Shown here: piece after piece, positions 1 through 64,000 of the stretch
Layout of the letters: every line of letters starts with the position of its first letter
How positions within the stretch are numbered: position 1 is the stretch's first letter
NCBI GenBank assembly: GCA_045641145.1
Contig: JAZUGJ010000073.1
Coordinates: 12,846 to 76,845, forward strand
Reading direction: 5' to 3'
Origin: Paludibacteraceae bacterium
GTDB taxonomy: Bacteria; Bacteroidota; Bacteroidia; Bacteroidales; Paludibacteraceae
DNA: 64,000 bases
Translations under genes and position numbers: made by a program
Notes under the pieces: model-generated
What the model saw: the letters and a program-made list of their open reading frames with translations, nothing else
Database searches by the model: none
What the model was told of the DNA's origin: nothing

Positions 1-146
1 TCCGTTATACTGCGGTCAGCATCGTGGACTTCGTTGTAACCGCCGCAGTCATCATCGGCTCTTGCTCCGCATTTGCCGTGCTTGCCAACGCCATCGTCAA
101 CATGGTTGTGGGATAAGCCACACGCCCCGCAAGGGGCGGGAAAGGA

Positions 147-587
147 ATGATAATGGTTATTGACACAGAAAACGCAGAGCTTCGCCGCCAGTGCTATGAG
201 CGTGGACTTACTTCTGGTGAAGCCTCCGTTGTGTGCGGGTGTTCCGTCCCCGCATATCGCAAGTGGGTGCATAAGCACATAACAAACGCCAGTCCCGTTC
301 GCAAAAACAGCAGGAATGCGGAGTTCGTGGAACAGGTCAGAAAGCTGTCTGCACAGTTTTTCTGCGATACCGAGATAGCAGAGATGCTTGACTGCACCAA
401 GGACGAGATATACAATATCAGGGCTTGCAAGGGCATCAAAGCCGTATCCATCGGGAGTAAAAGGTTATCGCCCGTCCGTGAAACGATAAAGCACCGTGGA
501 GAAACGGCTGTGACCGATTTTGATAAAGGCTTTGTACAGGGAATGAGATACGCTCTTGAGCTTATCGCCACCTGTCCTACGAGGTGA
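147..587 (+). CDS. hypothetical early protein with two HTH-like segments
   Basis: 146-aa ORF after a GC hairpin at 121-137, with a GAAAGGA RBS. The start could be ATG 147 or 153. Segments GEASVVCGCSVPAYRKW and DTEIAEMLDCTKDEIYNI look like helix-turn-helix. Confidence 0.45.
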   Translation: MIMVIDTENAELRRQCYERGLTSGEASVVCGCSVPAYRKWVHKHITNASPVRKNSRNAEFVEQVRKLSAQFFCDTEIAEMLDCTKDEIYNIRACKGIKAVSIGSKRLSPVRETIKHRGETAVTDFDKGFVQGMRYALELIATCPTR

Positions 588-880
588 GTATGGTTTTCTA
601 TACACTATACGAAACGGAGATACATTGCAATCTGACAACCACAAAGCGTGAGATAGTGGATAAGATAGACGATGCCCTGTTCCACATGGTAGGGACATAC
701 AGTTCAGACGAACAGGCAATCGCCTATCTCAACTCCTTGCCTGAAAGGGCATTATCAAGAATCGTCCCAGAAACAGGAAGCCTGTTTGTCAAAGCGTTTC
801 GGTTAGACCGCACGATACAGGATGATGAATATTTCACCGAAGAGCCTATCCTGTGGACTGTCGGACAGTATCCATTGTAA
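584..880 (+). CDS. hypothetical protein
   Basis: 98-aa ORF overlapping the previous stop. The likely ATG is at 590, after GAGGTGAG. No recognisable motif. Confidence 0.4.
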   Translation: MSMVFYTLYETEIHCNLTTTKREIVDKIDDALFHMVGTYSSDEQAIAYLNSLPERALSRIVPETGSLFVKAFRLDRTIQDDEYFTEEPILWTVGQYPL

Positions 881-928
881 CGGAGCGCAACAAAAATGGG
901 ATGCGCCGTTAAGCGCACCCCGTAATAA

Positions 929-1192
929 TCATCTGTGCTTTTCGCCTCTGCAAAACTGGCTGTAAGTCGCACCAACAAAATGCCCAACCGATAAACGGGC
1001 TATATCACGGATAAGGGCTTCGTCTACCCGTCCCAGCCCGTCCGCCTCATAAGTCTTACCGTACCAGTTTCTGCCGCCGTCTGGTGTTTCCCAGAGCGTG
1101 TAGCTACTGTAATAGTACTCTTCAAAACAATCTTCACGCTCGATATAATACATTCTCCACGGTGTGGTGACTTTTCTTTTCTCGTATGCCAT
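929..1192 (-). CDS. hypothetical protein
   Basis: Minus ORF. ATG at 1192 is preceded by GAAAGGGGG. Begins MAYEKRKVTTPW. Has its own promoter at 1233-1261. Confidence 0.45.
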   Translation of the reverse strand: MAYEKRKVTTPWRMYYIEREDCFEEYYYSSYTLWETPDGGRNWYGKTYEADGLGRVDEALIRDIARLSVGHFVGATYSQFCRGEKHR

Positions 1193-1232
1193 GCTATACA
1201 CCCCCTTTCCTGTGGTATCCGGGTACTCTTAA

Positions 1233-1261
1233 ATTATACCAGTCAAATGTCACTCTGTCAA
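1233..1261 (-). promoter_or_regulatory. sigma70-type promoter with extended -10
   Basis: The minus strand reads TTGACA-17 nt-(TGG)TATAAT, about 40 nt upstream of ATG 1192. Confidence 0.6.
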
Positions 1262-1325
1262 TATTTAATTTGCAATTCTGCAAATATTTTTACAAGAGCT
1301 ATTTGGGGGATTTTGCAAAAAAGAG

Positions 1326-1354
1326 TTGACGGGCGAAACTGCAAGGGCTATACT
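1326..1354 (+). promoter_or_regulatory. sigma70-type promoter
   Basis: TTGACG (1326-1331), 17-nt spacer, TATACT (1349-1354). Lies upstream of CDS 1397 and is divergent from the 1233-1261 promoter. Confidence 0.55.
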
Positions 1355-1396
1355 ACCAGATAGGATGAAGAGATTACTTCTGAAAAAGGGAGAACT

Positions 1397-2269
1397 ATGT
1401 TTTACGAAAACTTATGCGAGTATAATCCCAACTCTTGGGAAGACCTTGATAACGCCGTAGCTCGTGTTATATGGCTTCTGGAGCGGAACTTCTGTTTGTG
1501 CAAAGCTATCCGACACGCTACAGGCAGAAAGATGTACAGTATATACAGTCGTACCGACCTTGAGAAACTGCTTGCCAATAACGACATCATCAAGACCATT
1601 GATGCCGTCCGAAGATTTAATGAAAATGACGTGGTTGTGTGTTCCGACTCAAGGCTGTTTGGCGAGTCATATCTGTACGCTATGGACTTCCTGTACTCTG
1701 CCGCCAGAAGAGACTTTGTGTATTTTCAATCTGCTGTGGGCGTGGTGAACGAGGAACTTGAACTGCCGACCTTGGCAGTGTTCTGCGATAAGAGGTGGAC
1801 TGCTGATGCCATTGCGGGCTTCGCAAAAAACGGGCATGGCATAGCCAGTCGGCTGAACGGCACAAAGCCATCAACCCAAGACCCCGCTTCAAAGCCAGAT
1901 TTTCATGATGCCACTTTCTGTATCCTGCGTCTGCTCGAACAGAAATCGTGCGCTTGCCGCCTGTACAGATGGATGACAGGCGAGGGATGGTACGACCTAA
2001 CAAACGAGGACGATATCAGAGCATTGCTGACCTACTATCCACCTATAGAGGTAATCAACACCCTGCGAGCAGAGCGCAACCCGTATTATAATATTATTGT
2101 AGCTACGCCAGATGCCAGTTTCCGACCGGAGTCCTCTGTGGTATACCACCTGTACAAAGCTATATATAAAGACTTTGATAAGTTTCGTACGGAACTTGGA
2201 TACCTCAATCTGGACTTAAACGAAACATATATAACGGACTATCTGGCTATATGGAAAGCTATCCCGTAA
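1397..2269 (+). CDS. hypothetical protein with an internally duplicated Cys-x-Cys module
   Basis: 290-aa ORF with a GGGAGAA RBS. Two similar segments are present: LLERNFCLCKAIRHATGRKMYSIYSRTDLEKLL and LLEQKSCACRLYRWMTGEGWYDLTNEDDIRALL. Confidence 0.55.
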   Translation: MFYENLCEYNPNSWEDLDNAVARVIWLLERNFCLCKAIRHATGRKMYSIYSRTDLEKLLANNDIIKTIDAVRRFNENDVVVCSDSRLFGESYLYAMDFLYSAARRDFVYFQSAVGVVNEELELPTLAVFCDKRWTADAIAGFAKNGHGIASRLNGTKPSTQDPASKPDFHDATFCILRLLEQKSCACRLYRWMTGEGWYDLTNEDDIRALLTYYPPIEVINTLRAERNPYYNIIVATPDASFRPESSVVYHLYKAIYKDFDKFRTELGYLNLDLNETYITDYLAIWKAIP

Positions 2270-2353
2270 GCTGTACCCTCTCCGCATAGAGAGGGTACAC
2301 TTTTCATGTCGTTTTGTTTGTTGTAAAAAAATTATATTTTTTAAAATTAGTAC

Positions 2354-2382
2354 TTGACATATGGGGGATATGGTGGTACTAT
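2354..2382 (+). promoter_or_regulatory. sigma70-type promoter with extended -10
   Basis: TTGACA (2354-2359), 17 nt, TGGTACTAT (-10 at 2377-2382). The ORF-track start at 2354 is inside this promoter. Confidence 0.7.
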
Positions 2383-2434
2383 GTACCTGTACCCGATAAC
2401 ACCTTATCTTCTGATTATAGAAAGGAACTTACCT

Positions 2435-2905
2435 ATGAACACTTACAACCTGTCTGACCTGAACCCCAACCTGACCACCGTCAACCCCACCTCTGCCGAA
2501 GACCTGAATGTGGTGGTGAGCGAAATCTCCCACTTCATGGAACGGAACGGCATTACCTGCCGCTTCCTGCGTGAGAAGTACAGCCTCGAGGTGTACGATA
2601 TCCACAATGGGTTGGATATGCGTGTGGCGATGGAAGCCCACGGCTACGCCGATACTTGCCTGTGGATTGCCCGTATCTGTAGCGAGTACAACCCCGCCAA
2701 TTTGGAACGCAAGGGCAGAGTCTTCACCAAGTTCACCGATGACGATGCAGAGGACGCTCTGTGGGACTTCGCCCGCACCGACTGGCGCAAGTTCGCCCAC
2801 AAGCTGAGCCAGTTCGCCACGGATAATGACCTGCCCGAACTGGTGGAAACCCTCGCCGTTGAGTGGACGGCTGAAGCCATTGCGGAGTACGAGTACGCCG
2901 AGTAA
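2435..2905 (+). CDS. uncharacterized early protein, paralog family 1, copy A
   Basis: ATG 2435 after an AAAGGA RBS. 156 aa. Shares the layout SxEDLxxVVSEI...CRFLRxxY...YDI...DW.KF...W..EAIAEY with ORFs 3481, 17783(-) and, in shorter form, 3063. Confidence 0.6.
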   Translation: MNTYNLSDLNPNLTTVNPTSAEDLNVVVSEISHFMERNGITCRFLREKYSLEVYDIHNGLDMRVAMEAHGYADTCLWIARICSEYNPANLERKGRVFTKFTDDDAEDALWDFARTDWRKFAHKLSQFATDNDLPELVETLAVEWTAEAIAEYEYAE

Positions 2906-2988
2906 CTGTACTCCCCTCCCCCGTCTGTACGATGTATGGGCGGGGGAATTTATCCCGCAAAAAAGTTTTACATTTTTCTAAAAAACTC

Positions 2989-3017
2989 TTGACATATAGA
3001 AGAACCTGTGTTATTAT
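2989..3017 (+). promoter_or_regulatory. sigma70-type promoter with extended -10
   Basis: AAAAAACTC-TTGACA (2989-2994), 17 nt, TGTTATTAT (-10 at 3012-3017). The same upstream AAAAAACTCTTGACATA string occurs at 33583-33599. Confidence 0.7.
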
Positions 3018-3062
3018 ACACTTGTACCTTAAATAAATCGACTCACAAAGGAGAGCTTAACT

Positions 3063-3416
3063 ATGTATCTGTTTAACAACCCGTCCGCCGCCAACCTCGC
3101 ATCCGTCTCCGACCTCGAAGAGGTCGTGAGGGAAGCCGCCGCCGTCATGTCCGCCTTGGGCGTGAGCAAGCCCTTTCTGCAGGAGTGCTACGGCATCACC
3201 CTTTCCCCCTACGCTTTCTACTCCGACATCGCACAGGCGGTGGTCGATGCCGCCCGTTCCACCAACTACGACAGGTTCGCATTGAACCTGTACGGCTTCC
3301 TCTGCCGCTGTGCAGAAGAAGAAACCATCGGCTGGAGAATTGTCTCTGGCATCATGGACGGCGTGAACCTCAGATGGCACATGGATGTCATTGTCGAGTT
3401 CTGCGGCGGTCTGTGA
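3063..3416 (+). CDS. uncharacterized early protein, paralog family 1, copy B (short)
   Basis: 117-aa ORF with an AAAGGAGAG RBS. The N-terminus MYLFNNPSAANLASVSDLEEVV parallels MYLLNNLKAIDTTSVEDLEEVV of the next gene. Confidence 0.55.
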   Translation: MYLFNNPSAANLASVSDLEEVVREAAAVMSALGVSKPFLQECYGITLSPYAFYSDIAQAVVDAARSTNYDRFALNLYGFLCRCAEEETIGWRIVSGIMDGVNLRWHMDVIVEFCGGL

Positions 3417-3419
3417 GCC

Positions 3420-3461
3420 GTGCGCCCCGTCCGTACAATGTATGGGCGTGTGGATTAAAAC
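3420..3461 (+). repeat. solitary type I-C-like CRISPR repeat, degenerate with an enlarged loop, sense to the operon
   Basis: GTGCGCCCC-gtccgtacaatgtat-GGGCGTGTGGATTAAAAC. The 3' 18 nt match the array repeats at 17/18. Ends 19 nt before ATG 3481. Confidence 0.6.
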
Positions 3462-3480
3462 AAACAAAAAAGGAGAAGCC

Positions 3481-3954
3481 ATGTATCTGCTGAACAACTT
3501 AAAAGCAATCGACACCACTTCTGTCGAAGACCTTGAAGAGGTTGTGTCCGAGATTGCGGAGTGCATGAACCAGAACCACCTCGCTTGCCGTTTCCTGCGT
3601 GGTTGGTACGGTATCTCTGCGTTTGATATCGACCACGACCCCGATGTCATTGCTCTTATGAGCATAGGCGGTTACGGCAAGAGTGCAAGAGCAATCGCCG
3701 CCCTCTGCGACTGCTTCGGTCATCACGCTATGTGGTATGACGGAGATTTTCGCCGTGCTACCAATGACGAAATCGAAAGAGAAGTGTACGACATCGCCCG
3801 TTCTGATTGGGACAAGTTCTACCAGAATGTCTTCTCTTTCTTTGATGCCGTCATGCAACAGACCGAGATGGACTTTTCCACCATTTCCGCTATTCTGGAA
3901 GCCATCAGCCTTGATTGGACGGTGGAAGTGCTTGCCAAATTCTGCGGCAAGTAA
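3481..3954 (+). CDS. uncharacterized early protein, paralog family 1, copy C
   Basis: ATG 3481 after AAAGGAGAAG. 157 aa. Family motifs present: VEDLEEVVSEIAECM, CRFLRGWYGISAFDI, DWDKF, WTVEVLAKFCG. Confidence 0.6.
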   Translation: MYLLNNLKAIDTTSVEDLEEVVSEIAECMNQNHLACRFLRGWYGISAFDIDHDPDVIALMSIGGYGKSARAIAALCDCFGHHAMWYDGDFRRATNDEIEREVYDIARSDWDKFYQNVFSFFDAVMQQTEMDFSTISAILEAISLDWTVEVLAKFCGK

Positions 3955-3971
3955 TATTGTACAAGGTCTTC

Positions 3972-4004
3972 GTCACACCCCACATGGGGTGCGTAGATTA
4001 AAAT
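3972..4004 (+). repeat. solitary type I-C-like CRISPR repeat, sense to the operon
   Basis: GTCACACCCCACATGGGGTGCGTAGATTAAAAT (33 nt). Near-identical to array repeat 24609-24641 read on the minus strand. Ends 20 nt before ATG 4025. Confidence 0.8.
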
Positions 4005-4024
4005 ATACGGAGAGGAGAAAGCGT

Positions 4025-4309
4025 ATGCTGATTATTCCTGAATGGGTGCTGACCGTCCTGCCCGAACACGAACTTGTGGAGCGTACCGTGTTCTGCGGTC
4101 TGTACGAAGTAACGCACGGCGGCAATTGGGCAGACCCCGCCGACCTCACCGAGACCAGAAAGTGGACTCGCCTTACCGCCTACGGCATCCGTGATGTCGC
4201 ACAGGAGCTGGTGGAAACTGGTCTTGTGGAGAAATTTCCGCACCCCGAAACCAAGTACAGGGTTAATGTGCAAGCCGTCACAGAAGCCCTCGATAGAAAG
4301 GAGCAGTAA
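4025..4309 (+). CDS. small winged-helix-like DNA-binding protein (hypothetical)
   Basis: ATG 4025 after GGAGAGGAGAAA. 94 aa. The segment TAYGIRDVAQELVETGLVEKF is HTH-like. Confidence 0.5.
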   Translation: MLIIPEWVLTVLPEHELVERTVFCGLYEVTHGGNWADPADLTETRKWTRLTAYGIRDVAQELVETGLVEKFPHPETKYRVNVQAVTEALDRKEQ

Positions 4310-5088
4310 TGGTAGGAGTTAATTCAGCGGACGGGTTACGGCTCGACCTTGCGGTAAAAGACTCACGGAGCGACTTCCTGTGCGCTCTGGATGCGGTTCT
4401 GGACGGATTGTGGCAATCGAAAAACCTGTGCAAGGCATACCGCTTTGTGTTTTCGGAAAGTCGCACACAGTATTACGAACCTCGACTTTGGGAAGATATG
4501 GTAGTACTGTGCGAAAGGGTATATGCCCCGTGGTTACTGCACGACTTGCGGAACTATGACCCGAAAACCTGCTCTTTGATTTCTGTGAAAAGAAATTCAG
4601 AGACCAACAGCACTTACAGATGTGTTTCCGTAGATGATGTAAAACACGCTTTTGCAAACAATCTTCTGGTCAGCTACGATGCTTACAAGACTTTTTTACG
4701 GACTATCCAAAGAGATGATATGCATAATCCAGATGCTGTTGCGTTTGCAAATTTCGGATGGGACTATCATGTCATAGTGAACAATCAAGACTTTCTGGAT
4801 GCGTCCAAGGTTCTTTTTATTCCGAACTGGGCAAACAAGCTATCTCTTGACCCCGTGCAGAATATCGTGTTAGCTTACATCTACGATATAACAGTTGACG
4901 GCGGTTCTGTCTGCAACGATGACTATAGCTATATTCTGGACTGGTTCAGCGATAAAACAGAAGCCGATATCGGCAAAGCAGTAGAACAGCTTGCGGAGCG
5001 CAATCTCGTCACCGTTGTGGAGCGTGGTGACAGAACGGCGTATATTGCTCACAAGACGGAAATCAATCGGAAGTTAGGCGAGGGATAA
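4309..5088 (+). CDS. hypothetical protein with an N-terminal Cys module related to ORF 1397 and a C-terminal wHTH-like region
   Basis: TAATG overlap with the previous gene. LWQSKNLCKAYRFVFSESRTQYY resembles the duplicated module of 1397-2269. The C-terminal KAVEQLAERNLVTVVERGDR is wHTH-like. Confidence 0.5.
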   Translation: MVGVNSADGLRLDLAVKDSRSDFLCALDAVLDGLWQSKNLCKAYRFVFSESRTQYYEPRLWEDMVVLCERVYAPWLLHDLRNYDPKTCSLISVKRNSETNSTYRCVSVDDVKHAFANNLLVSYDAYKTFLRTIQRDDMHNPDAVAFANFGWDYHVIVNNQDFLDASKVLFIPNWANKLSLDPVQNIVLAYIYDITVDGGSVCNDDYSYILDWFSDKTEADIGKAVEQLAERNLVTVVERGDRTAYIAHKTEINRKLGEG

Positions 5089-5089
5089 G

Positions 5090-5971
5090 ATGCTACAGAT
5101 TTCGTACCAGATAAAAACCGCCCTCGGTCTGACCTTGCAAGAAGCGATTGTATTTTCCATAATCCACCAGTCGTGTGAAGCTGGTGATGACTACAAAATC
5201 GGAGAAGACCTTACCCGATGGTTTGACGGAGCAGACCTCACGGATACCTTTTCAGCCCTCGTAAACCACGGGCATATACGGAAGATTAAAAAGGATGTAT
5301 ACCGCTCCACACGCCACGCCAGAACCCTTATAAATAGGGTATTAGAAGAACAGGCAAAGGCACAGAACCCGCCCCCTAAAGTTGCTGTGAAAGCAAGAAA
5401 AAGCCGCACCTTAGAAGACGAAATTTCTGAAGACTTCAAAAAATGGTGGGATGCATATCCCCGCAAGGTATCAAAGCGAGAAGCGTGGAACAGGTACAAG
5501 ACCATCGTGAAGAACAAAGAAATGTCCGAGGGCGACCTGTTACTTGCGGCAAAGATGTATGCCTATGAGTGCGAGAAGAAACACACAGAAGAAGACTTCA
5601 TAAAGCACCCCGCAACTTTCCTGTCAGCAAAGGATAGATACTTTGAAGAGTATCTTGAAATGTACCGCCGCATAAAGAGCAAGACAAAAAAAGCACCGTC
5701 AGCACCAAGTGCCAACGGCGACCACCCTGCATATAACGGCGGCAGATTGCTCACAAGTGACGGTGGGCAAATATCCCACTTCCGTATCACGGCAAACGAC
5801 ATCGTTATCCCCATTCTGGTAAGCGGAGTTGAAAGTTCTGAACACTATACCGCTCACAACGGCATTTTCCAAACCCCAGACGGATTTGTCTGGTATCGTT
5901 CTCCCTCTTTCGGGAAAACGATAAAAGCCAGAAGCGTGGAAGAAGCAAAGGCAATAGCAGACCAATACTAA
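5090..5971 (+). CDS. putative replication-organizer / DNA-binding protein
   Basis: N-terminal wHTH-like region (LTLQEAIVFSIIHQ...LVNHGHIRK). The central motif DFKKWWDAYPRKVSKREAWNRY is common in phage replication-associated proteins. This is recalled from memory, not searched. Confidence 0.4.
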   Translation: MLQISYQIKTALGLTLQEAIVFSIIHQSCEAGDDYKIGEDLTRWFDGADLTDTFSALVNHGHIRKIKKDVYRSTRHARTLINRVLEEQAKAQNPPPKVAVKARKSRTLEDEISEDFKKWWDAYPRKVSKREAWNRYKTIVKNKEMSEGDLLLAAKMYAYECEKKHTEEDFIKHPATFLSAKDRYFEEYLEMYRRIKSKTKKAPSAPSANGDHPAYNGGRLLTSDGGQISHFRITANDIVIPILVSGVESSEHYTAHNGIFQTPDGFVWYRSPSFGKTIKARSVEEAKAIADQY

Positions 5972-6075
5972 AGCCCCAATATAGCGCACACAGCGGCTTG
6001 TAAGAGCGTTTTATCCAAAGGGTATACTGATATACCCAAACAGGGAAAACCTCTCACAGAGCCGCTGTGCGTTTG

Positions 6076-7080
6076 TTAGGCGTATTTAATTGTGTTATCC
6101 AAAGTATTCTTGTACTTCAGAACATTTTTCCACGGAGTAGGAATACCCCTAAAGCCGTAATATATCCCTGCGATACTTCCTGCGACTGCACATCGCACGG
6201 TAGTAGTTTCGCCGAGATTAGCCAACTTCAGCATGGTTTCATCATATTCCTTACCGTTGCACAAGCCCCACATGATGGAAGCCATCATATCCACAACGCC
6301 GCCGCCATTTGGAATATGGGACATAGGCTTATGGGACAGAACATCCAAGTCGTTCTGGAAACGCCGACTTGCGTTGCGGAGCGCAATATCCGTAGCAGAT
6401 TGATAATAGCGGATAGCGTTATCCAGCCCCTCTTGCAGTAGCTTGTTCATAGGAACGGAAACTCTGTCATTCAGAGTGGCATCCCTTGCGAACACGACCT
6501 CTTTGATGCAGAAGTAGATTATCCCGCAAGCCACCTTTGTTTCCGGGGTATCGTTCGTGAGGGAAGCAACGCTGTGTACAAGCTCTATTGCATCCTTATC
6601 GTATGCTCCCGTTTCAATGGCGTACATACACACAGGTACAATTCTTGATAATGCGCCGCCGTCATCGAGCTTTGTTCCGCAATACTTTGCGTTCTTTCTG
6701 CCGTAACGATAGTCGTCAATCGACTTGTCGCAGGACTTCGGAAGTTCCACGACCTTGCCGTTGATAGCATACTTCCCGAAAGTCATAAAATTAACATAGC
6801 ACGACATGACATGGTCAAGGTTGACCTCGTGCTTTGTTACGATACTATCCGTAGTTGCCAGAGCAAGGCTGGTAGCCGATGACCAAGTACCCTCTGGAAA
6901 GCGGTTGTATGTTCCGTACCCGCTCATGGTAAGAATGGGACGGCGCATCAAATCGCCCCGTCTGTAACGGCTGGCAGGAAGTGCGAGTGCATCTCCGACT
7001 GCCATGCCATAGATAGCGTCACGCCACAGTACTCTAAAGCCAATCCTGTCCCTCTGGGTTTCAAAAGCGTGTGGTTTCAT
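6076..7080 (-). CDS. ADP-ribosylglycohydrolase family protein
   Basis: ATG 7080 after AAGAGG. N-terminal motif IYGMAVGDALALPAS. C-terminal motif LGETTTVRCAVAGSIAGIYYGFRGIPTPW, where the usual GGDTDT is replaced by GETTTV. Confidence 0.75.
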   Translation of the reverse strand: MKPHAFETQRDRIGFRVLWRDAIYGMAVGDALALPASRYRRGDLMRRPILTMSGYGTYNRFPEGTWSSATSLALATTDSIVTKHEVNLDHVMSCYVNFMTFGKYAINGKVVELPKSCDKSIDDYRYGRKNAKYCGTKLDDGGALSRIVPVCMYAIETGAYDKDAIELVHSVASLTNDTPETKVACGIIYFCIKEVVFARDATLNDRVSVPMNKLLQEGLDNAIRYYQSATDIALRNASRRFQNDLDVLSHKPMSHIPNGGGVVDMMASIMWGLCNGKEYDETMLKLANLGETTTVRCAVAGSIAGIYYGFRGIPTPWKNVLKYKNTLDNTIKYA

Positions 7081-7090
7081 AGTATACCTC

Positions 7091-7492
7091 TTACTTCCTG
7101 CCGCACCCGCCGTGAGGGTCACGATAACAACAGCAAGCACACTTGTCGCTATCATCCACTTCACCGTTATCGCCGTTCACATCATACTCCAACGGCTCTG
7201 GCATCGGCATCCAAGACATCACTTCATCTGGTGATATTCCAAGACTGTATGTACCCTCGGTTTCGTGGCAACAACGGATGCAGTAGGTATATACCCCACA
7301 ACAGAATGTGTGGTCATTATCACTCTCCGCCGCCTTGAAGCCGTAAAACTTTCCGGGCATCACGATAAATTTCCCCGCCCTCTTGAGCGTGAACAAAACC
7401 CACTCATCGGACGGCGGCTGACTTTCTGTAATCAAAGTCCAAGAAAGTGTCCTTTCCCGAACCAGTTCAGATAACTCTGGCATTTGCCGCAT
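7091..7492 (-). CDS. DUF551-like phage protein with a Cys-rich insert
   Basis: 133 aa. Contains ...SWMPMPEPLE, the hallmark W-M-P-x-P-E-P of DUF551-type proteins, plus several CC/CxxC clusters. Confidence 0.5.
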   Translation of the reverse strand: MRQMPELSELVRERTLSWTLITESQPPSDEWVLFTLKRAGKFIVMPGKFYGFKAAESDNDHTFCCGVYTYCIRCCHETEGTYSLGISPDEVMSWMPMPEPLEYDVNGDNGEVDDSDKCACCCYRDPHGGCGRK

Positions 7493-7499
7493 CCCCTTT

Positions 7500-7889
7500 T
7501 TATTCTTCTTCTGTATCCGTTATGATATGGAAGTCACACTCATCTGTGTGACACAAAACAATAAACGGGCATTTATCGGGACAGGTATCCATAACTTCTT
7601 CATTATCAAAGTCCTCTGGAAACTCTGCGCCATCCTGCTCTTTCTTCTCAAGGTATTCCGTGTAGTACTCACAGCACACCTCTTGAAACATCTCTTTTGC
7701 GCACCGCAGACCGAGATAAAAGCCTCGTGCCTCTACAATATCCTCATCGTTAAGTGTATTGTTTGTATATTGTTCTAATAAAGAAAGCACCCGCCGTGCG
7801 GTTTTTTCTTCTTTGATTGTTTCAGATAGTCTACGGGAAAATTCCAATGCGGTAATTCCGTAGGCATCATCGAGATATATATATCCCAC
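7500..7889 (-). CDS. hypothetical acidic protein
   Basis: 129-aa ORF tightly packed in the operon. No recognised motif. Confidence 0.5.
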   Translation of the reverse strand: MGYIYLDDAYGITALEFSRRLSETIKEEKTARRVLSLLEQYTNNTLNDEDIVEARGFYLGLRCAKEMFQEVCCEYYTEYLEKKEQDGAEFPEDFDNEEVMDTCPDKCPFIVLCHTDECDFHIITDTEEE

Positions 7890-7891
7890 GG

Positions 7892-8107
7892 TCAGAAGTC
7901 CTCGTCAGTATAACTATCCTCTGGTATTTCGTATGCCACAGGCATCTCTTTCAGTATCTGCATGGAACGCAGAAGACCGATAGCTTTTCCGATACTTTCG
8001 GCACAGCTTTCCGCATCTTCTATGTTTTCGCTGGCATCGCAGAGATTACCAACGCATTCCTCTTTAATAGCGTCCAAGCAATCGTATAGTTCGACCATTC
8101 TACTCAT
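7892..8107 (-). CDS. hypothetical protein
   Basis: 71-aa ORF packed 2 nt from the next gene. Confidence 0.45.
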   Translation of the reverse strand: MSRMVELYDCLDAIKEECVGNLCDASENIEDAESCAESIGKAIGLLRSMQILKEMPVAYEIPEDSYTDEDF

Positions 8108-8292
8108 CGCCTTTCGTCAATAATGTCTTGTACTATGTCCAAAGCCGAGTCATAGCCAGACAACTCCCCATCTCGAATTGACGCAGTAATAAAATCGCCG
8201 TCATCGTACCTTTTCTTGATGTCCAAGTCCTCACATTGCTCGATTTCGCCCTTGATAATATCCACGAAATCATCAACATTTATCATAGGCAT
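8104..8292 (-). CDS. hypothetical small protein, tandem paralog set
   Basis: 62 aa with an ATGA overlap. Shares an overall pattern (....GY..A.D.I) with 8299-8508 and 8539-8712. Confidence 0.45.
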   Translation of the reverse strand: MPMINVDDFVDIIKGEIEQCEDLDIKKRYDDGDFITASIRDGELSGYDSALDIVQDIIDERR

Positions 8293-8298
8293 TGGCTG

Positions 8299-8508
8299 TC
8301 ACCGTCCTTTTCCTTTGTCTTTGGTGTCTATAAACTCGTTATAACCCTGTGCCTGTCGTATTGCGAGAATAGCATCGGAAATGCCACGCTCTCTCCCCAG
8401 CGCATAATAAGCATCTTCGTTGTAAGGTTTTTTTATATTATCAAAAATCTCGTGCCATTTCTCACTTAATGAAGCGACAAGCTCCTCCGCATTGATGTAT
8501 TCTTTCAT
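8299..8508 (-). CDS. hypothetical small protein, tandem paralog set
   Basis: 69-aa ORF similar in length and pattern to its neighbours. Confidence 0.45.
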   Translation of the reverse strand: MKEYINAEELVASLSEKWHEIFDNIKKPYNEDAYYALGRERGISDAILAIRQAQGYNEFIDTKDKGKGR

Positions 8509-8538
8509 ACTGACCTCCGAAATGCGGAAACAGTTCAG

Positions 8539-8712
8539 TTATTCGTTGCGAACCTCGATGGGTATCATACCCTTTATGACATCAATCGCTTTCTGGTATC
8601 CTACCATTTCAATTGCGAATAGGAATTTCCCCCCGCCGTCAACGGTATCTTTAGCATCAAGCAGTTCTTTCAAAATCAATCTAATAGCTTCTTCCTTGTC
8701 GATAAGTTCCAT
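8539..8712 (-). CDS. hypothetical small protein (57 aa, below the ORF-track cutoff)
   Basis: Hand-translated: ATG 8712 after AGGGAG gives MELIDKEEAIRLILKELLDAKDTVDGGGKFLFAIEMVGYQKAIDVIKGMIPIEVRNE, with the stop at 8539. It fills an otherwise empty gap. Confidence 0.4.
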   Translation of the reverse strand: MELIDKEEAIRLILKELLDAKDTVDGGGKFLFAIEMVGYQKAIDVIKGMIPIEVRNE

Positions 8713-8748
8713 ACAAATTCTCCCTGTTTCCAGTTCTTACACATAAGG

Positions 8749-9210
8749 TTATTTTTTGGACTTTCTTCTGTCACGGATAATCTTATTCACCATGTCCGAT
8801 GTCTTTTTCTCGGCTTCAGACTGGTTCGCCGGGGTTTGTGGTTCGGCAAAAGCGGTCTGACCTTGCTTCTTCATCTTCCCACCAAGTGGGGGCAAGGGTT
8901 TCAGACCGCCGTAGTCTTTTGGTTTTCCATTTTTTCTTTGAGCGAGTTCCTTTTTGCGAAGCCCAAGTTTCTCCGCTTCACGCTCTTTCTGATATTCTGC
9001 CATGCTGAACGGAATAGGATATTCAACTGGCATCCATGCAATCATGTGCTTACTGCTATAGATATGCCCCTTGCCGTCATTCCACGGATACGATTCGTTC
9101 TGCTGGGGGTCATATCGCATCATCCAGACCACGCCTGTCTGCTCACGGGTAACGAAATACATACCCTCTGTAGCTGGCATACGCTCATTGGTCAATGTCC
9201 ATTTAGCCAT
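8749..9210 (-). CDS. DUF551-like phage protein with a basic C-terminal tail
   Basis: N-terminal MAKWTLTNERMPATEG...IAWMPVEYPIPF fits the DUF551 pattern. Confidence 0.55.
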   Translation of the reverse strand: MAKWTLTNERMPATEGMYFVTREQTGVVWMMRYDPQQNESYPWNDGKGHIYSSKHMIAWMPVEYPIPFSMAEYQKEREAEKLGLRKKELAQRKNGKPKDYGGLKPLPPLGGKMKKQGQTAFAEPQTPANQSEAEKKTSDMVNKIIRDRRKSKK

Positions 9211-9229
9211 TCATGCAACTCCTTTCATG

Positions 9230-9559
9230 TTATTTTAGATTATAAAAGGCTTTGTACATCGCTTCTGCATTCTCAATCGTCTTGTCTTTCTCGAATGCGA
9301 TAGCGGCTTCTTCCATCCTGTACCATACCCCAGCACATCTGGTGATAAGCCCAAGGCTGTCGTTCAACTGATTGTGAGTGCGAACGATGTTGGCTCTCAA
9401 CTCATCAAAAGCCGCATCGTCAATCCCGCCTTTTCTTTTAAGGAAATATAAATTCCGCAAAGAGATGTAGGTACACAAGTTCGCCGCATCCAAGCCATCG
9501 GGTGGGTTATGGTTGTATTCCGCTTCTTCTTCATACGGGAATTTTTCAGCAACAGTCAT
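9230..9559 (-). CDS. hypothetical protein
   Basis: Start moved to ATG 9559 (MTVAEKF), which gives an ATGA overlap with the upstream stop at 9556. Confidence 0.5.
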   Translation of the reverse strand: MTVAEKFPYEEEAEYNHNPPDGLDAANLCTYISLRNLYFLKRKGGIDDAAFDELRANIVRTHNQLNDSLGLITRCAGVWYRMEEAAIAFEKDKTIENAEAMYKAFYNLK

Positions 9560-9849
9560 CTTCGTACAGCCCCTCCAGCATCTGGCGTTTTTGGTAATGG
9601 CATCCAGTACAGGATATCGAACTCGAACGGTGGTGTAGGTGTGTTGGCGAACCAACTCTCCTGCTCCCAATCATAGAACACACGGATGATAACTTCCTTG
9701 TTTCTATCCTTGTATACCCCCAAGACGAAATCACTTTTCTTTCTGTCGCTTGCACGGGGAAGATACAAAGAGGACGGAATCCACTCATTCGGGAAAGCGT
9801 TCCGCACAAATTCTGGCACAATGCTTCTTTTCAGATAATCCATTATCAA
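9556..9849 (-). CDS. DUF551-like phage protein
   Basis: 97 aa, ending ...ILYWMPLPKTPDAG. Confidence 0.5.
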   Translation of the reverse strand: MIMDYLKRSIVPEFVRNAFPNEWIPSSLYLPRASDRKKSDFVLGVYKDRNKEVIIRVFYDWEQESWFANTPTPPFEFDILYWMPLPKTPDAGGAVRR

Positions 9850-9897
9850 TCACCACCGCCAACATTATCCACAATCGGTACACACGATTCAATGTGA

Positions 9898-10143
9898 TTA
9901 ACTTTTTTTAAGAAGTTCCAGCCCGTCATACTTACTGTATGAGCGTCTGCGCTTGCGTTTTATTTCGGGAGAAACATAAGCATCGGGCAAATCAGCCCAT
10001 GCGATGATGGTCATGTTGCTATTGGAAAGCCACCCCTTATCCTCATCGTATGTTCTCACCAGAACTGCTTCCCGTTCCGTGGAAACAAGGTACTTGCCAG
10101 TAAAACGAGGATTCTTCTCCTTGACGGGAGTCCACTTAAACAT
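9898..10143 (-). CDS. DUF551-like phage protein
   Basis: Start moved to ATG 10143 (MFKWTPVKEKNP), overlapping the upstream stop at 10136. Contains IIAWADLPDAY. Confidence 0.5.
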   Translation of the reverse strand: MFKWTPVKEKNPRFTGKYLVSTEREAVLVRTYDEDKGWLSNSNMTIIAWADLPDAYVSPEIKRKRRRSYSKYDGLELLKKS

Positions 10144-10747
10144 AGTCTTCCTCCATTGTATCATAAACTTTTCCAACATCCGCTTCCGAAAAATTAGCAC
10201 GCTCCGTGTATTTCGGACATCCGATGACGAAAAAGCTCTGCACTTTTTTCTTACCCATAGAAACCGTGGTTTCTTTTGCGTTCCACCCATCAACAGGTTT
10301 CCCGCAGTTCTCCCAGCTACAGGTGCTGGTATTACAGTCGCCGCAGATGGTGAACGGCTGTCCCGTATACTTTCTTGTATACGGTTTGCCTTGCTCATAG
10401 TTAAGACCGCAGACTTTCAGCAATGCATCTGTCGGGTTTCTTCTCCGATGAACCATACGGGATACATGACCAGCGTGCATACCCAAGACACGAGCCAAAT
10501 CCTTAATCTGCATACAGCGGCGGGTAAGCCATTCCATCATATCCAGTTCAAGTCCCTCTGGGATACTGTCCATGCACTTTGCACGATGGGATACCTCATA
10601 ACTATAGCAAAGTTCCCTCGGCGGTTTTGACCGTTTGTATTTCCCCTCTGCCTTTCGCCGTGCAATATACGCTCTCTTATCCCTGCGGCGTTTCTCCGTC
10701 TTGTACTCAAGGATAGCCCGCTCGACATCAACCGTATTATCATTCAT
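10136..10747 (-). CDS. HTH protein with a C-terminal Cys-rich domain, tandem paralog 1
   Basis: XRE-like HTH (IKDLARVLGMHAGHVSRMVHRRRNP) plus ICGDCNTSTCSW...GW...IGCPKY. Confidence 0.55.
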   Translation of the reverse strand: MNDNTVDVERAILEYKTEKRRRDKRAYIARRKAEGKYKRSKPPRELCYSYEVSHRAKCMDSIPEGLELDMMEWLTRRCMQIKDLARVLGMHAGHVSRMVHRRRNPTDALLKVCGLNYEQGKPYTRKYTGQPFTICGDCNTSTCSWENCGKPVDGWNAKETTVSMGKKKVQSFFVIGCPKYTERANFSEADVGKVYDTMEEDYV

Positions 10748-11288
10748 CTTCCATACCTCTTATTCTGAACTTCGGACACCGTTCGACATAAATGTACTTG
10801 TTTGGATTTCTCCCCCGCAGTCTTGCTTTCCACTTCGGGATTGCTACTTCATCGGTCATCCACGAACATCCATAATTATCGCAGTACTCGCATAACTGAT
10901 GTTTCGTTGTATCTACACCAGCGTAAACACTCCTGTAGGTATCCTTGTCATTTTCAAAATCCCACTTGATGCCAACCGCTTCGAGTATCCATTCCGGGAT
11001 AGGGACATGACCGTACAGTATGTGGTTTACATAGTAGTAAGACAAACCAAGATGTTCCGCAAAGCCCTTGACAGAGAAGTTGTGAAGTATTCTCCATCTC
11101 TGAATATCATGACAAAGTTCTTTTGGAATATGGCTGACCTTTCGCTTCAGCCATGCTTTCCGTATCTCTTTATTCTCCTGCCTGTGCGCCTGTATCTTTT
11201 CCTTGTACTCTCGATACTTGATGCGATTGTACTCCCGCCGCTTTTCCAGTTTATAGGCGGCGATTGCTTCTTCAAGTGTAGGTTTCAT
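10740..11288 (-). CDS. HTH protein with a C-terminal Cys-rich domain, tandem paralog 2
   Basis: Same architecture as 10136-10747: VKGFAEHLGLSYYYVNHILYGHVP plus LCEYCDNYGCSW...VERCPKF. Both start with a basic coiled N-terminus (AIxxYKxEKRR). Confidence 0.55.
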   Translation of the reverse strand: MKPTLEEAIAAYKLEKRREYNRIKYREYKEKIQAHRQENKEIRKAWLKRKVSHIPKELCHDIQRWRILHNFSVKGFAEHLGLSYYYVNHILYGHVPIPEWILEAVGIKWDFENDKDTYRSVYAGVDTTKHQLCEYCDNYGCSWMTDEVAIPKWKARLRGRNPNKYIYVERCPKFRIRGMEDE

Positions 11289-11509
11289 CAGTTCTTTTCC
11301 TTTGCTTTTTTATACGGTTGAGGAAGTTCCATCCAAGCTACAACTTCCTGTGTTTCCGTTCCGTCAGTCCGTACCCAGACACGCTCATCTGTGAAGTAAT
11401 ACACAAACTGCAAACTGCCATCGCTCATAGTAGCAAGGACTTTGTCAGAAAAACCAATGTTATCATCATCACTCGGAACACCGTTGGAAACACTCACCCA
11501 TGCAAACAT
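11288..11509 (-). CDS. DUF551-like phage protein
   Basis: 73 aa: MFAWVSVSNGVPSDDD...VVAWMELPQPYKK. Confidence 0.5.
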   Translation of the reverse strand: MFAWVSVSNGVPSDDDNIGFSDKVLATMSDGSLQFVYYFTDERVWVRTDGTETQEVVAWMELPQPYKKAKEKN

Positions 11510-11560
11510 AGTTCCACCCCCTTATTATACACAGAATCAGCCCTTTTGTAAATAATTTTG

Positions 11561-11650
11561 TCATAGGTTAAACAAGTTTACGATGCCTAAAACCCATACC
11601 AGAACCACCGTTACCGTAAAAAGGAAATATCCGAAATCGTTAGAGTCCAT
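11561..11650 (-). CDS. possible 29-aa hydrophobic peptide
   Basis: Hand-translated: ATG 11650 after AAGGGGG gives MDSNDFGYFLFTVTVVLVWVLGIVNLFNL. The short length makes this call weak. Confidence 0.3.
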   Translation of the reverse strand: MDSNDFGYFLFTVTVVLVWVLGIVNLFNL

Positions 11651-11655
11651 AGCTG

Positions 11656-12399
11656 TCACCCCCTTGATAAAGACTTAAAGAAACTATAGCCATGTCCGTT
11701 CCAATTAACGAAGTACACCTTGCCGCCGAGCCGTTCGAGAAACTGTCTTTTTATAACAAGGTTTATCGGCTTTTCCGCAACGCCAGTCGATAGTTTCATG
11801 TTGAGGGGATTGTATATCCCGTCAAGTAAATTGTCATTGATTTTTATCCTAAATTCTCCGCTTTTGTCTAACCTCAAAAACTCGCTCGTGTCTGCGGAAT
11901 AAATACCCCTCATGTGCTTCGCTTGCTCAAGCAAAAACTCGTCTGTTACCCCATGCCCGCACAGGAAATCCTTGATGCTTTTTTTGTGAACGACAAGGTA
12001 GCACATGGTGTTTATCCCATTATCAACCGTTCCCCTTGTTACTACCGCATCAGGCGAAATGCGCTTATAGTTGTCGTCAAAATAAGTCGGGTAGCACAGG
12101 ACATAGGTATCCGTGAGATTATGTGTTACGAACCATCCGGGAATGACCGCCCCTTTTTGAATTGAGTCTACCTCAAAAGCAAAGGTCGGAAGTATCGTGT
12201 TGCTTGCGGTAATCGCCGCCTTTTCATCTATGTGGCTTTCTCCACGGTTCGTTATAGCAGTAAGGTCTACTCCGTTATACTGCATCTCCAAACTGTTCTC
12301 CCTGCGGAACTGGATGCCGAAGTGCGGATAAAAATGCTTGTCGTTAAACTCCGCTATCAGTCCCTCTGCTTTGTGGTCGCGACTTCTAAAATTTACCAT
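11656..12399 (-). CDS. hypothetical protein, possible PD-(D/E)xK-type nuclease fold
   Basis: 247 aa with an AAGAGG RBS. GVDLTAITNRGESHIDEKAA could be a D...(D/E)xK motif. This assignment is weak and made by eye only. Confidence 0.45.
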   Translation of the reverse strand: MVNFRSRDHKAEGLIAEFNDKHFYPHFGIQFRRENSLEMQYNGVDLTAITNRGESHIDEKAAITASNTILPTFAFEVDSIQKGAVIPGWFVTHNLTDTYVLCYPTYFDDNYKRISPDAVVTRGTVDNGINTMCYLVVHKKSIKDFLCGHGVTDEFLLEQAKHMRGIYSADTSEFLRLDKSGEFRIKINDNLLDGIYNPLNMKLSTGVAEKPINLVIKRQFLERLGGKVYFVNWNGHGYSFFKSLSRG

Positions 12400-12409
12400 T
12401 TTTTACCTC

Positions 12410-12438
12410 TTGACTTTTTCAGAAGATGGTTGTATAAT
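12410..12438 (+). promoter_or_regulatory. orphan near-consensus promoter on the non-coding strand
   Basis: TTGACT (12410-12415), 17 nt, TATAAT (12433-12438). There is no plus-strand ORF downstream, and a terminator follows about 30 nt later. Confidence 0.45.
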
Positions 12439-12466
12439 ATAAGTGAATTAAAATAGGACTTACTAT

Positions 12467-12507
12467 AAAAAGAGAAGTGCCGCCGAAACGACACTTCTCT
12501 TTTTTTA
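12467..12507. terminator. bidirectional intrinsic terminator
   Basis: AAAAGAGAAGTG-loop-CACTTCTCTTTTTTT. A 9-bp stem flanked by an A-run and a T-run. Confidence 0.6.
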
Positions 12508-12816
12508 TTCTCCGAAGCCGAGCCGTTTTGCCCAGCGTTCCCATTTGTAGCATTCCTTAATCTCGTTTTCCGCAGGAACAGGGATATTGAGAATGGTCAG
12601 GCACATCATAACATCGGTGAGTTCTTCTCGAAAAATCTCAACCGATTGTTGCGATGTCGTGGTTGTATTGTTGCCGCTCAGTCCCTTTGCCCGTATCAGT
12701 TTCAGAGCGGCTTGTATCAGTTCTGCAAGTTCTTCTGCCAGCCCCTCAAGTTTCTCACGCTCGGTAAGATGCGAGGCAACATACTCGATGTACTCGGCGG
12801 GCAGAAAGTTACTCAT
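12505..12816 (-). CDS. MazG-like nucleotide pyrophosphohydrolase (putative)
   Basis: Start at ATG 12816 (MSNFLPAEY), overlapping the dcd stop. LAEELAELIQAALK and REELTDVMMCLTIL resemble the EExxE / ExxD helices of small MazG-family proteins. Confidence 0.5.
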   Translation of the reverse strand: MSNFLPAEYIEYVASHLTEREKLEGLAEELAELIQAALKLIRAKGLSGNNTTTTSQQSVEIFREELTDVMMCLTILNIPVPAENEIKECYKWERWAKRLGFGE

Positions 12817-13339
12817 TATCAAATTCCTGCCACAGCATGGACGGCTGGATGCCCTCGTTGTTCTGATACTTGCCGCCATCATACAGTTCACCACGAAGCC
12901 CAGTATAGGTGTGGAAATAAATCTGGCAAATCTCGACTTCGGGATAGATGCGGATGGGCTGGATGCAGGAAAGTTCCAATGTCCAGTATCCAGAGAAACC
13001 GATGTCGCCGAAGCCAGCCGTGATATGCACGAACAGACCAAGTCTACCGATAGATGACCGTCCCTCAATCATGGGGATATACTCATTGGTAGAAGTTCTC
13101 TCCATCGTCTGTGCGAGGTACAGCTTTCCGGGCTGAAGAACATAGCCCTCTTTCGGAATGGTAATAATTTCCACATCATTGGGCTTTGCCATGTCCAGTT
13201 CGTTGTTCTTGTACACCATCAGCTTATCGCCGATGCGGAGATTGTAGCTATTGGGATTTACCCGCTTTTCGTCAAAAGGCTCGATGGTGATAATTCCATA
13301 CTTCACATTATCTCTGATTGCCTGTCCTGTTAAAACCAT
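12809..13339 (-). CDS. dcd: dCTP deaminase
   Basis: 176 aa, with NPNSYNLRIGD, MIEGRSSIGRLGLFVH and GFSGYWTLEL. This is the classic Dcd signature. Confidence 0.9.
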   Translation of the reverse strand: MVLTGQAIRDNVKYGIITIEPFDEKRVNPNSYNLRIGDKLMVYKNNELDMAKPNDVEIITIPKEGYVLQPGKLYLAQTMERTSTNEYIPMIEGRSSIGRLGLFVHITAGFGDIGFSGYWTLELSCIQPIRIYPEVEICQIYFHTYTGLRGELYDGGKYQNNEGIQPSMLWQEFDNE

Positions 13340-13341
13340 TG

Positions 13342-13668
13342 TTACTTCTCCTTATACATAGCGTGAATTTCGGCATCGTGTTTTTTCTTTGCGGCGAAAA
13401 CTCCGTCCTTGTACGCCTTTGATTTTTCCTGTTCGGAAACACCCTTAATGTATCGGCACACTTCTTCTGCATCCATAAGGGTATACAGAACGCCGTTCAG
13501 TTCATCTTCCAGTTCAAAGAAACCTGTATGGCGTTTGCTTTCCGTTACGGAAATCGTATACGAACGGAGTGCGATATACACGATGGAGCGGTTTCGCTTC
13601 TTGATTGATAATCCCATGTCCCGAAGACGGTCGGACAGCGAAACCATAGCTGGTGTGAATTTATCCAT
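13342..13668 (-). CDS. hypothetical protein
   Basis: 108-aa ORF packed in the operon. Confidence 0.5.
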   Translation of the reverse strand: MDKFTPAMVSLSDRLRDMGLSIKKRNRSIVYIALRSYTISVTESKRHTGFFELEDELNGVLYTLMDAEEVCRYIKGVSEQEKSKAYKDGVFAAKKKHDAEIHAMYKEK

Positions 13669-13939
13669 GTGTTTCTCCTATGAGTTCTGCCCATTCCACC
13701 CATTTTCCGCTATCGTGCATCGCTTGGTAGTCAGGGAATATGTTTACAAGTAACAGACACATCGCCAGTTCGAGTGCCAGTTCCCGCAGTTCTTCATGTT
13801 GACCCTCTCGTGGAGTATACGCCATAGCGTATGCCATCTCGTACAGTTCCAACGCCTTGTCGCCGATGGCGCACATTTTTTGCTTCTTCGTAAGTACCCG
13901 ATTGAGATACTGTATACTTTCCTTGTTGGTCATTATCAA
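13661..13939 (-). CDS. hypothetical protein
   Basis: 92-aa ORF overlapping both neighbours. Confidence 0.5.
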   Translation of the reverse strand: MIMTNKESIQYLNRVLTKKQKMCAIGDKALELYEMAYAMAYTPREGQHEELRELALELAMCLLLVNIFPDYQAMHDSGKWVEWAELIGETHG

Positions 13940-14289
13940 TCACCTGTGCTGTTGTGCAGAACCAGAACATCATCCAGTCTTGATACGAATACATCGTTCT
14001 CTCGGACAAAGATATACGGAACGCCTTGTTCATTGTACTTCAGTTTGGGGCGGCATCCTGTTGTCTTTTCCATCAGCATAGCCTGTCCCATTGCGCTTGA
14101 GAGAACTCTTGCGTATTCTCGGAACTGCTTAACAATCTTTCGGTCAGCCATTTCCGTCTTTTCAAGTTTTGCTATCTCCTGCTCCATCTTCTCGGCTTCT
14201 GCGTTCAATCTTTTTGTCACCGCATTGAACCGCATAGCCTCGTAAGGATAGGTCAAAACATATCGCACCTTATCAAGAAACATTATCAT
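13936..14289 (-). CDS. hypothetical coiled-coil protein
   Basis: Start moved to ATG 14289, giving an ATGA overlap with the upstream stop at 14286. Confidence 0.5.
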   Translation of the reverse strand: MIMFLDKVRYVLTYPYEAMRFNAVTKRLNAEAEKMEQEIAKLEKTEMADRKIVKQFREYARVLSSAMGQAMLMEKTTGCRPKLKYNEQGVPYIFVRENDVFVSRLDDVLVLHNSTGD

Positions 14290-14510
14290 TCCCCCTTGCA
14301 AGGGTCGGGTAGCAACGCCCATGCGACCACCCGTCCCGACACGCTCCACACACCGTTCTCGGTGTGACACGGGATAACCGTTCTCGTTCCATCCAACTCG
14401 ACTGTTGCAAGAACGGTTTTGTTATCTTCTGGCAGTCCGTCATCTGGGGAAAGCCAGCAAACCATCTCTGTGTCTATCCACCGCCGAAAACGAATATCTA
14501 CATTACCCAT
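14286..14510 (-). CDS. DUF551-like phage protein
   Basis: Start at ATG 14510 after GAGGAG. Contains WLSPDDGLPEDNK...VVAWALLPDPCKGE. Confidence 0.5.
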   Translation of the reverse strand: MGNVDIRFRRWIDTEMVCWLSPDDGLPEDNKTVLATVELDGTRTVIPCHTENGVWSVSGRVVAWALLPDPCKGE

Positions 14511-14826
14511 TCTCGCACTCCTCGATGTCATTTTCAATGTTCCTGTCACGGATTACGAAATAGAGCCTATACCCCTTTACCTGCGCATCGTACTCCACAG
14601 ACATAAAAACGGCATCATGCTTTTCCCGCAAACGGAAAGAGCCGTTCTCTTCCAGACCGTGTATGAAATACATCTCATACAAAGAAAACACGAATTGCTG
14701 AACTGCGTCTCCGAACTCGTGAATATCCTGCGACAAACCCTCAAGGAGTTTCAGCCGTTTACTTGCCCGTGTGTGTCTGGTAACTGCATCGTACCACTTC
14801 TTTTCATAGTCAAGAAAAGAGAACAA
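14503..14826 (-). CDS. hypothetical protein
   Basis: 107-aa ORF. Confidence 0.5.
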   Translation of the reverse strand: MFSFLDYEKKWYDAVTRHTRASKRLKLLEGLSQDIHEFGDAVQQFVFSLYEMYFIHGLEENGSFRLREKHDAVFMSVEYDAQVKGYRLYFVIRDRNIENDIEECENG

Positions 14827-14832
14827 CGCCTA

Positions 14833-15525
14833 TCACTCCTCTCGCTTGTACACTTCTGCCAGCTTCGGAGAAAGACCACAGCACTTACTCTCGGTGCAGA
14901 ATGGGTAGTTATCGTTCACCATACATTGCGGACGCATATATCCTGCCACGATAGGGGATACCTTTTCAACCTCACGCTTAAAGGCTTTGAACATATCCCG
15001 TATCTCTTTCTGCGCTCTGGTACACAACCGCTTGCCGCTCATCTCAATCAACGCACGGGCGTTGCAGGAAATGTACAGAGTGGTCGCACAGGCATTCGGC
15101 AGTACGGAACGGGCATCCTCTGGCTCTGCGCCATTTTCAATCAGTTCATCGTAGGAGTCGGCAATCTGGTCGATGGTGCGCTGAAAAATCTCGTTGCCGT
15201 TCAGCTTGTGAGGGACTACCGTGGACTGCCGCAAATCCTCAACGCAATACCGCTGACTGCGGACAGAAAGACCAATGTGGCGATGTCTGGATAACTGCGC
15301 CAGCAGGGAGCGGGAAACGCCCTCGACTTTGAAAACAAACGAGATATGCTCAAACACGCTATAATGTCCAGACTTCATGCAGGATTTGGCGATGCGGTAA
15401 TCGTTTGTCGGCTCACTATCGTAGCAGACGCTTGCGGCTTCCTCTACGATGCTCACAGGCTCTACTGCAACGGCTAACCCATCTTCTCGTATCGGTTGTG
15501 TACACGCTATCAGTTTTACAATCAT
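14833..15525 (-). CDS. thyX: FAD-dependent thymidylate synthase
   Basis: Start at ATG 15525 after GAGGTG. Carries the ThyX signature LSRHRHIGLSVRSQRY (RHRxxSxxxxSxRY). Confidence 0.9.
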   Translation of the reverse strand: MIVKLIACTQPIREDGLAVAVEPVSIVEEAASVCYDSEPTNDYRIAKSCMKSGHYSVFEHISFVFKVEGVSRSLLAQLSRHRHIGLSVRSQRYCVEDLRQSTVVPHKLNGNEIFQRTIDQIADSYDELIENGAEPEDARSVLPNACATTLYISCNARALIEMSGKRLCTRAQKEIRDMFKAFKREVEKVSPIVAGYMRPQCMVNDNYPFCTESKCCGLSPKLAEVYKREE

Positions 15526-15563
15526 ATTACACCTCGGTTTTTTAATGTGCGCCGCATAGGGCA

Positions 15564-15606
15564 ACAAAAAAATAAGACCGCACACCACCAGATGCACGGT
15601 CTTATT
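15564..15606 (-). terminator. intrinsic terminator after the MazF-like gene
   Basis: On the minus strand: ATAAGACCG-16 nt loop-CGGTCTTAT followed by TTTTTTT. Confidence 0.6.
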
Positions 15607-15611
15607 TAGGA

Positions 15612-15959
15612 TTACAGATTTAAGGATACTCGGAGTGCCTGTTTCACCTTGAGCATATCCAACTCGGTAAGAGTGTCGATGTACTTGCCCACACGGTCAA
15701 TCGAAACGCTATGCACCTGCTCACACAGAACACGCCCGTTCACTTTTTCGGTCTTCACATCGGCATGAGTCGGCATCTGCTTGCGCAGGTTCTGTGTGAA
15801 GTAGCAAATTTCCAGAACAGAACCAGTTTCGTTCAGAACATCGTTGCTGACTACCACGGCAGGGCGACCGCCTCTGCACTCGTTGCCGACTTCTACATCA
15901 CGGGGGAAAATATAGTACACCTCTCCGTAACGATAGGTGCGGTTCTTTTCTTTATCCAC
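15612..15959 (-). CDS. MazF/PemK-family endoribonuclease toxin-like protein
   Basis: GTG start 8 nt after AAGGAG. GEVYYIFPRDVEVGNECRGGRPAVVVSND...CYFTQN...PTHADV...EQVHSVSIDRV follows the PemK/MazF pattern. Confidence 0.75.
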   Translation of the reverse strand: MDKEKNRTYRYGEVYYIFPRDVEVGNECRGGRPAVVVSNDVLNETGSVLEICYFTQNLRKQMPTHADVKTEKVNGRVLCEQVHSVSIDRVGKYIDTLTELDMLKVKQALRVSLNL

Positions 15960-16102
15960 TTTTCATTCTCCTTTTCTTATATAAACCGTTGTTATTTCCT
16001 GTGCGGTGTAACTCCGCACCCATTAAAGTATATCACGGTGCGGCATACGATGTACATACACCGCACCGATTTATGCCTCGTTTCTGCTATTAGACAGCCG
16101 TA

Positions 16103-16543
16103 TCAGTCATCCCAGATATCGTCATCTTCTTCGTCCCAGTCGTCATCATCGTTGCCGAAGCCCTGATTGGGGTCAGAGGGAGAGAACGAGAAATCATCGT
16201 AGTCGATACGCTCGTCATGCGTGACCTTGATGGGATAGGGCAGAGCGGCGTTGTCGTTATCGTAGCAAGCGATGTCGATACCCACGGTGCGGTATTCTTC
16301 ATCGGCGAGGATTTCGCCGTTGCGGTAACGCTCCCACAGGTCATCGGACGCCAGATTGCACCCGTGCTTCACATCGAGTTTCTGATGCCACTTTGCGACC
16401 TCAATGTAAACATCGCACCCGCCAAAGCGACCGTACCCGTCATAGGACGGCTCGTGGACTTTCCCGAACGGCGTGAGCAGATAGCACTCGTCTCCGATAT
16501 TGATTGCCTTGCCGTTTTCGTCTAACCAAGAGAAACAACCCAT
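16103..16543 (-). CDS. hypothetical protein with a poly-acidic C-terminal tail
   Basis: Start at ATG 16543 after AAGGAG. The C-terminus is GNDDDDWDEEDDDIWDD. Confidence 0.55.
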   Translation of the reverse strand: MGCFSWLDENGKAINIGDECYLLTPFGKVHEPSYDGYGRFGGCDVYIEVAKWHQKLDVKHGCNLASDDLWERYRNGEILADEEYRTVGIDIACYDNDNAALPYPIKVTHDERIDYDDFSFSPSDPNQGFGNDDDDWDEEDDDIWDD

Positions 16544-16567
16544 ATTTATTCTCCTTTTCATTCATTC

Positions 16568-16598
16568 ATTTGTTCCACACACCTCGTGGGGGTGCTAC
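16568..16598 (-). repeat. degenerate solitary I-C-like repeat in the 5' UTR of gene 16543
   Basis: The minus strand reads GTAGCACCCCCACGAGGTGTGTGGAACAAAT. About 22 of 31 positions match the array repeat consensus (GT.GCACCC....GGTGTGTGGA..AAAT). Ends 24 nt before the ATG. Confidence 0.45.
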
Positions 16599-16639
16599 CG
16601 TTAAGCGGTGGGGCGGTTGCCCGCCCCCTGTCGGATGGT

Positions 16640-17038
16640 TCAGTTGAAGCAAGCGTTCCAGTATGCTTCGGACACGCTCCGTGCCACATACTGCCCGTTC
16701 GGCATCTTGACTACCACCTGCGGCATACGGTACTGGTGCAGATACTTCTCAATCTGCTCGGTGGTCAGACTTACGCACTCGCCGCTGTTGATGTCCGTAC
16801 CCACGATGAGGCAGTCACCATTGATGGTGTCGTAAGCCTCACCGTTGTGGGTGAGAACCACGCTGTACTTCTTGCCGTACAGCTTGCCCTCATCGTCACA
16901 GACGATGGCGGCGTTATCCTCGAACGGATACGCAAAGCTGATAAGCTCACAGGCGATGGCTTCCCGCATCTTGCGGTAGTCATCTTCGATGTCGATGACC
17001 ACGGCTGGCTTTCCCACTCTGATGTAAATAGCTTTCAT
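16640..17038 (-). CDS. DUF3846-like protein
   Basis: 132 aa. MKAIYIRVGKPAVVIDIED...IVCDDEGKLYG...INGDCLIVGTD...SL fits the DUF3846 pattern as recalled from memory. Confidence 0.55.
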   Translation of the reverse strand: MKAIYIRVGKPAVVIDIEDDYRKMREAIACELISFAYPFEDNAAIVCDDEGKLYGKKYSVVLTHNGEAYDTINGDCLIVGTDINSGECVSLTTEQIEKYLHQYRMPQVVVKMPNGQYVARSVSEAYWNACFN

Positions 17039-17327
17039 TTTGTCCTCCTATTTAAGCTGATGTATGGCTTGTCCTTACATTAAGCATTATACCAGTTCAT
17101 CTATGGTCTGTCAAGTACTTTTTGAAAGTTTTTAGATTTTTTTATTATTTGTATATCGGTTAGAATATTGTATCGGCAATCAGCCGCACAGGATGCCCGT
17201 GTGCCGCCGCAGAACGCTCTGTGAGGGCTTTGACGGCATTGGTAGTGTAGTTGTATACCCGTGGTTCAAAACGGTTCACAGGCAAAAGAAAAGCCCCGCC
17301 CCGTGTGGCGGGGCAGGGAGTGTGAGG

Positions 17328-17783
17328 TTATGCAGAAACGGAATAGCCGTCACAGTACTCGGCAACCGCTTCGGCAATCCAGCCGTGCCGAACGACAGCC
17401 AGTACGGGGGACATCGCCGGGTTGGTAGCGGCGTACTCCTCGACCTTGCGGCAGAAGAGACTCCAGTCGGAGCGGACGACTTCGGAGAAGTCATCCTCTG
17501 CGTTGTTCTGGGAGTACCGCTCGTACCCATACTCGGTGTACAGCAGGTTGTCACCGTACAGGTGAGAAATTTCCGCACAGGTGGATGCGTAGCCGTGAGC
17601 GTCCATTGCCTCTCTCATATCCTCTTCGTTGAGGATATCATAGGCTTCGATGTGGTACATCTTGCGCAGGAAGTTGCACATGATGTTCTCGGAGCGCAGG
17701 TAGTCAGATGCACCACCCATCACGGTGAACAGGTCTTCGTAGTCGGCGGGGTTCATGTTGGGCAGATTGTAGATAGCGTTCAT
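17328..17783 (-). CDS. uncharacterized early protein, paralog family 1, copy D
   Basis: 151 aa: MNAIYNLPNMNPADYEDL...CNFLRKMYHIEAYDI...AMDAHGYASTC...DWSLF...WIAEAVAEYC. Clearly paralogous to 2435-2905. Confidence 0.6.
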   Translation of the reverse strand: MNAIYNLPNMNPADYEDLFTVMGGASDYLRSENIMCNFLRKMYHIEAYDILNEEDMREAMDAHGYASTCAEISHLYGDNLLYTEYGYERYSQNNAEDDFSEVVRSDWSLFCRKVEEYAATNPAMSPVLAVVRHGWIAEAVAEYCDGYSVSA

Positions 17784-17798
17784 AAAAAAACCTCCGTT

Positions 17799-17830
17799 AT
17801 TTTAATCCACGCACCCCGTGCGGGTGCGAC
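17799..17830 (-). repeat. solitary type I-C-like CRISPR repeat in the 5' UTR of gene 17783
   Basis: The minus strand reads GTCGCACCCGCACGGGGTGCGTGGATTAAAAT. It lies between promoter 17871-17899 and the RBS, and ends 15 nt before the ATG. Confidence 0.85.
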
Positions 17831-17870
17831 CGTTGAAGTATTATTGATGTCATCCGCTTGGGACAAGTAT

Positions 17871-17899
17871 ATAATACCACACGGTCAAGATAGTGTCAA
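17871..17899 (-). promoter_or_regulatory. sigma70-type promoter with extended -10
   Basis: Minus strand: TTGACA-17 nt-(TGG)TATTAT. A TTTTGCAATTTTGCAG motif sits just upstream at 17905-17920. Confidence 0.7.
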
Positions 17900-17938
17900 T
17901 AGTTTTTTGCAATTTTGCAGGGAATTTTTCGGGACAGT

Positions 17939-20146
17939 TCAGAGCATGGAAAGCCGTTTTGCGAGGTTGGTGTTTCGTTTCGATATGGTAACATTTCGGA
18001 CAGCTATGCTGACTGCTTTCTTATTACCCACGATAACGAGGTTCTTCTTTGCTCTTGTGATACCAGTATAGATAAGGTTGCGCTGTAGCATCACGAAGTG
18101 GGACGGCATAAGCGGCATGACCACGACAGGGTATTCAGAACCTTGTGACTTGTGGATAGTAGTGGCATAGGAAAGAACAATCTCGTCCAGTTCATTCATA
18201 TCGTACTGTACAATGCCGATATCAAACCAGATGCCGATGCCGACTATCTTTCCATCCTCATCCCGCTCACAGGTCTTAATCATTCCTATGTCGCCGTTAA
18301 AAACACCCTTGTTATAGTTGTTCCGTATCTGCATCACCTTATCAAACATACGGAATGTTCTGGTAGGGGATTTGTATACGATAGGGTTCTTGTTCAGAGC
18401 TTCCTGCAACATGGAGTTCAGCACGATTGTACCTACATCGCCGTTCCGCATCGGAGAAAGCACCTGTACCTGTAACGGGTTCACACCGCACAGGCTCGGC
18501 AGGATGTCGGAAACAAGGTTTACCACATCCTGTGCCGCCTGTTGTGCATCATCCTGCCGTACCATGACGAAATCGGACTCGTCAAAGGAAATGTCGCCGA
18601 CCGTCTGTATCGGGCAATCTGGCATTTTACCTTTATTCACCAGATGGGCATTGGTGACGATTTTGCTTGTCTGTGCCTGTCGGAAAATCTTTGTGAGAGC
18701 AACAACGCAGAACTCACGGCTGTCGATGATGTCACGGAGAACATTACCCGCACCGACAGACGGCAACTGGTCTATATCGCCGACAAGGATAATCTTCATG
18801 TGGTCTGGGATAGCTTTCAGCAGAGAATACATCAGACGGCAGTCAATCATAGAGGACTCATCGACTATGATAGCATCGCCCTCAAGAGGATTATGCTCAT
18901 TGCGGAGAAAGCCCTCTTTCGGATTGAACTCAAGAAGCCGATGTATCGTCTTTGCCTCTTTGCCCGTGGACTCCGTCATCCGCTTTGCGGCTCTGCCTGT
19001 CGGAGCGGCGAGGAGAACCCGCTTCCGCAGTTTGTCCGCCAGTATCTTGATAATGCCGTTCGTAGTGGTCGTCTTACCTGTACCCGGCCCGCCAGTCAGA
19101 ACCATGACCTTTTGATTGACACCGTCCTGTATTGCTTTCCTCTGCATTTCGTCATACTGCATCTTCGTTTCCTGTTCAAGTATCTCGAAGTCTACAGTAT
19201 GCTTGATGCTACCCTCGGAACTGTCGGCTATGTGCTTCAGCAAGCGGGCTATTCCGTTCTCGGCGGTGAACATATTCGGCTGGTACACGCATCCCAGATT
19301 AAGAACAAGCTCTTGAGCGTTAATCATGTGATTGATTATATCCAGAACTCTGTTCTCTGGCACACCGAGGATTTCGCAAGCCTTTTCCGTAAGGTCTTTC
19401 GGATAAGCGCAGACATTGCCAGCAGACTCCAATTCCTTGAGTGCGTACATGATACCGCTACTCACACGCATCTCGCTATCACGCTCGATACCGATGCTCA
19501 TAGCAATCCTGTCTGCAGTCTTGAAACCGACACCCCACAGGGCATCAGAAAGACGGTACGGGTTCTCACGAAGTCGCTCCACGGACTTATCCCCGTATAT
19601 CTTGAAAATCTTGACTGCAAGATTGGTGGATACGCCGTTCTGTTGCAGGAACATCATAACATCCTTGATGCCCTTTTGCTGTTCCCAGCTTTCCTTGATG
19701 TCAGCCAGCTTTTTCTTGCCGATACCCTTGATGGTCAGCAATTCATCTGGGAAGTTCTCGATAACATCTATCGACCTCGCTCCGAATTTGGCAACGATTA
19801 TCTTCGCCGTGGACTTACCGATACCCTTGAACAAGCCACTGCACAGATATGCTTCGACACCCTCTTTTGTGTCGGGAATAATCTCGTGCCAATGGCTGAC
19901 GGTGAAGTTCTTGCCGTACTTCTTGTGTTCTGTCCACTTGCCTTTTGCTTTGATTGTCATTCCTGCCTTAACACCCAGAAGAGTGCCAACGATAGTCACA
20001 GGGGTGTTCCCGCTTACCTCGTTCGTGCGGATAACACAGAACCCGTTTTCATCGTTCTGGTATGTTATCAGATTGGCTTTGAGTTGTAACTCGTCCTTTG
20101 CGGTAACACCGAAAAGCGACTGTTGGTTCGCAAGTGCAAACGCCAT
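17939..20146 (-). CDS. recD2: RecD2-type SF1 DNA helicase
   Basis: 735 aa with GGPGTGKTT (Walker A), IIVDESSMID, LVGDIDQLPSVGAGNVL, TIHKSQGSEYPVVV and TGITRAKKNLVIVG, plus an N-terminal HhH-like region. Confidence 0.9.
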   Translation of the reverse strand: MAFALANQQSLFGVTAKDELQLKANLITYQNDENGFCVIRTNEVSGNTPVTIVGTLLGVKAGMTIKAKGKWTEHKKYGKNFTVSHWHEIIPDTKEGVEAYLCSGLFKGIGKSTAKIIVAKFGARSIDVIENFPDELLTIKGIGKKKLADIKESWEQQKGIKDVMMFLQQNGVSTNLAVKIFKIYGDKSVERLRENPYRLSDALWGVGFKTADRIAMSIGIERDSEMRVSSGIMYALKELESAGNVCAYPKDLTEKACEILGVPENRVLDIINHMINAQELVLNLGCVYQPNMFTAENGIARLLKHIADSSEGSIKHTVDFEILEQETKMQYDEMQRKAIQDGVNQKVMVLTGGPGTGKTTTTNGIIKILADKLRKRVLLAAPTGRAAKRMTESTGKEAKTIHRLLEFNPKEGFLRNEHNPLEGDAIIVDESSMIDCRLMYSLLKAIPDHMKIILVGDIDQLPSVGAGNVLRDIIDSREFCVVALTKIFRQAQTSKIVTNAHLVNKGKMPDCPIQTVGDISFDESDFVMVRQDDAQQAAQDVVNLVSDILPSLCGVNPLQVQVLSPMRNGDVGTIVLNSMLQEALNKNPIVYKSPTRTFRMFDKVMQIRNNYNKGVFNGDIGMIKTCERDEDGKIVGIGIWFDIGIVQYDMNELDEIVLSYATTIHKSQGSEYPVVVMPLMPSHFVMLQRNLIYTGITRAKKNLVIVGNKKAVSIAVRNVTISKRNTNLAKRLSML

Positions 20147-20187
20147 ATCATTTCTCCTTTTCTGCGGCAGTCTATTTATTCTGTATA

Positions 20188-20216
20188 ATTATACCACCGT
20201 GTCAAGAAAAAGTCAA
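20188..20216 (-). promoter_or_regulatory. sigma70-type promoter with extended -10
   Basis: Minus strand: TTGACT-17 nt-(TGG)TATAAT, upstream of recD2. Confidence 0.6.
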
Positions 20217-20252
20217 GAAAAAATCAGGGAATGACCGTAGCCACTCCCTGAT
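20217..20252 (-). terminator. intrinsic terminator
   Basis: Minus strand: ATCAGGGA-loop-TCCCTGAT followed by TTTTTT, directly after the stop at 20262. Confidence 0.55.
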
Positions 20253-20261
20253 TATCAATCG

Positions 20262-20681
20262 TCATTTCTTGGTTTTTTCCATCGACACCAGCGGTTCTTC
20301 CGACATTTGGGCAAATACCGTTTCGTGGTAAGTGCCGTCTTCGTCATTGTCGGAGAACACACGGGAAATGATTGTTCTCCACATATCATACGCCACCCTG
20401 CTTTCCTCTGTCCATCCCGCTACATGAAAGCCTTTGGATACACCGTCATCGGTGGCAATCTTATATGCGGCATCGAAAACAAGTTTCGCATGGGTGCGCC
20501 GTGTGATGAAGTCGTTAAACTCTTTTTTCTGGGCAGGATTCTTGCTCGACAAGTCCACACCGATTGTAGCAATATCATTAGCAAGGTCATGGAACTGCCC
20601 CATCCGCACACGGTAGTATTCCTCAAGTGCGGCGACAAGCACTTTTGTCTGCCTGTCGGTAAGCTCCACCCTGTAGCCCAT
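20262..20681 (-). CDS. hypothetical protein
   Basis: 139-aa ORF sharing 1 nt with the stop codon of the upstream HU gene. Confidence 0.5.
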   Translation of the reverse strand: MGYRVELTDRQTKVLVAALEEYYRVRMGQFHDLANDIATIGVDLSSKNPAQKKEFNDFITRRTHAKLVFDAAYKIATDDGVSKGFHVAGWTEESRVAYDMWRTIISRVFSDNDEDGTYHETVFAQMSEEPLVSMEKTKK

Positions 20682-20950
20682 TACATCATCGACTCTTTCA
20701 GATGCTTACCAGCCTTAAAGGTAGGAACACGCTTGGACGGGATAATCATCTCCTCGCCAGTCTGGGGGTTGCGTGCGGTACGCTGATTGCGGACGGAAGA
20801 GCCGAAAGTGCCGAAGCCGACAAAGGTGATAGGCTCGGTCTTGATGGTATTGGTAATGACATCAAAGACCTTGTTCACGATGGTCTCAACATCTTTCTGT
20901 GAGAACTCTGTACCCTCGGCAACTGCCTTGACAAAATCTGCTTTATTCAT
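20681..20950 (-). CDS. hup: HU/IHF-family DNA-binding protein
   Basis: Start at ATG 20950 after AAAGGAG. Contains FVGFGTFGSSVRNQRTARNPQTGEEMIIPSKRVPTFKAGK. Confidence 0.85.
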   Translation of the reverse strand: MNKADFVKAVAEGTEFSQKDVETIVNKVFDVITNTIKTEPITFVGFGTFGSSVRNQRTARNPQTGEEMIIPSKRVPTFKAGKHLKESMM

Positions 20951-20970
20951 AGTGTTACTCCTTTGTTGGC

Positions 20971-21477
20971 TCAAAACTTGAGCTTTTTACTGTAGTCAAT
21001 ATACCACTTTGACTTTTCAATGTCTTCTTCTGCATCGCCCTTTTTCCCTGTTCTCCACAGGTACTTAAAGGTGTTAAGCTGACAGAAATGATACACCGCT
21101 TCATCCCCGAACAGTATCCGCATGGCTTCGATGCACTCGATGCCGCCTTGATAATGGGATGGATGGTTCACCGCATCGTTTTCCCGTGCGGAACTTTCGG
21201 GAGTTTCCACAGCAGTGGGCTTCTTCGTATCGTTCATAATTGTACCCGTTCCAAGATAGCTTTTAGGTTGCTTCGAGATGTCGTTGGAGCAGTTATCTCC
21301 GCAACGGAATGCACGAACTTTCTCATTCTCGACCCGTTCTTCAACCCAATGGATTTCGCTCGGACAATACTTGTAAAGATAAGTCGCCTTAACCTGTGCT
21401 TCATCTTCCGTTTCAGCCACGACATTCACCGTGCCACGCTCCGTCTTGATGATTGTGACCGTGTACTTGTTAAACAT
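20971..21477 (-). CDS. DUF3310-domain phage protein
   Basis: The C-terminal HPSHYQGGIECIEAM...NTFKYLWRTGKKG...DIEKSKWYI matches the DUF3310 pattern as recalled from memory. Confidence 0.6.
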   Translation of the reverse strand: MFNKYTVTIIKTERGTVNVVAETEDEAQVKATYLYKYCPSEIHWVEERVENEKVRAFRCGDNCSNDISKQPKSYLGTGTIMNDTKKPTAVETPESSARENDAVNHPSHYQGGIECIEAMRILFGDEAVYHFCQLNTFKYLWRTGKKGDAEEDIEKSKWYIDYSKKLKF

Positions 21478-21565
21478 CGCCGTTCTCCTTTCGTGTAGTA
21501 TCGTATGTATTACAAGTATACACTAAACAAATTATAAGTGTCAAGTAAAAAACAAATTTACTTCA

Positions 21566-21594
21566 TTGACCGTTGTTTCGGATAGTGTTATAGT
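21566..21594 (+). promoter_or_regulatory. sigma70-type promoter with extended -10
   Basis: TTGACC (21566-21571), 17 nt, TGTTATAGT (-10 at 21589-21594). Confidence 0.6.
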
Positions 21595-21620
21595 TTGAAA
21601 AAACAACAAGGGGGACAGCT

Positions 21621-21917
21621 ATGCTTTTATTCTCTACTGATAGCGGTATCGTATTTTCCGTTACACTTGCCAATGTTGATGGCGATTATATAAAGGATAA
21701 AGAAAAGGATAATTTCCCAGAAACAACAACCGCCTATAACAACGAGTGCTTCTCCGCAACCGACCAGATGATTGACGACCTTATCAGCCGCTGGGCAAAG
21801 AAGTGTTCCGACAAGAACAGCGACCTGCCAAAAGGTGCGGAACTGTCCTGCTCCGCTTATGTCCAAGCAGAGGGTATGGACGCTCCTGTCTGGGTAGTTG
21901 TTATGCCAACCGTATGA
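21621..21917 (+). CDS. hypothetical protein (plus-strand island)
   Basis: 98-aa ORF after a GGGGGA RBS. Confidence 0.5.
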   Translation: MLLFSTDSGIVFSVTLANVDGDYIKDKEKDNFPETTTAYNNECFSATDQMIDDLISRWAKKCSDKNSDLPKGAELSCSAYVQAEGMDAPVWVVVMPTV

Positions 21918-21927
21918 GGTGTTGATA

Positions 21928-22230
21928 ATGAATGTTCTGAACATCGAAACAAGCGAGATATTTACAGTCAACTTATTCGTCAAGGAAAAAGGCGTGCAAA
22001 AAGCCGTACCTGAAAGCACCCTTTCCGCTATGGTATCCAAATGGCTGAACCAATGGGAGCGGGACGACAAGTACGGCTTCTATAAAACTTTCTGTGACGG
22101 GTTCGACGACATGGTCTACTGGCTCGAAGTGAACGCCGCAAAGAAACTTGGCATCCAAGAAGATGACCTGCATATTCAATGCTACTGCGCCGCCTACTGG
22201 TCGCCTACCCGTGGCATATACAACTTATGA
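21928..22230 (+). CDS. hypothetical protein (plus-strand island)
   Basis: ATG 21928 after GAGGTG. Resembles the previous ORF in layout (....VNL/VTLANV..., SRWAKK/SKWLNQ). Its 3' end overlaps the nrdG 3' end by 6 nt. Confidence 0.5.
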   Translation: MNVLNIETSEIFTVNLFVKEKGVQKAVPESTLSAMVSKWLNQWERDDKYGFYKTFCDGFDDMVYWLEVNAAKKLGIQEDDLHIQCYCAAYWSPTRGIYNL

Positions 22231-22755
22231 TTGCGGCTTTGTGAACTTGGACAGACCGTCATCTTCTTCTTTCCAGAGGATTACCCTGCCAGCATCCAAA
22301 GACTTCTGGACATCAATAAGCCTTTGATTGGAACTGCCCCTAAAGTGCAACTCATAGGATTTTAAGTGTTCCACAAACCGCCCGTCCACAAGCACATCTA
22401 TTGCTCGCAGAAACGCTTTCCATTCTGGGTTATACTCATTCATAATCTCGTCCCATGTGTATCCTGTGTACACCCAGACGGTCTTGCCCTTGTTCTTACA
22501 GGCTCTTGCAAATTTGGCACAATCTACCGCTTGCAGAAAAGGCTCGCCGCCAGAAATGGTAACGCCGTCAAGAAGTGGGTTCAAAGCCATCTTTTCCACA
22601 AGGTCATACGGATTGACTTCCCGACCATCAAGCGTGTTGTGCGTTTCGGGATTATGGCATCCCTTGCAATGGTGGTGGCATCCCTGTACAAAGACCACAT
22701 ACCGCAGTCCGTACCCATCGACAATACTGTCGTTTACCGTGTTAGCTATACGCAT
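22225..22755 (-). CDS. nrdG: anaerobic ribonucleotide reductase activating protein (radical SAM)
   Basis: 176 aa with DSIVDGYGLRYVVFVQGCHHHCKGCHNPETH and TISGGEPF. Confidence 0.9.
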   Translation of the reverse strand: MRIANTVNDSIVDGYGLRYVVFVQGCHHHCKGCHNPETHNTLDGREVNPYDLVEKMALNPLLDGVTISGGEPFLQAVDCAKFARACKNKGKTVWVYTGYTWDEIMNEYNPEWKAFLRAIDVLVDGRFVEHLKSYELHFRGSSNQRLIDVQKSLDAGRVILWKEEDDGLSKFTKPQS

Positions 22756-22788
22756 ATTATCAATCTCCTGTTCTATCCCCGTTCTCGT

Positions 22789-22821
22789 GTTTTAATCCAC
22801 ACACCCCGCACGAGGTGTGAC
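22789..22821 (-). repeat. solitary type I-C-like CRISPR repeat upstream of nrdG
   Basis: The minus strand reads GTCACACCTCGTGCGGGGTGTGTGGATTAAAAC. Ends 33 nt before the nrdG ATG, with the RBS AGGAG in between. Confidence 0.85.
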
Positions 22822-22826
22822 GCTAT

Positions 22827-22865
22827 CTAAAAAGAAAACGCTGTAGCATAGCAACTACAGCGTTT
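22827..22865 (-). terminator. intrinsic terminator between two repeats
   Basis: Minus strand: AAACGCTGTAG-8 nt loop-CTACAGCGTTT followed by TCTTTTT. Confidence 0.6.
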
Positions 22866-22901
22866 CTCCTCGTCCGCCAAAGACATTTTATCCGCATACC
22901 T

Positions 22902-22933
22902 GTTTTAATCCACGCACCCCGTTGGGGTGTGAC
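22902..22933 (-). repeat. solitary type I-C-like CRISPR repeat
   Basis: The minus strand reads GTCACACCCCAACGGGGTGCGTGGATTAAAAC. It is followed by about 35 nt and then the terminator at 22827-22865. Confidence 0.85.
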
Positions 22934-23025
22934 GACAAGGTATGCACCGTCCCACCTGCATGAAACGGCATCCCACATCCAAGAAAGAATATAACACATT
23001 CCAGACGACTTGTCAACGCCCTTTT

Positions 23026-23271
23026 TCAACTTCTTCGTGCATCCACGCTGATGCGGCTCAGACGGCGAAGTTTCTTCAAGAACTCCTCGTATACCTTGTC
23101 CGCTTCTTCTTCTGTCCTCGCATCATTTGCATCGCACATGGAAATCCACGCTTCTGCGGTAAGATACCTCGCATCATCATAGATTGCTCTTATCGTATCG
23201 TAAGTCATGGTGTCATCGGTACTCTCTGGTGTTGTATCGACCAGCTTACCGTCTTTGCTCATCACCACCAT
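23026..23271 (-). CDS. hypothetical protein
   Basis: Start is ATG 23271 or 23262, at the upstream stop. Confidence 0.45.
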   Translation of the reverse strand: MVVMSKDGKLVDTTPESTDDTMTYDTIRAIYDDARYLTAEAWISMCDANDARTEEEADKVYEEFLKKLRRLSRISVDARRS

Positions 23272-23687
23272 CGTATCACCCACCTGTTCTTCACGGATTC
23301 GTCTACCAATTTTTGGAAATGAGCGAAGCAGAAACAATCGCCCTGCCCGATATACCCGTACTTGCCATACAACCGCAAGTCCTTTATGAGGTTTCGGATG
23401 CGGCGGCACATCGGCACAGGTATTTTGCCCTCGGTATCTGGCATGAACAGAAACTCGATAACAGGAGCATCGTTCTCGGTCAGAACGCCATTTTCAAACA
23501 TCTTCGACAGGCGGTCGTTTCCCTCGGTGTCGGATATCGGCGAAACAAGCGATGTCCACTCCTCGTAAAGAATGCCAAACTCTTTGTTTATCAGATAGGC
23601 AATATCCCGCCGAAGCCGATAGAAACCGCTGTAACTCAAATCGTATGAGTGCTGTTTGTTTCTGATGGTTATCCCAATTTTACTCAC
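23262..23687 (-). CDS. hypothetical protein
   Basis: 141-aa ORF. Confidence 0.5.
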   Translation of the reverse strand: MSKIGITIRNKQHSYDLSYSGFYRLRRDIAYLINKEFGILYEEWTSLVSPISDTEGNDRLSKMFENGVLTENDAPVIEFLFMPDTEGKIPVPMCRRIRNLIKDLRLYGKYGYIGQGDCFCFAHFQKLVDESVKNRWVIRWW

Positions 23688-23871
23688 ATCCCCTTAACTC
23701 TTTTCCGCACATTGGGCAGAAGTTTATTCGCACACCTATGCCGTTTCTGCCGCTTCCGTGAATGTCATACCCGTATGCAAACAAGGTGTTTGGAAAACTC
23801 AATGCAATTCCTTTATCGTTTGTTTCTCCAATTACTAATGCTTTTGCTTTGTCACAATATTCGCACATCAT
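23680..23871 (-). CDS. small zinc-ribbon protein
   Basis: 63 aa with CEYC ... CPMC pairs. Confidence 0.45.
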   Translation of the reverse strand: MMCEYCDKAKALVIGETNDKGIALSFPNTLFAYGYDIHGSGRNGIGVRINFCPMCGKELRGCE

Positions 23872-23916
23872 TTCTTCTCATTTCCTTTCTTATTTTTTGG
23901 AGTCTCGGTTTTGTTT

Positions 23917-24108
23917 TCAAATTGTTGAGATTTTATTTGTGTGGTATCTGTTCCAGTCTTTAATTGCAACTTCAAAGCCATGCACTTCGTGAGTTGATGA
24001 ACCTCTCCCGCAAATAGGGCAGGTGAAGCTGATATACTTTTTCTGATAAAGAATATCTGGAAACACACCGCAGGTTTTGCATTTCTCTAATCCCTCAATA
24101 TCGAACAT
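23917..24108 (-). CDS. Lar-like restriction-alleviation family protein (putative)
   Basis: Start at ATG 24108. LEKCKTCG...FTCPICG...FEVAIKDWNRY matches the CxxCG...CxxCG...Ai..WN pattern of Lar-type proteins. Confidence 0.5.
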   Translation of the reverse strand: MFDIEGLEKCKTCGVFPDILYQKKYISFTCPICGRGSSTHEVHGFEVAIKDWNRYHTNKISTI

Positions 24109-24222
24109 AAAGCACCTTTTTTCAGATTGTTGATACATCGTAATCACAGCCGAAATATGTGCCACCGTCATCTCTGAATTTCACTGCAACCTGTGCATCC
24201 TGTGGCATCTTTTTCAGTTCAC

Positions 24223-24252
24223 TTTTTAATCCACTCCTGCATAAAGCGTGAC
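24223..24252 (-). repeat. decayed repeat remnant
   Basis: The minus strand reads GTCACGCTTTATGCAGGAGTGGATTAAAAA. The ends are conserved (GTCAC...GTGGATTAAAA) but the stem is lost. Confidence 0.3.
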
Positions 24253-24409
24253 CAGTTGTCTACATTTTGCGGACAACTGGTTGTTTTTTCAAAAATTGGA
24301 TAATTGGATTCTTAAAATAGTGTTTTACCTCTCGGCTTTTAACCCCAAAACTAACCGCCCCTATTACGGGACAGTAGGTGAGTCGAACACCTGTCTCTAT
24401 TTTTTAATC

Positions 24410-24775
24410 CTTTTAATTCACGCACCCACATGGGGGGACGCAAGAAGACCGCAACAGTCTTGCGACTACATTACTTTTAATCCACGCACCCCATACAGGG
24501 TGTGACCCACGATTCCGGGCGCAGAGGTTGCATTGGCGTTGATTTTTTAATCCACACACCCAGCACGGAGTGTGACTAAAGGACGTGTAACGGCTAATGT
24601 CTGCCGCCATTTTAATCCACACACCCCATGTGGGGTGTGACTTTGTTTCTGGCCGACCACCACACGGTTTCCCGATATTTTAATCCACGCACCCCACGCA
24701 GGGTGCGACTATCGGACGCACCTACTACCCAACCAAGACGAGGTTTTAATCCACACATCCCGTGTGGGATGCGAC
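24410..24775 (-). CRISPR. CRISPR array with type I-C-like repeats: 6 repeats, 5 spacers
   Basis: Repeats lie at 24743-24775, 24677-24709, 24609-24641, 24544-24576, 24474-24506 and 24410-24442, the last being degenerate. Spacers are 33, 35, 32, 37 and 31 nt. The minus-strand repeat reads GTCGCAYCCC..GGG.TG.GTGGATTAAAAY. The degenerate repeat is distal to the cas8c-like gene. Confidence 0.9.
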
Positions 24776-24922
24776 AGCAAACATCAACAAAGCGGGTAGC
24801 ATTGTTTCCCTGTGATTACTGCATGATGCACAGATTTTGCCGAGGGAACGGTCACAATTTACGGTTTCTGTGCGAGAACCGCCGAAAGGTGTAATTTTTC
24901 TTGTGCGAACCTACTGGAGTTT

Positions 24923-26362
24923 TTATGCACACTTGGGGTTCGCATCGAGAACATCCGTGCCGTATCTGTCGTAATTGTACTTACGGAGAACGGCGCAAGC
25001 GACAAACATCATATGCTCACGGACGCTTGTTTTGTCGTAGTCAATCGTGCCGAACTTTGCGAGATTGTGCTGAAGAGCGTTGACCACATCGAACGGGATA
25101 GTACCGCCGTTGACCATAGCACTCATAAGGCGGATGAACACTCGGTTCGTTGCGTGTTTATCGACAACAAACGAGCCGTCCCGATAAGTGCCGTAGGCGT
25201 ACTTTATGATGTCGCTGATGGACGGGGAATCGAAAGTGGTAACATATGTTTCCTTTTTCTTATCCCACACCGCACGATACCAACTGCACTTCTCTTTCCA
25301 GTCACAGACTTTCTTTAAGAAGTCGTATTTCGGAGTTTCAGCGAGGGCGATGATAGAGTCTCTGCCAGTGTTTGCTCTGTAGGAAATGTAGGTCACATTG
25401 TCCTCAATCGTGTTGCGGCGGCAACCGTTAAGGATTTCCCCCAGTTCCCGTCTGTAGTCGGGGAGCGTAGCGCAATGGCTTTCCACAAACTCGCCGGGCA
25501 GACCGATGTTGATGTGTTCGCCGTTGTAGTCCCAAACAAGGGTAACGACATCGTCATAAGTCTTTGCGTAGTTGGTTACTGCCCACTTCAGCAGATTAGC
25601 TGACTTGGATACCGCAACAACGCCAAAGGCGGCATCATCGGCGTTAGGGACACGCATATTGAGCTTTTTGGTAGACTCATTCGAGAACATCGACACGAAA
25701 GAGGGATATTCTCCGTTTTTCGGAAAACCATCGGATGCGATATCCAGTTCCCCAGTGACCTCACAGATGGTCATACGGGATGCAGGGTCGTTTTCGAGCA
25801 GATTTCTGTAATACCGCTCATACACCCGCATAAAGTCCCTATCTTTGTGGGGAAGCGTGTTGCCGATTCTCCAACGGACTAACGACTTGTCGTTGTACAG
25901 TTTGACAGTGTTGCCATCCTTTACCGTGTGAAGTGCGGTAACACCGTCAAGGTCGGAGAGACAAGTGCCGCCCATGACATACTTGTATACCGCATCAACA
26001 ATGGGCGTGGTATATTCCGAATCGTGCCATGCGGAAAGTTTTCCGATATAATCCGCATGGTGAGCAGTTCCCATATCAGCGACACAACGCAACTGGTCTG
26101 CAAAGCCCTTGGCACACACATTACTGGTAACTCGTTCAGAATCACAGGTACAAGGCACGATTGTGTACCTGTCCCAGTTGCCTCTGACATCGGGGACGTG
26201 GACAGCGTTCACAAAATGCCCATCCCAGTCGATTTCGATTTCCAGACTTGCGTGAACCGTAGCGTGGTACACAGGGGCAAGCGGCGACATACCATCGTAG
26301 TACTCGCCGACAATGGATTCCAACTTGTCATAGGAACGGACTGCCTTGCCGATGATGTCCAT
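24923..26362 (-). CDS. cas8c: Cas8c (Csd1)-like large subunit lacking the C-terminal small-subunit domain
   Basis: Start at ATG 26362 after AAAGGAAG. 479 aa. The layout follows Csd1: MDIIGKAVRSYDKL, RYTIVPCTCDSERVTSNV, SFVSMFSNES..NADDAAFGVVAVSKSANLL, NVTYISYRANTGRDSI, RLMSAMVNGGTIPFDVV, ACAVLRKYNYDRYGTDVLDAN-stop. Similarity was judged from the remembered family consensus. Confidence 0.65.
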   Translation of the reverse strand: MDIIGKAVRSYDKLESIVGEYYDGMSPLAPVYHATVHASLEIEIDWDGHFVNAVHVPDVRGNWDRYTIVPCTCDSERVTSNVCAKGFADQLRCVADMGTAHHADYIGKLSAWHDSEYTTPIVDAVYKYVMGGTCLSDLDGVTALHTVKDGNTVKLYNDKSLVRWRIGNTLPHKDRDFMRVYERYYRNLLENDPASRMTICEVTGELDIASDGFPKNGEYPSFVSMFSNESTKKLNMRVPNADDAAFGVVAVSKSANLLKWAVTNYAKTYDDVVTLVWDYNGEHINIGLPGEFVESHCATLPDYRRELGEILNGCRRNTIEDNVTYISYRANTGRDSIIALAETPKYDFLKKVCDWKEKCSWYRAVWDKKKETYVTTFDSPSISDIIKYAYGTYRDGSFVVDKHATNRVFIRLMSAMVNGGTIPFDVVNALQHNLAKFGTIDYDKTSVREHMMFVACAVLRKYNYDRYGTDVLDANPKCA

Positions 26363-26366
26363 GCAG

Positions 26367-26618
26367 TCACTTCCTTTCGCAGTCCAGCCCAAGGGCACGG
26401 AGTTCGTCCACCACGGAGTTATATCCGTCACGCCACTCGGAAGTGGGGATGTCAGCCGCAGAATAGCCGTTTGCGTTTGCGGTGAACAGTGCGTCCATAA
26501 GGATGTTTCCCGCAAGAGCAACCACATCCTCATCCTGTACGCCATAGGTCAGCTTCATGACCGCAAGTACCCGTCCTACTTGATACGAGTTACGGGCGAT
26601 ACGCTCTTTTTCTGTCAT
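26367..26618 (-). CDS. small protein, possible detached Cas11c-like small subunit
   Basis: ATG 26618 after AAAGGAG. 83 aa. It lies 4 nt upstream of the cas8c-like start. The N-terminus ...ARNSYQVGRVLAVMKL resembles the AYxLGRLFAxLE segment that opens the Cas11-like C-terminal domain of canonical Cas8c. Confidence 0.35.
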   Translation of the reverse strand: MTEKERIARNSYQVGRVLAVMKLTYGVQDEDVVALAGNILMDALFTANANGYSAADIPTSEWRDGYNSVVDELRALGLDCERK

Positions 26619-26671
26619 TGTTATTCTCCTTTCATTGTCGGAACACTCGGCACAACGCCTTGTTCTCTTAA

Positions 26672-26700
26672 AGTATACCACCGCCAAAGTGTTGTGTCAA
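26672..26700 (-). promoter_or_regulatory. sigma70-type promoter with extended -10 for the cas operon
   Basis: Minus strand: TTGACA-17 nt-(TGG)TATACT, with an A/T-rich tract upstream. Confidence 0.65.
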
Positions 26701-26720
26701 GTGTTTTTTTTGAAAAGTTT

Positions 26721-27062
26721 TTATTCTGCCACTCTGTAGCTTGTAGCGAGCATATCAATGATTTCGGCAAGGCAATCAATCTGCCCATCCGACATACGCC
26801 CGATAGTAGCAAGGATGCGGACACGCTTTTCCTTTGTGGACTCTCTGCGGAAACTGACCTCGGTCTTTTCATCCTCGGCAAAGTAATCCATGCCGATGCC
26901 GATAAACTCGCAGTACTTTGCAAGGGTGTTGTAACTGGGGTTGCGTTTGCCGTTTTCCAGAAGCGAGATGCCGTTCTGGTGGATACCAAGTTCCCTCATG
27001 ATATCGTACTGGGAAAGCCCTCTGTCGATGCGCAGTTTACGCAGTTTCTCGTTCACGGTCAT
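26721..27062 (-). CDS. XRE-family HTH transcriptional regulator
   Basis: MTVNEKLRKLRIDRGLSQYDIMRELGIHQNGISLLENGKRNPSYNTLAKY is a canonical Cro/CI-type HTH. Confidence 0.8.
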   Translation of the reverse strand: MTVNEKLRKLRIDRGLSQYDIMRELGIHQNGISLLENGKRNPSYNTLAKYCEFIGIGMDYFAEDEKTEVSFRRESTKEKRVRILATIGRMSDGQIDCLAEIIDMLATSYRVAE

Positions 27063-27403
27063 CAGCAGTCACCTCTCTCGATTAAATCAGACGGGCTTTC
27101 CACCTTGTCCTCGCACAGAGTAACCATCTCGAAATCCTCGATGGGCAGGTTGACTTCCTTTTTCAGCTTGCCAGAGAAGCCGTCCAAGTTGAATTCTTTC
27201 TCGATAACGGTGGTTACATAGTTGTCGGGAAACCGCTTGTACCATCCCAGAAAATCGTCATTGGTTATTACGCTTCTGATGGCGGCTAAAACATCTGGGG
27301 TAACGGCATAAAACGGAGAGGTATGGTTGCCGCCGCAGACAGGGGTGCGGACAAGGTATAAATCCTTGTATTCCTTGTGGCGGAAAAACTTGAGTGGCTT
27401 CAT
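27062..27403 (-). CDS. hypothetical protein
   Basis: 113-aa ORF that overlaps both flanking genes by 1 nt. Confidence 0.5.
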   Translation of the reverse strand: MKPLKFFRHKEYKDLYLVRTPVCGGNHTSPFYAVTPDVLAAIRSVITNDDFLGWYKRFPDNYVTTVIEKEFNLDGFSGKLKKEVNLPIEDFEMVTLCEDKVESPSDLIERGDC

Positions 27404-27906
27404 CAGCGGTCACCCCCCACGATAAACGGCTCGCCGCCCTTTCTGCGGATGCGGTAGTCCACCTCGACAAGGAAGTGGATGGGACTGGCAGGGACTGTTG
27501 CGCCGTGCAGGTCGGTGAAGTCATCGTCCATGTAGGCGAGGATGTCCTTGCAGTCGGCTTCGTCCAGAACGGACATACCGTCCAAGAGCTTGCCGAAGCG
27601 GAAAGCCTCTGGGTTCACCACCTCGTAAGAGGCGGCGTTGATGGCGTAGCAAGCCATGAAGAAAACCTTTTCCTTGTTCATAGTATCATTCTCCTTTTTA
27701 GTTTCGGGCATCTCTCTGTTGTACTCTTCGGGTATCTTTCTGTCCCAACACTCTTTGCAGTATAAGCCGCCTAACCAACACAGAGCGAAGTCACAATCGT
27801 GAAACTGCTCGTACCTGTAAATATGGGGACAGGCGAAACATCCACCCACATATTTATCATCCACATACTCTGGGCGTTCCCGTTTCAGTTTTTCTCTAAA
27901 GGTCAT
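27403..27906 (-). CDS. Cys-rich MTFREKLK-family protein, copy D, fused to an extra C-terminal domain
   Basis: Start at ATG 27906 (MTFREKLKRERPEYV...GGCFACP...CKECWDRKIPEE). The reading frame continues about 90 aa further. An internal start at MNKEK is possible. Confidence 0.5.
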   Translation of the reverse strand: MTFREKLKRERPEYVDDKYVGGCFACPHIYRYEQFHDCDFALCWLGGLYCKECWDRKIPEEYNREMPETKKENDTMNKEKVFFMACYAINAASYEVVNPEAFRFGKLLDGMSVLDEADCKDILAYMDDDFTDLHGATVPASPIHFLVEVDYRIRRKGGEPFIVGGDR

Positions 27907-28124
27907 TTCTTTTCCCCTGCCTTTTCGGGCATCTCTCTGTCCCAACATTCTTTACACTTTATCCCAATTGACCAACACATGATGCAGTCGTGTGTGCAAT
28001 TAGGAAGTGTCAGCGGTGCGGAAGACTCGTATCCGTAATCATGCGGGCATAAGTTGCATCCACCCACATATTTACTGCCAACGCACTCTGGGTGTTCCTG
28101 CTTCAGCTTCTCTCTAAAGGTCAT
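27903..28124 (-). CDS. Cys-rich MTFREKLK-family protein, copy C
   Basis: ATG 28124 with an ATGA overlap. MTFREKLKQEHPECV..GGCNLCP..CKECWDREMPE. Confidence 0.55.
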   Translation of the reverse strand: MTFREKLKQEHPECVGSKYVGGCNLCPHDYGYESSAPLTLPNCTHDCIMCWSIGIKCKECWDREMPEKAGEKK

Positions 28125-28333
28125 CTTCTGGCATCCTCTTCTGGCACTTCCCTGTCCCAACAAGCTCTGCACAGCAACCCATCGTTGATTCCGTAATCCC
28201 CTTTCACATCAAGGCAGTGCGCAGGGTAATCAGCCTCGAAACCAAAGGTGACGGGACAGCCGTAGCACCCGCCCATGAACTCGTCACCGACCTCTGCGGG
28301 ATACTTCAGCTTCAGTTTTTCTCTAAAGGTCAT
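28121..28333 (-). CDS. Cys-rich MTFREKLK-family protein, copy B
   Basis: MTFREKLKLKYPAEV..GGCYGCP..CRACWDREVPE. Confidence 0.55.
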   Translation of the reverse strand: MTFREKLKLKYPAEVGDEFMGGCYGCPVTFGFEADYPAHCLDVKGDYGINDGLLCRACWDREVPEEDARR

Positions 28334-28785
28334 TCTTTTTCCCCCTTGTATGGTTCAGGCATCGGCATCCATGCCATACCGTCCACGATTTCACCGTAGC
28401 TCTCAAGGTAACACATACTACCGTCCATTCCAAAAACATCTGACGAAACAAACCCGTTATAGGAAACGAGAATCTCCTGACCGTCATCGGGGAGCTTGCC
28501 GTCAATAATCTCACGGGCTTCGTTCAGTTCCCGCTCCTCATAAGAAGAAGCTTCCCACTCTTCATCGGTCATCTTTCTTATGCGCCACACGTTCCACCCC
28601 ATTACGGTTGGAGCGGCTTCCAGAGCCTTTTCTGCGGCTTCGATGCCGTAGTCTTCCGGGTCTTCCCATACCCATTTGCCAAGTCCGTAGCAGGTTTCTG
28701 CACAGTACATATTGGCTTCATAGTCACCACGCCCATGTAAGGCAACCAGTGCCTCCTTGAGAGCATCTGCATCAATTAGTCTCAT
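28330..28785 (-). CDS. DUF551-like phage protein
   Basis: Start at ATG 28785 (MRLIDADALKEAL). The C-terminus is GMAWMPMPEPYKGE. Confidence 0.5.
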   Translation of the reverse strand: MRLIDADALKEALVALHGRGDYEANMYCAETCYGLGKWVWEDPEDYGIEAAEKALEAAPTVMGWNVWRIRKMTDEEWEASSYEERELNEAREIIDGKLPDDGQEILVSYNGFVSSDVFGMDGSMCYLESYGEIVDGMAWMPMPEPYKGEKE

Positions 28786-28969
28786 CGTCATCCCCCTTTT
28801 CGGGCATCTCCCTGCTCCAGCATTCATGACAGGTGATTGCGTCATTGTCGCATTCGGTGGGTCTTGCGGCTTCGTATCCGAAAACACTCGGACAGCTAAG
28901 ACAGCCACCTCCGAAAACATCGCCAACATATTGAGGATGTTCCTTTGCGAGTCGTTCTCTAAATGTCAT
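28772..28969 (-). CDS. Cys-rich MTFREKLK-family protein, copy A
   Basis: ATG 28969 after GAGGGAG. MTFRERLAKEHPQYV..GGCLSCP..CHECWSREMPE. Confidence 0.55.
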   Translation of the reverse strand: MTFRERLAKEHPQYVGDVFGGGCLSCPSVFGYEAARPTECDNDAITCHECWSREMPEKGDDDETN

Positions 28970-29027
28970 AACACTCCCTCTTACATTCCGGGCATCCATC
29001 AGATGCACTTTTCGTTGCCTGTGCTAT

Positions 29028-29056
29028 TATACTACCACGGGCATTTTCTCTTGTCA
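29028..29056 (-). promoter_or_regulatory. sigma70-type promoter with extended -10
   Basis: Minus strand: TTGACA-17 nt-(TGG)TAGTAT. A TTTCGCAATTTTGCAAAA motif sits just upstream at 29064-29081. Confidence 0.65.
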
Positions 29057-29125
29057 ACCCCCGATTTCGCAATTTTGCAAAATTTTTTTGCGGCAAACTT
29101 TTTTATATGAATTGCAATAAAATTC

Positions 29126-29153
29126 TTGACACATAGAAAAGAAGTGCTATAAT
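29126..29153 (+). promoter_or_regulatory. sigma70-type promoter with extended -10 driving a solitary repeat
   Basis: TTGACA (29126-29131), 16 nt, TGCTATAAT (-10 at 29148-29153). The repeat starts about 13 nt after the predicted TSS. Confidence 0.7.
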
Positions 29154-29172
29154 GTATGTATACCAGTTAAAG

Positions 29173-29204
29173 GTCGCATCCCATGCTGGTGCGTGGATTA
29201 ATAT
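29173..29204 (+). repeat. solitary type I-C-like repeat, plus orientation, with a variant 3' end
   Basis: GTCGCATCCCATGCTGGTGCGTGGATTAATAT. No credible ORF lies downstream, and the terminator at 29257-29300 follows. Confidence 0.75.
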
Positions 29205-29256
29205 GAGGAAGCCCGTGCCTCTCTCGCACAGTACAAGCCGTACAAGACCGTATTGT

Positions 29257-29300
29257 AAAATGCCGCTCTGCAAGGTCAGTTCCCTGCAGGGCGGCATTTT
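29257..29300. terminator. bidirectional intrinsic terminator
   Basis: AAAATGCCGCTCTGCAAGG-loop-CCCTGCAGGGCGGCATTTT. A long imperfect palindrome flanked by A and T runs. A second small hairpin lies at 29306-29325. Confidence 0.65.
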
Positions 29301-29405
29301 ACATTTGTAACACATTTTGTGTTACATCTTTAATTTCCCGACCTCGTCATCGTAGATTGATAATGGCTTGTTGGCTTTCAGTTTTTCCATGCTCTGTTTC
29401 TTGGT

Positions 29406-29438
29406 CTTTTAATCCACACATCCCGTGTGGGATGTGAC
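29406..29438 (-). repeat. solitary type I-C-like CRISPR repeat
   Basis: The minus strand reads GTCACATCCCACACGGGATGTGTGGATTAAAAG. It differs from the leader-proximal array repeat (24743-24775) at 2 positions. Confidence 0.85.
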
Positions 29439-29528
29439 TTCCCGTGTGGAAGTATATCCAACATTTTCACACCATATACACACCGTCCACGAAAAATACT
29501 ACAGACGCTATCTCATACAATGTCATTT

Positions 29529-29711
29529 TCAATCTCCGTTTCTGTCCGTGAGGCTTCGCACTAACTGTACCACACAAAGCACAAGCGAAGCTACGCCCGC
29601 AACCAGAAATGCTACGAGCGCAGTTGCCGACAGTGCCGCCGTAAACGCAATTGCAATCGGGACAAGAAGTACCAAGCCTATGATGCCAAAAAGTATATCC
29701 AGCACTTCCAC
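29529..29711 (-). CDS. small membrane protein
   Basis: 60 aa, GTG start after AGGTGA. Two hydrophobic helices (ILFGIIGLVLLVPIAIAF..LVAFLVAGVASLVLCVV). Confidence 0.45.
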   Translation of the reverse strand: MEVLDILFGIIGLVLLVPIAIAFTAALSATALVAFLVAGVASLVLCVVQLVRSLTDRNGD

Positions 29712-29714
29712 ACT

Positions 29715-29918
29715 TCACCTGCCGTTTTTGATTTGCTCAAGTCTGGGACGGCACACAGCGAGAATGGTCTCCGCAACCTCAATCGCCGTCTTTAGGTCAA
29801 GGTCAATCTCCGCCACAGAACACCCATCTTTCACGACCAGCGATAATTCATCGCCAGTCATCACCACTTCAATAGCCTCGCCGTCATCGTAGTCCCATCT
29901 GTCAGAACGAACCATCAT
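29715..29918 (-). CDS. hypothetical protein
   Basis: 67 aa, with a strong RBS AAAGGAG before ATGATG. Confidence 0.5.
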   Translation of the reverse strand: MMVRSDRWDYDDGEAIEVVMTGDELSLVVKDGCSVAEIDLDLKTAIEVAETILAVCRPRLEQIKNGR

Positions 29919-29953
29919 AACACTCCTTTCATTGTGCCTTGCTTATATGCCCT

Positions 29954-30041
29954 CTGTACGCCCTCTGTGCGCCGTTTTCCAGTTAGCAATATAAAATTAC
30001 ACTCCATGTGCTACAAAACGCCTGTACGCCCTCTGTGCGCC
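29954..30041. repeat. pair of 20-nt perfect direct repeats flanking a weak promoter
   Basis: CTGTACGCCCTCTGTGCGCC occurs at 29954-29973 and at 30022-30041. Between them, the minus strand reads TTGTAG-17 nt-TATATT (30016..29988). Confidence 0.5.
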
Positions 30042-30087
30042 CTGTATGAGCGTTTTAGTGTAACGGCACACCTAACACGCTGTTTCA

Positions 30088-30119
30088 GAAAAAAGAACAG
30101 GGCGGCATTTCTGCCGCCC
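30088..30119 (-). terminator. intrinsic terminator
   Basis: Minus strand: GGGCGGCA-GAAA-TGCCGCCC followed by TGTTCTTTTTT, 10 nt after the stop at 30130. Confidence 0.65.
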
Positions 30120-30129
30120 ACCCTGCGCT

Positions 30130-30690
30130 TTAGAACTCAAAGGGGAACAGGGACTCGCCGTCCTCGTTGAGGCACTTGTAGGTGCGCAGGATAGTGCCAA
30201 TCCGCTGGTCGTAGGACTTCACGGAAACCTTGTCGTAAGCCCAAGAACCGACAAGGTGGCGGTTTCCCTTGCCCATGTAGTCGCCACCGCCCAGACCGTT
30301 ACCGACAGCGGTCAGCATAACGAGGGGGGAGTAGCCGCCGCAGGTAAGGAAAACATATTCCTTGCGGTCATGGTTGACAGCAATCTCGGCAAAGGGCATG
30401 CCAGTCTTGACGGTCACGATTTCCGTTGCGTTCTTGCAGAAAGAACGAGCTACGGGAGTACCCATCTTCTCGGCGGCAGAACCGCCGCTCTCCGGGTGGG
30501 CGTAATCGCCGATGGTGGCGATGCGGACAGGCTTGCCAGCCTCGTGTACGAAGTTCGTGAGAGCGTTCGAGAACTGGAGGTTGGTGGCTATCTCGCACAG
30601 CTTGAGGCCAACCCAGTCACCGTTGATGACATCAGGCATGGTGTAGCGGGTAGTGCCGTTCTTGACGATAGTGAAGTAATACTGTCCCAT
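30130..30690 (-). CDS. hypothetical protein
   Basis: 186-aa ORF with a strong RBS AAAGGAG and its own promoter. Confidence 0.55.
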   Translation of the reverse strand: MGQYYFTIVKNGTTRYTMPDVINGDWVGLKLCEIATNLQFSNALTNFVHEAGKPVRIATIGDYAHPESGGSAAEKMGTPVARSFCKNATEIVTVKTGMPFAEIAVNHDRKEYVFLTCGGYSPLVMLTAVGNGLGGGDYMGKGNRHLVGSWAYDKVSVKSYDQRIGTILRTYKCLNEDGESLFPFEF

Positions 30691-30753
30691 GGTTATTCTC
30701 CTTTAAGTAAACAGATTTAATTTGGTATCGAGCCACTTGCTCGGTACAAGTAT

Positions 30754-30782
30754 AATATACCATGCCATGTACCGCTTGTCAA
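30754..30782 (-). promoter_or_regulatory. sigma70-type promoter with extended -10
   Basis: Minus strand: TTGACA-17 nt-(TGG)TATATT. Confidence 0.65.
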
Positions 30783-30833
30783 CACTTTTTGTAAAAAAAT
30801 TTATTTCTTAATTGTTCCTATATTTTGAGCAAA

Positions 30834-30878
30834 CAAAAAAATCCGTTCCTACTCTCGCATATAAGAACGGATTTTTTT
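30834..30878. terminator. bidirectional intrinsic terminator
   Basis: AAAAAAA-TCCGTTC-loop-GAACGGA-TTTTTTT. Confidence 0.65.
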
Positions 30879-31006
30879 GTCAATAAGGCTTCCAGCCTGC
30901 TACCGATACGGCTGGCATGGTCGAGTTCTACCCTCTAACCACGGCTAATATATCATATAAAGCGTTTGATGTCAAGATGGATTCTGTTAGCGGGCGAGGG
31001 ATGTTT

Positions 31007-31747
31007 TTAATAGTCAAATTCTTCTGGATGTTCCTGTTCGTAACGGCGTTCGAGATACCCATCCATCTCTTCGTCAAGTAGATTCAATCTTTTCCACTCA
31101 TCGTTGCGGGCTTTCACGACACCAATGGCATCTCGATAGTCTTTTGCAACGGCTTTAAGCTCTGGGTGAGTTTCACTTTTTTCTTCTATCAGAGAAGTCA
31201 ATTTTGCGAAGTCGTCAACGGTATATGTTCTTTTTACACCTAAATCACTCACTCGTATCCCATACGACTTTGAAAGAGTATCAAGTATTTCATTGACTCT
31301 ACTATTCGCAGTGCTACCAGCTTTAATTTTAGTATCTTTCACTTGTCTAATGCAACGGAGAACTGGTTCGATTGCCCCTGTGGAGTGCAAGGAATCATAA
31401 AATGAGTCTCTTTCTTTGTACGCATTTCTCACATCATCCAAACTGCCATTTCGTGCCACCTGACCAACTGGCTCTAAATAAAGTGCTTTTTTTGCAATAT
31501 CCCTTAGTTCTGACGGAACATTTCTTTTGATTGCATCGCCAATAGCTTTCTTATAAGTCGCTTTTACCTCTGCAATATCACGAGCCGCCCCACGGCTCAC
31601 TCCGATTTCTCCACCAGATTTCTTCTTCTCGCCAGCCTTGCGCTTGCCGTTAGCAACACCTTTGTTATATCCCCACTTGCCGCCGTCCTGACGAGCGTCC
31701 AAACGCAGTTGGCGGCGGACATAGTAATTGATAATACTCTGTTTCAT
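31007..31747 (-). CDS. hypothetical protein
   Basis: 246-aa ORF directly downstream of the endolysin, with a basic N-terminus. Confidence 0.5.
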   Translation of the reverse strand: MKQSIINYYVRRQLRLDARQDGGKWGYNKGVANGKRKAGEKKKSGGEIGVSRGAARDIAEVKATYKKAIGDAIKRNVPSELRDIAKKALYLEPVGQVARNGSLDDVRNAYKERDSFYDSLHSTGAIEPVLRCIRQVKDTKIKAGSTANSRVNEILDTLSKSYGIRVSDLGVKRTYTVDDFAKLTSLIEEKSETHPELKAVAKDYRDAIGVVKARNDEWKRLNLLDEEMDGYLERRYEQEHPEEFDY

Positions 31748-31759
31748 GTTTGCACCTCT

Positions 31760-33547
31760 TTACTTTTCTAACATACCCAATCTTCCGAGTACGGTTATAA
31801 ATTCTTCTCTGGTCATAACATCGTGGGGGCGTGTGCCATCAACAACACCGAGAGAAGTTGCTTTATCCCAACTGGGCTTTGCCCATGTGCTGGCTTCTTT
31901 AGTTTCGTTTAAGAAAGCACGATACTTGTTCCCGATTGTAGCAGATTGTTTATTATCAATCTTCTCGGTAAGTTCGTCAATCGTCATGTCCAGTTCCTCC
32001 TTGCTGTTTGTCACAACCTCGTTTTTCGGCTCGACTTTCGGCTCGGTCTTCCCGCTCTGTCTTAACATCTCGGCGGCGACACGAATTTTGAACTTTGCCC
32101 ATTCGCCGTCACTTCCGCTATCGCCGTTCCAGCCGATAATTCCGGGGCAGTTGCCCGTGATGAAAGTTTGTCCGTTCTGGCGCATCATGAACATACCAGT
32201 CGGGACGGTAACGCAGGTAACATCGGTTTTCCGTTCCGTCATCTCTGTATCGTAACGAACGGAGTAGTTACTGCCAGAGTAACGGACGGTATCATAGCTC
32301 CTGTCCGCACTTCCTGTAGCTCCAAGACGGCATCTTTTTCCACGAGTGGCAAATAATGCCTGTACGAAGTCAAGATTGTCCTGCTCACTACTGAAATACA
32401 TACTGCCCTCGACACTTCCGTCAGCAAGGAAAATCTCATCGAAAAACGCATTGAACTGCTCCTCGTTCATCTCGAACAGATTCCAAGAAAAGCGTTTGTC
32501 GGTAAGCCACTTCTCGCATTCTTGACAATGGCGAACTCCCCAGACACGGATAAAGGTACTGCCGTCCTTTTCGTAAGGAACGACATCGTACTTCAACTCA
32601 AGTGCTTTCAGTATCTCGATAACACGGTCTATCTTGCGTTGCTTCTTGAAGTGGAACTCAATACCTGTAGGGTTCTTTGCATCTTTAGAGCCGATGTAGT
32701 GACCGTCAGCTTGCACCCACACCAGAAAACGCAGATAGTCGATTGATAATGGCAATCCAGCCCCGTCATAGTCGCCAGTTACTTTGAGTTCGTAACTGGT
32801 TTTCTTTCCGAGCATATCGCCCCAATCCTTTATTTTCCACGGGGCGTTTGAGCCATCGGTAGCACGGTACAGAGTTCGATGGTCTTTGGTAGCCTCGTAT
32901 CCCCGCCGTGCGATTACAGTATCCACCCACGGAGTGAGCTTGTCAATGACACGCCCCCATACCACTCTGTCTTTGTCATAATCATAGGTCATAACCTCGT
33001 CCCCGATGCGGATTGCACCGAGGTTTTTCCAGCCGTTTCTGGTCAGCAATTCCGTCTTGTCAATCGGCAACGGCAACTTGCCCGTCACATCGTAATGCCG
33101 ATACAGTTTGTCGATACCAAGATTGTGCTTCAGCAGAAGATGCGCCGCAAGTTCAACAGCGTTCTGGATAACCGCATTTGTGAAGTAGTAGCTACTATCA
33201 TTCGGAGCGGTCATCTTGTGGATAAGATTGCTACTGCACATCTCAACGCTGATGCTGTTGTTGTTCTTGATAACTCCGTACATAGAACCGCCACGGGTAT
33301 AGTACTTCGAGCCGCCAACCGCACCTGTGTACACATTATCATTAGGCGAGTACCGCCAGATACTGCCGTCATCCACTACATAATCAGCAGATGCTTTTTC
33401 CTTTGAGGCGTTCCACATAGCACAGACATTATACGCCACGCCCTTTTTGGACTGCGTTCCTGCTGTGTAGTGCATCACAACATATTTGATGTTGCCGCTT
33501 CGATTCCATATTTTGTTTGCACCAGAAAATTGGTTAATCGGCAACAT
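31760..33547 (-). CDS. endolysin: N-acetylmuramoyl-L-alanine amidase (Amidase_2/PGRP type) interrupted by an intein, with a C-terminal SLH-like wall-binding repeat
   Basis: N-terminal amidase motifs (YVVMHYTAG, SVEMC, RHYDVTGK) resume at CPGIIGW after about 309 aa. The C-terminal WAKPSWDKATSLGVVDG..MTREEFITVLGRL is SLH-like. Confidence 0.85.
   Translation of the reverse strand: MLPINQFSGANKIWNRSGNIKYVVMHYTAGTQSKKGVAYNVCAMWNASKEKASADYVVDDGSIWRYSPNDNVYTGAVGGSKYYTRGGSMYGVIKNNNSISVEMCSSNLIHKMTAPNDSSYYFTNAVIQNAVELAAHLLLKHNLGIDKLYRHYDVTGKLPLPIDKTELLTRNGWKNLGAIRIGDEVMTYDYDKDRVVWGRVIDKLTPWVDTVIARRGYEATKDHRTLYRATDGSNAPWKIKDWGDMLGKKTSYELKVTGDYDGAGLPLSIDYLRFLVWVQADGHYIGSKDAKNPTGIEFHFKKQRKIDRVIEILKALELKYDVVPYEKDGSTFIRVWGVRHCQECEKWLTDKRFSWNLFEMNEEQFNAFFDEIFLADGSVEGSMYFSSEQDNLDFVQALFATRGKRCRLGATGSADRSYDTVRYSGSNYSVRYDTEMTERKTDVTCVTVPTGMFMMRQNGQTFITGNCPGIIGWNGDSGSDGEWAKFKIRVAAEMLRQSGKTEPKVEPKNEVVTNSKEELDMTIDELTEKIDNKQSATIGNKYRAFLNETKEASTWAKPSWDKATSLGVVDGTRPHDVMTREEFITVLGRLGMLEK
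32150..33076 (-). mobile_element. intein with a LAGLIDADG homing-endonuclease domain inside the endolysin
   Basis: Spans residues about 158-466. Block A-like IDKTELLTRNGWKNLGAIRIGDEV, block B TKDH, two LAGLIDADG-type motifs (LVWVQADGHY and IFLADGSVEG), block F/G DVTCVTVPTGMFMMRQNGQTFITGN, then extein CPG. The boundaries are approximate. Confidence 0.7.
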
Positions 33548-33591
33548 AAAACCACCCCCTATAAATAAATTTACTTTTTTCTAAAAAACTC

Positions 33592-33620
33592 TTGACATAA
33601 TAACAACCATATGGTACTAT
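33592..33620 (+). promoter_or_regulatory. sigma70-type promoter with extended -10 driving a solitary repeat
   Basis: AAAAAACTC-TTGACA (33592-33597), 17 nt, TGGTACTAT (-10 at 33615-33620). It lies on the strand opposite the flanking late genes. Confidence 0.7.
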
Positions 33621-33658
33621 GTATGTACCGCAAAAAACCACACGGTTTTTCTAATCGT

Positions 33659-33691
33659 GTCGCACCCCGCATAGGGTGCGTGGATTAAAAC
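33659..33691 (+). repeat. solitary type I-C-like CRISPR repeat, plus orientation
   Basis: GTCGCACCCCGCATAGGGTGCGTGGATTAAAAC. A full-consensus repeat about 32 nt after the predicted TSS. Confidence 0.9.
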
Positions 33692-33699
33692 TGTGAGCC

Positions 33700-33724
33700 T
33701 TGTGCGGGGCGTGTGGCTTAAAAG
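33700..33724 (+). repeat. partial second repeat (3' half only)
   Basis: TTGTGCGGGGCGTGTGGCTTAAAAG lies 8 nt after the full repeat and resembles ...GGGTGCGTGGATTAAAAC. Confidence 0.4.
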
Positions 33725-33730
33725 AAAAAA

Positions 33731-33765
33731 GCGAGGGGAACGGTGAACCCCTCGCTTTTCTTTTC
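33731..33765 (+). terminator. intrinsic terminator
   Basis: GCGAGGGG-loop-CCCCTCGC followed by TTTTCTTTTCT. Confidence 0.7.
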
Positions 33766-33786
33766 TCAACTAACGATTACCAGAAA

Positions 33787-33990
33787 TTAAGAGAACAGGT
33801 CAGCCAGAGTCTTTTTCTTGTCCAACTGATAACCACGCATGATTTTACGCCACTCGTTGTATTCTTTGGAGTAGTCCTGCCAACCGTTCTGGATAGCGAA
33901 CTGCAAAGAAGCGGAATCGGCATCAATACCCAGCTTGTTGCCCAGAGCGGCGATACCTTTTCTGTTCTGATAGAAACGATTCTCGGTCAT
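33787..33990 (-). CDS. hypothetical protein
   Basis: 67-aa ORF between the holin and the endolysin. Confidence 0.45.
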   Translation of the reverse strand: MTENRFYQNRKGIAALGNKLGIDADSASLQFAIQNGWQDYSKEYNEWRKIMRGYQLDKKKTLADLFS

Positions 33991-34074
33991 AACAAAGCCC
34001 CTTTCCCGCCAGATGGCGTATTTTTATAAATCATACACAAAGCGGTAAAGCCATGTAATGAAAATAAATGATTT

Positions 34075-34275
34075 TTATTTTTCGGCACTCTCAACCTCTG
34101 GCAGACCGCCGAGGGAAGTGAGGAGTGACAGAACCGCCGCAAGGGCGGCAGAGCCAACGACCACTTGCCAATCGACTGCGGTGATGGTAACGCCCGCAGG
34201 AAGCAGAGCCGCCGCAGTCTGACAGAAAGTCTTGACGGCACGGATAAGAGCCGCCTTAAACCAAATCATCGTCAT
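34075..34275 (-). CDS. putative holin
   Basis: 66 aa. RAVKTFCQTAAALLPAG plus a second hydrophobic helix and a charged C-terminus. It lies next to the endolysin. Confidence 0.55.
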   Translation of the reverse strand: MTMIWFKAALIRAVKTFCQTAAALLPAGVTITAVDWQVVVGSAALAAVLSLLTSLGGLPEVESAEK

Positions 34276-35212
34276 CTAACACCATTCCTTTCCTTTGCAT
34301 GAAGTATGTAGCTTTTTCACGAGGGATATAATGCCATCTGCATTGCCAGTACTTATCCCCGCTCTCAAGAGCGTCCTTTATCCCCATTACGGATACCTTG
34401 TTTGTGGCAATGCGTTCTGGGGAACTGCAAACAACACAGATGATATGCGTGTCCTCGTCCACGCCCACTATCCATTCCGACCTATCGCAGGGGGCATAAA
34501 AATTGCGGAATGTATCATCATCAAACCCGAAGATTATCCATCGGCACAGACTTGGGAACATATTGACAAGGAACTCGAAATCGGTGCTGGTCATAATCAT
34601 ATAGTCCTTTTTGTTATCATCTTTCTTGAAGTTGCTTTTCGCAAGAACTTCTTTCGTGATGTTTCGCCCGATTGCTTTACTCGCTTCTTCTTGCGTTCTG
34701 TACGCTCCAAAGAACCGCATATTCTCGTCAAGTGCTATTATCGAGTCCGTTACCTTTCGATGTTTATCAAACAGGTCTGACATCTCCAAGTACTGCTTTC
34801 TCCATTCTTCATGGAATGCAACGAAGTCAAAATTCTCAAGCATCGTGAATGCAAGGAAACGATTCTTGGAAGTTATCTTTCTGCATCCAATTTTTTCCAA
34901 AGCCTCTGGGTAAGAACGGAAAAATGAGATGAACCCGTTCCCGTGCAACACAATCGGTTTCAGCTTCGGGTACTTCGGCGGTTTGCCAATATCTTCCAGT
35001 TTGAATGCCTGTTTGAAAATCAGCATCCCCTCGAAGTCTACCGTTCCGCACCGCTCAAGTTGAGAAGCAAGGCGATACTTCATGCTAACCTTTTCTGGAA
35101 AGCACTCGGAAAGAAAGTCATGCAAGTTCTCATATAGTTTCGGCTTGCGAGAACCATCTCTCGGAACGGCGATAACCTGTGTATTGAAACGGGAACATCT
35201 CACTTTTTCCAT
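34256..35212 (-). CDS. hypothetical protein with repeated NUMOD-like DNA-binding modules
   Basis: The start is uncertain (ATG 35212 or 35257). Three similar modules recur: FFRSYPEALEKIGCRKI, FGAYRTQEEASKAIGRNI and VVCSSPERIATNKVSV. They are reminiscent of homing-endonuclease DNA-binding repeats. No catalytic motif was seen. Confidence 0.4.
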   Translation of the reverse strand: MEKVRCSRFNTQVIAVPRDGSRKPKLYENLHDFLSECFPEKVSMKYRLASQLERCGTVDFEGMLIFKQAFKLEDIGKPPKYPKLKPIVLHGNGFISFFRSYPEALEKIGCRKITSKNRFLAFTMLENFDFVAFHEEWRKQYLEMSDLFDKHRKVTDSIIALDENMRFFGAYRTQEEASKAIGRNITKEVLAKSNFKKDDNKKDYMIMTSTDFEFLVNMFPSLCRWIIFGFDDDTFRNFYAPCDRSEWIVGVDEDTHIICVVCSSPERIATNKVSVMGIKDALESGDKYWQCRWHYIPREKATYFMQRKGMVLDDDDLV

Positions 35213-35216
35213 AACT

Positions 35217-35516
35217 TTAGTCTGCCTTTTCCAAATCTCCGATACGGTTGTTAGCAACCTTTATCTTCTCTGAATGAAGTTCAATCTCCTGCTCCACTCT
35301 GTACATTCTTTCCACGAGATTGTTATGCTTTTCAACACGCTTTGACAGTTCCTCAATCTTGTAAGACATCATGTCCGTTGCGTTTTTCATTGAGTTGACA
35401 ACGCTATCGTTCTGTGCTTTTGCCTGTATCTGGCAAACAACAAGTGCAACAACAGCACTAATGATGGAACAGAAGATAGTAGTGCCGTTGTCAAGAATAG
35501 CTACCAGAGTTTCCAT
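35217..35516 (-). CDS. membrane-anchored coiled-coil protein (lysis-cassette associated)
   Basis: 99 aa with an N-terminal TM helix (FCSIISAVVALVVC) followed by a coiled coil. Confidence 0.5.
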   Translation of the reverse strand: METLVAILDNGTTIFCSIISAVVALVVCQIQAKAQNDSVVNSMKNATDMMSYKIEELSKRVEKHNNLVERMYRVEQEIELHSEKIKVANNRIGDLEKAD

Positions 35517-35554
35517 TCAGCAGTCCCCCTTATATGAAGCCGTTTTCTTTTGTC

Positions 35555-36151
35555 TTATTCAGCGATGGGTTGCATTGAAAGCGTATAGAAGCCATCGTCC
35601 TCGCTGTTCACGCTGACGCTTGCCTTGTACGCTTCCTGCTTTGTTGCCAGCCCGCTTGTGTCCGTACCAGAGTAAGAACCGCCCAGAGCGTCCCATGCGC
35701 TTCCGTCCCAAGCATAGTTCATGCCATCGGAAAGCAGATTGATAATGTCGCCTGTGCGCAGAGCTTTGAAGCCTGTTCCGCTTGTGGTCTGCGCCTCGAC
35801 AGTACCGTCATCTCCGATTTTGTAATACTTGTCAGTTGCGGTAATCTTATCCAGTTCGTCCTTGTCCTTGACAGAACCAACAAACTGATACGCAGAAGCA
35901 AGGCGACCAGCGACATTCATAGCTTCCTCGGCATTGTGCTGTGCCATTGAAACCGTGGCGGTCAAACCAGAAACAGTATCCTCGATACTGCCCAAGCTAT
36001 ATGCCACATCTGCCATGTCGGTGGTCAGAGCGTTTCTCAAAGCATAGTCAACAACATCATAAGAAGTGCCGTTGATAGTCAGTTGAGAAACCTTTTTGAA
36101 CTCCTGCCCTTTGTTTGCGGGTTCTGTCATCTGTGTGAATTTCTTTGCCAT
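35555..36151 (-). CDS. fibre-family protein, tandem paralog 1
   Basis: N-terminal VSQLTINGTSYDVVDYALR. The core is YQFVGSVKDKDELDKITATDKYYKI ... DGMNYAWDGSAWDALG. Confidence 0.6.
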   Translation of the reverse strand: MAKKFTQMTEPANKGQEFKKVSQLTINGTSYDVVDYALRNALTTDMADVAYSLGSIEDTVSGLTATVSMAQHNAEEAMNVAGRLASAYQFVGSVKDKDELDKITATDKYYKIGDDGTVEAQTTSGTGFKALRTGDIINLLSDGMNYAWDGSAWDALGGSYSGTDTSGLATKQEAYKASVSVNSEDDGFYTLSMQPIAE

Positions 36152-36213
36152 ATCTATCTTCCCCTTTTTTGTATTTAATAACAGTTACCTGTTATCAGCA
36201 AAATTTATTAAGA

Positions 36214-37251
36214 TTAGGCAAGGGTGGTCAGTTTCAGAGTGCCGGGTTCAGTAGCGGTAGAATTGGCGACAAACTCCGCCTTGTAAGCGGCAGTAGTTCT
36301 TGCCACGGTGGAATCAACGGAAACGCCAGCAGTACCAGCCGTAATGCCGCCATTTGTCGCAGGCTTAACATGAATACCATTAGTGTCAACGGTAATGCCA
36401 TTGCCAGCCTTTGCTCCAACGCCGTTGCTATCAACGGTGATACCGTTGTAAGCCTTGACAGCAATGGTGTCGGTGCTTGTGCCACCCATCTCAACACCAT
36501 TACCAATCTTAACTCCGCCCAGAGTAGAAGCAGTAGCCTTTGGCAGAGAGAATGAAACGCCCAGAGCGTCCCAGCTTGAACCGTTCCATGCGTAGTTCAT
36601 TCCGTCTGACTCAGAAGAAGTACTCTTCCAAACATTGACCACAGCACCGACTTTCAGTGCGTTGCCAGAACCAGAAGTAACAACACCAGAGGCGATTGAA
36701 TACTTTGTGCCTGTGGTGGTCATCTTGTTCATTTCGGTTGTGGACTTAACAGAACCGAAGTAGTAGTAGAACTCTGCCATCTCGCCACGGAGTGTGGTAG
36801 CAATTCCATCCACGGAGTCCTTAACCAGTTTGGGAGTGGCGGCGGTGGTTTCGGAAGTGCCAGCGGTGCTTGACAGTTGGACAACGCCCTTTGCGGTTTT
36901 AGAACCCTCGGCAATGGTAGCCACGCCGTTTGACAGAACGGAAGTAGTGCCAACCTTGACATCCGTAACAGCATTGACTTCAGCAGTACCAGAAGCGTTC
37001 ACAACGGAAGTGCCGTTGACAGTAACATCCTTAACAGGAATAGACGGGATAGCGGCATTCAGACTTGACAGGTCGTCCTTAATCTTACCGAGGTCTGTAT
37101 TAACAGCGGTACGCAGGGCGGCGTCAACGATTTCGTAGTTGTTTGAGCCGATAGTAACCTGTGAGATACGACCAGCAACACCAGTTCCCAGAGCGGTCTG
37201 GGTAGTGCTTGTCTTGGGAGTAGTAACGCTTGAGTAAGTAATAGTAGCCAT
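36214..37251 (-). CDS. fibre-family protein, tandem paralog 2
   Basis: ISQVTIGSNNYEIVDAALR; FYYYFGSVKSTTEMNKMTTTGTKYSI; DGMNYAWNGSSWDALG. Confidence 0.6.
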   Translation of the reverse strand: MATITYSSVTTPKTSTTQTALGTGVAGRISQVTIGSNNYEIVDAALRTAVNTDLGKIKDDLSSLNAAIPSIPVKDVTVNGTSVVNASGTAEVNAVTDVKVGTTSVLSNGVATIAEGSKTAKGVVQLSSTAGTSETTAATPKLVKDSVDGIATTLRGEMAEFYYYFGSVKSTTEMNKMTTTGTKYSIASGVVTSGSGNALKVGAVVNVWKSTSSESDGMNYAWNGSSWDALGVSFSLPKATASTLGGVKIGNGVEMGGTSTDTIAVKAYNGITVDSNGVGAKAGNGITVDTNGIHVKPATNGGITAGTAGVSVDSTVARTTAAYKAEFVANSTATEPGTLKLTTLA

Positions 37252-37325
37252 AGTAATCGCTCCTTTGATAATAAATTAAGCAGAGCAGGATTGCTCCCGC
37301 CCTGCTTTAATTAACCGGGTTAAAA

Positions 37326-38213
37326 TTAAGCGGTAGTAACCAGTTGCAGGTTCAGAGCCAGATTAGAGGCATCGTAAGAAGCCTTGTAAGCACTTTCCAG
37401 TTCAGAAACCTGTGTGCTGGTCATGAAGCCGTTGTTGGCGTTGGTGGCGGCGGCAATGGTAGTACCCAGAGCATCCCACTTTGCGCCGTTCCAGACATAG
37501 TTCATACCATCGGCAGTACCGTCAATGTTGTTTTTGACATTGATAACATTGCCGACAGCCAGCTTTTCAGAACCACTTCCGAAAGTCAGGGTATCGCCAG
37601 ACTTGGAGTAGGCTTGGTCAGTAGCAGAGCCAGTGGGCAGAGTCTCGACAGAGCCGATGTAGATGAAAGCGGCAGAAGTAGCAGTCTTCAGATTGGCAAT
37701 AGCATCGCTATTAGCCTTGATAGCACCGTACACAGTATCCTGTGTTGCGGCATCGCCCTTTGTACCGATAGCGGTGTTGATGCTGGTGATACCATTAGCG
37801 TTGGTAGCAATAGCACCGTAAACGGTAGCAGTACCAGCGGTATCAGCAGAAGTACCGATGGCATCGGTATTAGCCTTGATAGCACCATAGACGGTATCGC
37901 CAGCAGTACCCTTTGTACCAATAGCGGTGTTCACATCCTCGGTATGCTTCTTGATAGCACCATAGACGGTAGAAGCAGAAGATGCATCAGCGGCAGTACC
38001 GATAGCGGCGGTGTTAGCGGCGGTCTCGGTGTTGATAGCAGTCAAGTCTGAAGCGACCTCACCCAGATAGGTGTTGATGGCAGTGACGCTTTCACGAGCG
38101 GTAGCATCGTTGATGGCATAGGTATTAGCACCAATCTTAACATTGGAAACTGTACCTGTGGCATCCTTTGCGGCGGCAACCAGAGATGTGCGTGTTGTGG
38201 TAATTGTAGCCAT
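37326..38213 (-). CDS. fibre-family protein, tandem paralog 3
   Basis: VSNVKIGANTYAINDATAR. Four tandem TVYGAIKANTDAIGT-like repeats. DGMNYVWNGAKWDALG. Confidence 0.6.
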   Translation of the reverse strand: MATITTTRTSLVAAAKDATGTVSNVKIGANTYAINDATARESVTAINTYLGEVASDLTAINTETAANTAAIGTAADASSASTVYGAIKKHTEDVNTAIGTKGTAGDTVYGAIKANTDAIGTSADTAGTATVYGAIATNANGITSINTAIGTKGDAATQDTVYGAIKANSDAIANLKTATSAAFIYIGSVETLPTGSATDQAYSKSGDTLTFGSGSEKLAVGNVINVKNNIDGTADGMNYVWNGAKWDALGTTIAAATNANNGFMTSTQVSELESAYKASYDASNLALNLQLVTTA

Positions 38214-38265
38214 TAGACAATCATCCTTTCAAAGTATTTATATTATAAAGGCATTGCCTTTATTT

Positions 38266-38571
38266 TCAAAATTCACCAATCGCTGTCAGAGTAAGACAAA
38301 GATTGCTGGCTTCGTAAGTCGCCTCATACGCATTAGCGACCTTTTCCTTTATCGTTGTGATAGAAGATGTATTTGTCGATGTCTCCGTGTTGATAGCACC
38401 AATATCATTCGTTACCTCGCCGAGATAAGTATTGATAGCGGTGATGCTCGTTCTGGAAACAGCATCGTTCACATCGTAGTCAACAGTACCTACTCTGATT
38501 TTTTTGACGGTGTTCTCTGCGGCTACAGGAGCATCCGTCAAAACCGTTCTTGTTTCTGTTGTTTCTGCCAT
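38266..38571 (-). CDS. short fibre-family protein (N-terminal module only)
   Basis: Start at ATG 38571. VKKIRVGTVDYDVNDAVSR is followed by a short coiled region, and the DGMNY module is absent. Confidence 0.5.
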   Translation of the reverse strand: MAETTETRTVLTDAPVAAENTVKKIRVGTVDYDVNDAVSRTSITAINTYLGEVTNDIGAINTETSTNTSSITTIKEKVANAYEATYEASNLCLTLTAIGEF

Positions 38572-38728
38572 AAGAAAAACCGCCCTTTCTTCAAGATTTA
38601 ACCCTACAATAACATTTGCGTATATGTGTTTCAATGCCGTTTACTTCATTCAGTTATTGTGTTTTTGACAATAAAAAAACGGAGGGAGGAAGTTTCCCTC
38701 CCCCCTCCGTTAAGTCAGGTTCTCTTAA

Positions 38729-39622
38729 TTACAGAGTAGCGTAGTCACCAGAAATCAGGTTGGTGGCGGTGAAAATCAGAGTCTCGGAAGTAACCTCGGC
38801 GGTCACATTGTAAGCATTCTTCAGCTCGGTCAGGTCGCTCTTGTCCTCGGCGGTCATCAGACCATTAACGCCGCCATTGTCATACTCGACATCAGAGCTA
38901 AGACCCTCATCCAGCTCGGACAGAGAACAATCGTTATCGAGATTGGTCTTTGTTCCACCAGCGGCCATAGCACTTGCAAAGACAGCACCCAGAGCATCCC
39001 AGCTTGAGCCAGTCCAAGCATAGTTCATGCCAAACTTATCTTCCTCGCCGCTTTCAACGGTCTCGGAAGTCACATTGACAACAGTGCCGGGTTCGAGTTT
39101 GAACACGCCACCAACGCCAGCTTCAGCACCCTCGTCAGCGGGAATGAAGCCGATGTAACCATCAACACCGCCCTCACCCTCGATTTCGCCGATGGTGTAC
39201 AGTGCGCCGTCTTCCAGTTCATCAGCGATACCCTGCTCATCGACAGTACCACGGAAAACATAAGCACCAGAGATGCTCTCGTTAATCTTGGTCTCCAGAG
39301 CATTGATAGCTTCCTCGGCGATGTGCAGGTCTTCGCCCATGTTGTTCAGTTCGCTATCAATGGCATCCATAACGGAAGAGGACAGAACGCCAGACTCCTC
39401 GTCCTCTTCGATGCCCATGAAGTTGCGGATTTGAGCGTCAACCAGCTCGTAGTCCAGACCGTTGGCACGAATCTTGGAAATGACCTGTCCTTGGACAACC
39501 TGTGCAACATCGTTAGGAGTGCTGTCGAAAGCACCAGAGGGGTCTCCATCTTCAGGACGGTTGATGGTAGCGGTGAACTCTTCGTTCCATTCAGTAGGAT
39601 TAAAAGCCATAATCACATCCAA
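38729..39622 (-). CDS. fibre-family protein, tandem paralog 5 (acidic)
   Basis: ISKIRANGLDYELVDAQIR; YVFRGTVDEQ...; FGMNYAWTGSSWDALG. The start is ATG 39622 or 39610. Confidence 0.6.
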   Translation of the reverse strand: MDVIMAFNPTEWNEEFTATINRPEDGDPSGAFDSTPNDVAQVVQGQVISKIRANGLDYELVDAQIRNFMGIEEDEESGVLSSSVMDAIDSELNNMGEDLHIAEEAINALETKINESISGAYVFRGTVDEQGIADELEDGALYTIGEIEGEGGVDGYIGFIPADEGAEAGVGGVFKLEPGTVVNVTSETVESGEEDKFGMNYAWTGSSWDALGAVFASAMAAGGTKTNLDNDCSLSELDEGLSSDVEYDNGGVNGLMTAEDKSDLTELKNAYNVTAEVTSETLIFTATNLISGDYATL

Positions 39623-39739
39623 CCTTTCTTAATGAATGATAATGCAACAATTGTAGGGTTGTCGCTTTCCCTTTCCGTTACTGGCCAGTAACTATATTAA
39701 ACCGCACAGCGGCTTAATAATCCTTTTGTCTTTGGGGGA

Positions 39740-40489
39740 TTACAGGATAAGAACATCCCCGTCAACGGAGTGTTCATCAATGTATCCAACCCACTTGCTC
39801 CACTCGCCATCCTTGTTTGTTCTGCCGTACTCAACACCGTTCAAATCGGTGAATGTCTGGTAGATAACATTATCAACGATGGTGACAAGCAACTTGCCGT
39901 TGATTGTTCCGGGAGCATTCTTAATCCCTGTGATTGTTTCTGGGAAGTTGAAGTATCCCTCTTCGATGTACAGGTTGAGGTCGTAATTTCCCTCTTCGTC
40001 TTTTTTCTGTGCGCTCTCATCCTGTGTTACATCCACAAGCGGCATATCGGCAACTTTCTCAAGTTCCTCTATATCGCTCATAGCTTTCTCCAACTGCTCT
40101 TGAAGTGCCGCTATCTGGTCTGATTGTTCTTTGTCAATCGCCGCCTGTTCAGCAGAAGAAGTTCCGCCACCGCCGCCGCCACCAGCACAACAACACGGAG
40201 CGTAAACTCTATTGATGTCGTACATGGTCAGCTTCATCGCTTCCGCAGTAGCAACTGCTTCTTCATCTCCGCTTTCCATAACCAGTTCGCACCACCCAAG
40301 TTTTACCATCGCCTTTACCTCATCGGTAGCGGCGTATTGCGGCAAAATCCTGCCAGAGGTTTTCGGGGGAATGGCGTTGCGCCCCACAGTAACAATACGC
40401 TCACTTTTGTTAATCAGTATCACTTGTGTTTCACCGCCTTGTACTAATATCTTCTCCCTTTTTCCACAATGTGGGTAAAAGAATACCAC
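39740..40489 (-). CDS. structural protein with a poly-Gly linker, coiled coil and C-terminal knob-like domain
   Basis: CCCAGGGGGGGTSS linker. The C-terminal LNLYIEEGYFNF...GKLLVTIV...QTF...EWSKW resembles a pyocin-knob-type domain. The start is uncertain. Confidence 0.5.
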   Translation of the reverse strand: MVFFYPHCGKREKILVQGGETQVILINKSERIVTVGRNAIPPKTSGRILPQYAATDEVKAMVKLGWCELVMESGDEEAVATAEAMKLTMYDINRVYAPCCCAGGGGGGGTSSAEQAAIDKEQSDQIAALQEQLEKAMSDIEELEKVADMPLVDVTQDESAQKKDEEGNYDLNLYIEEGYFNFPETITGIKNAPGTINGKLLVTIVDNVIYQTFTDLNGVEYGRTNKDGEWSKWVGYIDEHSVDGDVLIL

Positions 40490-40654
40490 AAAACCGAAAA
40501 GCGTTAGATTGTCTTTACTGTCTTGTGGAAAAAGTTTGAATTTTGATATTTAATTATCCCCCGTAACCTGTTGGTCTCCCATCCAGATTACGGGGCTAAT
40601 TATACCACAAAATCTCGATTTTATCAATGAACTAATCTGAACATTACATTCCGT

Positions 40655-43600
40655 TCAGAACACCACGCTCATTGTATTCAAATCGCTTCCGTTCTTATAG
40701 AAGAACAGGCACTTATACGGCTTGCCCTTTTCGTTAAGTGCAGGCTCAAGACCGTACAAATCGCCAGCCTGTCCTTGTGCGCCGCCGAGCAGAACATCTG
40801 TATGACGGCGTTCAGCAAATTTAACAGGACGCAGTATTTTCAATCTGTAGTTTATCTCGTTGCTCTTGTTCTTGTACTTCTCCCACACATAGTAGTAAGT
40901 ACCAGTTGAGCAAGTCCACTTGGATGCGTAGATACCCGTTGCGGACTGGATGTTCCAATCACAGGTAGCATAGATTTCCTCATCGGTGGTTGCAATGCCG
41001 CTTGAGTTCTCCAGTCCTGTGATGATGGCAAAAACTGGCATCAGCTTACCGAACTCAAGGGTTGTTCCAGAGGATTTGTTTGCATCTGGTGCTTTACTAT
41101 ACAGGGTACTGCCAGACACGCCGTTCTGAACCTTTCCAGCCCCGTCATAGACATTATCAAAAGTAAATTGTCCATAGTATCCAGAAGCGGAAGTAGCAGA
41201 GGAGCTTATAACGCCGAGGGACTTCAGTTCACGGAATGCGCTATCGGTCATCAAACGGTAGTCCGTGGACACCTCTACCGAGGACTCGGCATTGTTATGC
41301 ACATCGCCAACATACGATGTGCCAGAAAGCGGAGTTGCGCTTCCGTTCCACTTGAACGCCTGTATCTGGGTTATATCAGCGATGTCGTTTCCGATAACGC
41401 CGTTAAAGTACTCCTTTACCTTTGCCTCAAGTATAGCATCGGTAAGGCTATAGCCATACGAACCGACAAGTGTCTGCACGGATTTGTTCAGACCGCCATT
41501 ACCATTCGCACCATAGATAGCGGTGTTGAGAGCGGCAATCTTGTCTTGAAGTTCCTTGTCGTCAAACTTTATCTCGTCCGCATTCGTTATGTATCCGTTC
41601 TCCAAGAGGAAAGCAGAAACCTGTGCCATAGTAGCATAGCCGCCAGTAGAAGAATGGGCAGGGGACGCATCAGACCAGTCACTCCATCTGGACGCATCAT
41701 CCGCACGGTTGTAATAGTACAGTCTTGTATAGACATCGCCGTATGCGGTATACAGGCTCTGGCTGATATACTCTGCGCTTCCTACATTACCGATTGCGGT
41801 ATTGACAATGCGCACAGAACCAGAAGCGGTTATATTTGTCGGCAACCTTTCCGCAAGCAGGGTAGTGTATCCTTTCTCTTTTCGGATAAAAGTGCCTGTG
41901 AGTCGGAAACTGTTCAAGTCGAAGTTCGTTACCTTTTTATCCTCTGTTGCCCCAGATACGAAGTCGAGGTTCACACCGCCGTTCAGCATCGCCACATTGA
42001 CAGAACCCTTTGTGAGGTCGCCACCATAGGAGTCGTGCATAGCCGTTCCGTTGTATCCAACGCTGATACCGTGCGGGGCTTTGATAATGGAGCTATCGGT
42101 GAAGTCGTACTTGTAAGTGCCGAGGTTCTTATAAGTCCATCTTACCCCTGCTTTCTGCAAGTCCATCACTATCTGGCTCAATTGCTGTTTCGTATAGTAG
42201 GTCGCCGCATCGAGGTAATCGTCACCCGCCGCTGTCTTTGCCCCTGCATTGGTAGTGGCGGCAGTTACGCCGTACCAATCCTTACTGTAAGTATACGGAG
42301 TGTTCGCTGGCACTTTATCCACCACCACATCACGGAGACCAGAGTCGTTACTCGCATCCCCTGTAGTATACGCCTCTACATAAGTGGCAAAGTGCATAGC
42401 GGTTGCAAACTCGCTTGCCGCACCCAGCGCAAGGGAATTGTTCAGAACGCCGCCGTACAATCCGAGGTTTCTTATCGTGAAGTGCGGGTTCTCGTGGATA
42501 ACCTTACCGCCATAGCACAGTCTGCGGATATAGTCGCCGTACAGAGCGTTCATCGTAACCGTTGTGTTCTGTGCGGAGTTGCATCTTACTATATCGCTAT
42601 AGCCTGTCATTCGGCATCCAGATATATTGACAATGGCGTTGTTGCCCAGAACCGTCACGAAGTGCTTGATTTCCGTATACAACAGGTTGTTGCTGTTGTC
42701 AAGTCCTGTTTGCTTATTGTACCGATACAGTACCTTTCCAACTTCTCCGACATCCGTACCAGCCAGTTCCGCTCCCGACAGTTCTGCTTCTTTATCCTCT
42801 GGCTCATCGAAGTTTTTCTCCTCAGAAGAGTTCTCTGGTATCTCCACAGAACCGTCCATTTCGGGCAGATTATCATGGTTTTGAGTCTCATCCACACCAC
42901 TATATGTAGTGTCCTCAGAACTCTCGTTACCAGATGTAGATGTAAAGGAAGAATACTTTACACCGTAAAACTTGATGTCTTTGAAATTCAGAACAGAGTA
43001 CAAATTGTCCCATTTTATGGACAGTTCAGTTTCTCCGCACTTGCAAGAAGCGTATGTTGCGCTCTTGTAGGTAACGGTGAAAGTCTTACCTTTGTATGCC
43101 CCTACCTTACCGATAGCGACTCTGTACGGCTTCTCTCCGCTCGACAGGGTATGGTTAAGTGCATCTTTCAAGTTACTGTACTTGGTCACGACACCGCCAT
43201 CGTCTATCTGGCAGTACTCGGCGAAGTTCAGTTCGTAGTTGGTTCTGCGGAATGATAATCCAGCATCGCTAACGGTAGTGGCTTTATACTCATCGTAATC
43301 GTCACTTCCGTTCGTATGCACGGTATCGGCTATACAGTTCTGGATATCGACCACGGCGTTATCACGAACGGAGATGTTACTTGCAGAGGATGAATGGATT
43401 GCGGCTTTAGAAAGCCAGAAACCAGCGATACGGATTGTTTCATTCGGGTATACAGAAATGTGTGTCTGGATACGGTACAGTTTAATCCAATTTACCCAAT
43501 CGGCATTATACTTACCTGTTGCGGTTTGAGAGGGAGTGCCTTTGCGGTATATGTGTTCGGAAACGATATTTATCCGCTTTCCGAAACCGTAAGAGGATAT

Positions 43601-45859
43601 AAACTCGCTACTTGTTGTGGTTTTCGTTACCGCCCAATTGTCATTATTCTGAACCAGACCTGTATTAACCCGCTTGGAGTAACCGAAGTAGTTGTGTTGC
43701 AGGTAATTGCCTGTTCCGTTTTTAGCACGGCACTTGACCACGATATACGGTTCTGCGGCTGATATGGTATCCTTATGCCCGCCGAGGTAAGTTACCGCAT
43801 CGGAAATCCGTCTGAACGGTCTCCAGTAAGTACCATCACGCACAAGGGTATTATCAAGAGCTTTGCTTTCGTCTGGTTCTCCGAAGTCCACGAACAGAAC
43901 GAAGCGATTGTGCGGGTACGCTCTCTTGATAGGAGTTATATCCAAGTCGCTTCTTTTGCGGAAAAGCACCCCGCCGACACTAATGTATTTGACGGGCTTG
44001 TTATAAGCAAGCTGTGTAGGTGTATTCCCGTAGAACTCCAAGTCGGTTGCGAACGCTTTTGTGGAGTTGTTTATTCCGCAACAGACCACGATTTCTTTTG
44101 GTTTGATGTGGTACGCCCATTGCGGCATCGTAAGGGACTGGTCTTTATACTGCCAGTTTGCATCATGATGGTTATGCTTATACAGGTCTATTCCCGCAGG
44201 AACAAGCCCTGTACGCATGATATGCTCTTGAGCGGAGCGGGAAATATCGCCAGAAAAGAACACGGTCTTTCCCATGTGGTTTGCCAGCAGACACATGGAG
44301 TAGTCATTTTCAATATAACGGGTAGAGTAGCTTGATGAGCCTTTGCTGGCGAAGTCGTCTACCTCTTCCTGTATCTGCATAAGGTCTACATAGTATCTCG
44401 CTCTCTCTGTACGGTATATCTCCGCACTTCCAGAACTTACCAAATCATACAGATGGTTGAAGTCCTTGGTGTACTGGACATCGTTCTCGAAAAGTTTTTC
44501 TTGGGTACAAATCTCGTATCTATAGCCGTAGTAATCATTTGGAGCGTTGTATCTGCGCTTGTAGACATAGATATACTTCTTTGTGCCGTTATCGTCCACA
44601 GCGGCTATAACGGCTCTCTGCGGCGGTCTGGAAGTGCAATTCACGAAAGTGATTGAAAATTCATCCTCGCAGTAGGTCTTATCCGCAGTATCTTTCGGAG
44701 TTGAGGTAACATACTCCAAATCGTATGCCGTTTCGCCGTCCTTTTCCGTTTTGGTCAGAACGAGTTTATCGCCCTCGGACGGGAATGTGATATTTGCGAA
44801 CAGTTTGTTTGGAGTCATCGTCTTGGAGTATTCGAGAACGATACTATTCTCGTTATCCGTTTCCGGGGAACGGGATGCTCCGAACAGGTCGTTCTCCACT
44901 TCGTTTTCAAAGCGGGTAACAACGCTGTACACATCTGAAGTTTCTCTGTATGCTTCCAGTTCACTTTGCAAGGCGGGAGTTATATCCTTACCGTTATAGG
45001 TTGTCGCATTGACTCCCTTGCCGTAATAAGACGCTGGTGCGAATTCGATAGCGGACTTGTCGATAACGCCACAAGCGTCCATCCAGTCCATAAAGGTTAC
45101 TATGCCGCCGTAACGCATTCCGCTCCCAGATGGGCTTGTCGCTCCATTGGGATAATGCCCGATACAGGGTGAGCCATAAGGAAGATAGACTTTTGTATCC
45201 TTTGTGATAAGGCGGGTAGATGTCTTGGATGTTGATAATGGGAACACCAGCTTTGCTTTCCCGTCCACGGTACACTCGTAGTAACCGCCTACATTGGATG
45301 GGATAGCAGAGGGTTTCGTGATGAACAAGCCCTCGTAGACCGTTTTCCCGTTTGTACAGACAACACCGTTCTCGTATATCTTGTGGTAAACCGCAAGTCC
45401 GCCGTAATGGTCTTTGTGCCAATGGGAAATCGCTATGATATCGACATGGGTTATCTCATTCTCTGTCAGATTTTTCCAAAGCTGATAGGCATACTCGACA
45501 CCGCCGTTGTTGCCGATATCGACAAGGATAGTCTTACCGTACACTTTGATAGCAAGGCATTCTGTCGCTGAACCAGCAGTGGTTGCCTGTGCATTGAAAA
45601 TGTACTCCACCTTTTCGGTGATGGGCTTCAGACGCTCCTCAATGTTCTTATCGAACTCCTGTATCTTACCCTCTATGTCGCCCATCAGAGTGGTAAGGTA
45701 GTCTTTCGTGCCGTCAATCACAACGCCCTGTAGGTCGGACATCGCCATCCGCTTTACTTTGTTTACACCATCTTCTGGGTGTACTGCTACAACCGAAGTT
45801 TCAGCGGTAACTTCGGCTTGCTTTATTTTCGGTACTTCTGGGAGTTTAATCAAACTCAT
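40655..45859 (-). CDS. giant (1734 aa) virion fibre/tailspike-like protein with an N-terminal metallo-beta-lactamase-fold domain
   Basis: TILVDIGNNGG...DIIAISHWHKDHYGG (HxHxDH) and the later LYKHNHHDANW. The central region looks like a beta-helix. A C-terminal knob-like domain is present (DLNSFRLTGTF...RWSDW). Confidence 0.65.
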   Translation of the reverse strand: MSLIKLPEVPKIKQAEVTAETSVVAVHPEDGVNKVKRMAMSDLQGVVIDGTKDYLTTLMGDIEGKIQEFDKNIEERLKPITEKVEYIFNAQATTAGSATECLAIKVYGKTILVDIGNNGGVEYAYQLWKNLTENEITHVDIIAISHWHKDHYGGLAVYHKIYENGVVCTNGKTVYEGLFITKPSAIPSNVGGYYECTVDGKAKLVFPLSTSKTSTRLITKDTKVYLPYGSPCIGHYPNGATSPSGSGMRYGGIVTFMDWMDACGVIDKSAIEFAPASYYGKGVNATTYNGKDITPALQSELEAYRETSDVYSVVTRFENEVENDLFGASRSPETDNENSIVLEYSKTMTPNKLFANITFPSEGDKLVLTKTEKDGETAYDLEYVTSTPKDTADKTYCEDEFSITFVNCTSRPPQRAVIAAVDDNGTKKYIYVYKRRYNAPNDYYGYRYEICTQEKLFENDVQYTKDFNHLYDLVSSGSAEIYRTERARYYVDLMQIQEEVDDFASKGSSSYSTRYIENDYSMCLLANHMGKTVFFSGDISRSAQEHIMRTGLVPAGIDLYKHNHHDANWQYKDQSLTMPQWAYHIKPKEIVVCCGINNSTKAFATDLEFYGNTPTQLAYNKPVKYISVGGVLFRKRSDLDITPIKRAYPHNRFVLFVDFGEPDESKALDNTLVRDGTYWRPFRRISDAVTYLGGHKDTISAAEPYIVVKCRAKNGTGNYLQHNYFGYSKRVNTGLVQNNDNWAVTKTTTSSEFISSYGFGKRINIVSEHIYRKGTPSQTATGKYNADWVNWIKLYRIQTHISVYPNETIRIAGFWLSKAAIHSSSASNISVRDNAVVDIQNCIADTVHTNGSDDYDEYKATTVSDAGLSFRRTNYELNFAEYCQIDDGGVVTKYSNLKDALNHTLSSGEKPYRVAIGKVGAYKGKTFTVTYKSATYASCKCGETELSIKWDNLYSVLNFKDIKFYGVKYSSFTSTSGNESSEDTTYSGVDETQNHDNLPEMDGSVEIPENSSEEKNFDEPEDKEAELSGAELAGTDVGEVGKVLYRYNKQTGLDNSNNLLYTEIKHFVTVLGNNAIVNISGCRMTGYSDIVRCNSAQNTTVTMNALYGDYIRRLCYGGKVIHENPHFTIRNLGLYGGVLNNSLALGAASEFATAMHFATYVEAYTTGDASNDSGLRDVVVDKVPANTPYTYSKDWYGVTAATTNAGAKTAAGDDYLDAATYYTKQQLSQIVMDLQKAGVRWTYKNLGTYKYDFTDSSIIKAPHGISVGYNGTAMHDSYGGDLTKGSVNVAMLNGGVNLDFVSGATEDKKVTNFDLNSFRLTGTFIRKEKGYTTLLAERLPTNITASGSVRIVNTAIGNVGSAEYISQSLYTAYGDVYTRLYYYNRADDASRWSDWSDASPAHSSTGGYATMAQVSAFLLENGYITNADEIKFDDKELQDKIAALNTAIYGANGNGGLNKSVQTLVGSYGYSLTDAILEAKVKEYFNGVIGNDIADITQIQAFKWNGSATPLSGTSYVGDVHNNAESSVEVSTDYRLMTDSAFRELKSLGVISSSATSASGYYGQFTFDNVYDGAGKVQNGVSGSTLYSKAPDANKSSGTTLEFGKLMPVFAIITGLENSSGIATTDEEIYATCDWNIQSATGIYASKWTCSTGTYYYVWEKYKNKSNEINYRLKILRPVKFAERRHTDVLLGGAQGQAGDLYGLEPALNEKGKPYKCLFFYKNGSDLNTMSVVF

Positions 45860-45873
45860 TTTACCGCCCCCCT

Positions 45874-46347
45874 TTACATTCCGATAGCAGTCCAGTGGTA
45901 TGTTACGCCGTTTACATTAAGCTGTTCTGCATCGTTTACGCCGCTCCATGAAACGGTGGAACTGCTACCTGTATTAGTCCAGATAACTTGACTTGTTCTG
46001 AAGTATTCGGAAACAGTTGCCGTTATATGGTCTATCGGGTTCATCATAACTCCACCAGACTCATCTTTCTTTTGCGGATAGACAAACACAAGAAGCGGTT
46101 GAAAATTCCGAAATGAAAGCGTCTTGTTGATGCCGTACTCGCCGTTCCCGACATAACTTCCCTGCATAACACGGAGCATACCAGCGGATGAAACGGCAGA
46201 AGTGATTACACTTTGCAGAACGCTTTGCGTTGGCTTCGTTTTGGTTGAGCCTGTCAGAACTTCCCACACGGTTGTATCCCGCACCTTGTACTCTTCCCCG
46301 CTACCATCGGAGATTGTATCCACATATTTCTCAATTGCCATTATCAA
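45874..46347 (-). CDS. structural protein carrying the shared N-terminal fibre motif
   Basis: 157 aa. YVDTISDGSGEEYKVRDTTV resembles the I-x-V-x-G-x-x-Y-D-V-x-D motif of the other fibre genes. Confidence 0.5.
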   Translation of the reverse strand: MIMAIEKYVDTISDGSGEEYKVRDTTVWEVLTGSTKTKPTQSVLQSVITSAVSSAGMLRVMQGSYVGNGEYGINKTLSFRNFQPLLVFVYPQKKDESGGVMMNPIDHITATVSEYFRTSQVIWTNTGSSSTVSWSGVNDAEQLNVNGVTYHWTAIGM

Positions 46348-46353
46348 TACCTC

Positions 46354-47517
46354 TTATCTGAACTGCAGGTTGTATGTCTTAATCATGCTGGAACTTCTGT
46401 CAGCTTCAAGGATTGGCGTGAACGCACCTGTTGTTTCTGTTGACTCTTCCGAAATAACAAGCCGTGAACAATCCGTCCACGCAGTCCATACCACATCGTT
46501 CCCAGAAAGCACTCTATAGCGCACATACTCCTCGCCCGCTCTGTTTGAAAATGTCTGGCAGATGTAATCCGTGTTGATGCCGTCAATAGCCCTGTTCGTC
46601 AAGTTAAAGACGAGCTTGCGCTTCACAGGCGGCTTGTTTGTAAACAGGTAATACCCGCCCGTGTTGGATACTATGAAGTTTCCAATTTCTGTAAACTTGT
46701 TGAGGTCGATGCACGGGAACACACAATCCTTTGGTGTACTGCTATCAGCTTGACCTATGACAAGTTCGACCTGCATACCATTATCAAACTTCCAGAAGCC
46801 AGCCCCCTGTGTGGCACTACTCCTGATGGTGATACCGCAAGCCTTTGCCTGTTCCTTTGTGAGCATAATCCTATCGTTCGCTGGCACTTCAATCACGGTA
46901 TCCTTGCCTTTGATTGTAAAGGTCTTGCTCAAAGCTACATCGTTATCGTTTTTCAAAGAATAAACAAACCCGTCCTTATCGCTCTGGTACTTGTTCACGG
47001 TCTGGTACACGATGCCGCCGTTACTATCGTAGGTCGGGTTTCCATCCTCGTCCAGAACAGGGACTTTTTCGGTAGCATTATAGAAGTCGTTTATAACCAA
47101 GCCAGACTGCAACATCTCGAAGTGCTTCATCGCATAGTCGTGATACTCGCCCATAGCACCGCCGTAAGGGAACAGACCAGAACCTACCACTCCACGCTCT
47201 CCGCTCGGGCTTCCTGCTATGGCTTCGATTGTTTCGCTTATCTTGCCCATTTCCCCGCCTTTAGGGAACGATTTGGCATCGCCGCCTAATGTTGCTATAC
47301 TCTGGTTAATGCCGCTCACAACGCCCTCAAACGCCACCAGACGCTCGTTGTATTCATCGCTTATAGTGGACTTAATGAAATTAGCCATATCAGCCGCATT
47401 CACCCTGTTCACCGTCTTATACGGTTTCGTATCATGTGTCTGGACAACGATATAGTCTGCCTTGCTGTTCAGTTCCGTAAAGTCCACTTGCGGAATGTCA
47501 GTTATCTTTTTGACCAT
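46354..47517 (-). CDS. fibre/receptor-binding protein with a C-terminal knob-like domain
   Basis: 387 aa. The C-terminal DLNKFTEIGNFIV...YICQTF...VVWTAWTD is knob-like. Confidence 0.55.
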   Translation of the reverse strand: MVKKITDIPQVDFTELNSKADYIVVQTHDTKPYKTVNRVNAADMANFIKSTISDEYNERLVAFEGVVSGINQSIATLGGDAKSFPKGGEMGKISETIEAIAGSPSGERGVVGSGLFPYGGAMGEYHDYAMKHFEMLQSGLVINDFYNATEKVPVLDEDGNPTYDSNGGIVYQTVNKYQSDKDGFVYSLKNDNDVALSKTFTIKGKDTVIEVPANDRIMLTKEQAKACGITIRSSATQGAGFWKFDNGMQVELVIGQADSSTPKDCVFPCIDLNKFTEIGNFIVSNTGGYYLFTNKPPVKRKLVFNLTNRAIDGINTDYICQTFSNRAGEEYVRYRVLSGNDVVWTAWTDCSRLVISEESTETTGAFTPILEADRSSSMIKTYNLQFR

Positions 47518-47529
47518 CTTCTCACCCCC

Positions 47530-47727
47530 TTATCCAAGTACTTCCCAGTCTTTAGCTTTCCTGTCTTTTGCCTTTGGTTTCCAGTTCCTAATCGTGGTGT
47601 CCTTTGTCGTGTAGATGAGTTCTTCACCATTATCAACCACAAACGCATCGTCCTCCCAGCTTGTTCTTCTGAACGCCGCATACGGTCTGACATCCTCGTA
47701 AGTGAAGTATCCACCAAATGAGTTCAT
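47530..47727 (-). CDS. hypothetical protein
   Basis: 65-aa ORF at the head of the minus-strand fibre operon. Confidence 0.45.
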   Translation of the reverse strand: MNSFGGYFTYEDVRPYAAFRRTSWEDDAFVVDNGEELIYTTKDTTIRNWKPKAKDRKAKDWEVLG

Positions 47728-47852
47728 TACGGTATCCTCTCTGTTTTTATTATGCGTTGCCGCCTCTTTAATTTATTCCCCGCTCCCTCTCAAAAACAAT
47801 GAACGGACGGGATTTTTCCTTTAATCGGAAATAAAAAAACGCAAAAATATAC

Positions 47853-47881
47853 TTGACACACGGGAAGTGGGATGGTATAAT
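47853..47881 (+). promoter_or_regulatory. sigma70-type promoter with extended -10
   Basis: TTGACA (47853-47858), 17 nt, TGGTATAAT (-10 at 47876-47881). Confidence 0.7.
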
Positions 47882-47936
47882 TATAGTGCCAATTAAGATG
47901 GAAAGGAGTGGCACGCTCTGTGCGTGCGTAAACCAC

Positions 47937-48374
47937 ATGAAGCAGGATATTATGGCGGCGGTTGACCGTCTTGTCGCACTTCATGAGCGGCGCAAGGTCT
48001 GCGATGCGAGCGAGGTTGAGGGTATCAGAGAAGAAACCAACGATATCTACACGGGCATCATGGACGCATACGGCACGAAGTATTCCGTTATTCTGGATGT
48101 CCTTGCGGCACAGAAAACACGGGATAACAAGTACCCCGACATAGACACTCGGAATGTTGTCAGACTGGACGAGGATGACTATGTTGCCGCTTTCAAGTCA
48201 CTTGGTATCCACGAGTTCACGATGAGCGCACAGGTCACCGCATTTGCGGCGGTTCTGTATATGTTCTGCCAGTGCGGATGCACCATTGACGATGTTACCG
48301 TGGTGAACACCAGCGACTACTGGAAAGAGTGCGGCGGCAAGGTCGATGCGTTCGCCGTCAAGTTTAAACTGTAA
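47937..48374 (+). CDS. uncharacterized protein, paralog family 2, copy 1 (plus-strand island)
   Basis: Start chosen at ATG 47937 by alignment with its paralog (MKQDIMAAVDRLVAL versus MEQKIKEAVERIVAI). There is no SD. The 5' UTR of about 50 nt contains a hairpin. Confidence 0.55.
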   Translation: MKQDIMAAVDRLVALHERRKVCDASEVEGIREETNDIYTGIMDAYGTKYSVILDVLAAQKTRDNKYPDIDTRNVVRLDEDDYVAAFKSLGIHEFTMSAQVTAFAAVLYMFCQCGCTIDDVTVVNTSDYWKECGGKVDAFAVKFKL

Positions 48375-48385
48375 AGGAGAGTACA

Positions 48386-48811
48386 ATGGAACAGAAGATT
48401 AAAGAAGCAGTCGAGCGGATTGTCGCTATTGACGAGATGACCGCACACATGAGCCGCCATGAGCGCACGGATTTGGACAAGGAACGCCACGCTATCTGTG
48501 AGCGTATCACGGATGAGTACGGTACGCCCTATTACGGGCTTCTGCATATCCTTACCGCCCAGATTGCCCGTGACAACGAGTTCCCCGACCTTGACGGGCG
48601 GGCATTCGACCTCGGCAACAATTACGACTATGCAGAGCTGTTCGATACCCTCGGTATCACCACCTTTACCATCAGCGCACAAACTTCCGCTATCGTAGAG
48701 CATATCCGTGTGTTCATGGAAAGCGGCTTCTCCCTCACCGATGTGGTCAAGGTAAATATTCACCACAAAGAAGAGCCATACCTATTCTACGCGCTGAAGT
48801 TCCAGAAGTAA
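48386..48811 (+). CDS. uncharacterized protein, paralog family 2, copy 2
   Basis: AAAGGAGAG RBS. Shares DEYGTPYYGLLHILTAQIARDNEFPDLD with DAYGTKYSVILDVLAAQKTRDNKYPDID of copy 1. Confidence 0.6.
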   Translation: MEQKIKEAVERIVAIDEMTAHMSRHERTDLDKERHAICERITDEYGTPYYGLLHILTAQIARDNEFPDLDGRAFDLGNNYDYAELFDTLGITTFTISAQTSAIVEHIRVFMESGFSLTDVVKVNIHHKEEPYLFYALKFQK

Positions 48812-48859
48812 CACACAGGGATGCCCCTATATGGGGCGTCCCCCGAAAGGGGGTTGAAA

Positions 48860-49219
48860 ATGCGATTTGAATACTACATACTCCGACTTGACAGCGGCGG
48901 GTTAAAGGAGTACAACATCTTTGATTACCCACGGGTAAACGAAAAGGTCGAAAAAGAAGTACGCAAGTATCTCCGCAGTAAGGCACGGTACAGGTTTCCT
49001 GTGCTTGATGGCGGATACCTGTACGGGTTCGATGGGTTTTGCGAGTTCGTGAGAGTAATCCTCGCATCCGTTGCCATGTGCAGGTTCGAGTTCGAGTTCA
49101 ATGCGGAAAGCGTATCCACCCCTGTCTGCAAGGCACGGGTTGACGGATACATACAAGCCTTTCCGAACATCAAGACTATTGCACGGGATATTATTGCCCA
49201 GTATAAGGAGCAGAGATGA
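48860..49219 (+). CDS. hypothetical protein
   Basis: ATG 48860 after AAAGGGGG. 119 aa. Confidence 0.5.
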   Translation: MRFEYYILRLDSGGLKEYNIFDYPRVNEKVEKEVRKYLRSKARYRFPVLDGGYLYGFDGFCEFVRVILASVAMCRFEFEFNAESVSTPVCKARVDGYIQAFPNIKTIARDIIAQYKEQR

Positions 49220-49569
49220 CATTACGAGATAAAATTTTATCAATGCGGCACAACGAGTTCGGGCTTTCAAAGGTTGTCTTTTTCGGTTCAGACAAGGATG
49301 TGTTTCCGTACAGGATACATATCGTGAAGTGGGAAGAGTGCAAGCCGACCGAAACCTATTCCCTTACCGAACACAAGTACAAGACCGTCACTTCCTACTG
49401 TTTCGTGATTGGCGAACTGGAATGGGATACCAAAGAGCCGGGATGGGACTTCCATTCCCTCGGCACAAGGTATCTGGAATACGGAACGCAGGAACTGAAC
49501 AAGTGGATACTGGACTTCTGCCGAAAATACAGTGTTGTTGACGGCGAGATTGTCGAAACGCAGGAATAA
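49216..49569 (+). CDS. hypothetical protein
   Basis: 117 aa with an ATGA overlap. Confidence 0.5.
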   Translation: MTLRDKILSMRHNEFGLSKVVFFGSDKDVFPYRIHIVKWEECKPTETYSLTEHKYKTVTSYCFVIGELEWDTKEPGWDFHSLGTRYLEYGTQELNKWILDFCRKYSVVDGEIVETQE

Positions 49570-49570
49570 C

Positions 49571-49610
49571 AAAAAGCCGGGGTACGATTTCGCACCTCGG
49601 CTTTCATTTT
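49571..49610. terminator. intrinsic terminator between convergent units
   Basis: AAAGCCGGGG-loop-CCTCGGCTTT followed by CATTTT. Confidence 0.55.
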
Positions 49611-49619
49611 CAATATGCG

Positions 49620-49718
49620 TTATCGGAGAGCCTCTTCCACGGCACTACGCCATCTTTCGGGCACTTCCTCAATCGTCATAATCCCAGACTTAATTCTGCG
49701 CACATAAATAGCTACCAT
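49620..49718 (-). CDS. 32-aa small phage protein (CD1375/XkdX-like)
   Basis: Hand-translated: ATG 49718 after GAGGT gives MVAIYVRRIKSGIMTIEEVPERWRSAVEEALR. The pattern (I..G..T.E.VPE......V...L) is typical of small proteins next to tail fibres in Firmicutes phages. Confidence 0.5.
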   Translation of the reverse strand: MVAIYVRRIKSGIMTIEEVPERWRSAVEEALR

Positions 49719-49730
49719 AAGATTACCTCA

Positions 49731-50450
49731 TCATTTCTTAACTGTTATCTTATCCTTGTAGACCTCGAAAGCAGGGTTTTCCAGATACTTGAAATACGCA
49801 CTTTCGGGAACGAGGATTGATGCTATCGTGGACGGGAAAACCTTGCCAGAAATATACGGCACTTCTTCTCCCAACTCTACCTCACGCAAGCTATCGCAAT
49901 CGGCAAAAGCCCCTTGACCGATACTTGTGATAGAGGGCATATACACGCTCTCAAGGTTGGTGCAATTATCAAAAGCCGTATATCCGATGCTCTCGACTGC
50001 GGGCATATAAACGGACACAACGGATTTGCATCTCTGGAAAGCCTGTCCGCCTATGTCCTGTACACTCGGCATCGTTATATCCCGCAAAGAGATACACCGT
50101 GAAAAGGCATTAACGCCAATCTTGGTGACACTCGGCATATCAACCCGCTCAAGACTATCGCAGTAAGCAAACGCACTTTCGCCAATCTTGGTGACTCTCG
50201 GCATCGTAACGGAAGACAAGGTGTCGCAGTAATCGAAGCAATACGGGCGTATCTGTTCTACATTGCTTTTGATAATAAGCTCTTTGAACCCGCCCTCAAG
50301 TATCACCTTGTAGTCGTTATCCTCTGCTACACGAATACTCAAGATAACATCGTCCATATCCTCAACCGCTATGTCTCCCTCGAAGTTCGTCTTTGCACGG
50401 ATGGCATCCGCAATAGACTTTAAGGTTTCGCCGTTAATGATGTAGTACAT
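49731..50450 (-). CDS. BspA-type leucine-rich-repeat protein
   Basis: Six or more repeats of the form MPSVTKIGxxAFxxCxSLxxV. Confidence 0.75.
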   Translation of the reverse strand: MYYIINGETLKSIADAIRAKTNFEGDIAVEDMDDVILSIRVAEDNDYKVILEGGFKELIIKSNVEQIRPYCFDYCDTLSSVTMPRVTKIGESAFAYCDSLERVDMPSVTKIGVNAFSRCISLRDITMPSVQDIGGQAFQRCKSVVSVYMPAVESIGYTAFDNCTNLESVYMPSITSIGQGAFADCDSLREVELGEEVPYISGKVFPSTIASILVPESAYFKYLENPAFEVYKDKITVKK

Positions 50451-51673
50451 CAGAAACCTACCCCCTCTGCCATTCCGAGGGAAACGGATATTGTATTCGT
50501 TTCAGAGATTGTGATGCCGAAACCAGCTTTCAGTTTGCCCTGCATAGCGGAAAGGCTATTTTCAACATAGTCCTTGTCGGCTTTCTTGTCCAGTTCGGTA
50601 TCCACCGTCAGTTTGTCGGCTTTTGTGTGAAGAACACCGTCAACATAATCTTTATTTGCCTTTGTATTCAACGCATCGTTGACAGCACTTGCGTCTGCTT
50701 TTTCCAGCAACCTGCCAGCAATCGCATCCACCGTGGTCTGGTTCGCTTTCTTCTCGACCTCTTGCTGAACAGAATACAAGGCGGTACTGTCTGCTTTTTC
50801 GGACAGTTGCTCGACCACCTCGTCCAAGGTTTCTTTGTCAGCTTTCTTGTCGATTTCCTGTTCAAAAGTTTCGTTGCTGACTTTCTCATTGAGAGCCGCC
50901 TGTATAGCCGCTTTATCGGCTTTGTCAGCGAGTTTTTCGTCAAGGGTATCTTTACTTACCTTGTCATTCAAATCCGCTTGTACAGCCTCTGCATCGGCTT
51001 TCTTGGCGAGTTCTGCAATAACGGTGCTTGCATCTGCTTTTTTGAGCAGTTCTTCTGCCATCTCTTCCTTGTCCGCTTTTGAGGAAATCGCATTTTCAAC
51101 ATATTCCTTGTCGGCTATGTTCTCGATTTTGCCCTCGACCTCATCCAATGCGGCGAACACCTTGTTCAGAGTGTTCACCAAGTCATTGGACTCGTCCCCA
51201 GCGTCAAAGGTGAATATCTCGTCACGCAACTTCTTGCAGTCCTCGTAGAACTTTTGACAATCGGTGAAGTACTTCAGGGACTGTGCCGTGTTCTGCATCA
51301 TCATGCCCACCCATGTCTGCATAGCCACGGGAACATAGTCCTCCGAGTTCTCTACTGACATAGAAACATAAGTGGTATAGGTTGCGCTCTTTTGCAGGAT
51401 GTTATCGAAGTAAAAATTTATCTCGACAGCACCCTTGCCGGGCTTGCAGGTTTCCGCCGAACCGATAGACCATACAAAGAAGTGCTTGCCGTTCTTGACG
51501 ACGAACTCTCCCATGCAAGCGTAAGGGTATGTTTCGCCGCAACGCTTATTGAGAATGATAACGGTGCAGTCTGAAAGACCAGTAGCAGGGAAGTACACCT
51601 GCGTGTTGCCGTATTCGCCTTGTTTGCCGAGGTGAAGGACATCTACTGGATTTGTTGCATATATCGTTTTCAT
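50450..51673 (-). CDS. tail-fibre-like protein with KADK coiled-coil repeats
   Basis: 407 aa. N-terminal beta domain, then more than 12 repeats of the form xxxKADKxxV/L. Confidence 0.6.
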   Translation of the reverse strand: MKTIYATNPVDVLHLGKQGEYGNTQVYFPATGLSDCTVIILNKRCGETYPYACMGEFVVKNGKHFFVWSIGSAETCKPGKGAVEINFYFDNILQKSATYTTYVSMSVENSEDYVPVAMQTWVGMMMQNTAQSLKYFTDCQKFYEDCKKLRDEIFTFDAGDESNDLVNTLNKVFAALDEVEGKIENIADKEYVENAISSKADKEEMAEELLKKADASTVIAELAKKADAEAVQADLNDKVSKDTLDEKLADKADKAAIQAALNEKVSNETFEQEIDKKADKETLDEVVEQLSEKADSTALYSVQQEVEKKANQTTVDAIAGRLLEKADASAVNDALNTKANKDYVDGVLHTKADKLTVDTELDKKADKDYVENSLSAMQGKLKAGFGITISETNTISVSLGMAEGVGF

Positions 51674-51696
51674 GCCTTACCCCCCTTGTTTAGTTT

Positions 51697-51876
51697 TTAC
51701 AGAAGTGAAGCAAGCTCCACCAGAGCATCTTCCAATTGCTGGATTCGTTCTTCAACTGTAGGTTCTCTATTCAGTTCCTCTTGCTCAATTTCCTGTGCAA
51801 TGCGCTCATAGTCGGCTTCCTCTTCGGGAGTCATCTCACGCAGAACGCCATCTTCTTGGATGTATCTCATTTTCAT
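51697..51876 (-). CDS. hypothetical 59-aa acidic protein (below the ORF-track cutoff)
   Basis: Hand-translated: MKMRYIQEDGVLREMTPEEEADYERIAQEIEQEELNREPTVEERIQQLEDALVELASLL, with a GGAGG RBS. Confidence 0.45.
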   Translation of the reverse strand: MKMRYIQEDGVLREMTPEEEADYERIAQEIEQEELNREPTVEERIQQLEDALVELASLL

Positions 51877-51888
51877 TAACCTCCGGGG

Positions 51889-52755
51889 TTATTTTTTAAT
51901 ATCGTAATCCGTGTCGATATCAGCCCAGAACTCGACTACCATTCCGATAGCGGGCATTGACTCGGATGGGATATACAAGCCTTTGATTGTTTTTTGAGAG
52001 TTTACATAAATGTAAGAACTGCCATAATAGTCCTTGTAGTAATCCGTGAACGGTGAGCCGATAGCGTGATACTGTTGAACAGGAGCGTAATTCGTCACCA
52101 GCGAAGTGGTACTGCTGGAATGGGACTGGTTGAACTCGCTCACCTCTATATCCCAGTATGACATCTGTTCATTTAATGAAAATCGGAAAATCATACTGCG
52201 GGTATACACGCTGTTCATCGTTTGTTCTGGTATCCGTATCGGGAGTACGGTACTCGGGGAAGTGCTTGTTTCAGAACCGATAAGATACATCGTGGATGCA
52301 GGCTTCACAAGGTTCTTACCGCCAGCTTTCTTTCCGTTATACGAGATACGGATAACACCAGACTTGATACCCATATCCGCAAAGGATACAGGTTCTTCTC
52401 CGAAAAAGTCAGACTTGAAAATGTTCTTATAGAACTTACTTGAACTCTTTGCTGTGAAGTCATAAAGCCCATCGTTGTATGTGAATGTCCCATCGCCGTT
52501 GTCCGTGTATCCTGTCATGAAACGGTACTCTGGTGAACTGTCGGACGGATTTGCGTAATACAGAACCTCGTCCTTGCTGGTCTTTGTAATCAGAATACTC
52601 GGAACTGCTCCGTCAACAGACTCCGTTCCATCGGTTGATAGTGAACGACCTACTTCGTTTGCGGTGAACTGGTGCGTCCATATCTTTGCCATGCTTTTGT
52701 TGTCTTTCAGAAAGTGCTTTTTCCCGTTGTAGACAAGGGAGTTTATGTACTGCAA
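51889..52755 (-). CDS. fibre/receptor-binding paralog (YIDxxEVxG family), copy 4
   Basis: Start reassigned to TTG 52755, 7 nt after GGGGGG. The N-terminus QYINSLVYNGKKHFLKD then aligns with MAYLDKIEVYGNEYDIRD of its neighbours. Confidence 0.5.
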   Translation of the reverse strand: MQYINSLVYNGKKHFLKDNKSMAKIWTHQFTANEVGRSLSTDGTESVDGAVPSILITKTSKDEVLYYANPSDSSPEYRFMTGYTDNGDGTFTYNDGLYDFTAKSSSKFYKNIFKSDFFGEEPVSFADMGIKSGVIRISYNGKKAGGKNLVKPASTMYLIGSETSTSPSTVLPIRIPEQTMNSVYTRSMIFRFSLNEQMSYWDIEVSEFNQSHSSSTTSLVTNYAPVQQYHAIGSPFTDYYKDYYGSSYIYVNSQKTIKGLYIPSESMPAIGMVVEFWADIDTDYDIKK

Positions 52756-52771
52756 AATAAGCACCCCCCAA

Positions 52772-53227
52772 TTAGGCTTTTGTGCCGTAAATAGTAATAG
52801 TACCTGTTTGGTATCCTGTGACGGTAATCGTCTTACAGGTGTTTCCATTTGCGGTTGTGATGCCGCATCCGTTCGTGTTCATACTCTGGGAAACTGCGCT
52901 TGACGTGGTCTGAGTAGTATTGCAGAAATAGGTTCTGTAGAAATTAGAACCGATGCAGTCAAACACGCCGAACCAGTACCCACTTGACGCAGTCCCTTTC
53001 AAACTCATTGTACAAGTTTTTCCACCCGCAAGAGTCAGAGTGATTGTTGTAGTGTTAGTACCAAGAGTACCGCCGTTATAAGTAATGATAAGGTTTCTGT
53101 AACCCGCCGTATCAGTATATACCATAGTCCCAGATGAACTCGATATAGTGCCGATTGTTTCGTAATTCCCGCCGTCACGGATATCATACTCGTTTCCGTA
53201 GACTTCGATTTTGTCCAGATAAGCCAT
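52772..53227 (-). CDS. fibre/receptor-binding paralog (YIDxxEVxG family), copy 3
   Basis: MAYLDKIEVYGNEYDIRD... 151 aa. Confidence 0.55.
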   Translation of the reverse strand: MAYLDKIEVYGNEYDIRDGGNYETIGTISSSSGTMVYTDTAGYRNLIITYNGGTLGTNTTTITLTLAGGKTCTMSLKGTASSGYWFGVFDCIGSNFYRTYFCNTTQTTSSAVSQSMNTNGCGITTANGNTCKTITVTGYQTGTITIYGTKA

Positions 53228-53239
53228 GATTATCCTCCG

Positions 53240-53770
53240 TTAAACAGGCACTCCGTATACCTCAAGAGTGCCTTTAAAGTTGTAGCCAGATGTTGTTGGA
53301 TTGGTAATGTATAACCCAGTACATCCACCGTCATAATGGGTGGTCTGCATCATACCGCCGCTTGAGCCTCGAATATCATTATTTACCCCAAGCTCTGTCA
53401 TCCACGATTTCATGTACCCTTTTCCGAACTCCACATACCCGTGCCAGTCGAAACTTCCTGCAACCTTGTTATCCGCTGACGATAGCATAAAGATGCGTGG
53501 AACACTTGTGCTGTTGTTCTTTGCGGGGTCGTTTTGCAGGAATATGTACGAGTTCTTTCTCGGCCCGTGATTGCTGGAGTTGCAATCTATGTGGTAATGA
53601 AAATAAAGTTTTCGCCAATGCGTTATCGTTTGTTCTCCCTCTTGAAGTTTAAGGGATTGTATTACACTTGTACCGCCAGTAAGGTTTATATCCATGATGT
53701 GGACAAACTCTGCGTGGTCTACCAAGTCGTAATCAACCCCGAAAACTTCCATAGTGTCGATATACGCCAA
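53240..53770 (-). CDS. fibre/receptor-binding paralog (YIDxxEVxG family), copy 2
   Basis: MAYIDTMEVFGVDYDLVDHAEFVHI..., ending LEVYGVPV. Confidence 0.55.
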   Translation of the reverse strand: MAYIDTMEVFGVDYDLVDHAEFVHIMDINLTGGTSVIQSLKLQEGEQTITHWRKLYFHYHIDCNSSNHGPRKNSYIFLQNDPAKNNSTSVPRIFMLSSADNKVAGSFDWHGYVEFGKGYMKSWMTELGVNNDIRGSSGGMMQTTHYDGGCTGLYITNPTTSGYNFKGTLEVYGVPV

Positions 53771-54286
53771 TCAGTACGGAACGCCGTATACTGATAATGT
53801 CCCGTTACATCCGAGGCTTGATGACCAGTATATATACAGACCAGTTATGCCGCCAGAGTAATCCCTTGCAAGCCCTGTATTCGAGCTGTCCGTATATAAG
53901 TTCTCGTTCCCGAAGTTCGAGTTCCACGACAAAACCTTTGTCCCATTATCAAGTACACAACCCATGCCGTACCATTTCTTTCCTGTTGTCGCCTTTCCAG
54001 TCATATTAACACGGAACCCGTCCGTGTTCCCCATTGTTCCTGTCTTGAAGTATATTCTGTATCCGTTTGATTTTAGCGAACTATCAGCCGAGGTAAATTC
54101 GAGGTATACCATTCTCCACTTGTTCACCGTTTGTGTTTCGCCGTCAATAGTAACGCTTGCGGTAAGCGTTTTGCTTTGACCTGCCGAAACATCCTGTAAA
54201 ACATAGTCTGCTATATGGACAAACTCTGCTTTCTCGCTCAAAGCATAATCCGTACCGAACACTTCAATGCTATCTATATAAGGCAC
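53771..54286 (-). CDS. fibre/receptor-binding paralog (YIDxxEVxG family), copy 1
   Basis: GTG start. PYIDSIEVFGTDYALSEKAEFVHI..., ending LSVYGVPY. Confidence 0.55.
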   Translation of the reverse strand: MPYIDSIEVFGTDYALSEKAEFVHIADYVLQDVSAGQSKTLTASVTIDGETQTVNKWRMVYLEFTSADSSLKSNGYRIYFKTGTMGNTDGFRVNMTGKATTGKKWYGMGCVLDNGTKVLSWNSNFGNENLYTDSSNTGLARDYSGGITGLYIYWSSSLGCNGTLSVYGVPY

Positions 54287-54346
54287 AATCGCACCCCCGT
54301 TTCTATAACCGTGCGACAGGAGTTATTCCCTGCCGCACGGTTTATC

Positions 54347-54550
54347 TTATCGTTTGATAATGAACTCATTGCCGTTGATAGCGAGATAGGCAATGTTCTC
54401 TGCCATCACTTCTTTCGGCTCGAGGAACGCCCGATAGTAAATCAAAGATACCATCTTGTCGTGTTCATCGTTCTTAATTTTGCACCCTGTGCTTTCAATG
54501 AAATCCCAGACATATCCGTCCTGCGTTCTCTGTTTAAGAGCGATAACCAT
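54347..54550 (-). CDS. hypothetical protein
   Basis: 67-aa ORF. Confidence 0.45.
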   Translation of the reverse strand: MVIALKQRTQDGYVWDFIESTGCKIKNDEHDKMVSLIYYRAFLEPKEVMAENIAYLAINGNEFIIKR

Positions 54551-54575
54551 AGTTTCCCCTCCGAAAAGTAGCTTT

Positions 54576-57500
54576 TTACTTGATTATAAGTTTGTGATTT
54601 GCCGTGTCAATGTCGGTAACTGTTTCACGATTCCAAGCAGTCCAGCCAGTTGTATTGCCAATGTAGATACGCTTGTATGAAGTTGACAGCGGTAAAGAAG
54701 TAGTCGCTGAATATCCCGCCGTAAAGCGTTGCATAACTCTTGTAGGAGTGGAGTGCCAGTCGCCGGGGATAACTTCCAGATAACCAACAGGATGTCCGCC
54801 ACTATCTGTTGTGGGGAAGTTTGCAGAGGATGCAAACAATGTTGTAGTATCGAAGTAGTAGTGACCTGCGGTAGTGAAACTGTTGCAGTCCAGAACCTCT
54901 GTGGACTCGCACACGACTTCGATTTCGCTGTAGCTTGAGTTATCCGTAATCTGGGCAATCTTTGTCTTATTATCATTTCCGTACACAAGGAAACAACCGA
55001 AGCCATCTCTTGCCCGCTCTGCAATTCTTATCCACGGTTTCCATGCACCAGACGCATAGGAACGCATAAACATTGAAGTGCCAGAAACGGAAGTATCCAG
55101 AGAAGTGTAAATCTGGATTGAGCGTGAACCAGAAGCTTCAGCGGAGTACACTTGAAGTACGCCGTACTGGGCAGTTGCCTCGCTCGGCTTGTTTTCGGTT
55201 GAGGTATTGGAAATGTAGTAGATGCCCTGTGTCTTGTAGTTGTTCAAGTCCGTATCCACTTGCGTAATGGCATATTTTTCCAGACGAGAATCAGCCACAT
55301 CTTTGACTGCTTTCGGGGTTGCCGCAAGGTCAGTAGCAGTAGAAGAGGTACTGCTTGACAGCTTGGTAGCACCGTATACGGAAGTGGTAGCGACAGGGAT
55401 GGTTGCGGTATCGCCAGAAACAACAGAAGCCGTTCCGACCTTAACATCGGTAATGCCGCCGCCCCCGCTCACACTCTGATTATCAATACGAGTCCAAGCG
55501 TTATAGGAGTCGCCGTTTCTCGTTCTCATCCACATAGCATTTGATGCCAGACGGAACAGAATCTGAACCATGTACTTGTATGTGCTATCGTATGCGTACT
55601 GGCGCAGAGTGTAGTATGTCGCTGTGTTTGGTGCATCAGATGGTGTGGTGGCGGTATCGAAGTAAGCAGGAGCTTTGAGGTTGCCGTAGATACCGTACAC
55701 TCTGGTTGCCAACGGGAACTGGTCAAAAGAAACAACATCCACTTCAGCATCGTTGACCGTTGCTTTCTTGAACACATCGGGTGTAGAGTCTTTCGTTGTC
55801 TTACTGCTATAGTTATAGACCTTTGTGATATTGGAAATGCCCGCATCGAACATCTTCTTGTCGTTGGCAATTGCCAGTCCGTTGGCAGTAGAAGTTACCG
55901 CAGGAATGGTGGAGAAGTCAACGGAAATCTCGCCGTTGCTCACGGAGATGTTATCGCCGACCTTGACCAGACCGAGTGCGCCTGTAGTTGCGGCGTTATA
56001 AGCCGTTCCGAGCGCATCCCACTTTGAGCCTGTCCAAGCGTAACTCATACCATCGGACTCTGTCGTTCCGCTCCACACATTAACAATGTTTCCGGGATGG
56101 ATTTCTTTGTATCCAGTAGCAGTAGTGCTTCGTGCGGTAACTGTGCCAGAGGAGATGGAGTAGAACTTATTGGTAGCGGTAATCTTGTTCATTTCTGTCG
56201 TACTCTTGACAGAGCCGACATACTCGTATGCGCCGCTGATAGCGGTTGACACGGCAGAACTGATTGCGCTTTGAGTTGCCTTTGAGGACAGCACCGTATC
56301 GTCTGTATCGGTAGAAGAAGTAGTGGACAGCTTCACCAGACCAGCTTTAGTGCTGTTCGCATTGGTAATAGCGGAAGCAGTTGTGTTTGCGGCGGTCGCA
56401 AGGTCATACGCCGCCTTAACCGCCTTTGCGGATGCGATGGTGGTAGAGGATTCGGAGTTGGTGGCATCGGACATAAGGTTATCTGTAAGAACCGTATGCC
56501 AGCTTTGCCAGCCAGTATCCCCGACAACCTTGACTCTGTACCACTCTCTATCCGTTTTAGCGACATTGGAAATCTCATACAAACGCTGAACCAGTCGCCC
56601 GTTACTGTTTGCGTAAGAAATCACTTCGAGTGTGAAGTTAATAGCAGAGGCACTTGTAATCGGGAAGTTATTATCCGCTGTAACACTTCCTGCGGTTGCG
56701 GCGATGTAATAATTACCATCATCCGTATAGGAGTTGAGGTTCATATCCGTACCGCTCTTTGTGGCAACTGCGGCTGACGCAGAACTTGCCAAATCGTATG
56801 CGGCTTTAACGGCACTCGGCGTTGCGGCGGTAGTAGTGCTTGTGCTATCGGTTGCAGTTTCCAGTTGAACAGTACCGACTGAGCTTGTGGATGCGGCGGT
56901 AACGGAAGAACCAGAAATCTTACTTGTACCAGTAAGGGTAATGCCCTTTTCAAAGGTTGCGGCATCCTTAAAGGTAGAAGTTGAGGTCACTTGCAATGTG
57001 CCTCCGACAGAAGCGTTTCCAGTTGTTGACAATGAAGAGGCGGCAAGTGCGCCATCTGTCACAGTCACCTTGGAGCTACTATAAGTCTGCGGGTTTGCCG
57101 CTTGTGAGGTTGCACCGATAAGGTAAATGGCACTCGTGGTATTAGTTGAGCCTGCGGTATTCTTTGTGTTGGTATCGGAGTAGTAGAGGTCTGTAGATGT
57201 GCCGTCAATCGTGATGGTCGCAAGTTTCGTACCAGAAGTAACAGCCCGCTCGACAGAAACCTTTGAGGCATAATCCGTATCCAGAGAAACTGTTCCGTTT
57301 GCGGAAACATTGATACCTGTGCCAGCCTTTGTGGCAACGGGCATCCAGCTACCCCAAGAGCTACCATTGAAAATGCGGATAACGGCATCGTTCGCTGTAT
57401 CAGTCGGTGAGAACCACAACTGCACACAGTAAGAACTCGCCGCAGGAGTATCATTTGTGTTGCCATTGAACACATGAACGATACCCACGCCAGTAGATGG

Positions 57501-59615
57501 CTTGTTATGCGTGCTTGCGTTTGAGTCAGCATTCGCATAATAGCGTCCTGCCGCCTTGATGGTGTTCATGTCAGTTGCGGCAGTAATCGTGGCAACCGCT
57601 TCTCTGTTAACTGTCAATGCTCCGTTCGCATCAACCGCCATTCCGTTTCCGGGCTTCACAACGCCGAGAGCAGAGGCGGTGGCAGTATCGGCGGCGATTG
57701 AAAATGCGCCAGTAGCAGGTGTCAGGGTAATGGCACTTCCCGCCGTGATGGACAATGCGGAAGTTGAAGTGGCAGGATTAACTGCCGTTCCCGCAACTGT
57801 GAGTGAGGAGAAGTTGTTCGGAATATCTGGAATTGAATAGGTCAATCCAAGGGCATCCCAAGTAGAACCAGTCCAGACATAATTCATGCCATCTGATTCA
57901 GAAGAACCGCTCCACACATTCATCACATCGCCTGTGCGGATAAGAGAGTACCCAGAGGCAGTGGTGGTTCTTACGGCAACTGCACCGCTCGTAATCTTGT
58001 AGTATTTGTTTGTGGCAGTAATCTTATCCAGTTCCGTTTTAGTCTTAACAGAACCGACATAAGAGAACGCACTCTTAACACTATCGGGCAAGGCGGTGAT
58101 AGGGATGTTGGTCAATCCAGAACCATCGCCTGTGATTTTCTTTCCGCTTGCGATAGTGACATCGCCGTTAAAGGTTGTCGCCCCGCCAACAGTAAGGGAA
58201 TTAGTCACGGCAATATCCTTTGCGGACAGCTTGCCGCTACCGTCAATGGTAACTTGACTATCGGTAACTGCACCTGTCATAGCCGTTGTAGGTGTAGTTC
58301 CTGTAGCCAGAACAGGTGTAGCAGAAGACGCGGCGGTAACTGCCACAACGGTATCCGTCAATCCAGAACCAGAGGGAACATCGACCTCGGTCAGAAGTTT
58401 GTGCCAGCTTTGCCAGCCGTCCTTGTTCTTATAACGATACCAAGTCTTTCCCTCATTGCCGCCTGCGACCTTGTAGAGTTGCTGAACGGTTCTGCCGCCA
58501 TCTGCGTTATACACAGACAGAACATAACGACAATCCGTTGTGGAGGCTTCGGGGAAGTTATTTTCAAGAGTAACCAGACCGCTTGCATACTGGAAGTAGT
58601 AAGAACCAGCAGTCGTATAGTTATCGAGGTTATTGTCTGTCGCTCTTGTACCAACCCAGTCGGGAATGGTAATAGAAGTAGCTGTGCCGCTACTCGGGGT
58701 CATCGTGATGGTGTTGCCGCTTGCGGATACGGAGTAAGACAGAGAAGTCTGGCGTACCCAATCGGTAGCTTTATACAAATCACCACGGGAATAGTTTACC
58801 GTTTCGCCGTCCTTTGTGTAAGAACCATCGGCGGTGCAGATATACAAAGTTCTCGTAAATTCCTGCTCTGGAATGCTGATGTTCTGGGTAACGGTTCTGA
58901 ATGTCTGCTTGTAGATACGATAAGCAGGGTATGTTCCACCATTGGAAACGGTATAGGTTGTTCTCTCGACCTTGATAAGTGCGAGAACCTTTTCATAACC
59001 CGCTGGTGTATTTTCACTCGGACTTGATGCGTTGTAAGACAGCAGATAGTCCCCGACATAGGAGAAGTCTTTCTCGCCGTGCAGGTTGTTCAAGTTCGCA
59101 CCGACAAGTGTAGGGGCATCGCTGTCATCCAGTTTAACCCAAGCCGCAAACACGCCCGCCACCTTGAAGCGATACCAAGTATCACGGGCGTATCCGTTGA
59201 CCACACGGTACAGTTTCTGAACGCCGTACTGCTCCGCCCCCGTGCCGTATGAACGAACATCAATGATGTAATGTTCCTCAACGGTTGTGGAAGTCGCCGG
59301 GGAGTTCAGAAGTGGTGTGCCGCTCGGTTTGTGAATGTAATATGCGCCGTTAGTAATTGTCGCACTCGTATAATCGTCAAGATTATACGAAGTTCCCTCT
59401 CTTACGCCGACATCAAACAGCAGACCATCTGAAGCGGCATTAGGAACGATGTCCAATGCGCCGCCGCCCTCAATGGTAATGCTATCGGAGTTGGTATCGG
59501 CTTCGAGAGTAATGTCACCAACCACGACCTTGTCGAACTTCACAGAAGTGGTATCGACTACATCGTAGGTTGTCGAGTCAATCATGACTCTGTTAATCTT
59601 CTTGTTTTCAGCCAT
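54576..59615 (-). CDS. giant (about 1680 aa) multi-domain tail fibre with repeated knob-like and DGMNY modules
   Basis: ATG 59615. N-terminal INRVMIDSTTYDVVD. At least 7 knob-like units (xLNxYxxxGxYY...W.R......W..W). Two copies each of GSVK..EL/MDKITATNK.Y and DGM(N/S)Y(V/A)WTGS.WDALG. Confidence 0.7.
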   Translation of the reverse strand: MAENKKINRVMIDSTTYDVVDTTSVKFDKVVVGDITLEADTNSDSITIEGGGALDIVPNAASDGLLFDVGVREGTSYNLDDYTSATITNGAYYIHKPSGTPLLNSPATSTTVEEHYIIDVRSYGTGAEQYGVQKLYRVVNGYARDTWYRFKVAGVFAAWVKLDDSDAPTLVGANLNNLHGEKDFSYVGDYLLSYNASSPSENTPAGYEKVLALIKVERTTYTVSNGGTYPAYRIYKQTFRTVTQNISIPEQEFTRTLYICTADGSYTKDGETVNYSRGDLYKATDWVRQTSLSYSVSASGNTITMTPSSGTATSITIPDWVGTRATDNNLDNYTTAGSYYFQYASGLVTLENNFPEASTTDCRYVLSVYNADGGRTVQQLYKVAGGNEGKTWYRYKNKDGWQSWHKLLTEVDVPSGSGLTDTVVAVTAASSATPVLATGTTPTTAMTGAVTDSQVTIDGSGKLSAKDIAVTNSLTVGGATTFNGDVTIASGKKITGDGSGLTNIPITALPDSVKSAFSYVGSVKTKTELDKITATNKYYKITSGAVAVRTTTASGYSLIRTGDVMNVWSGSSESDGMNYVWTGSTWDALGLTYSIPDIPNNFSSLTVAGTAVNPATSTSALSITAGSAITLTPATGAFSIAADTATASALGVVKPGNGMAVDANGALTVNREAVATITAATDMNTIKAAGRYYANADSNASTHNKPSTGVGIVHVFNGNTNDTPAASSYCVQLWFSPTDTANDAVIRIFNGSSWGSWMPVATKAGTGINVSANGTVSLDTDYASKVSVERAVTSGTKLATITIDGTSTDLYYSDTNTKNTAGSTNTTSAIYLIGATSQAANPQTYSSSKVTVTDGALAASSLSTTGNASVGGTLQVTSTSTFKDAATFEKGITLTGTSKISGSSVTAASTSSVGTVQLETATDSTSTTTAATPSAVKAAYDLASSASAAVATKSGTDMNLNSYTDDGNYYIAATAGSVTADNNFPITSASAINFTLEVISYANSNGRLVQRLYEISNVAKTDREWYRVKVVGDTGWQSWHTVLTDNLMSDATNSESSTTIASAKAVKAAYDLATAANTTASAITNANSTKAGLVKLSTTSSTDTDDTVLSSKATQSAISSAVSTAISGAYEYVGSVKSTTEMNKITATNKFYSISSGTVTARSTTATGYKEIHPGNIVNVWSGTTESDGMSYAWTGSKWDALGTAYNAATTGALGLVKVGDNISVSNGEISVDFSTIPAVTSTANGLAIANDKKMFDAGISNITKVYNYSSKTTKDSTPDVFKKATVNDAEVDVVSFDQFPLATRVYGIYGNLKAPAYFDTATTPSDAPNTATYYTLRQYAYDSTYKYMVQILFRLASNAMWMRTRNGDSYNAWTRIDNQSVSGGGGITDVKVGTASVVSGDTATIPVATTSVYGATKLSSSTSSTATDLAATPKAVKDVADSRLEKYAITQVDTDLNNYKTQGIYYISNTSTENKPSEATAQYGVLQVYSAEASGSRSIQIYTSLDTSVSGTSMFMRSYASGAWKPWIRIAERARDGFGCFLVYGNDNKTKIAQITDNSSYSEIEVVCESTEVLDCNSFTTAGHYYFDTTTLFASSANFPTTDSGGHPVGYLEVIPGDWHSTPTRVMQRFTAGYSATTSLPLSTSYKRIYIGNTTGWTAWNRETVTDIDTANHKLIIK

Positions 59616-59634
59616 ACGCAATCACCCTTTCCTG

Positions 59635-60063
59635 TTATATTGTTTCAAAATCGGCACTCTTTGTATCTGTGTTAGAAACATCGGATACCTCGATTTTCAA
59701 ACTGGCAATATTTGTCAACTCAATCCAACTACCCCACGACACAGAGACTCCGTTCTGTTTGCCAGAACGCCGATACATACGACCGCCGTCTGTTTCGATG
59801 GTTTGAACGATAACGCTACCGTTACCGAGCAGGTCATCGTTGTTCACACGAAAAGCGTCATCCGCAAAACTCAACGGAAGATTTTTAGTCGTGGTTTGTT
59901 TAGAGCCAACAAACATCGCTGGACTTTCGGTGAACTCGTTCATATCCTCTTTTGCACTGACCACCAATTTGTCCATTATACCAGACAATTCTGCTTTTGT
60001 ATCTGACAATTCTGCTTTCAGTTTTCGATACAAGCTGTTCGCCGCATCTTCGACAGGTATCAT
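59635..60063 (-). CDS. structural protein (hypothetical)
   Basis: 142-aa ORF between the tail-fibre N-terminal-domain gene and the giant fibre. Confidence 0.5.
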   Translation of the reverse strand: MIPVEDAANSLYRKLKAELSDTKAELSGIMDKLVVSAKEDMNEFTESPAMFVGSKQTTTKNLPLSFADDAFRVNNDDLLGNGSVIVQTIETDGGRMYRRSGKQNGVSVSWGSWIELTNIASLKIEVSDVSNTDTKSADFETI

Positions 60064-60149
60064 CTTCTCACCACCCTACCGCACAACGGTTTTTGTTTAT
60101 TATACATATAGGTTTAAAAAATTCAATGAAAACCGCACATCGCCGATTG

Positions 60150-60929
60150 TTAGTCCTTGAGCCATTCCAGTTTGGTTTCATCCACAACATCCGTTCCTGC
60201 GGAAAGAGCGATAAGTTTTCTCTGCATCGCCGTTATGATGTCAAGCATCTCGGACGCACTCATGTCCTCAAGTTTAGTGTCGATATTAAGGGAATGATTT
60301 GACACGGAATGGGACACCTTATCCCCGACACCATCCTCTATTTTCAATCCCAACTGTTCGAGGGTTGTTCTGTGCGGGTTCTTGTAGTCGGTCAAGTGCT
60401 TTTCCAGTACCTTACCGTACTTCTGTGTGGATTCGGCGTACAATTCGTCACGAACGCTCTGTGTGACCTCTGCCGCCCCGCTTGCGTACACATGGTATCT
60501 GAACCGCAACTCAAACACTTCGTTTCCTGCTGACGGTATCTTTATGCTTACGCCGTCATCCTTTTCGTACTTGCAATGCCCGTATGCGTACAGGATGTCC
60601 TCGTTCGGCGGTGAGCTTATGTCAATATCATTCGACTGTCCGATACTGCAATAGATGCCGACCTCTGTCCACTCGAACTCTTTCTCCATGAACTCGTTGG
60701 TGAAGATGGCGTTTATCTGGGCGTAATCCTCGTGTTCATCAACAGTAACGGAATCGACAGGCACGCTCACCTCCCACTTTCTTAAAGAAGTCGCTTTTGT
60801 CGGGTCGGTTTTCGCCTTTGAAATCGGAGATGCACCAGAACCCATAGCTATCTTTGTGAACACAAGAGGAGTGCCTGCGAGTGCCTTGACCATTGCGTTA
60901 AAACCCGCCTCCGTCATTACTGGTTTCAT
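60150..60929 (-). CDS. tail fibre protein with a P2 gpH-like N-terminal (DUF3751-type) domain
   Basis: MKPVMTEAGFNAMVKALAGTPLVFTKIAMGSG...WTEVGIY matches the M..iT.aG...la.a.....l.it.ia.G.G...irEiGl pattern as recalled. Confidence 0.5.
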   Translation of the reverse strand: MKPVMTEAGFNAMVKALAGTPLVFTKIAMGSGASPISKAKTDPTKATSLRKWEVSVPVDSVTVDEHEDYAQINAIFTNEFMEKEFEWTEVGIYCSIGQSNDIDISSPPNEDILYAYGHCKYEKDDGVSIKIPSAGNEVFELRFRYHVYASGAAEVTQSVRDELYAESTQKYGKVLEKHLTDYKNPHRTTLEQLGLKIEDGVGDKVSHSVSNHSLNIDTKLEDMSASEMLDIITAMQRKLIALSAGTDVVDETKLEWLKD

Positions 60930-60961
60930 TACCCTGCCCCCTTTCTGTTATTGATAATGCA

Positions 60962-61969
60962 TCAGCACCAGACAGCGACCTTTCCGCTATCCGATACAAG
61001 TATGTCGCCACGCACAAGGTTCTTTGGTGACTTGATTGCCGCACTCTCGCCGCCTCTTGGCACAAGAGCATCGCCGTTAGAACCACCAGTATACACTTCC
61101 ATGCATTTGTCAAGTGTATACTTGTACAAAGTTTTATAGATTGAGTTACCGCTCGTATCCGTATACCCTGTGAACTTTGCTGTTGTTGTTGAGTAGGTAA
61201 ACGACTTCGCCCCATCCACGGAGTTTCGGATATGAACAACCTTTATCGTTTCGTCTTTCAGAGCCTCTGCTGTATCAGCATCCAGCGTGTAGATGTCGCT
61301 TACATCAACCTCTTCAAAGTAAGGTTGATAATCGCATCGAACACTCACACCACCGTACACGGAACGCACAGCCTCGCTCTCGCCCCCGTTATAGAAAGCG
61401 GAAAGGAATGTATCAAGCGTACCATCCGTTGTCTCTGGGATGCTTAACGAAGAGTCCATCGCTCTGTCTGCTACGACAACGCTCTTGCCCTTAAAACTGA
61501 ACTTGTGATACCATATCTGCGTTACCATAAGCAGGTTGGTGTATAACGCACTCATGGGGCTTACCGTGCTTCCGTCCTTTACGGCATACGGATTCCATTT
61601 TTCTGGTAAAATTTTACCTTGAGAATACCACTTGCCATCGCTGTAGTTAAAAGAATCGCCCGCCCATTTATCGTAGTCGATGCCACTCGCATTTGCGATA
61701 AGGCGGCGCATATAAGATTTTCTGCTGACAGGAGATGACTGTGCAAGGCTCGTGTCAGCAGAACCGATATTCCCGTTACATATCATGTCTTGGTACGCAT
61801 CAGCGAGTTTGTCGCCTACGCTTGCGTCCGTAAAACGGTACACAGTCGTCCAGTTTCCATCGTACCATGAACTGGCACGGACTTCTTTGCCTGTCTGGTC
61901 GCCAGCGAACTTGAACTGGTCGGGTTCGCCGACTTCGCACAGCAGGTACATTGTTTCTGACATTTTCAA
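60962..61969 (-). CDS. baseplate/tail-associated protein (hypothetical)
   Basis: 335-aa ORF in the baseplate operon. No secure motif. Confidence 0.45.
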   Translation of the reverse strand: MKMSETMYLLCEVGEPDQFKFAGDQTGKEVRASSWYDGNWTTVYRFTDASVGDKLADAYQDMICNGNIGSADTSLAQSSPVSRKSYMRRLIANASGIDYDKWAGDSFNYSDGKWYSQGKILPEKWNPYAVKDGSTVSPMSALYTNLLMVTQIWYHKFSFKGKSVVVADRAMDSSLSIPETTDGTLDTFLSAFYNGGESEAVRSVYGGVSVRCDYQPYFEEVDVSDIYTLDADTAEALKDETIKVVHIRNSVDGAKSFTYSTTTAKFTGYTDTSGNSIYKTLYKYTLDKCMEVYTGGSNGDALVPRGGESAAIKSPKNLVRGDILVSDSGKVAVWC

Positions 61970-61978
61970 TCCCCCTTG

Positions 61979-62875
61979 TTATATCTCAACGAGGTGTTCA
62001 TCGCCGATAATCACATCACGCTCCTGCTCGGATTTATCAGCAGTTAGGATATTGGATGCCTCATTCGCATAGTAATCGTGAACGAGGTGCTTGTGTTCGT
62101 ATACATACAGGTCTCCGTCTGCATCGGCGAGGATGTTCCCGTTCTCGTCCACCAGCCATATATGACTTGCATTATTTTCATTCCAGCTACCGAAAGGCTC
62201 AACGGCACACTCGATGTCAATCAAATTCTTCGTCAGCATCTTGAAATATGTGTTGAAGTCCTCTGCCGTCCATATCCTATAGCGGATACCGATACCGCCG
62301 CCACGGGGAATTTTTGTTTCCACCATAGCGTTGATTTCCTGCGAGGTCGGCAACGGGTTATCATCAGAAGTTCCATCGCCGCTTTCCACGATGATTGCGG
62401 CTGGATGCTGGACTTCTTCTGTGATATGGAAACCGAGAATATCCCTGTCGTTTCTTGGCACGAAGTCACTTTCTTCACCCACACGACTAAAATACAAGCG
62501 GAGATACTTCAAGATGTCGCCGTATGTACTGCTACTGAAGTTCAGCATGATTTTGTAGTACAAAGCACGGCGGTAGAACGCATCGGATAAGTCACCCGTT
62601 CTGTTGAACATCCGCTTTGCCTCTGCCCTTGTCATAGCAACGATACTGCCGATGTAGTCAAGTTGTATTCCGCTTGTTGTAGAAAGCGTCCTGTGTATCA
62701 TAACGCTACACAGGAACGCCTTTACATCGTCCAGTTGCTTACCTATCGCATCGAGAAGAAACGCCGTCTTTTCCCGATTCTGGTACTGGTGGGGCATATC
62801 ATCGTGCAGAAGTTTTCCGTACTCTGATTGAAAATCAATAATCATCGCTCTCACCGTCTTCTTCTGGCTCTTCAC
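61979..62875 (-). CDS. baseplate protein, gpI/XkdU-like (DUF2313-type, putative)
   Basis: Lies directly after the baseplate J-like gene. KTAFLLDAIGKQLDDVKAF...GIQLDYIGSIVAMTR resembles that family. Confidence 0.45.
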   Translation of the reverse strand: MKSQKKTVRAMIIDFQSEYGKLLHDDMPHQYQNREKTAFLLDAIGKQLDDVKAFLCSVMIHRTLSTTSGIQLDYIGSIVAMTRAEAKRMFNRTGDLSDAFYRRALYYKIMLNFSSSTYGDILKYLRLYFSRVGEESDFVPRNDRDILGFHITEEVQHPAAIIVESGDGTSDDNPLPTSQEINAMVETKIPRGGGIGIRYRIWTAEDFNTYFKMLTKNLIDIECAVEPFGSWNENNASHIWLVDENGNILADADGDLYVYEHKHLVHDYYANEASNILTADKSEQERDVIIGDEHLVEI

Positions 62876-63953
62876 CCTCGACCGTAATCTTTATGTTATC
62901 GTCCGAGGTCACCGCTATCTCGTTGTAGTCGAAGTACAGGTTCTTATGTGTGGTGTACTCACGGGAAGTAACCTCGCTTGTAAGGTTGCCATCCTCATCC
63001 GTATCATAGAACTCGATAACATCCCTGTCCGTCCACATACGAACCTTGATGTAGTCGATACCGCTGACATTCTTATAGATGTCTGTCATAAACAAATCCT
63101 GCGGGATAACGCTCTCGCCCGAAGCGAGAGAGTTTACCTTTTTGATAATGATTTGCTTAATGACACCCTGCCAGCCATTGAGAGAAGTATCATACTCCGC
63201 TGTATTTGCATCAATCGCCTGTGAGCCATCGTCCAAAGGCGAAACCTCAACATCGAAGTTTACAATAATCTTCTTTGGTCTGTTGAAACGAATGGGAACT
63301 TCCTGCCCGCCGTCTGTTACAAACAACTCCACATCGCCGTATGTATTGATACCAGCGGCTTTTGTGTTGAATATCTGTACTGCAATCTCGTCCTCGTTGC
63401 CGCCCTGTACCACTGCCTCAACGCTGTGAGGCGGTCTGCCGTAGCTATCATAGAAGTCGGTTATATTTTCAAAAACACGACAGGAGATAACATTCGGGAC
63501 ATTGTTGAGGATTGCGCTTCGGATACTGTCACACATACGGTTGGAGTGCGAGAAGATTCTGTCGATGTAGGATTTGCGGAACTCCGTATCCGTTTCGGCA
63601 ACACTTCCGGGAATGTAGTTGCCGACATTCACCACGCTTTCCAAGCCAGACTCGTTTCCGTGAATAGCAGTAACAGAGCCATTCGGAAGATATATGTCGC
63701 CGTAATCCTCGGTCATGAAAGTGCATATCGTAGACATACGCTCCGTTGTAAGCTCTTTTGATAATGCGACCTTGTGGTTGCCTGTCGCCGTTTTCGCCGT
63801 GAGCAACAGGTAGTGGATTGTTTCACTTCCGTTCACCCTCGACTCGTACTTTGCGGTGAAGTAATCAGAACCCACTCCGCTTGCGTTTATCTGCTTCTCA
63901 AACTCCTCGAAAACATACTTTGCATCGGGGATACGACTGCTTTCCGTAATCAC
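62835..63953 (-). CDS. baseplate J-like protein
   Basis: GSVAETDTEFRKSYIDRIF...IRSAILNNVPNVISCRVFEN...PPHSVEAVVQGGNEDEIAVQIF fits the Baseplate_J pattern. The GTG start at 63953 overlaps an upstream TGA, though the frame stays open to the window edge. Confidence 0.7.
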   Translation of the reverse strand: MITESSRIPDAKYVFEEFEKQINASGVGSDYFTAKYESRVNGSETIHYLLLTAKTATGNHKVALSKELTTERMSTICTFMTEDYGDIYLPNGSVTAIHGNESGLESVVNVGNYIPGSVAETDTEFRKSYIDRIFSHSNRMCDSIRSAILNNVPNVISCRVFENITDFYDSYGRPPHSVEAVVQGGNEDEIAVQIFNTKAAGINTYGDVELFVTDGGQEVPIRFNRPKKIIVNFDVEVSPLDDGSQAIDANTAEYDTSLNGWQGVIKQIIIKKVNSLASGESVIPQDLFMTDIYKNVSGIDYIKVRMWTDRDVIEFYDTDEDGNLTSEVTSREYTTHKNLYFDYNEIAVTSDDNIKITVEGEEPEEDGESDDY

Positions 63954-64000
63954 CTTTCGGTACTGGATACCATCTTTCTCGTATATCTCCGTTGTTGTGG
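63950..64000 (-). CDS. 3' end of an upstream baseplate-operon gene (partial)
   Basis: One minus frame ends ...RKMVSSTER-TGA, overlapping the GTG of the J-like gene. Too short to identify. Confidence 0.25.
   Translation of the reverse strand, partial: PQQRRYTRKMVSSTER

Follow-up and report, generated by a model that had tools for sequence, protein, structure and literature searches.

Seventeen copies of a CRISPR repeat of the I-C type have been identified with a covariance model (R1; all E <= 6e-5) in the window, the whole stretch of 64,000 nucleotides considered in the current analysis. Six of them form an array and eleven are solitary; all are confined to 3.4-33.7 kb, with none in the structural module. 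The tail GTGGATTAAAA, at one mismatch or fewer, occurs 17 times against 1.57 expected, a count reached by 0 of 100 shuffles. The stem and loop sequence is different in every one of the solitary copies. Six of these had been listed in a preliminary description, and their coordinates, sense and location 15-33 nt before a start codon have all been confirmed; the five others had been missed.

Two solitary copies lie on the + strand in an operon (3063 - repeat - 3481 - repeat - 4025) that follows an early promoter at 2989-3017 (+; TTGACA-17-TATTAT, 11/12 with TG). The copy at 3418-3461 (+), which has a long loop (25 bits with R1, E 5.7e-5), begins 1-3 nt past the stop of the gene 3063-3416 and leaves 19 nt to ATG 3481, with an RBS-like AGGAG. 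The copy at 3971-4004 (+; 44 bits), with tail GTAGATTAAAAT, is located 17 nt past the stop of the gene 3481-3954 and is separated by 20 nt from ATG 4025, with the RBS-like motif GGAGAGGAG; the protein encoded from this ATG had been labelled as wHTH, for which Pfam and PHROG give no hit. Both upstream genes belong to family 1, a set of five acidic paralogs recognised by tblastn that comprises 1397-2269, 2435-2905, 3063-3416, 3481-3954 and paralog D (17328-17783, -). Their pI is 4.3-4.5 in the four single-domain copies and 5.3 in 1397-2269. The AF2 model of paralog D (pLDDT 90) has no fold match in PDB or BFVD, and the family-1 proteins have no match to known Acr proteins, so that any parallel to an acr-racr pair is positional only.

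On the - strand a degenerate copy at 16567-16599 (30.8 bits), with tail GTGGAACAAAT, precedes ATG 16543 of the acidic-tail protein by 24 nt, with an RBS-like AAGGAG. The copy at 17799-17831 (-; 46.9 bits) is situated in the 5' UTR of paralog D (17783..17328), 15 nt before ATG 17783 with an RBS-like GGAGG, and has a promoter at 17899..17871 (-; 11/12 with TG). The copy at 22789-22822 (-; 48.3 bits) comes directly after a terminator-like hairpin and 33 nt before ATG 22755 of nrdG (Pfam Fer4_12, E 6.7e-39), with an RBS-like AGGAG. The labels given earlier to the paralog family, the acidic-tail protein and nrdG are all upheld. The last of the copies listed previously, 29406-29439 (-; 47.8 bits), lies 15 nt from a 22-codon ORF before which no convincing RBS has been found, and the ORF itself is doubtful.

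The array (24410-24776, -) has spacers of 31-37 nt and repeats that are all mutually different. No protospacer has been found for its spacers in the compared loci, INPHARED, PLSDB or IMG/VR (the last by exact 24-mers), and one spacer recurs in the array of the ~96% identical relative described below. Directly 5' of the array a solo homologue of Cas8c (Csd1) is encoded (24923-26362, -; Pfam PF09709, E 4e-30), its start, which gives 479 aa, being taken from P0002. It aligns to residues ~1-465 of Cas8c proteins of ~600 aa with 29-32% identity and then stops. The small-subunit domain corresponds to Cas8c residues 489-612 (PMC7684278), and as judged from this alignment the predicted protein of the window is without the C-terminal Cas11c (small-subunit) domain. 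This truncation had escaped the preliminary description, as had the promoter-repeat-terminator units described below. A degenerate copy at 24223-24253 (-; 30.8 bits) lies 3' of the array and is continuous with the 5' end of a small ORF.

Promoter context and distance to start codons

Four solitary copies lie 19-54 nt past near-consensus sigma-70 promoters (scores 10-12 of 12), and three of these four promoter units close with a terminator-like hairpin, an arrangement typical of small RNAs with a solitary repeat. The copy at 22902-22934 (-; 43.4 bits) has its promoter 54 nt before it (23016..22988, -) and a terminator at 22866..22835 (-), the unit having a fold z of -3.6. The copy at 29172-29204 (+; 34.9 bits), which is antisense to the local genes, has its own promoter of perfect consensus (29126-29153, +; 12/12) and is followed by a strong 19-bp hairpin at ~29254-29303 (fold z -5.4). 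Two abutting repeats at 33658-33724 (+), of which 33658-33690 is good (46.5 bits) and 33691-33723 degenerate (32.2 bits), are enclosed by a promoter (33592-33620, +) and a terminator (~33727-33765, +), and with a fold z of -5.8 this unit looks like a small-RNA gene.

The repeats had been described as always lying in the transcribed sense, and this stands for all eleven solitary copies. The sense orientation is found in 7/7 copies within co-directional gene strings and the remaining copies follow their own promoters, including those on the + strand (29172, 33658, 33691) that lie among minus-strand genes. A sense start is present 12-40 nt 3' of 5/11 solitary copies. A crude placement null gives an expected proportion of 0.094 if orientation is random (binomial P = 0.002) and 0.187 if each copy takes that of its nearest gene (P = 0.04). 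This modest enrichment leaves room for a role linked to the RBS.

Repeat anatomy and turnover between relatives

The copies consist of GTC, an 8-bp stem, a 4-nt loop and the tail UGGAUUAAAAY, which is the anatomy of I-C repeats, and they match the I-C-type arrays of cellular genomes, whose tail is GTGGATTGAAAY. Stem positions pair in 90% of cells, and four pairs have both sides changed, chiefly from G-C to A-U and from C-G to U-A. Information content falls from 1.5-2.0 bits per position in the tail to 1.0-1.6 bits in the stem and 0.6-0.9 bits in the loop. Cas5c is reported to recognise the cut site, U22-G23-G24, the base of the stem and the 3' overhang, the loop and 5' overhang not being read, and its cut leaves a 21-nt hairpin on the upstream RNA and an 11-nt handle on the downstream RNA (PMC8524198). 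The order of conservation, with the 11-nt tail above the stem and the stem above the loop, matches these determinants. The I-C assignment and the cut proposed in the preliminary description agree with this published biochemistry.

A relative that is ~96% identical (loci L262 and L141) was used for comparison between phages, and two solitary copies are missing from it as precise indels of 35-36 nt. The 16567-16599 copy is gone as a 36-nt indel, which leaves the acidic-tail gene of the relative with no repeat, and the 22902-22934 copy is absent as a 35-nt indel within the loop of a hairpin (gcatacct/aggtatgc). The copy at 3418-3461 is identical in sequence and context (L262 10984-11026). The counterpart of 3971-4004 has diverged (tail GTGGATTGAAAC) and is still 17 nt past the stop of the same upstream gene; 3' of it the relative has an insertion with a promoter and a gene for 143 aa, so that the wHTH-like gene has no upstream repeat. 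The position of 17799-17831 is kept with a diverged 5' arm. In the relative the 22789-22822 repeat is retained; behind it come an additional terminator module and a different, degenerate repeat that lies 49 nt before nrdG, as against 33 nt in the window. Two copies similar to 24223-24253 are found in rearranged context (L141 537-567 and 847-878), and of the pair at 33658-33724 the first repeat is identical with the second lying ~135 nt away. Among the start-proximal sites, only the two before family-1 paralogs are conserved. Elsewhere, in elements that carry this repeat family, only 4/35 solitary copies precede an ORF, against 3/35 in the antisense control. The systematic repeat-RBS-ATG architecture proposed earlier is not borne out by these comparisons.

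Possible roles of the solitary copies

The early transcripts of this phage would hold eleven single copies of the I-C CRISPR repeat, most likely as RNA decoys against host CRISPR proteins. On balance we favour, as somewhat more probable than not, the view that the solitary copies mimic I-C repeats and belong with the solitary repeat units or RNA anti-CRISPRs of the Racr type. Host RNA polymerase acting at early phage promoters would produce sense transcripts of the copies, some as small promoter-repeat-terminator RNAs and others carried within early operons, in 5' UTRs and in the gaps between cistrons. Each copy would present the hairpin base, cut site and 11-nt handle to a putative host Cas5c, which would bind and probably cut after the stem, and Cas5c and Cas7 would then form dead-end complexes nucleated on phage RNA instead of host crRNAs. 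The handle is known to be clamped by Cas5c and Cas7, which nucleate assembly, and Cas5c-Cas7-crRNA is stable without Cas8c or Cas11c (PMC7684278). The heterogeneous array and the truncated Cas8c homologue, whose presence in the same genome points to the I-C link, plausibly add to the same poisoning of Cascade assembly. Sponging of Cas5/Cas7 was the first of three hypotheses put forward previously and is the one favoured by the evidence. What is observed is sequence, structure, orientation, promoter context, the pattern of conservation and the turnover between relatives; transcription, binding of Cas5c and Cas7, cleavage and inhibition are inferred.

The placement of all eleven copies for sense transcription is in keeping with the decoy role. 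A decoy hairpin needs transcription without translation, and since compact operons offer only the stretches before the RBS, the repeats would come to adjoin RBSs. The gain and loss of copies as indels, the retention of the 4004 repeat with its upstream gene and the varying spacing at nrdG indicate that position is untied to the downstream gene. RacrIC1, which inhibits I-C, shares a bicistronic RNA with acrIC5 and lies 11 nt past it (PMC10651486), a precedent for riding on an mRNA as would the repeats just past the stops of two family-1 genes. Some observations count against decoys. The tail core is ATTAAAA in every window copy and ATTGAAA in most cellular I-C arrays, although long regular arrays with the ATTAAAA variant beside cas1-cas2-cas4 exist. 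Solitary repeat units are described as having no association with cas genes, unlike the situation in the window, and inhibition of Cascade would be self-defeating if the array were a working guide array; as its spacers have no protospacer found, there is no indication that the phage depends on a functional host Cascade. Cas5c and Cas7 bound to a handle 15-33 nt from an AUG would also be expected to hinder translation of that phage gene.

The two other earlier hypotheses may be taken together as operon punctuation or a host-sensing switch, which we regard as unlikely though ahead of the remaining alternatives. Host Cas5c would cut the polycistronic mRNAs at each repeat into hairpin-capped upstream and handle-led, 5'-OH downstream pieces, so that translation or stability of the latter would depend on I-C expression in the host. 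The fit of the cleavage chemistry and site, the five copies that stop 15-33 nt short of a genuine RBS and ATG, the start enrichment that persists under the crude null and the conservation of both family-1 sites are consistent with it. It is opposed by the losses and shifts at the acidic-tail, wHTH-like and nrdG genes of the relative, the four copies in units with no gene behind them, the scarcity of ORFs after solitary copies in other elements and the variable spacing (15, 19, 20, 24, 33 and 49 nt). Nothing here supports cleavage-dependent regulation by the repeats.

It is also rather improbable that the repeats act mainly in DNA, as short recombination modules by which co-infecting related phages swap, delete and shuffle early-gene cassettes, a process likened to spacer turnover between array repeats. 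Breakpoints do fall at the 3' ends of repeat tails (window 4004, 24224 and 33690; L141 2492), the modules from the array to nrdG stand in a different order, with repeats where they join, and single units are gained or lost precisely between the two phages. These breakpoints are few and come from one relative, dispersed repeats of any kind would be expected to bring about shuffling as a by-product, and the strict sense orientation, promoter-repeat-terminator units, Cas5c-like conservation and compensatory stem changes are left unexplained.

To guide-like RNAs of the Cracr (crlRNA) type we give an equally small chance. Here some of the units and the array would yield crRNA-like RNAs that, loaded into host Cas5c-Cas7 and perhaps capped by the truncated Cas8c of the phage, bind without cutting so as to silence host cas or other defence promoters. 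Viral crlRNAs that hijack Cascade, including I-C, have been reported (preprint 10.1101/2024.10.29.618823), and the promoter-repeat-sequence-terminator units, the normal spacer lengths of the array and a Cas8c devoid of the Cas11c domain would suit them; the gaps between paired solitary repeats (79, 0 or about 135 nt) are not spacer-sized, and the copies embedded in mRNAs are unaccounted for.

Least probable of all is a Cas-independent stabiliser, processing site or nut-like binding site for a phage factor descended from a CRISPR repeat: copies do lie 3' of early promoters and between cistrons, the usual place of phage antitermination and stability elements, but conservation is strongest precisely at the I-C handle and cut site, the genome also carries the linked array and Cas8c homologue, no U-run was found 3' of the repeat hairpin, which is therefore not an intrinsic terminator, and no candidate phage RNA-binding factor was identified.

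Comparison with known systems

Mobile regulatory cassettes made up of a promoter and a stem-loop (PeSL) are reported to occur in T4-type phages (Arbiol et al., 2010). Like the window units, they are recurrent modules with an early promoter and a hairpin that border hyperplastic early genes and are found at breakpoints of shuffling; they are unrelated to CRISPR repeats, whereas the window unit is an I-C repeat with a conserved handle. Engineered Csy4/Cas6 cleavage sites have reportedly been used as insulators between 5' UTR and RBS, by Qi et al. in 2012. There too a repeat hairpin lies directly 5' of the RBS and cleavage would yield a defined 5' end, but the insulators are synthetic, and in the window cleavage is putative and close relatives differ in where the repeats are placed.

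Cracr elements (preprint 10.1101/2024.10.29.618823), with I-C examples reported, share the order of promoter, degenerate repeat, short sequence and terminator and exploit the loading of host Cas effectors, as the window units may do. What defines them is a PAM together with partial complementarity to a cas promoter of the host, and they differ in that the inter-repeat distances of the window are not spacer-like. Virus mini-CRISPR arrays involved in inter-virus conflict (PMC11656645) are similar in being short, with host-type repeats, in viruses that have no full cas operon, and in varying in content among close relatives. Their repeats are identical to those of the host and their spacers match related viruses, unlike the six differing repeats and unmatched spacers found here.

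The closest parallel is to Racr and solitary repeat units (Faure et al. 2019, as cited in PMC10651486), single CRISPR-repeat mimics in intergenic phage DNA that are often immediately 3' of a promoter (Camara-Wilpert et al. 2023, PMC10651486). RacrIC1 shares the subtype I-C hairpin and handle, this validated case being co-transcribed with a protein-coding anti-defence gene. The novelty claimed earlier for the arrangement was thus overstated, as promoter-downstream units and an I-C Racr co-transcribed with an acr gene had already been described. The present genome differs in having eleven copies instead of one, mostly in 5' UTRs or intercistronic gaps, which vary in stem and loop and share the genome with a mini-array and a truncated cas8c; none of the proteins encoded beside them is a known Acr, and a decoy function is what we infer. 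On this reading the repeat set would be a crowded instance of a strategy already described, and no new mode of gene control.

Copies of the repeat and their likeness to Cas5c substrates

A covariance model of the repeat, trained on 16 copies with an 8-bp stem and run unfiltered on the window, has identified 17 copies (E <= 6e-5), of which six form an array and eleven are solitary. The solitary copies, five of them absent from the preliminary description, are located at 3418-3460, 3971-4003, 29172-29203, 33658-33690 and 33691-33723 on the plus strand and at 16568-16599, 17800-17831, 22790-22822, 22903-22934, 24224-24253 and 29407-29439 on the minus strand. Two close pairs occur among them, one separated by 79 nt (22934/22822) and the other abutting (33658/33691). 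The 11-nt tail GTGGATTAAAA, with at most one mismatch, is found 17 times in the window against 1.6 expected from shuffles. The copies are confined to 3.4-33.7 kb, the early and DNA-metabolism part, and none is present in the structural part at 34-64 kb. The six repeats listed in the preliminary description were recovered with the same coordinates, strands and distances to start codons. Five of the six lead into a credible gene with a clear Shine-Dalgarno-like motif; the sixth (29438..29406) precedes an ORF of 22 codons for which no RBS is convincing.

Alignment, covariance model and stem pairing all reveal the layout of a type I-C repeat, namely a short 5' overhang, a G+C-rich stem of 7-8 bp, a loop of 4-5 nt and an 11-nt tail beginning with UGG that corresponds to the crRNA 5' handle, at a total length of ~32-33 nt. 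The same layout is seen in arrays of cellular genomes and in PMC8524198. Stem pairing is retained in 90% of the alignment cells, with changes on both sides at four stem pairs, chiefly from G-C to A-U and from C-G to U-A. When 26 distinct copies are pooled from the window and from a ~96% identical relative, the information per position amounts to 1.5-2.0 bits in the tail, 1.0-1.6 bits in the stem and 0.6-0.9 bits in the loop. Cas5c is known to recognise the stem base, U22-G23-G24 and the 3' overhang, leaving the loop and the 5' overhang unread, and to generate products with a 5'-OH and a 2',3'-cyclic phosphate (PMC8524198). The conservation pattern of the copies is the one reported for this recognition. 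Structural work has revealed that the handle is clamped by Cas5c and Cas7, which nucleate assembly, and that the Cas5c-Cas7-crRNA complex is stable without Cas8c or Cas11c (PMC7684278). Since the conservation of tail, stem and loop fits this published biochemistry and structure, the constraint on the copies, as judged from their sequences, looks like one to stay a Cas5c substrate or ligand.

The handle of nearly every copy in the window carries ATTAAAA, from which a few degenerate copies deviate further. Nearly all the I-C-type arrays fetched from cellular genomes have ATTGAAA in the tail, with the A variant occurring there only as an odd terminal repeat, and the canonical G handle is present in one orthologous copy of the relative (L262 11540-11572). 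Long uniform arrays of the A variant with ATTAAAAT have been identified in metagenomes (e.g. locus L172) beside cas2, cas1, cas4 and a C-terminal fragment of Cas3, and the A variant thus does not speak against a functional system.

Two further roles considered for the repeats were rejected. Their hairpin is not followed by the U-run of an intrinsic terminator, and self-targeting by handle-led RNAs would place the repeat tail AAC, AAT or AAG, not TTC, at the PAM position.

By exact-pattern scans, members of this repeat family were detected in numerous viral and metagenomic contigs of the human gut, mostly as irregular arrays of unlike repeats. Loci L003, L005, L010, L011, L018, L150, L224, L253 and others encode irregularly spaced arrays in which nearly every repeat is different, and such heterogeneity looks like a general trait of these elements. 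No host emerged from a repeat-tail scan of a genome collection, the matches listed being mostly single chance matches. INPHARED returned only short matches of ~70% to unannotated human-faecal phage fragments, and no relatives were found in IMG/VR with the helicase and the alignment of a paralogous protein family (family-1) as queries. The phage lineage is rare.

The array, the Cas8c homologue and neighbouring genes

The I-C-type array detected by the covariance model (~24776..24411, minus strand) comprises six mutually different repeats with compensatory stem changes, and is located downstream of a solo Cas8c/Csd1 homologue (24923-26362, minus strand; Pfam PF09709, E 4e-30). The array of the relative (L141 1-330) is irregularly spaced and has one of five spacers in common. 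Apart from one spacer in the relative's own array, no spacer match was obtained in the studied loci, in INPHARED, in PLSDB or, with exact 24-mers, in IMG/VR. Just past the array, a stretch of 86 nt (24316-24401, minus strand) contains a T-arm-like hairpin GGTGTTCGACTCACC that is matched by neither ARAGORN nor Rfam; its copy in the relative (L141 1877-1962) is 100% identical but stands behind its own promoter and a solitary repeat. Between two degenerate solitary repeats, L141 also contains (575-808) ~30-nt inverted repeats around ~170 nt that do not occur in the window and may form a small element that is mobile or invertible.

Exhaustive HMMER comparison aligns the Cas8c homologue to residues 1-465 of the ~600-residue Cas8c at 29-32% identity, where the alignment stops. 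Residues 489-612 of the D. vulgaris protein constitute the C-terminal domain that is also translated separately as the small subunit Cas11c (PMC7684278). Because the alignment ends at ~465, the homologue lacks the Cas11c or small-subunit domain, and this truncated protein could serve as a dominant-negative Cascade subunit. A sequence search of the PDB gave no match to it, and a set of 5.8 billion proteins contains no further close relative. Among 20 scanned proteins of the window, which is part of a 134.5-kb source contig, Pfam matched neither Cas5 nor Cas7.

Five family-1 paralogs are encoded at 1397-2269, 2435-2905, 3063-3416 and 3481-3954 on the plus strand and at 17328-17783 on the minus strand. 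The four single-domain copies have a pI of 4.3-4.5 and the two-domain copy (1397-2269) one of 5.3. One repeat starts 1-3 nt past the stop codon of 3063-3416 and another 17 nt past that of 3481-3954. The AlphaFold model of the family is confident (pLDDT 90) and has no fold match in the PDB or BFVD. The members beside repeats have no PHROG or Pfam match, and among 5.8 billion proteins no homologues occur beyond this phage and one relative. Family-1 is a candidate anti-defence family. The repeats preceding its copies at 3481 and 17783 are not relics of a single duplication, the two proteins being 24% identical and the sequences from repeat to ATG unrelated.

The early region also encodes an ADP-ribosylglycohydrolase (6076-7080, minus strand; E 1e-38) and the counterpart of a gene annotated in the relative as PemK-like toxin from a precomputed Pfam match (15612-15959, minus strand), either of which may add an anti-defence or addiction function. 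On the minus strand at 27808-28969, four small Cys-rich paralogs stand in tandem, with an MTFRE(K/R)L start and CxxC motifs, and are recorded as direct-repeat families D3 and D7.

Predicted transcription and placement of the solitary copies

A consensus scan has identified a small set of very strong sigma-70-like promoters in the repeat region, four of which have a solitary repeat 19-54 nt downstream, namely 29126-29153 (score 12/12) and 33592-33620 on the plus strand and 23016..22988 and 17899..17871 on the minus strand. Three of these promoter-repeat units are free of genes and close in terminator-like hairpins, with fold z-scores against shuffled controls of -3.6 (23016 to 22835, minus strand), -5.8 (33592 to ~33765, plus strand) and -5.4 (29126 to ~29326, plus strand). 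Both plus-strand units are surrounded by minus-strand genes, so that repeat orientation tracks the direction of local transcription rather than the genome strand. The other copies, placed within strings of co-directional genes in a 5' UTR or an intercistronic gap, are always in sense (7 of 7), in keeping with the initial observation that the repeats always lie in the transcribed sense. In the predicted small RNA at 33627-33765 (plus strand; z -5.8), a 13-bp helix forms between the degenerate second repeat and the stem-loop of the first, and this pairing could mask or present the first repeat. At 12410-12500 (plus strand), a strong promoter TTGACT-17-TATAAT is followed by the handle-like GTGAATTAAAAT at the predicted transcript start, without the hairpin of the repeat, and by a terminator-like hairpin; this segment is retained in the relative, scores only 11 bits with the covariance model and may be due to chance.

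The best-supported reading, which we regard as somewhat probable, is that the solitary copies are I-C solitary repeat units (SRUs) of the RNA anti-CRISPR (Racr) kind. An SRU is defined as a lone repeat mimic lying in the intergenic DNA of a mobile element, which agrees with the eleven copies outside the array. Racrs are further characterised by a promoter within ~250 bp upstream, by an RNA in the sense of the repeat, by binding to Cas proteins with inhibition of interference, and by a host whose CRISPR-Cas system is of the matching subtype. SRUs just downstream of promoters have already been described, and in one I-C case a Racr that shares a transcript with an acr gene, 11 nt behind it, inhibits I-C interference (PMC10651486). 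Co-localisation of Racrs with acr genes is a statistical tendency and not a requirement, and the family-1 proteins adjoining the repeats here are small, acidic and early but match no PHROG or Pfam entry and no fold in the PDB or BFVD. One trait differs, in that the passage of PMC10651486 citing Faure 2019 describes SRUs as not associated with cas genes, whereas a cas8c-like gene and an array are situated 170 nt to 21 kb from the present copies. The copies would be expressed early and many at once, some as small RNAs and others carried along on early mRNAs, and would draw host Cas5c and Cas7 into unproductive complexes. The heterogeneous array and the Cas8c homologue without the small-subunit domain may, speculatively, serve the same strategy.

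That the repeats punctuate operons through host Cas5c, or sense the host, appears unlikely. The closeness of repeats to start codons was compared with random placement. With hand-curated gene calls over 1-34.3 kb and a 33-nt element placed randomly in intergenic DNA, a sense start 12-40 nt downstream is expected with a probability of 0.094 for random orientation and 0.187 for the orientation of the nearest gene; the observed five of eleven solitary copies correspond to P = 0.002 and P = 0.04, respectively, under a null dominated by long gaps bearing promoters. If a repeat has to be transcribed but untranslated, its possible sites narrow to 5' UTRs and intercistronic gaps; by a rough estimate, about half of these sites are no more than 40 nt away from the following start, and the enrichment would then vanish. 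The spacings between repeat and start also vary (15, 19, 20, 24 and 33 nt; in the relative also 49 nt). Among 35 solitary copies of other elements, a sense ORF start with RBS lies within 60 nt of four, against three of 35 in the antisense control.

The relative, represented by three contigs of one sequencing run (L141, L262 and L263) and ~96% identical over long stretches, permits a comparison site by site. The copies at 3418-3460, in the same context, and 33658-33690 are identical, the latter having its second repeat ~135 nt away instead of abutting, and that at 17800-17831 is kept in position with a 5' arm far more diverged than its flanks. The counterpart of 3971-4003 is strongly diverged with a canonical tail GTGGATTGAAAC, lies 17 nt past the stop of the upstream gene and is followed by a promoter and a 143-aa gene, so that the gene for the wHTH-like protein (ATG 4025) has no repeat in front of it. 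The copy at 16568-16599, which precedes the acidic-tail gene, is missing with a clean 36-nt gap. That at 22790-22822 is present, but a second terminator module comes after it, and then a degenerate repeat 49 nt before nrdG. Of the five comparable sites in the preliminary description, two are thus kept and one is missing; at another the repeat goes with the upstream gene, and at the last both spacing and repeat have changed. On this comparison the RBS-adjacent placement is not a conserved design and holds only at the two family-1 sites. The proposed systematic repeat-RBS-ATG regulatory architecture is accordingly unsupported as a conserved feature, and the findings do not so far speak for a new way of regulating genes.

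A mainly DNA-level role of the repeats as recombination modules draws on the same comparison and is quite unlikely. The copy at 22903-22934 is missing from the relative, where 35 nt of the window correspond to AA within a hairpin loop, and the exact indels of 35-36 nt (16568-16603 and 22903-22937 versus L141 8854-8855 and 2389-2390) have no target-site duplication. The modules between the array and nrdG are reordered in the relative, with repeats at the junctions. The strict sense orientation and the Cas5c-like conservation of the copies are not explained by recombination.

Guide-like regulatory RNAs of the Cracr or crlRNA type (preprint 10.1101/2024.10.29.618823) would combine a segment resembling a spacer, partly complementary to a host cas or defence promoter, with a PAM at that site. 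The segments between paired repeats are 79, 0 or ~135 nt long, and we assign this reading a low probability. An RNA element independent of Cas proteins is very improbable. Rfam at gathering thresholds has no match in the whole window, permissive thresholds at 22.7-24.95 kb yield a chance snoRNA match alone (E 0.41), and a tRNA scan found no tRNA.

Possible combined roles and comparison with known systems

The Racr-like reading can be extended to a single element doing three jobs. Repeats that are precisely gained or lost, and are also cut by Cas5c in I-C-positive hosts, would act as a sponge of Cas5c and Cas7, as operon punctuation giving pieces that are stable or translatable on their own, in natural analogy to engineered Csy4 insulators, and as junctions for swapping anti-defence cassettes. 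We consider this combination rather doubtful. Such an element might cooperate with the phage Cas8c lacking the Cas11c domain, which would cap dead-end complexes.

The kind of element is already known. Unusual here are how many copies one genome holds and how diversified they are, their location within mRNAs, the precision with which they are gained or lost between near-identical phages, and the company of a truncated Cas8c. To our knowledge, each Racr described until now is a single small RNA. Eleven diversified I-C mimics, a heterogeneous mini-array and a truncated Cas8c would together constitute a layered attack on one host complex, and the precise gain and loss of single units between near-identical phages offers a handle on how such units spread. 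According to a recent review, the inhibitors recruited by viruses seem to be repeat RNAs and not Cas proteins (PMC11656645), and the truncated Cas8c could be a counter-example with respect to Cas proteins.

Follow-up and report, generated by a model that had tools for sequence, protein, structure and literature searches.

The stretch of DNA analyzed here (the window) covers 64 kb, under half, of a 134.6-kb contig. Its baseplate, tail-fiber, endolysin and nucleotide-metabolism genes make the contig phage-like, in agreement with the phage-borne locus proposed in a preceding sequence-only reading. Between positions 24410 and 26700, the order on the minus strand is a promoter, then an ORF of 83 aa and, after 4 nt, one of 479 aa; a further 147 nt separate the latter from six repeats with five spacers. 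All coordinates given earlier for this phage CRISPR locus hold to the base. The locus and its upstream neighbor comprise:

26721..27062, minus strand: XRE-family HTH regulator, 113 aa, candidate Aca-like (Pfam HTH_3, 3.6e-13; HTH_19, 1e-11)
26672..26700, minus strand: sigma-70-type promoter of the orf83-cas8cN-array unit (TTGACA-17-TATACT)
26367..26618, minus strand: ORF83, 83 aa (RBS AAAGGAG)
24923..26362, minus strand: Cas8c-like large subunit, N-terminal part only, 479 aa
24776..24922, minus strand: leader-like gap, 147 nt, with no promoter or terminator detected
24410..24775, minus strand: array with five spacers between six heterogeneous repeats of I-C type, 33 nt each
24775-24743, 24709-24677, 24641-24609, 24576-24544, 24506-24474 and 24442-24410, minus strand: the repeats
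24354..24375, minus strand: terminator-like hairpin at the end of the unit, after the array

The promoter matches 11 of 12 consensus positions, has an extended -10 TG and is kept in a 97%-identical relative (L001). Both orf83 and cas8c-NTD have their own RBS. As neither a promoter nor a terminator was detected in the 147-nt gap, the array is probably co-transcribed with both genes. The XRE regulator reported directly upstream was confirmed by its HTH_3 match, and its gene has a pN/pS of ~0.03 relative to L001. Of the downstream genes described as Lar-like and zinc-ribbon, the Lar-like assignment was not confirmed; two small ORFs gave weak zinc-finger/DUF6980 matches.

Profile matches and the predicted fold agree with the proposed identity of the 479-aa ORF as Cas8c/Csd1. 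Pfam Cas_Csd1 (PF09709) matched at 2.8e-30 over profile positions 4-435 of 559, with a score above the gathering score (106 versus 27 bits), and the PADLOC Cas8c profile matched at 3.2e-41, spanning positions 3-414 of 525. The TIGR01863 equivalog cut-off was missed widely (53.2 versus 218.65 bits). In a database search, residues 1-470 of the query aligned to residues 1 to ~465 of ~600 in 806 homologs, with a best identity of 32%. The AlphaFold2 model has a pLDDT of 77 overall, mostly >85 in the N-terminal part and <50 at residues 223-238, and its best Foldseek matches were the I-C Cas8c chains 8dfs_I, 8dej_I and 8g9t_K (probability 1.0, E 5e-15 to 1.5e-11). A longer, 540-aa reading of the cas8c-NTD gene was rejected, as the Cas8c family alignment begins at M1 of the 479-aa ORF.

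The termination of the protein at VLDAN was likewise borne out: it closes with ...VLDANPKCA where canonical Cas8c runs on into ...DRSYQYGRLLAVLEK... The C-terminal helical domain, which corresponds to Cas11c and has an internal translation start, is absent; all profiles and the ~600-aa homologs run ~110-130 residues further. Sequence profiles and fold prediction thus both identify a divergent Cas8c whose 479 residues end exactly at the linker before the C-terminal/Cas11c domain. Substitutions were found at 27 of 72 family-conserved positions and cluster in the S..R..HPLCD and GNAKLIS.ND...FTYRGRF loops, both of which align with the N72 and Q212 PAM/wedge region of the Desulfovibrio vulgaris protein (residues from 10.1101/2022.06.15.496202). 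Relative to L001, the pN/pS of cas8c-NTD is 0.11.

The upstream ORF83 had been read as the detached small-subunit module of the large subunit, moved in front of it. This claim received moderate support. The motif RNSYQVGRVLAVMK at residues 9-22 of ORF83 matches DRSYQYGRLLAVLEK of canonical Cas8c, and hhalign against the Cas8c C-terminal domain gave a local probability of 89% (E 2.3e-6, 44 columns, within residues 3-50). With an HMM built from 99 Cas8c C-terminal domains, ORF83 ranked first among the 1207 six-frame segments of the window (10.6 bits, E 0.032); Pfam, NCBIfam and PADLOC profile searches gave no ORF83 match. Sequence comparison thus moderately supports homology of the N-terminal ~45 residues to the start of the Cas8c C-terminal domain/Cas11c, but only the first two helices align. 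ORF83 has 83 aa versus ~124 aa for Cas11c, a helical bundle of ~120-125 aa. AlphaFold2 predicted three helices of low confidence for ORF83 alone (pLDDT 57.7), its part of a fused model reached a pLDDT of 35-62, and a Foldseek search with ORF83 was uninformative. The protein is 92% identical to its counterpart in L001, with a pN/pS of ~0.31.

The statement that the locus lacks a recognizable cas5, cas7, cas3 or adaptation gene holds within the window. Among the 25 best families listed, PADLOC detected no cas5, cas7, cas3, cas4, cas1 or cas2. Sensitive searches of the six-frame translation (phmmer --max), in which Cas5c and Cas7c were each represented by two queries, gave best E values of 0.7 and 0.3, respectively, over the 1207 segments, and those for cas3 (with a Cas3 fragment), cas1 and cas4 gave no match. 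No other cas-like gene was found within 24 kb on one side of the locus or 37 kb on the other.

The array repeats proved to be of the I-C class. The I-C array pattern GTCGC.CCC....GGG.GCGTGGATTGAAAY, with 33-37-nt spacers, was found here with spacers of 33, 35, 32, 37 and 31 nt. As had been noted, the distal repeat is degenerate: R6 shares 22-26 of 33 positions with the others. The 8-bp repeat hairpin is retained through G-C/A-U and C-G/U-A exchanges (89% of cells paired) and is followed by an 11-nt tail, UGGAUUAAAAN. The tail reads ATTAAAA here, versus ATTGAAA, so that handle position -5 is A, in contrast to G in every cellular I-C array retrieved. This G-to-A change is shared with arrays of elements that encode their own cas7c-cas5c-cas8c (L109/L110 with L010/L007); hence, A at -5 is compatible with Cascade formation. 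The closest cellular repeats retrieved, from Lachnospiraceae MAGs (L096/L100), are 30/33 identical to R2 and to the solitary units U17831 and U33659.

No protospacer for any array spacer was found in the window or in the 117 fetched loci, nor with exact seeds in INPHARED and PLSDB (all spacers), in IMG/VR (22-nt seeds of S1-S4) or in JGI metagenomes (24-nt seed of S1). As the collection scans required exact seeds, diverged targets would escape them.

The canonical I-C Cascade consists of Cas5c, 7 Cas7c, Cas8c and 2 Cas11c, the last from internal translation of cas8c (10.1101/2022.06.15.496202). The phage locus has in common with it the Cas8c N-terminal fold, the repeat hairpin, the 11-nt tail and an array orientation with the degenerate repeat at the distal end. 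In contrast to the canonical system, it has no internal Cas11c, as the large subunit lacks the C-terminal domain, and Cas5c, Cas7c, Cas3 and Cas1/2/4 were not found in the window.

Nine more copies of the array repeat, and one decayed copy, lie elsewhere in the window on both strands; these scattered copies had not been mentioned in the sequence-only reading. The solitary repeat units (SRUs) and the decayed copy are:

3429..3461, plus strand: SRU, intercistronic, with a divergent stem, 19 nt before ATG 3481
3972..4004, plus strand: SRU, intercistronic, 31/33 identical to array R3, 20 nt before ATG 4025
17799..17831, minus strand: SRU preceded by a consensus-like promoter and followed by the RBS/ATG (17783) of a 151-aa gene
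22789..22821, minus strand: SRU ending 33 nt before the start codon (22755) of an NrdG-like gene
22902..22934, minus strand: SRU behind a promoter (23016-22988) and followed by a terminator-like hairpin (22866-22835)
24222..24256, minus strand: decayed repeat copy (GGTCACGC...GAGTGGATTAAAAAG) upstream of an 84-aa zinc-finger-like ORF
29172..29204, plus strand: SRU preceded by a promoter (29126-29153, 12/12 consensus) and followed by a bidirectional terminator
29406..29438, minus strand: SRU 31/33 identical to array R1, in place of the middle of an 87-aa gene intact in L001
33659..33724, plus strand: SRU and a degenerate copy with no spacer between, with a promoter upstream and a strong terminator downstream

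With up to 2 mismatches, the GGGTGYGTGGATTAAAA tail occurs 15 times in the window versus 0.06 times in shuffled sequences. Each solitary repeat follows a phage promoter or lies in a 5'UTR or an intercistronic gap, and all are in sense orientation to local transcription. Four of them end 15-33 nt before start codons, and three are stand-alone promoter-repeat-terminator cassettes without a gene. Given its upstream promoter and strong downstream terminator, the unit at 33659..33724 resembles a small-RNA cassette. L001 has an intact 100-aa gene whose RBS and 5' half have given way here to the unit at 29172..29204. This unit is one of two SRUs that replaced genes intact in this relative while keeping the promoter or terminator of those genes, which suggests recent selection for repeat expression. 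SRUs are described as solitary repeat-like hairpins in viral intergenic regions, often just after a promoter, and the copies found here have this form; a further criterion asks that the repeat of the host's CRISPR system be matched at 90% identity or more.

The best reading of these data, which we advance tentatively and place a little short of an even chance, is a two-part anti-CRISPR arsenal, of proteins and RNAs, directed against type I-C. The opposed I-C system would be chromosomal or located on a resident mobile element. Repeat hairpins with their 11-nt tail would be bound, and perhaps cut, by the cell's Cas5c, and the bound repeats would nucleate Cas7c on phage RNA, so that Cascade building blocks are titrated as with RNA anti-CRISPRs, including RacrIC1. 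The Cas8c fragment, with the fold that docks on the Cas5c/Cas7c foot retained, the C-terminal domain absent and the most conserved family loops diverged, and ORF83, as a shortened Cas11c, would stand in for the cell's Cas8c and Cas11c. Complexes assembled in this way would be unable to lock the R-loop or recruit Cas3, a mechanism shown for AcrIB3 and AcrIB4. The upstream XRE protein may be an Aca-type regulator.

Previous research has identified AcrIB3 as a Cas5 homolog and AcrIB4 as a homolog of the last 90 residues of Cas8b (10.1101/2023.06.24.545427). Like these, the proteins described here are virus-encoded homologs of Cascade subunits outside a complete cas operon, in an anti-defense-like neighborhood where an XRE/HTH gene adjoins, as does the array; like AcrIB4, ORF83 is a small protein that probably corresponds to the C-terminal, small-subunit-like domain of the large subunit. 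In contrast, the putative anti-CRISPR proteins described here represent both halves of Cas8c, in two genes of reversed order, belong to the I-C rather than the I-B setting and are probably co-transcribed with a CRISPR array. Some two dozen cas8c genes, a good number of them in Lachnospiraceae phages, are among the orphan viral genes listed in the same study (Katz et al., Table S3, 10.1101/2023.06.24.545427), whose screen dropped candidates with arrays nearby. A prophage-like region (L014) contains a second orphan Cas8c-NTD, of 481 aa, adjacent to an HTH protein.

The scattered solitary repeats shift the weight toward the anti-CRISPR reading. The I-C RNA anti-CRISPR RacrIC1 has been validated (Camara-Wilpert et al., PMC10651486), and the repeats described here resemble the SRUs of RacrIF1 and RacrIC1 in being intergenic phage repeat hairpins, several right after a promoter, near candidate protein anti-CRISPRs. 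They differ in number (nine copies, a decayed one and a six-repeat array in 64 kb), in that several lie in 5'UTRs rather than forming stand-alone RNAs, in that two arose by gene replacement, and in having A instead of G at -5 in all copies, compared with the cellular arrays retrieved. Other observations argue against the anti-CRISPR reading. Spacers that are unique and of canonical I-C length serve no obvious purpose in a pure decoy, and a mimic might be expected to be closer to its target than 30/33 with A at -5. At the repeats located 15-33 nt before start codons, Cas7 loading would presumably be detrimental to the phage. Furthermore, cas5 and cas7 could lie in the other 70 kb of the contig.

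The main rival is a hijack of the host's Cas5/Cas7. Phage crRNAs, a mini small subunit and a Cas8c fragment that reads the PAM would join host Cas5c/Cas7c (and Cas11c/Cas3), and the assembled complexes would target competing phages, resident elements or the DNA of the host. Through the variant handle and the phage Cas8c, phage-programmed complexes would stay apart from host-programmed ones. The unique 31-37-nt spacers are canonical for I-C, the array appears to be co-transcribed with the two cas-derived genes, and the Cas8c fold is preserved, with purifying selection acting on its gene. Truncation alone does not make a defective Cas8c, as a phage-like Cas3-less I-C module (L117) encodes a 481-aa cas8c-NTD and a separate 142-aa cas11c, in normal order between cas5c and cas7c, that may be functional; the handle shared with L109/L110 and L010/L007 is, as noted above, Cascade compatible. 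Virus-borne mini-CRISPR arrays have been linked to inter-viral conflict, with other viruses as known targets, or to repression of host cas promoters (PMC8616872; Shmakov et al., 10.1101/2023.03.03.530964), and they likewise are cas-poor arrays in viruses with repeats of the host's CRISPR type. However, mini-arrays have one or two spacers, whereas this array has five, with heterogeneous repeats and Cas8c-derived genes alongside; most mini-array spacers have a target (PMC8616872), but no protospacer was found here in any collection searched. The absence of adaptation genes would also leave the spacer set non-renewable, the conserved loops of the PAM/wedge region are degenerate, and nine spacer-less solitary repeats are unfit for a guide role, so that we consider a hijack rather unlikely. 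We see only a small chance for a hybrid complex in which the Cas8c fragment and mini-Cas11c cap host Cas5c/Cas7c filaments carrying A(-5)-marked phage crRNAs while the solitary repeats deplete the supply left to host crRNAs. If so, a virus that retains only the specificity-determining effector parts and borrows the remainder would turn host I-C hardware, whether or not Cas3 takes part, against rival elements or genes of the host.

A complete phage-encoded, Cas3-less I-C Cascade with cas5c and cas7c outside the window would be a dispersed version of the L109/L110, L117 and L085 modules, which could act in competition between elements or in silencing guided by crRNAs. Only 64 of the 134.6 kb fall within the window, and relatives with ATTAAAA-type repeats have cas7c-cas5c-cas8c or cas5c-cas8c-cas7c without cas3 or adaptation genes. 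Yet the Cascade genes are contiguous in all of those elements and none were found here within the flanking 24 and 37 kb, Cas8c lacks its C-terminal domain, the Cas11-like gene is shrunken and misplaced, and the phage Cas8c is nearer to cellular Cas8c (32% identity) than to MGE Cas8c proteins (~26%), which makes this explanation doubtful. It is still less probable that the repeats serve phage gene expression, with host Cas5c or another RNase cutting the hairpins to mature or stabilize phage mRNAs or set their levels, and with the Cas8c fragment and ORF83 modulating the cutting. The four sense-oriented repeats shortly before start codons would fit such a role, as would similar tail-bearing repeats between genes in L109/L110, e.g., between cas7c and cas5c; we found no precedent for it, though, three cassettes contain no gene, and the close relative L001 manages without two of the repeats. 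The heterogeneous repeats, degenerate terminal repeat, missing cas genes and divergent motifs could also reflect a decaying, now functionless remnant of a once complete phage-borne I-C system. This is very improbable: both ORFs are intact, with RBSs and a near-consensus promoter, compensatory changes preserve the hairpin, and the repeat copies spread recently rather than decayed. Purifying selection on both genes relative to L001 indicates that the locus is not a dead remnant.

Precedents have been published for each ingredient of the locus; what is new is their combination, the permuted split and the phage/MGE-specific handle variant. The modules of L117, L109/L110 and L085, on mobile elements of gut Clostridia, likewise combine I-C-derived genes with arrays, and the ATTAAAA handle and heterogeneous repeats recur in L109/L110 and L085. 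These modules keep cas5c, cas7c and a full-size Cas11c/C-terminal domain in normal order, in contrast to the window, which lacks cas5c and cas7c and has its Cas11-like gene of 83 aa upstream. As L117 splits cas8c at the same linker with the pair in normal order, a split alone does not make the phage locus unique; the permutation and, within the window, the loss of cas5/cas7 do. Should the remaining contig encode cas5c and cas7c, the locus would be one more Cas3-less mobile I-C system and of less interest. If, under the anti-CRISPR reading, proteins and repeats act together, this would be the first phage to combine Cas-derived decoys, from both halves of the large subunit, with an expressed array and genome-wide repeat RNAs against one subtype. 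In practical terms, the proteins and repeats might supply type I-C editors with inhibitors or with parts for re-targeting. The handle variant offers a natural experiment on how much change in the crRNA handle recognition tolerates, and the two gene replacements within ~3% sequence divergence offer another on the origin of SRUs.

Every coordinate in the sequence-only reading was correct on re-reading. The unit and its upstream neighbour comprise the following features:

27062-26721, minus strand, XRE-family HTH gene, ending just short of the unit promoter
26700-26672, minus strand, sigma-70-type promoter (TTGACA-17-TATACT, 11 of 12 consensus positions, extended -10 TG)
26618-26367, minus strand, ORF83 (83 aa), with an AAAGGAG ribosome-binding site
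26362-24923, minus strand, 479-aa ORF (cas8cN), 4 bases after ORF83, its own ribosome-binding site overlapping the end of ORF83
between the 479-aa ORF and the first repeat, minus strand, a 147-nt gap with no promoter or terminator signal
24775-24410, minus strand, array of six 33-nt repeats (R1 to R6) with spacers (S1 to S5) of 33, 35, 32, 37 and 31 nt
24375-24354, minus strand, terminator-like hairpin 3' of the array

Longer versions of the two ORFs (540 and 106 aa) were rejected because family alignments and the gene calls of L001, a 97%-identical Logan contig of 5.7 kb that ends inside cas8cN, begin at the shorter ATGs. The label "Lar-like," previously given to ORFs downstream of the array, was dropped, as no such Pfam match was found. 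The window is phage-like, with baseplate wedge, tail-fibre, endolysin, ThyX and dCTP deaminase genes, together with NrdG-like, RecD2/Dda-like helicase and nucleotide kinase genes. Among deposited phages (INPHARED), no close relative of the window was found, nor any match to the locus (DNA or protein), to the 25-kb structural block or to a 1734-aa protein; a 407-aa protein gave short tail-protein matches only. Scans of the window for Rfam families and tRNAs found nothing. The 79 ORFs scanned include a MazF/PemK-like toxin, an ADP-ribosylglycohydrolase and a BspA-type leucine-rich-repeat protein, and giant ORFs of 1734 aa (40655-45859) and 1681 aa (54576-59621) are present.

Profile searches, homologues and predicted fold show, as proposed, that the 479-aa ORF is a Cas8c lacking the C-terminal/Cas11c domain. 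The protein matched Pfam Cas_Csd1 (2.8e-30, profile positions 4-435 of 559) and four PADLOC Cas8c models (best 3.2e-41), all of these matches ending about 110-130 profile positions short of the model end. The NCBIfam equivalog TIGR01863, whose cut-off is 218.65 bits, gave only 53, which marks the protein as a divergent member of the family. HMMER, run in full over 1.84 billion representatives, returned 806 matches, essentially all Cas8c of about 600 aa, in which query residues 1-470 aligned with homologue residues 1 to about 465 at no more than 32% identity. The family profile matches solved I-C large subunits, and Cas11c (7kha_K, 124 aa) falls at its positions 468-589, exactly the part missing here. 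A frame-shifted C-terminal domain downstream was rejected, since the first repeat follows the stop codon after just 147 nt. The AlphaFold2 model had a pLDDT of 77 overall (mostly above 85 in the N-terminal part), and its top ten PDB matches were I-C Cas8c chains (probability 1.0). A PDB phmmer search with the single sequence gave no match, BFVD held no viral structure resembling the model, and no close relatives were found in IMG/VR and JGI metagenome scans; a word-indexed protein search returned Cas8cN itself only, plus one 92%-identical ORF83. Over its first 133 codons, cas8cN is under purifying selection relative to L001 (pN/pS of about 0.11).

Substitutions were found at 27 of 72 family-conserved positions (those with 85% conservation or more among 42 relatives). 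They cluster in the stretches S..R..HPLCD and GNAKLIS.ND...FTYRGRF, the latter modelled at pLDDT below 50. Both align by profile to the D. vulgaris regions of the N72 loop, which contacts the PAM, and of the Q212 wedge (10.1101/2022.06.15.496202). The substituted loops hint that DNA engagement may be altered or lost.

ORF83 probably derives from the Cas8c C-terminal/Cas11c module, a rating in which sequence homology was weighed against low-confidence models. No match was found in Pfam, NCBIfam, PADLOC or PHROGs. However, an HMM of 99 canonical C-terminal domains ranked ORF83 first of 1207 six-frame window segments (E 0.032, 10.6 bits; runner-up E 2.2), and hhalign against the Cas8c C-terminal domain aligned 44 columns, corresponding to the first two helices, at 89% local probability (E 2.3e-6). 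With ORF83 joined to the end of the 479-aa protein, an alignment to 39 full-length Cas8c placed ORF83 residues S11, G15, A19, Y52 and G77 on invariant columns; some 40 residues in the middle of the domain had no counterpart. AlphaFold2 predicted three helices at low confidence (pLDDT 58 alone, 35-62 fused to the 479-aa protein), and a fold search from that model was uninformative. "TALE" matches in a PDB phmmer search were rejected as a repeat-summing artefact of about 3 bits per stretch. The L001 copy, 92% identical with a pN/pS of about 0.31, indicates that ORF83 is a real gene; the value for the XRE gene was 0.03. The split, permuted Cas8c proposed earlier was largely right as to anatomy, with its small-ORF half moderately supported.

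PADLOC identified Cas8c as the sole cas family among the best 25 of 42 families on the 79 window ORFs. As this covered the best 25 families, dedicated queries were added: Cas3 (C-terminal part), Cas5c, Cas7c, Cas4 and Cas1 from a Lachnospiraceae I-C locus (L096), and Cas5c, Cas7c and Cas11 from the mobile-element locus L085. Against the six-frame window, phmmer --max gave nothing below E 0.3 except Cas8c on the 479-aa ORF. As first noted by eye, there is no cas5, cas7, cas3 or adaptation gene by these searches in the window, which represents 64 kb of a 134,566-bp NCBI contig.

The window repeats all terminate in GGATTAAAA(N), whereas GGATTGAAA(Y) is the ending of every uniform I-C array of cellular origin that shares the stem, among loci retrieved from 185,579 species representatives; in these cellular arrays the crRNA handle ATTAAAA occurs only as a sporadic mutated repeat. 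Heterogeneous arrays that are uniformly ATTAAAA were found on mobile elements, namely several IMG/VR contigs (L002-L012) and DWYN01000023.1 (L085/L099), an 11.6-kb contig binned to the MAG Ca. Blautia excrementipullorum. The latter carries heterogeneous ATTAAAA repeats upstream of cas5c, a cas8c broken by a 562-aa TnpB/Cas12f-like (IS605-type) insertion, and cas7c, without cas3 or an adaptation gene. Likewise, two of those IMG/VR contigs, IMGVR_UViG_3300029731_000265 and IMGVR_UViG_2833242432_000002 (L109/L110), encode full-length cas8c in the unusual order cas7c-cas5c-cas8c (locus positions 6012-9806) without cas3 or adaptation genes, adjoined by topoisomerase III and SSB genes, with heterogeneous ATTAAAA arrays several kilobases away on these contigs (in L010/L007). 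This distribution indicates that the handle marks a mobile-element lineage and is compatible with elements owning Cascade genes. Identity of the window Cas8c fragment was 32% to cellular proteins versus about 26% to the mobile-element proteins. A second repeat class, CTCCGCATAAAGGATACCGGCTGTGGATTAAAAC, sharing only the 11-nt I-C-like tail, is present on the L003-L010 and L109 contigs; its copies are scattered intergenically (e.g., at 7151-7184 of L109, between cas7c and cas5c), paralleling the solitary repeats of the window.

The split of cas8c at this linker has parallels elsewhere. A phage-like region of ENA ERZ28654647 scaffold_1606 (L117, 5272-9084) encodes cas5c, a 481-aa cas8c N-terminal domain, cas11c as a gene of its own (142 aa) and cas7c, together with a mini-array of three repeats that has the ordinary handle; the split is at the same linker and the gene order is normal. 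A prophage-like chromosomal region of ENA ERZ24911439 NODE_2994 (L014, 4141-6219) holds an orphan N-terminal-domain-only Cas8c of 481 aa, preceded by a 202-aa protein with a C-terminal HTH and with holin, amidase and YomF_N genes close by; no I-C repeats were found in this locus. Five of the six proteins in its cluster have this length and the sixth is 480 aa; the contigs that carry them reach 977 kb. Together, the mobile-element loci indicate that mobile elements of gut Clostridia commonly carry I-C derivatives without Cas3.

The 33-nt repeat unit also occurs at nine further window sites beyond the array, and its 17-nt tail was found 15 times versus 0.06 expected. The following copies were located, one of them decayed:

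3429-3461, plus strand, solitary repeat
3972-4004, plus strand, solitary repeat
17831-17799, minus strand, solitary repeat
22821-22789, minus strand, solitary repeat
22934-22902, minus strand, solitary repeat
about 24222-24256, decayed copy
29172-29204, plus strand, solitary repeat
29438-29406, minus strand, solitary repeat
33659-33691, plus strand, solitary repeat
33692-33724, plus strand, degenerate copy abutting the preceding one

Pairing of the 8-bp stem holds in 89% of cells over the 15 units, and both G-C/A-U and C-G/U-A exchanges occur; covariation is modest. All solitary copies are sense to local transcription. They occur either as stand-alone promoter-repeat-terminator cassettes (29172, 33659 and 22934; the promoter ahead of 29172 matches consensus at 12 of 12 positions) or with the repeat end 15-33 nt upstream of a start codon (codons at 3481, 4025, 17783 and 22755). 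The copy at 29438 matches R1, and that at 3972 matches R3, at 31 of 33 positions. L001 lacks the copies at 29438 and 29172 and instead has intact genes for an 87-aa membrane protein and a 100-aa protein. In the window, one repeat replaces about 130 nt of the former gene, and the other replaces the ribosome-binding site and 5' half of the latter, whose promoter and shared terminator are kept. The loss of two genes to repeats indicates that the solitary repeats are recent and dynamic, and at least at these two sites the promoter sequences suggest that the replacing repeats end up expressed from strong phage promoters. The copy at 22934-22902 is flanked by an 8-nt inverted repeat (GCATACCT ... 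AGGTATGC, 22832-22980, minus strand) that encloses the repeat hairpin in the predicted fold; no equivalent was seen at other copies.

No match to the five spacers was found in the window (up to eight substitutions), in INPHARED and PLSDB (blastn, 11-nt words) or in the 117 fetched loci. Likewise, exact 22-nt seeds of S1-S4 against IMG/VR and an exact 24-nt seed of S1 against JGI metagenomes gave no match. As exact seeds were required, diverged targets would escape these collection scans, and the missing targets are suggestive, not conclusive.

We tentatively read the observed anatomy, homologies, purifying selection and repeat turnover, with slightly less than even confidence, as an anti-CRISPR arsenal that combines protein and RNA; every step of binding or inhibition in it is proposed by analogy. 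The array and solitary repeats would soak up Cas5c/Cas7c, the Cas8c fragment and a mini-Cas11c would take the places of the large and small subunits and so leave the complexes inert, and the XRE protein would act as regulator. Each ingredient already has published precedent. Solitary repeats work as RNA anti-CRISPRs, with an I-C example encoded beside acrIC5 (PMC10651486). Defective Cascades form when they incorporate phage proteins homologous to Cas5 or to the last 90 residues of Cas8b, and the catalogue of orphan viral cas genes runs to hundreds, with about two dozen cas8c hits of which many come from phages of Lachnospiraceae (10.1101/2023.06.24.545427). The targets of viral mini-arrays are other viruses or the promoters of host cas genes (PMC8616872; 10.1101/2023.03.03.530964). 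New relative to this literature are the retention of what are probably both large-subunit halves as two genes in reversed order, their predicted cotranscription with an array, the handle variant, and solitary repeats that are dense and have spread recently.

Hijacking of a host system through a hybrid Cascade would fit the canonical spacer lengths and a handle specific to mobile elements, but we consider it unlikely. A complete but dispersed Cascade, with cas5 and cas7 beyond the window, is distinctly unlikely in our view. That the repeats serve phage mRNA processing we hold to be very unlikely. Simple decay is highly improbable, as the genes are under selection and the repeats are spreading. 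Demonstration of a hybrid complex or of protein-RNA synergy would sharply raise the significance of the locus, and cas5c/cas7c elsewhere on the contig, if present, would lower it.

The nearest cellular repeats, identical at 30 of 33 positions, belong to rumen and gut Lachnospiraceae/Clostridia MAGs and may point weakly to such a host; a scan of the genome collection with the 17-nt repeat tail gave about as many matches as expected by chance (94) and named no host. Three paralogous genes of about 120-160 aa (about 3060-3417 and 3481-3954, plus strand; 17783-17328, minus strand) have in common the N-terminus MY[LF].N... and the C-terminal end ..[EK][FY]C[GD]G, and those at 3481 and 17783 each have a solitary repeat 15-19 nt ahead of the start codon. 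Directly upstream of the XRE gene (27403-29008, minus strand) are four tandem paralogous small Cys-rich ORFs:

27948-27403, minus strand, 181 aa
28172-27903, minus strand, 89 aa
28333-28121, minus strand, 70 aa
29008-28772, minus strand, 78 aa

All four start MTFRE[KR]L...P..V......GGC..CP...[YF]E and may represent a diversifying anti-defence or zinc-binding family.

Follow-up and report, generated by a model that had tools for sequence, protein, structure and literature searches.

A solitary type I-C repeat unit in a phage-like genome: candidate repeat decoy or decaying relic of a 5'-UTR repeat

Introduction

Viral solitary repeat units (SRUs) that lie directly downstream of promoters have been described as Racrs, or RNA anti-CRISPRs, which form aberrant Cas subcomplexes (PMC10651486). 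RacrIC1 is co-transcribed with acrIC5, and RacrIF1 binds Cas6f together with 8-9 Cas7f along its tail (PMC10651486). The type I-C repeat is processed by Cas5 (PMC10651486, Extended Data Fig. 9 legend), and a promoter within 250 bp upstream served as a criterion in the selection of SRUs (PMC10651486). Type I-C arrays have also been reported among the Cracrs (Liu et al., bioRxiv 10.1101/2024.10.29.618823), and the same preprint classes viral units of a repeat plus a tail that have no PAM-proximal match of at least 9 bp to a CreA/R spacer as 'likely Racrs' (10.1101/2024.10.29.618823). The PAM of type I-C is TTC (10.1101/2022.06.15.496202).

Here, we examine a promoter-repeat-terminator unit in a phage-like window, that is, in the whole 64,000-nucleotide stretch of DNA analysed, which encodes a tail-fibre repeat protein, an amidase, a RecD2-type helicase, a DUF3310 protein and an NrdG-like activase. 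A preliminary description had read the unit as a crRNA-like guide that ends in a terminator instead of a repeat, with a repeat decoy as the fallback. By comparing the locus with two relatives, we trace the supposed spacer to a lost gene and propose, as the likeliest readings, that the unit is a repeat decoy, should it act at all, or a decaying relic.

Results

A lone repeat between a consensus promoter and two terminators

The relatives that frame the comparison are L045, a 5.7-kb contig that was reached via a homologue of the neighbouring 186-aa protein and that shares 83-92% nucleotide identity with window positions 25962-30928, and L076. The unit opens with a plus-strand sigma-70 promoter at 29126-29153, TTGACA-16-TGcTATAAT, which has an extended -10 element, agrees with the consensus at 12/12 positions, and is both the best-scoring promoter-like site and the sole 12/12 match in 22000-35000. 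L045 shares the sequence from the -35 element to about +10 without a difference, and there the promoter serves an intact gene for a 100-aa protein. Transcription is predicted to start near 29160 and to run through a 13-nt leader (29160-29172, plus strand), which is common with L045 up to ACCARTTA, before entering the repeat. The arrangement proposed at the outset, an extended -10 promoter with a start about 13 nt ahead of the repeat, thus stands, and the promoter ends 19 nt before the repeat, within the distance used to select Racr candidates.

The repeat itself, GTCGCATCCCATGCTGGTGCGTGGATTAATAT, occupies 29173-29204 on the plus strand and has 0 mismatches to a degenerate type I-C repeat pattern for which the window contains 4 sites against 0.09 expected, so that its earlier assignment to the I-C family holds by pattern match. 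It stands alone in a phage-like window and outside any array: there is no 3' repeat, the nearest other copy lies 200 nt away on the opposite strand, and a terminator follows the tail where a canonical array would have a repeat. The tail (29205-29253) comprises about 49 nt of non-coding sequence. Beyond it, the long palindromic terminator seen earlier is present as a 21-bp hairpin with an A-tract and a T-tract at 29254-29303, a predicted bidirectional intrinsic terminator that is shared with a convergent minus-strand unit whose solitary repeat lies at 29407-29438. A second terminator-like plus-strand hairpin, TGTAACACATTTTGTGTTACA with a T-rich tail, follows at 29306-29326 and is 100% conserved in L045 and L076. 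Folding of the whole transcript gives z = -5.1 relative to shuffled sequences. The loop and inner stem of the larger hairpin are inverted relative to both L045 and L076 (reverse-orientation match at 29254-29298).

Although the repeat clearly belongs to the I-C family in sequence, its predicted structure is compromised. The canonical stem, with arms at 29175-29180 and 29188-29193, has 6 bp including one G-U pair and a predicted energy of -6.3 kcal/mol, which makes it the weakest canonical hairpin among the well-formed copies. A competing hairpin shifted by 6 nt downstream, in which 29181-29186 pairs with 29191-29196 and the Cas5c cleavage site is buried, is predicted at -9.6 kcal/mol and leaves the canonical pairing a probability of 0.01. 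Most other repeat copies of the phage are predicted to adopt the canonical fold at -12 to -15 kcal/mol with a probability near 1. How closely the unit resembles the repeat of its host can be judged against candidate hosts only.

The 11-nt handle, TGGATTAATAT (29194-29204), is altered, as had been noted: it departs at one position from the repeat consensus of the phage (TGGATTAAAAn) and at two from the bacterial I-C form (TGGATTGAAAy). The change from …AAAAn to …AATAT sits at the junction of a 5' deletion described below, and a side effect of this deletion is a simpler explanation for the altered handle than adaptation. The homologous repeat in L076 is identical at 27/32 positions and has the same loop, CCCATGC; three of the four differences in the stem keep the pairing, and one breaks the loop-closing pair. 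The repeat is absent from L045, which contains no I-C repeat anywhere.

The tail as a remnant of a small gene

The segment that had been called spacer-like is homologous to the middle of an intact open reading frame. Positions 29204-29251 on the plus strand (..EEARASLAQYKPYKTV..), 48 nt in all, are 89.6% identical to a gene in L045 (E 1e-12) and correspond to approximately codons 45-60 of a gene for a small acidic protein. L045 has the same promoter and terminators around this intact 100-aa ORF, which is preceded by a good RBS. Relative to L045, 153 nt of the window locus, comprising the RBS and about 45 codons, have been replaced by 34 nt that include the repeat, and a further 131 nt of coding sequence have been deleted 3' of the remnant. 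The inversion in the terminator hairpin coincides with this 3' deletion.

In L076, the homologous repeat lies directly 5' of the RBS of an intact gene, in its 5' UTR, and the encoded protein is a homologue of the lost gene product with 65% amino-acid identity. The three related genomes thus present three states of one locus: the gene alone, the gene with a repeat in its 5' UTR, and a repeat followed by a remnant of the gene. On the strength of this homology, the tail is almost certainly a pseudogene relic and neither an acquired nor a designed spacer. Of the original claim that some 52 nt without a credible ORF follow the repeat, the non-coding character stands, at about 49 nt, while the spacer-like character gives way to that of a coding-gene remnant.

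The two intact copies (L045 1750-2052, minus strand; L076 52-363, plus strand) each encode an acidic protein of 100-103 aa with a net charge of about -15, and a dN/dS of 0.29 between them indicates that the gene is under purifying selection. The gene has its own consensus promoter and terminator and is oriented opposite to its neighbours. Its product has no match in Pfam, PHROG or the PDB, its AlphaFold model has a pLDDT of 49, and it may be an anti-defence protein.

On the other side of the shared terminator, the convergent repeat at 29407-29438 has taken the place of 133 nt of an 87-aa ORF. L045 has this ORF intact; in the window, a C-terminal remnant of 22 codons is left. This repeat, together with about 40 nt of flanking sequence, is 100% identical in L076.

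Searches for a target of the tail

For the tail, in which the part that a guide would use reads GAGGAAGCCCGT, we looked for PAM-flanked matches. A TTC-flanked seed of at least 9 nt was absent both from the window and from loci L071, L072 and L065 of candidate hosts, whose cas3-proximal promoter lies outside the scanned DNA; the window also held none of at least 8 nt, and the host cas5-cas1 region of L071/L072 held one 8-nt TTC-flanked match (L072) and none of at least 9 nt. Within the window, the tail had no other match with up to 3 mismatches, and partial matching of the tail and the array spacers stayed at chance level (best 22/35, no PAM). One 11-nt seed match on the minus strand at 15120 has a CCA flank in place of a PAM, with about 0.12 such matches expected. 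Neither a full-length match in IMG/VR, searched with every 6th position free, nor a BLAST match in INPHARED was found for the tail. The sole extended match that these searches of the window, the candidate-host cas loci, IMG/VR and INPHARED returned was the orthologous gene in L045, where the flanking trinucleotide is CTT. At 49 nt and with no TTC-flanked protospacer found in these data, the tail differs from the spacer of a canonical crRNA, and the idea of a guide-like crRNA that the preliminary description had favoured is not borne out.

Repeats elsewhere in the phage and in candidate hosts

The window contains about 16 I-C-like repeat copies, all of them co-directional with local transcription. 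Over 14 copies, 93.7% of the cells in the 7-bp stem are paired, and 2 of the pairs show compensatory changes. This upkeep of the hairpin and the common direction with transcription argue for a function of the phage repeat family at the RNA level, as do the stem differences between the window and L076 copies, most of which preserve pairing.

Six of the copies form a mini-array at 24411-24776 on the minus strand. They are all mutually different, yet the hairpin is kept and the stems covary; the five spacers between them measure 34, 36, 33, 38 and 33 nt, and have no target in the window or in INPHARED, nor, for the two that were scanned against it, in IMG/VR. The mini-array lies directly downstream of a minus-strand gene at 24923-26362 for a homologue of Cas8c (Csd1; Pfam 4e-30), of 479 aa from its likely start. 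The protein is 25-32% identical to residues 1 to about 466 of the bacterial Cas8c of about 600 aa and falls about 130 aa short at the C-terminus; the N-terminal part of the L045 version is 98.5% identical, and a word search returned no close relative. No cas5, cas7, cas4 or cas1 is detectable within the window. The Cas8c-like protein could be a dominant-negative or re-purposed large subunit of Cascade.

Two further promoter-repeat-terminator units are present, at 22835-23016 on the minus strand, where a 36-nt tail is followed by a 13-bp terminator in a crRNA-like geometry, and at 33592-33760 on the plus strand, where a good repeat, 2 nt, a degenerate repeat and a terminator follow one another. 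Solitary repeats also occupy the interval that separates a stop codon or promoter from the RBS and start codon that follow, at 3415-3461 and 3972-4003 on the plus strand and at 16568-16598, 17800-17830 and 22790-22821 on the minus strand. These five to six repeats are placed 16-34 nt 5' of the start codons of ordinary phage genes, among them that for the NrdG-like radical-SAM activase, and unrelated phages in IMG/VR (L005, L032) show this repeat-RBS-ATG layout as well. The layout suggests Cas5c-dependent processing, regulation or sponging of mRNA.

Rumen Lachnospiraceae MAGs carry I-C arrays in which the repeat matches the phage copy at 33659 with 1 mismatch in 28. The handle reads ...GGATTGAAA in the bacterial I-C arrays that we fetched and ...GGATTAAAA in most phage copies; the copies at 29173 (GGATTAATA), 3972 (AGATTAAAA), 16568 (GGAACAAAT) and 33693 (GGCTTAAAA) deviate from the latter. 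In the bacterial arrays L046-L075, ATTAAAA accounts for one exact-pattern match per locus (two in L070) among many handle matches of the GGATTRAAW type, and in a genome-wide repeat scan every ATTAAAA-type repeat was a lone variant within an ATTGAAA array. The ATTAAAA form is common to IMG/VR phages with I-C repeats and may be a phage-specific handle variant. The genome-wide scan pinned down no host array identical to the phage repeats, and no spacer in the fetched host loci matches the window.

Other repetition in the window concerns genes and promoters. Four tandem minus-strand paralogues at 27403-28969 encode a small Cys-rich protein (MTFREKLK...GGC..CP...) with no match in Pfam or PHROG, and their 5' ends are 64-76% identical in nucleotide sequence; three paralogous plus-strand genes at 2435-3954 (a MYLxNN... 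family of 117-157 aa) are separated by promoters or repeats; and a 58-nt promoter module with an AT-rich upstream part occurs three times, at 2325-2382, 2960-3017 and 33563-33620. Blastn of positions 28000-31000 against INPHARED phages returned no relatives, Rfam at gathering thresholds and a tRNA scan returned nothing over the window, IMG/VR searches that started from the Cas8c-like protein, the amidase or the 186-aa neighbour returned nothing, and the same held for the conserved promoter and second-hairpin sequence against JGI metagenomes and IMG/VR.

Discussion

The states of this locus in three genomes suggest how a repeat could have come to stand alone. We propose that a repeat was once situated in the 5' UTR of an accessory gene that was self-contained, having a promoter and a terminator to itself. 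In the window lineage, one deletion took the RBS and about 45 codons and another the 3' part of the gene, and the promoter, the 13-nt leader, the repeat, the 48-nt remnant and the terminator are what is left. By analogy with described Racrs, the unit then probably serves, by a modest balance of the evidence, as a decoy for host Cas5c and Cas7c. Its consensus promoter should still yield an abundant RNA that spans approximately 29160 to 29305, some 145 nt. Host Cas5c, provided that it recognises the weakened repeat, would cleave this RNA at the 3' base of the stem (29193/29194) and remain on the 11-nt handle, and Cas7c would polymerise over the tail of about 49 nt, in approximately 8 subunits, up to the terminator hairpin. 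The resulting off-size, non-targeting Cascade-like complex would titrate Cas proteins away from phage-targeting crRNAs, as in the Racr mechanism. The phage would express about 16 repeat copies, this unit among them, and since the repeat of the unit is the most degraded of the well-formed ones, the unit may contribute little and be decaying. The fallback of the preliminary description, another repeat decoy, accordingly survives as the best functional guess, with the reservations that the repeat is weakened and that a relic is a rival.

That rival is serious precisely because the repeat is degraded. The unit could be a pseudogenised accessory-gene cassette in mid-decay, whose elements persist because the deletions are recent and whose RNA has no role, an explanation that we regard as possible if rather doubtful. 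It accommodates the derivation of the tail from a gene that suffered two deletions, as well as the inversion of the terminator loop, and it draws on the same features that count against a decoy, namely the weakest canonical hairpin among well-formed copies, with the shifted hairpin favoured, and a substituted handle. The greater divergence of the repeat from its L076 homologue, while the adjacent minus-strand repeat is identical there, fits relaxed constraint on the plus-strand copy, and the remnant has diverged from L045 just as far as its flanks have (about 10%) and so gives no sign of special constraint. Mere decay sits less well with a promoter that is still a perfect consensus, with two intact terminators, with the preservation of pairing at three of four stem differences from L076, and with the retention of the two other promoter-repeat-terminator units, which suggests that the architecture is useful. 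These intact signals for expression, namely the 12/12 promoter with its TG and the pair of terminators, count for a decoy, as do the precedent of viral solitary repeats directly downstream of promoters and, as a sign of host pressure, the Lachnospiraceae repeat that differs at only one position in 28 from another SRU of this phage. The comparison of origin and retention involves two relatives only, L045 and L076, from which selection for retention after gene loss is not demonstrable.

A guide function, in which the Cas5c-cleaved handle and tail would load Cascade and direct it to a partially matching target, is much less probable than either a decoy or a relic, and we consider it quite unlikely. 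The targets would be a host cas or toxin promoter, repressed in the manner of CreR or Cracr RNAs, or sibling phages that retain the intact gene, which would amount to interviral exclusion. The architecture of one psi-repeat, a psi-spacer and a rho-independent terminator is that of CracrVA1 (10.1101/2024.10.29.618823), the phage appears to use guides, having its own Cas8c-like protein and five-spacer mini-array, and the tail matches the intact L045 gene at 31/35 positions with a perfect 12-nt PAM-proximal stretch. That match, however, follows from the shared ancestry of the locus in the two genomes rather than from spacer acquisition and is flanked by CTT in place of the I-C PAM; the L076 copy of the gene is mismatched within the seed; the tail is 49 nt long compared with 33-38 nt for the spacers in the phage's own array; and the repeat is structurally weakened, in addition to the absence of a TTC-flanked seed or a full-length match from the searches described above. 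A guide might instead have been born in place, through insertion of the repeat and deletion of the 5' part of the gene, with a hybrid Cascade of host Cas5c and Cas7c and the truncated Cas8c-like protein of the phage binding or excluding sibling phages that carry the intact gene; the truncated protein may in that case prefer a different PAM. Such a guide would serve competition between viruses and would owe nothing to spacer acquisition, and we judge it very improbable. Least credible of all, to the point of being negligible, is a small protein gene in which GAGGA acts as the RBS of a 31-aa ORF (GTG 29215) or in which a 35-aa ORF begins at ATG 29203. GAGGA does lie 5 nt upstream of GTG 29215, and other repeats in this phage precede an RBS and start codon, but the ORF crosses the 21-bp terminator hairpin to a stop at 29308-29310, beyond the likely end of the transcript, and its frame is not that of the ancestral gene and is matched in neither L045 nor L076; the ancestral frame has a TAA immediately upstream of the remnant and no start codon. 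We rejected this reading since the ORF spans the terminator and is unconserved, and likewise rejected a leader or attenuator role, as no plus-strand gene lies downstream.

Taken alone, the unit is one more candidate type I-C RNA anti-CRISPR; it belongs to a known kind, the viral I-C solitary repeat units that are Racr candidates, and is of modest interest in itself. What the three genomes add is a route from a 5'-UTR repeat to a stand-alone promoter-repeat-terminator RNA gene, along with the lesson that the 'spacer-like' tails of such units can be accidental relics, which calls for caution in screens that predict guide-like viral RNAs by architecture alone. More remarkable is the context, in which about 16 diversified I-C repeats, many of them between a stop codon and the next RBS, accompany a solo truncated Cas8c and a mini-array.

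Among described systems, virus-borne mini-arrays in interviral conflict (PMC11656645) resemble the unit in that its tail matches a gene of a close relative (31/35, L045). They differ in that this unit has no second repeat and matches an orthologous locus by descent, with CTT at the PAM position; the genuine mini-array of this phage is a separate element at 24411-24776. With CracrVA1 (10.1101/2024.10.29.618823), the unit shares the layout of crRNA-like regulators, a repeat-like and a spacer-like element followed by a rho-independent terminator. Cracr and CreR-CreA RNAs are defined by a match of 9-10 or more PAM-proximal nucleotides to a cas or creT promoter or to a CreA/R spacer, whereas none was found here in the DNA searched, and the spacer-like element of this unit is a remnant of phage coding sequence. 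By the rule of the Cracr preprint, the lack of a PAM-proximal match of at least 9 nt in our searches would place the unit on the Racr side.

Compared with the Racrs (RacrIF1 and RacrIC1; Camara-Wilpert et al. 2023, PMC10651486), which are known to act, the unit is described here from its sequence, and Cas binding and inhibition of interference would be expected of it if it acts at all. Its canonical hairpin is weakened and its handle altered; its repeat preceded a gene instead of following one, and that gene has since been deleted; and whereas Racr SRUs have been described without cas association, this one has a Cas8c-like gene and a mini-array at a distance of 2.6-4.7 kb. The likenesses are nonetheless close. 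As in RacrIC1, the repeat is type I-C-like and originally shared one transcript with a small accessory gene, in the manner of the acrIC5-racrIC1 bicistron; as in RacrIF1, with its 8-9 Cas7f, a single-stranded tail could take a Cas7 coat; and as in both, a single phage-borne repeat mimic follows a strong promoter with no array.
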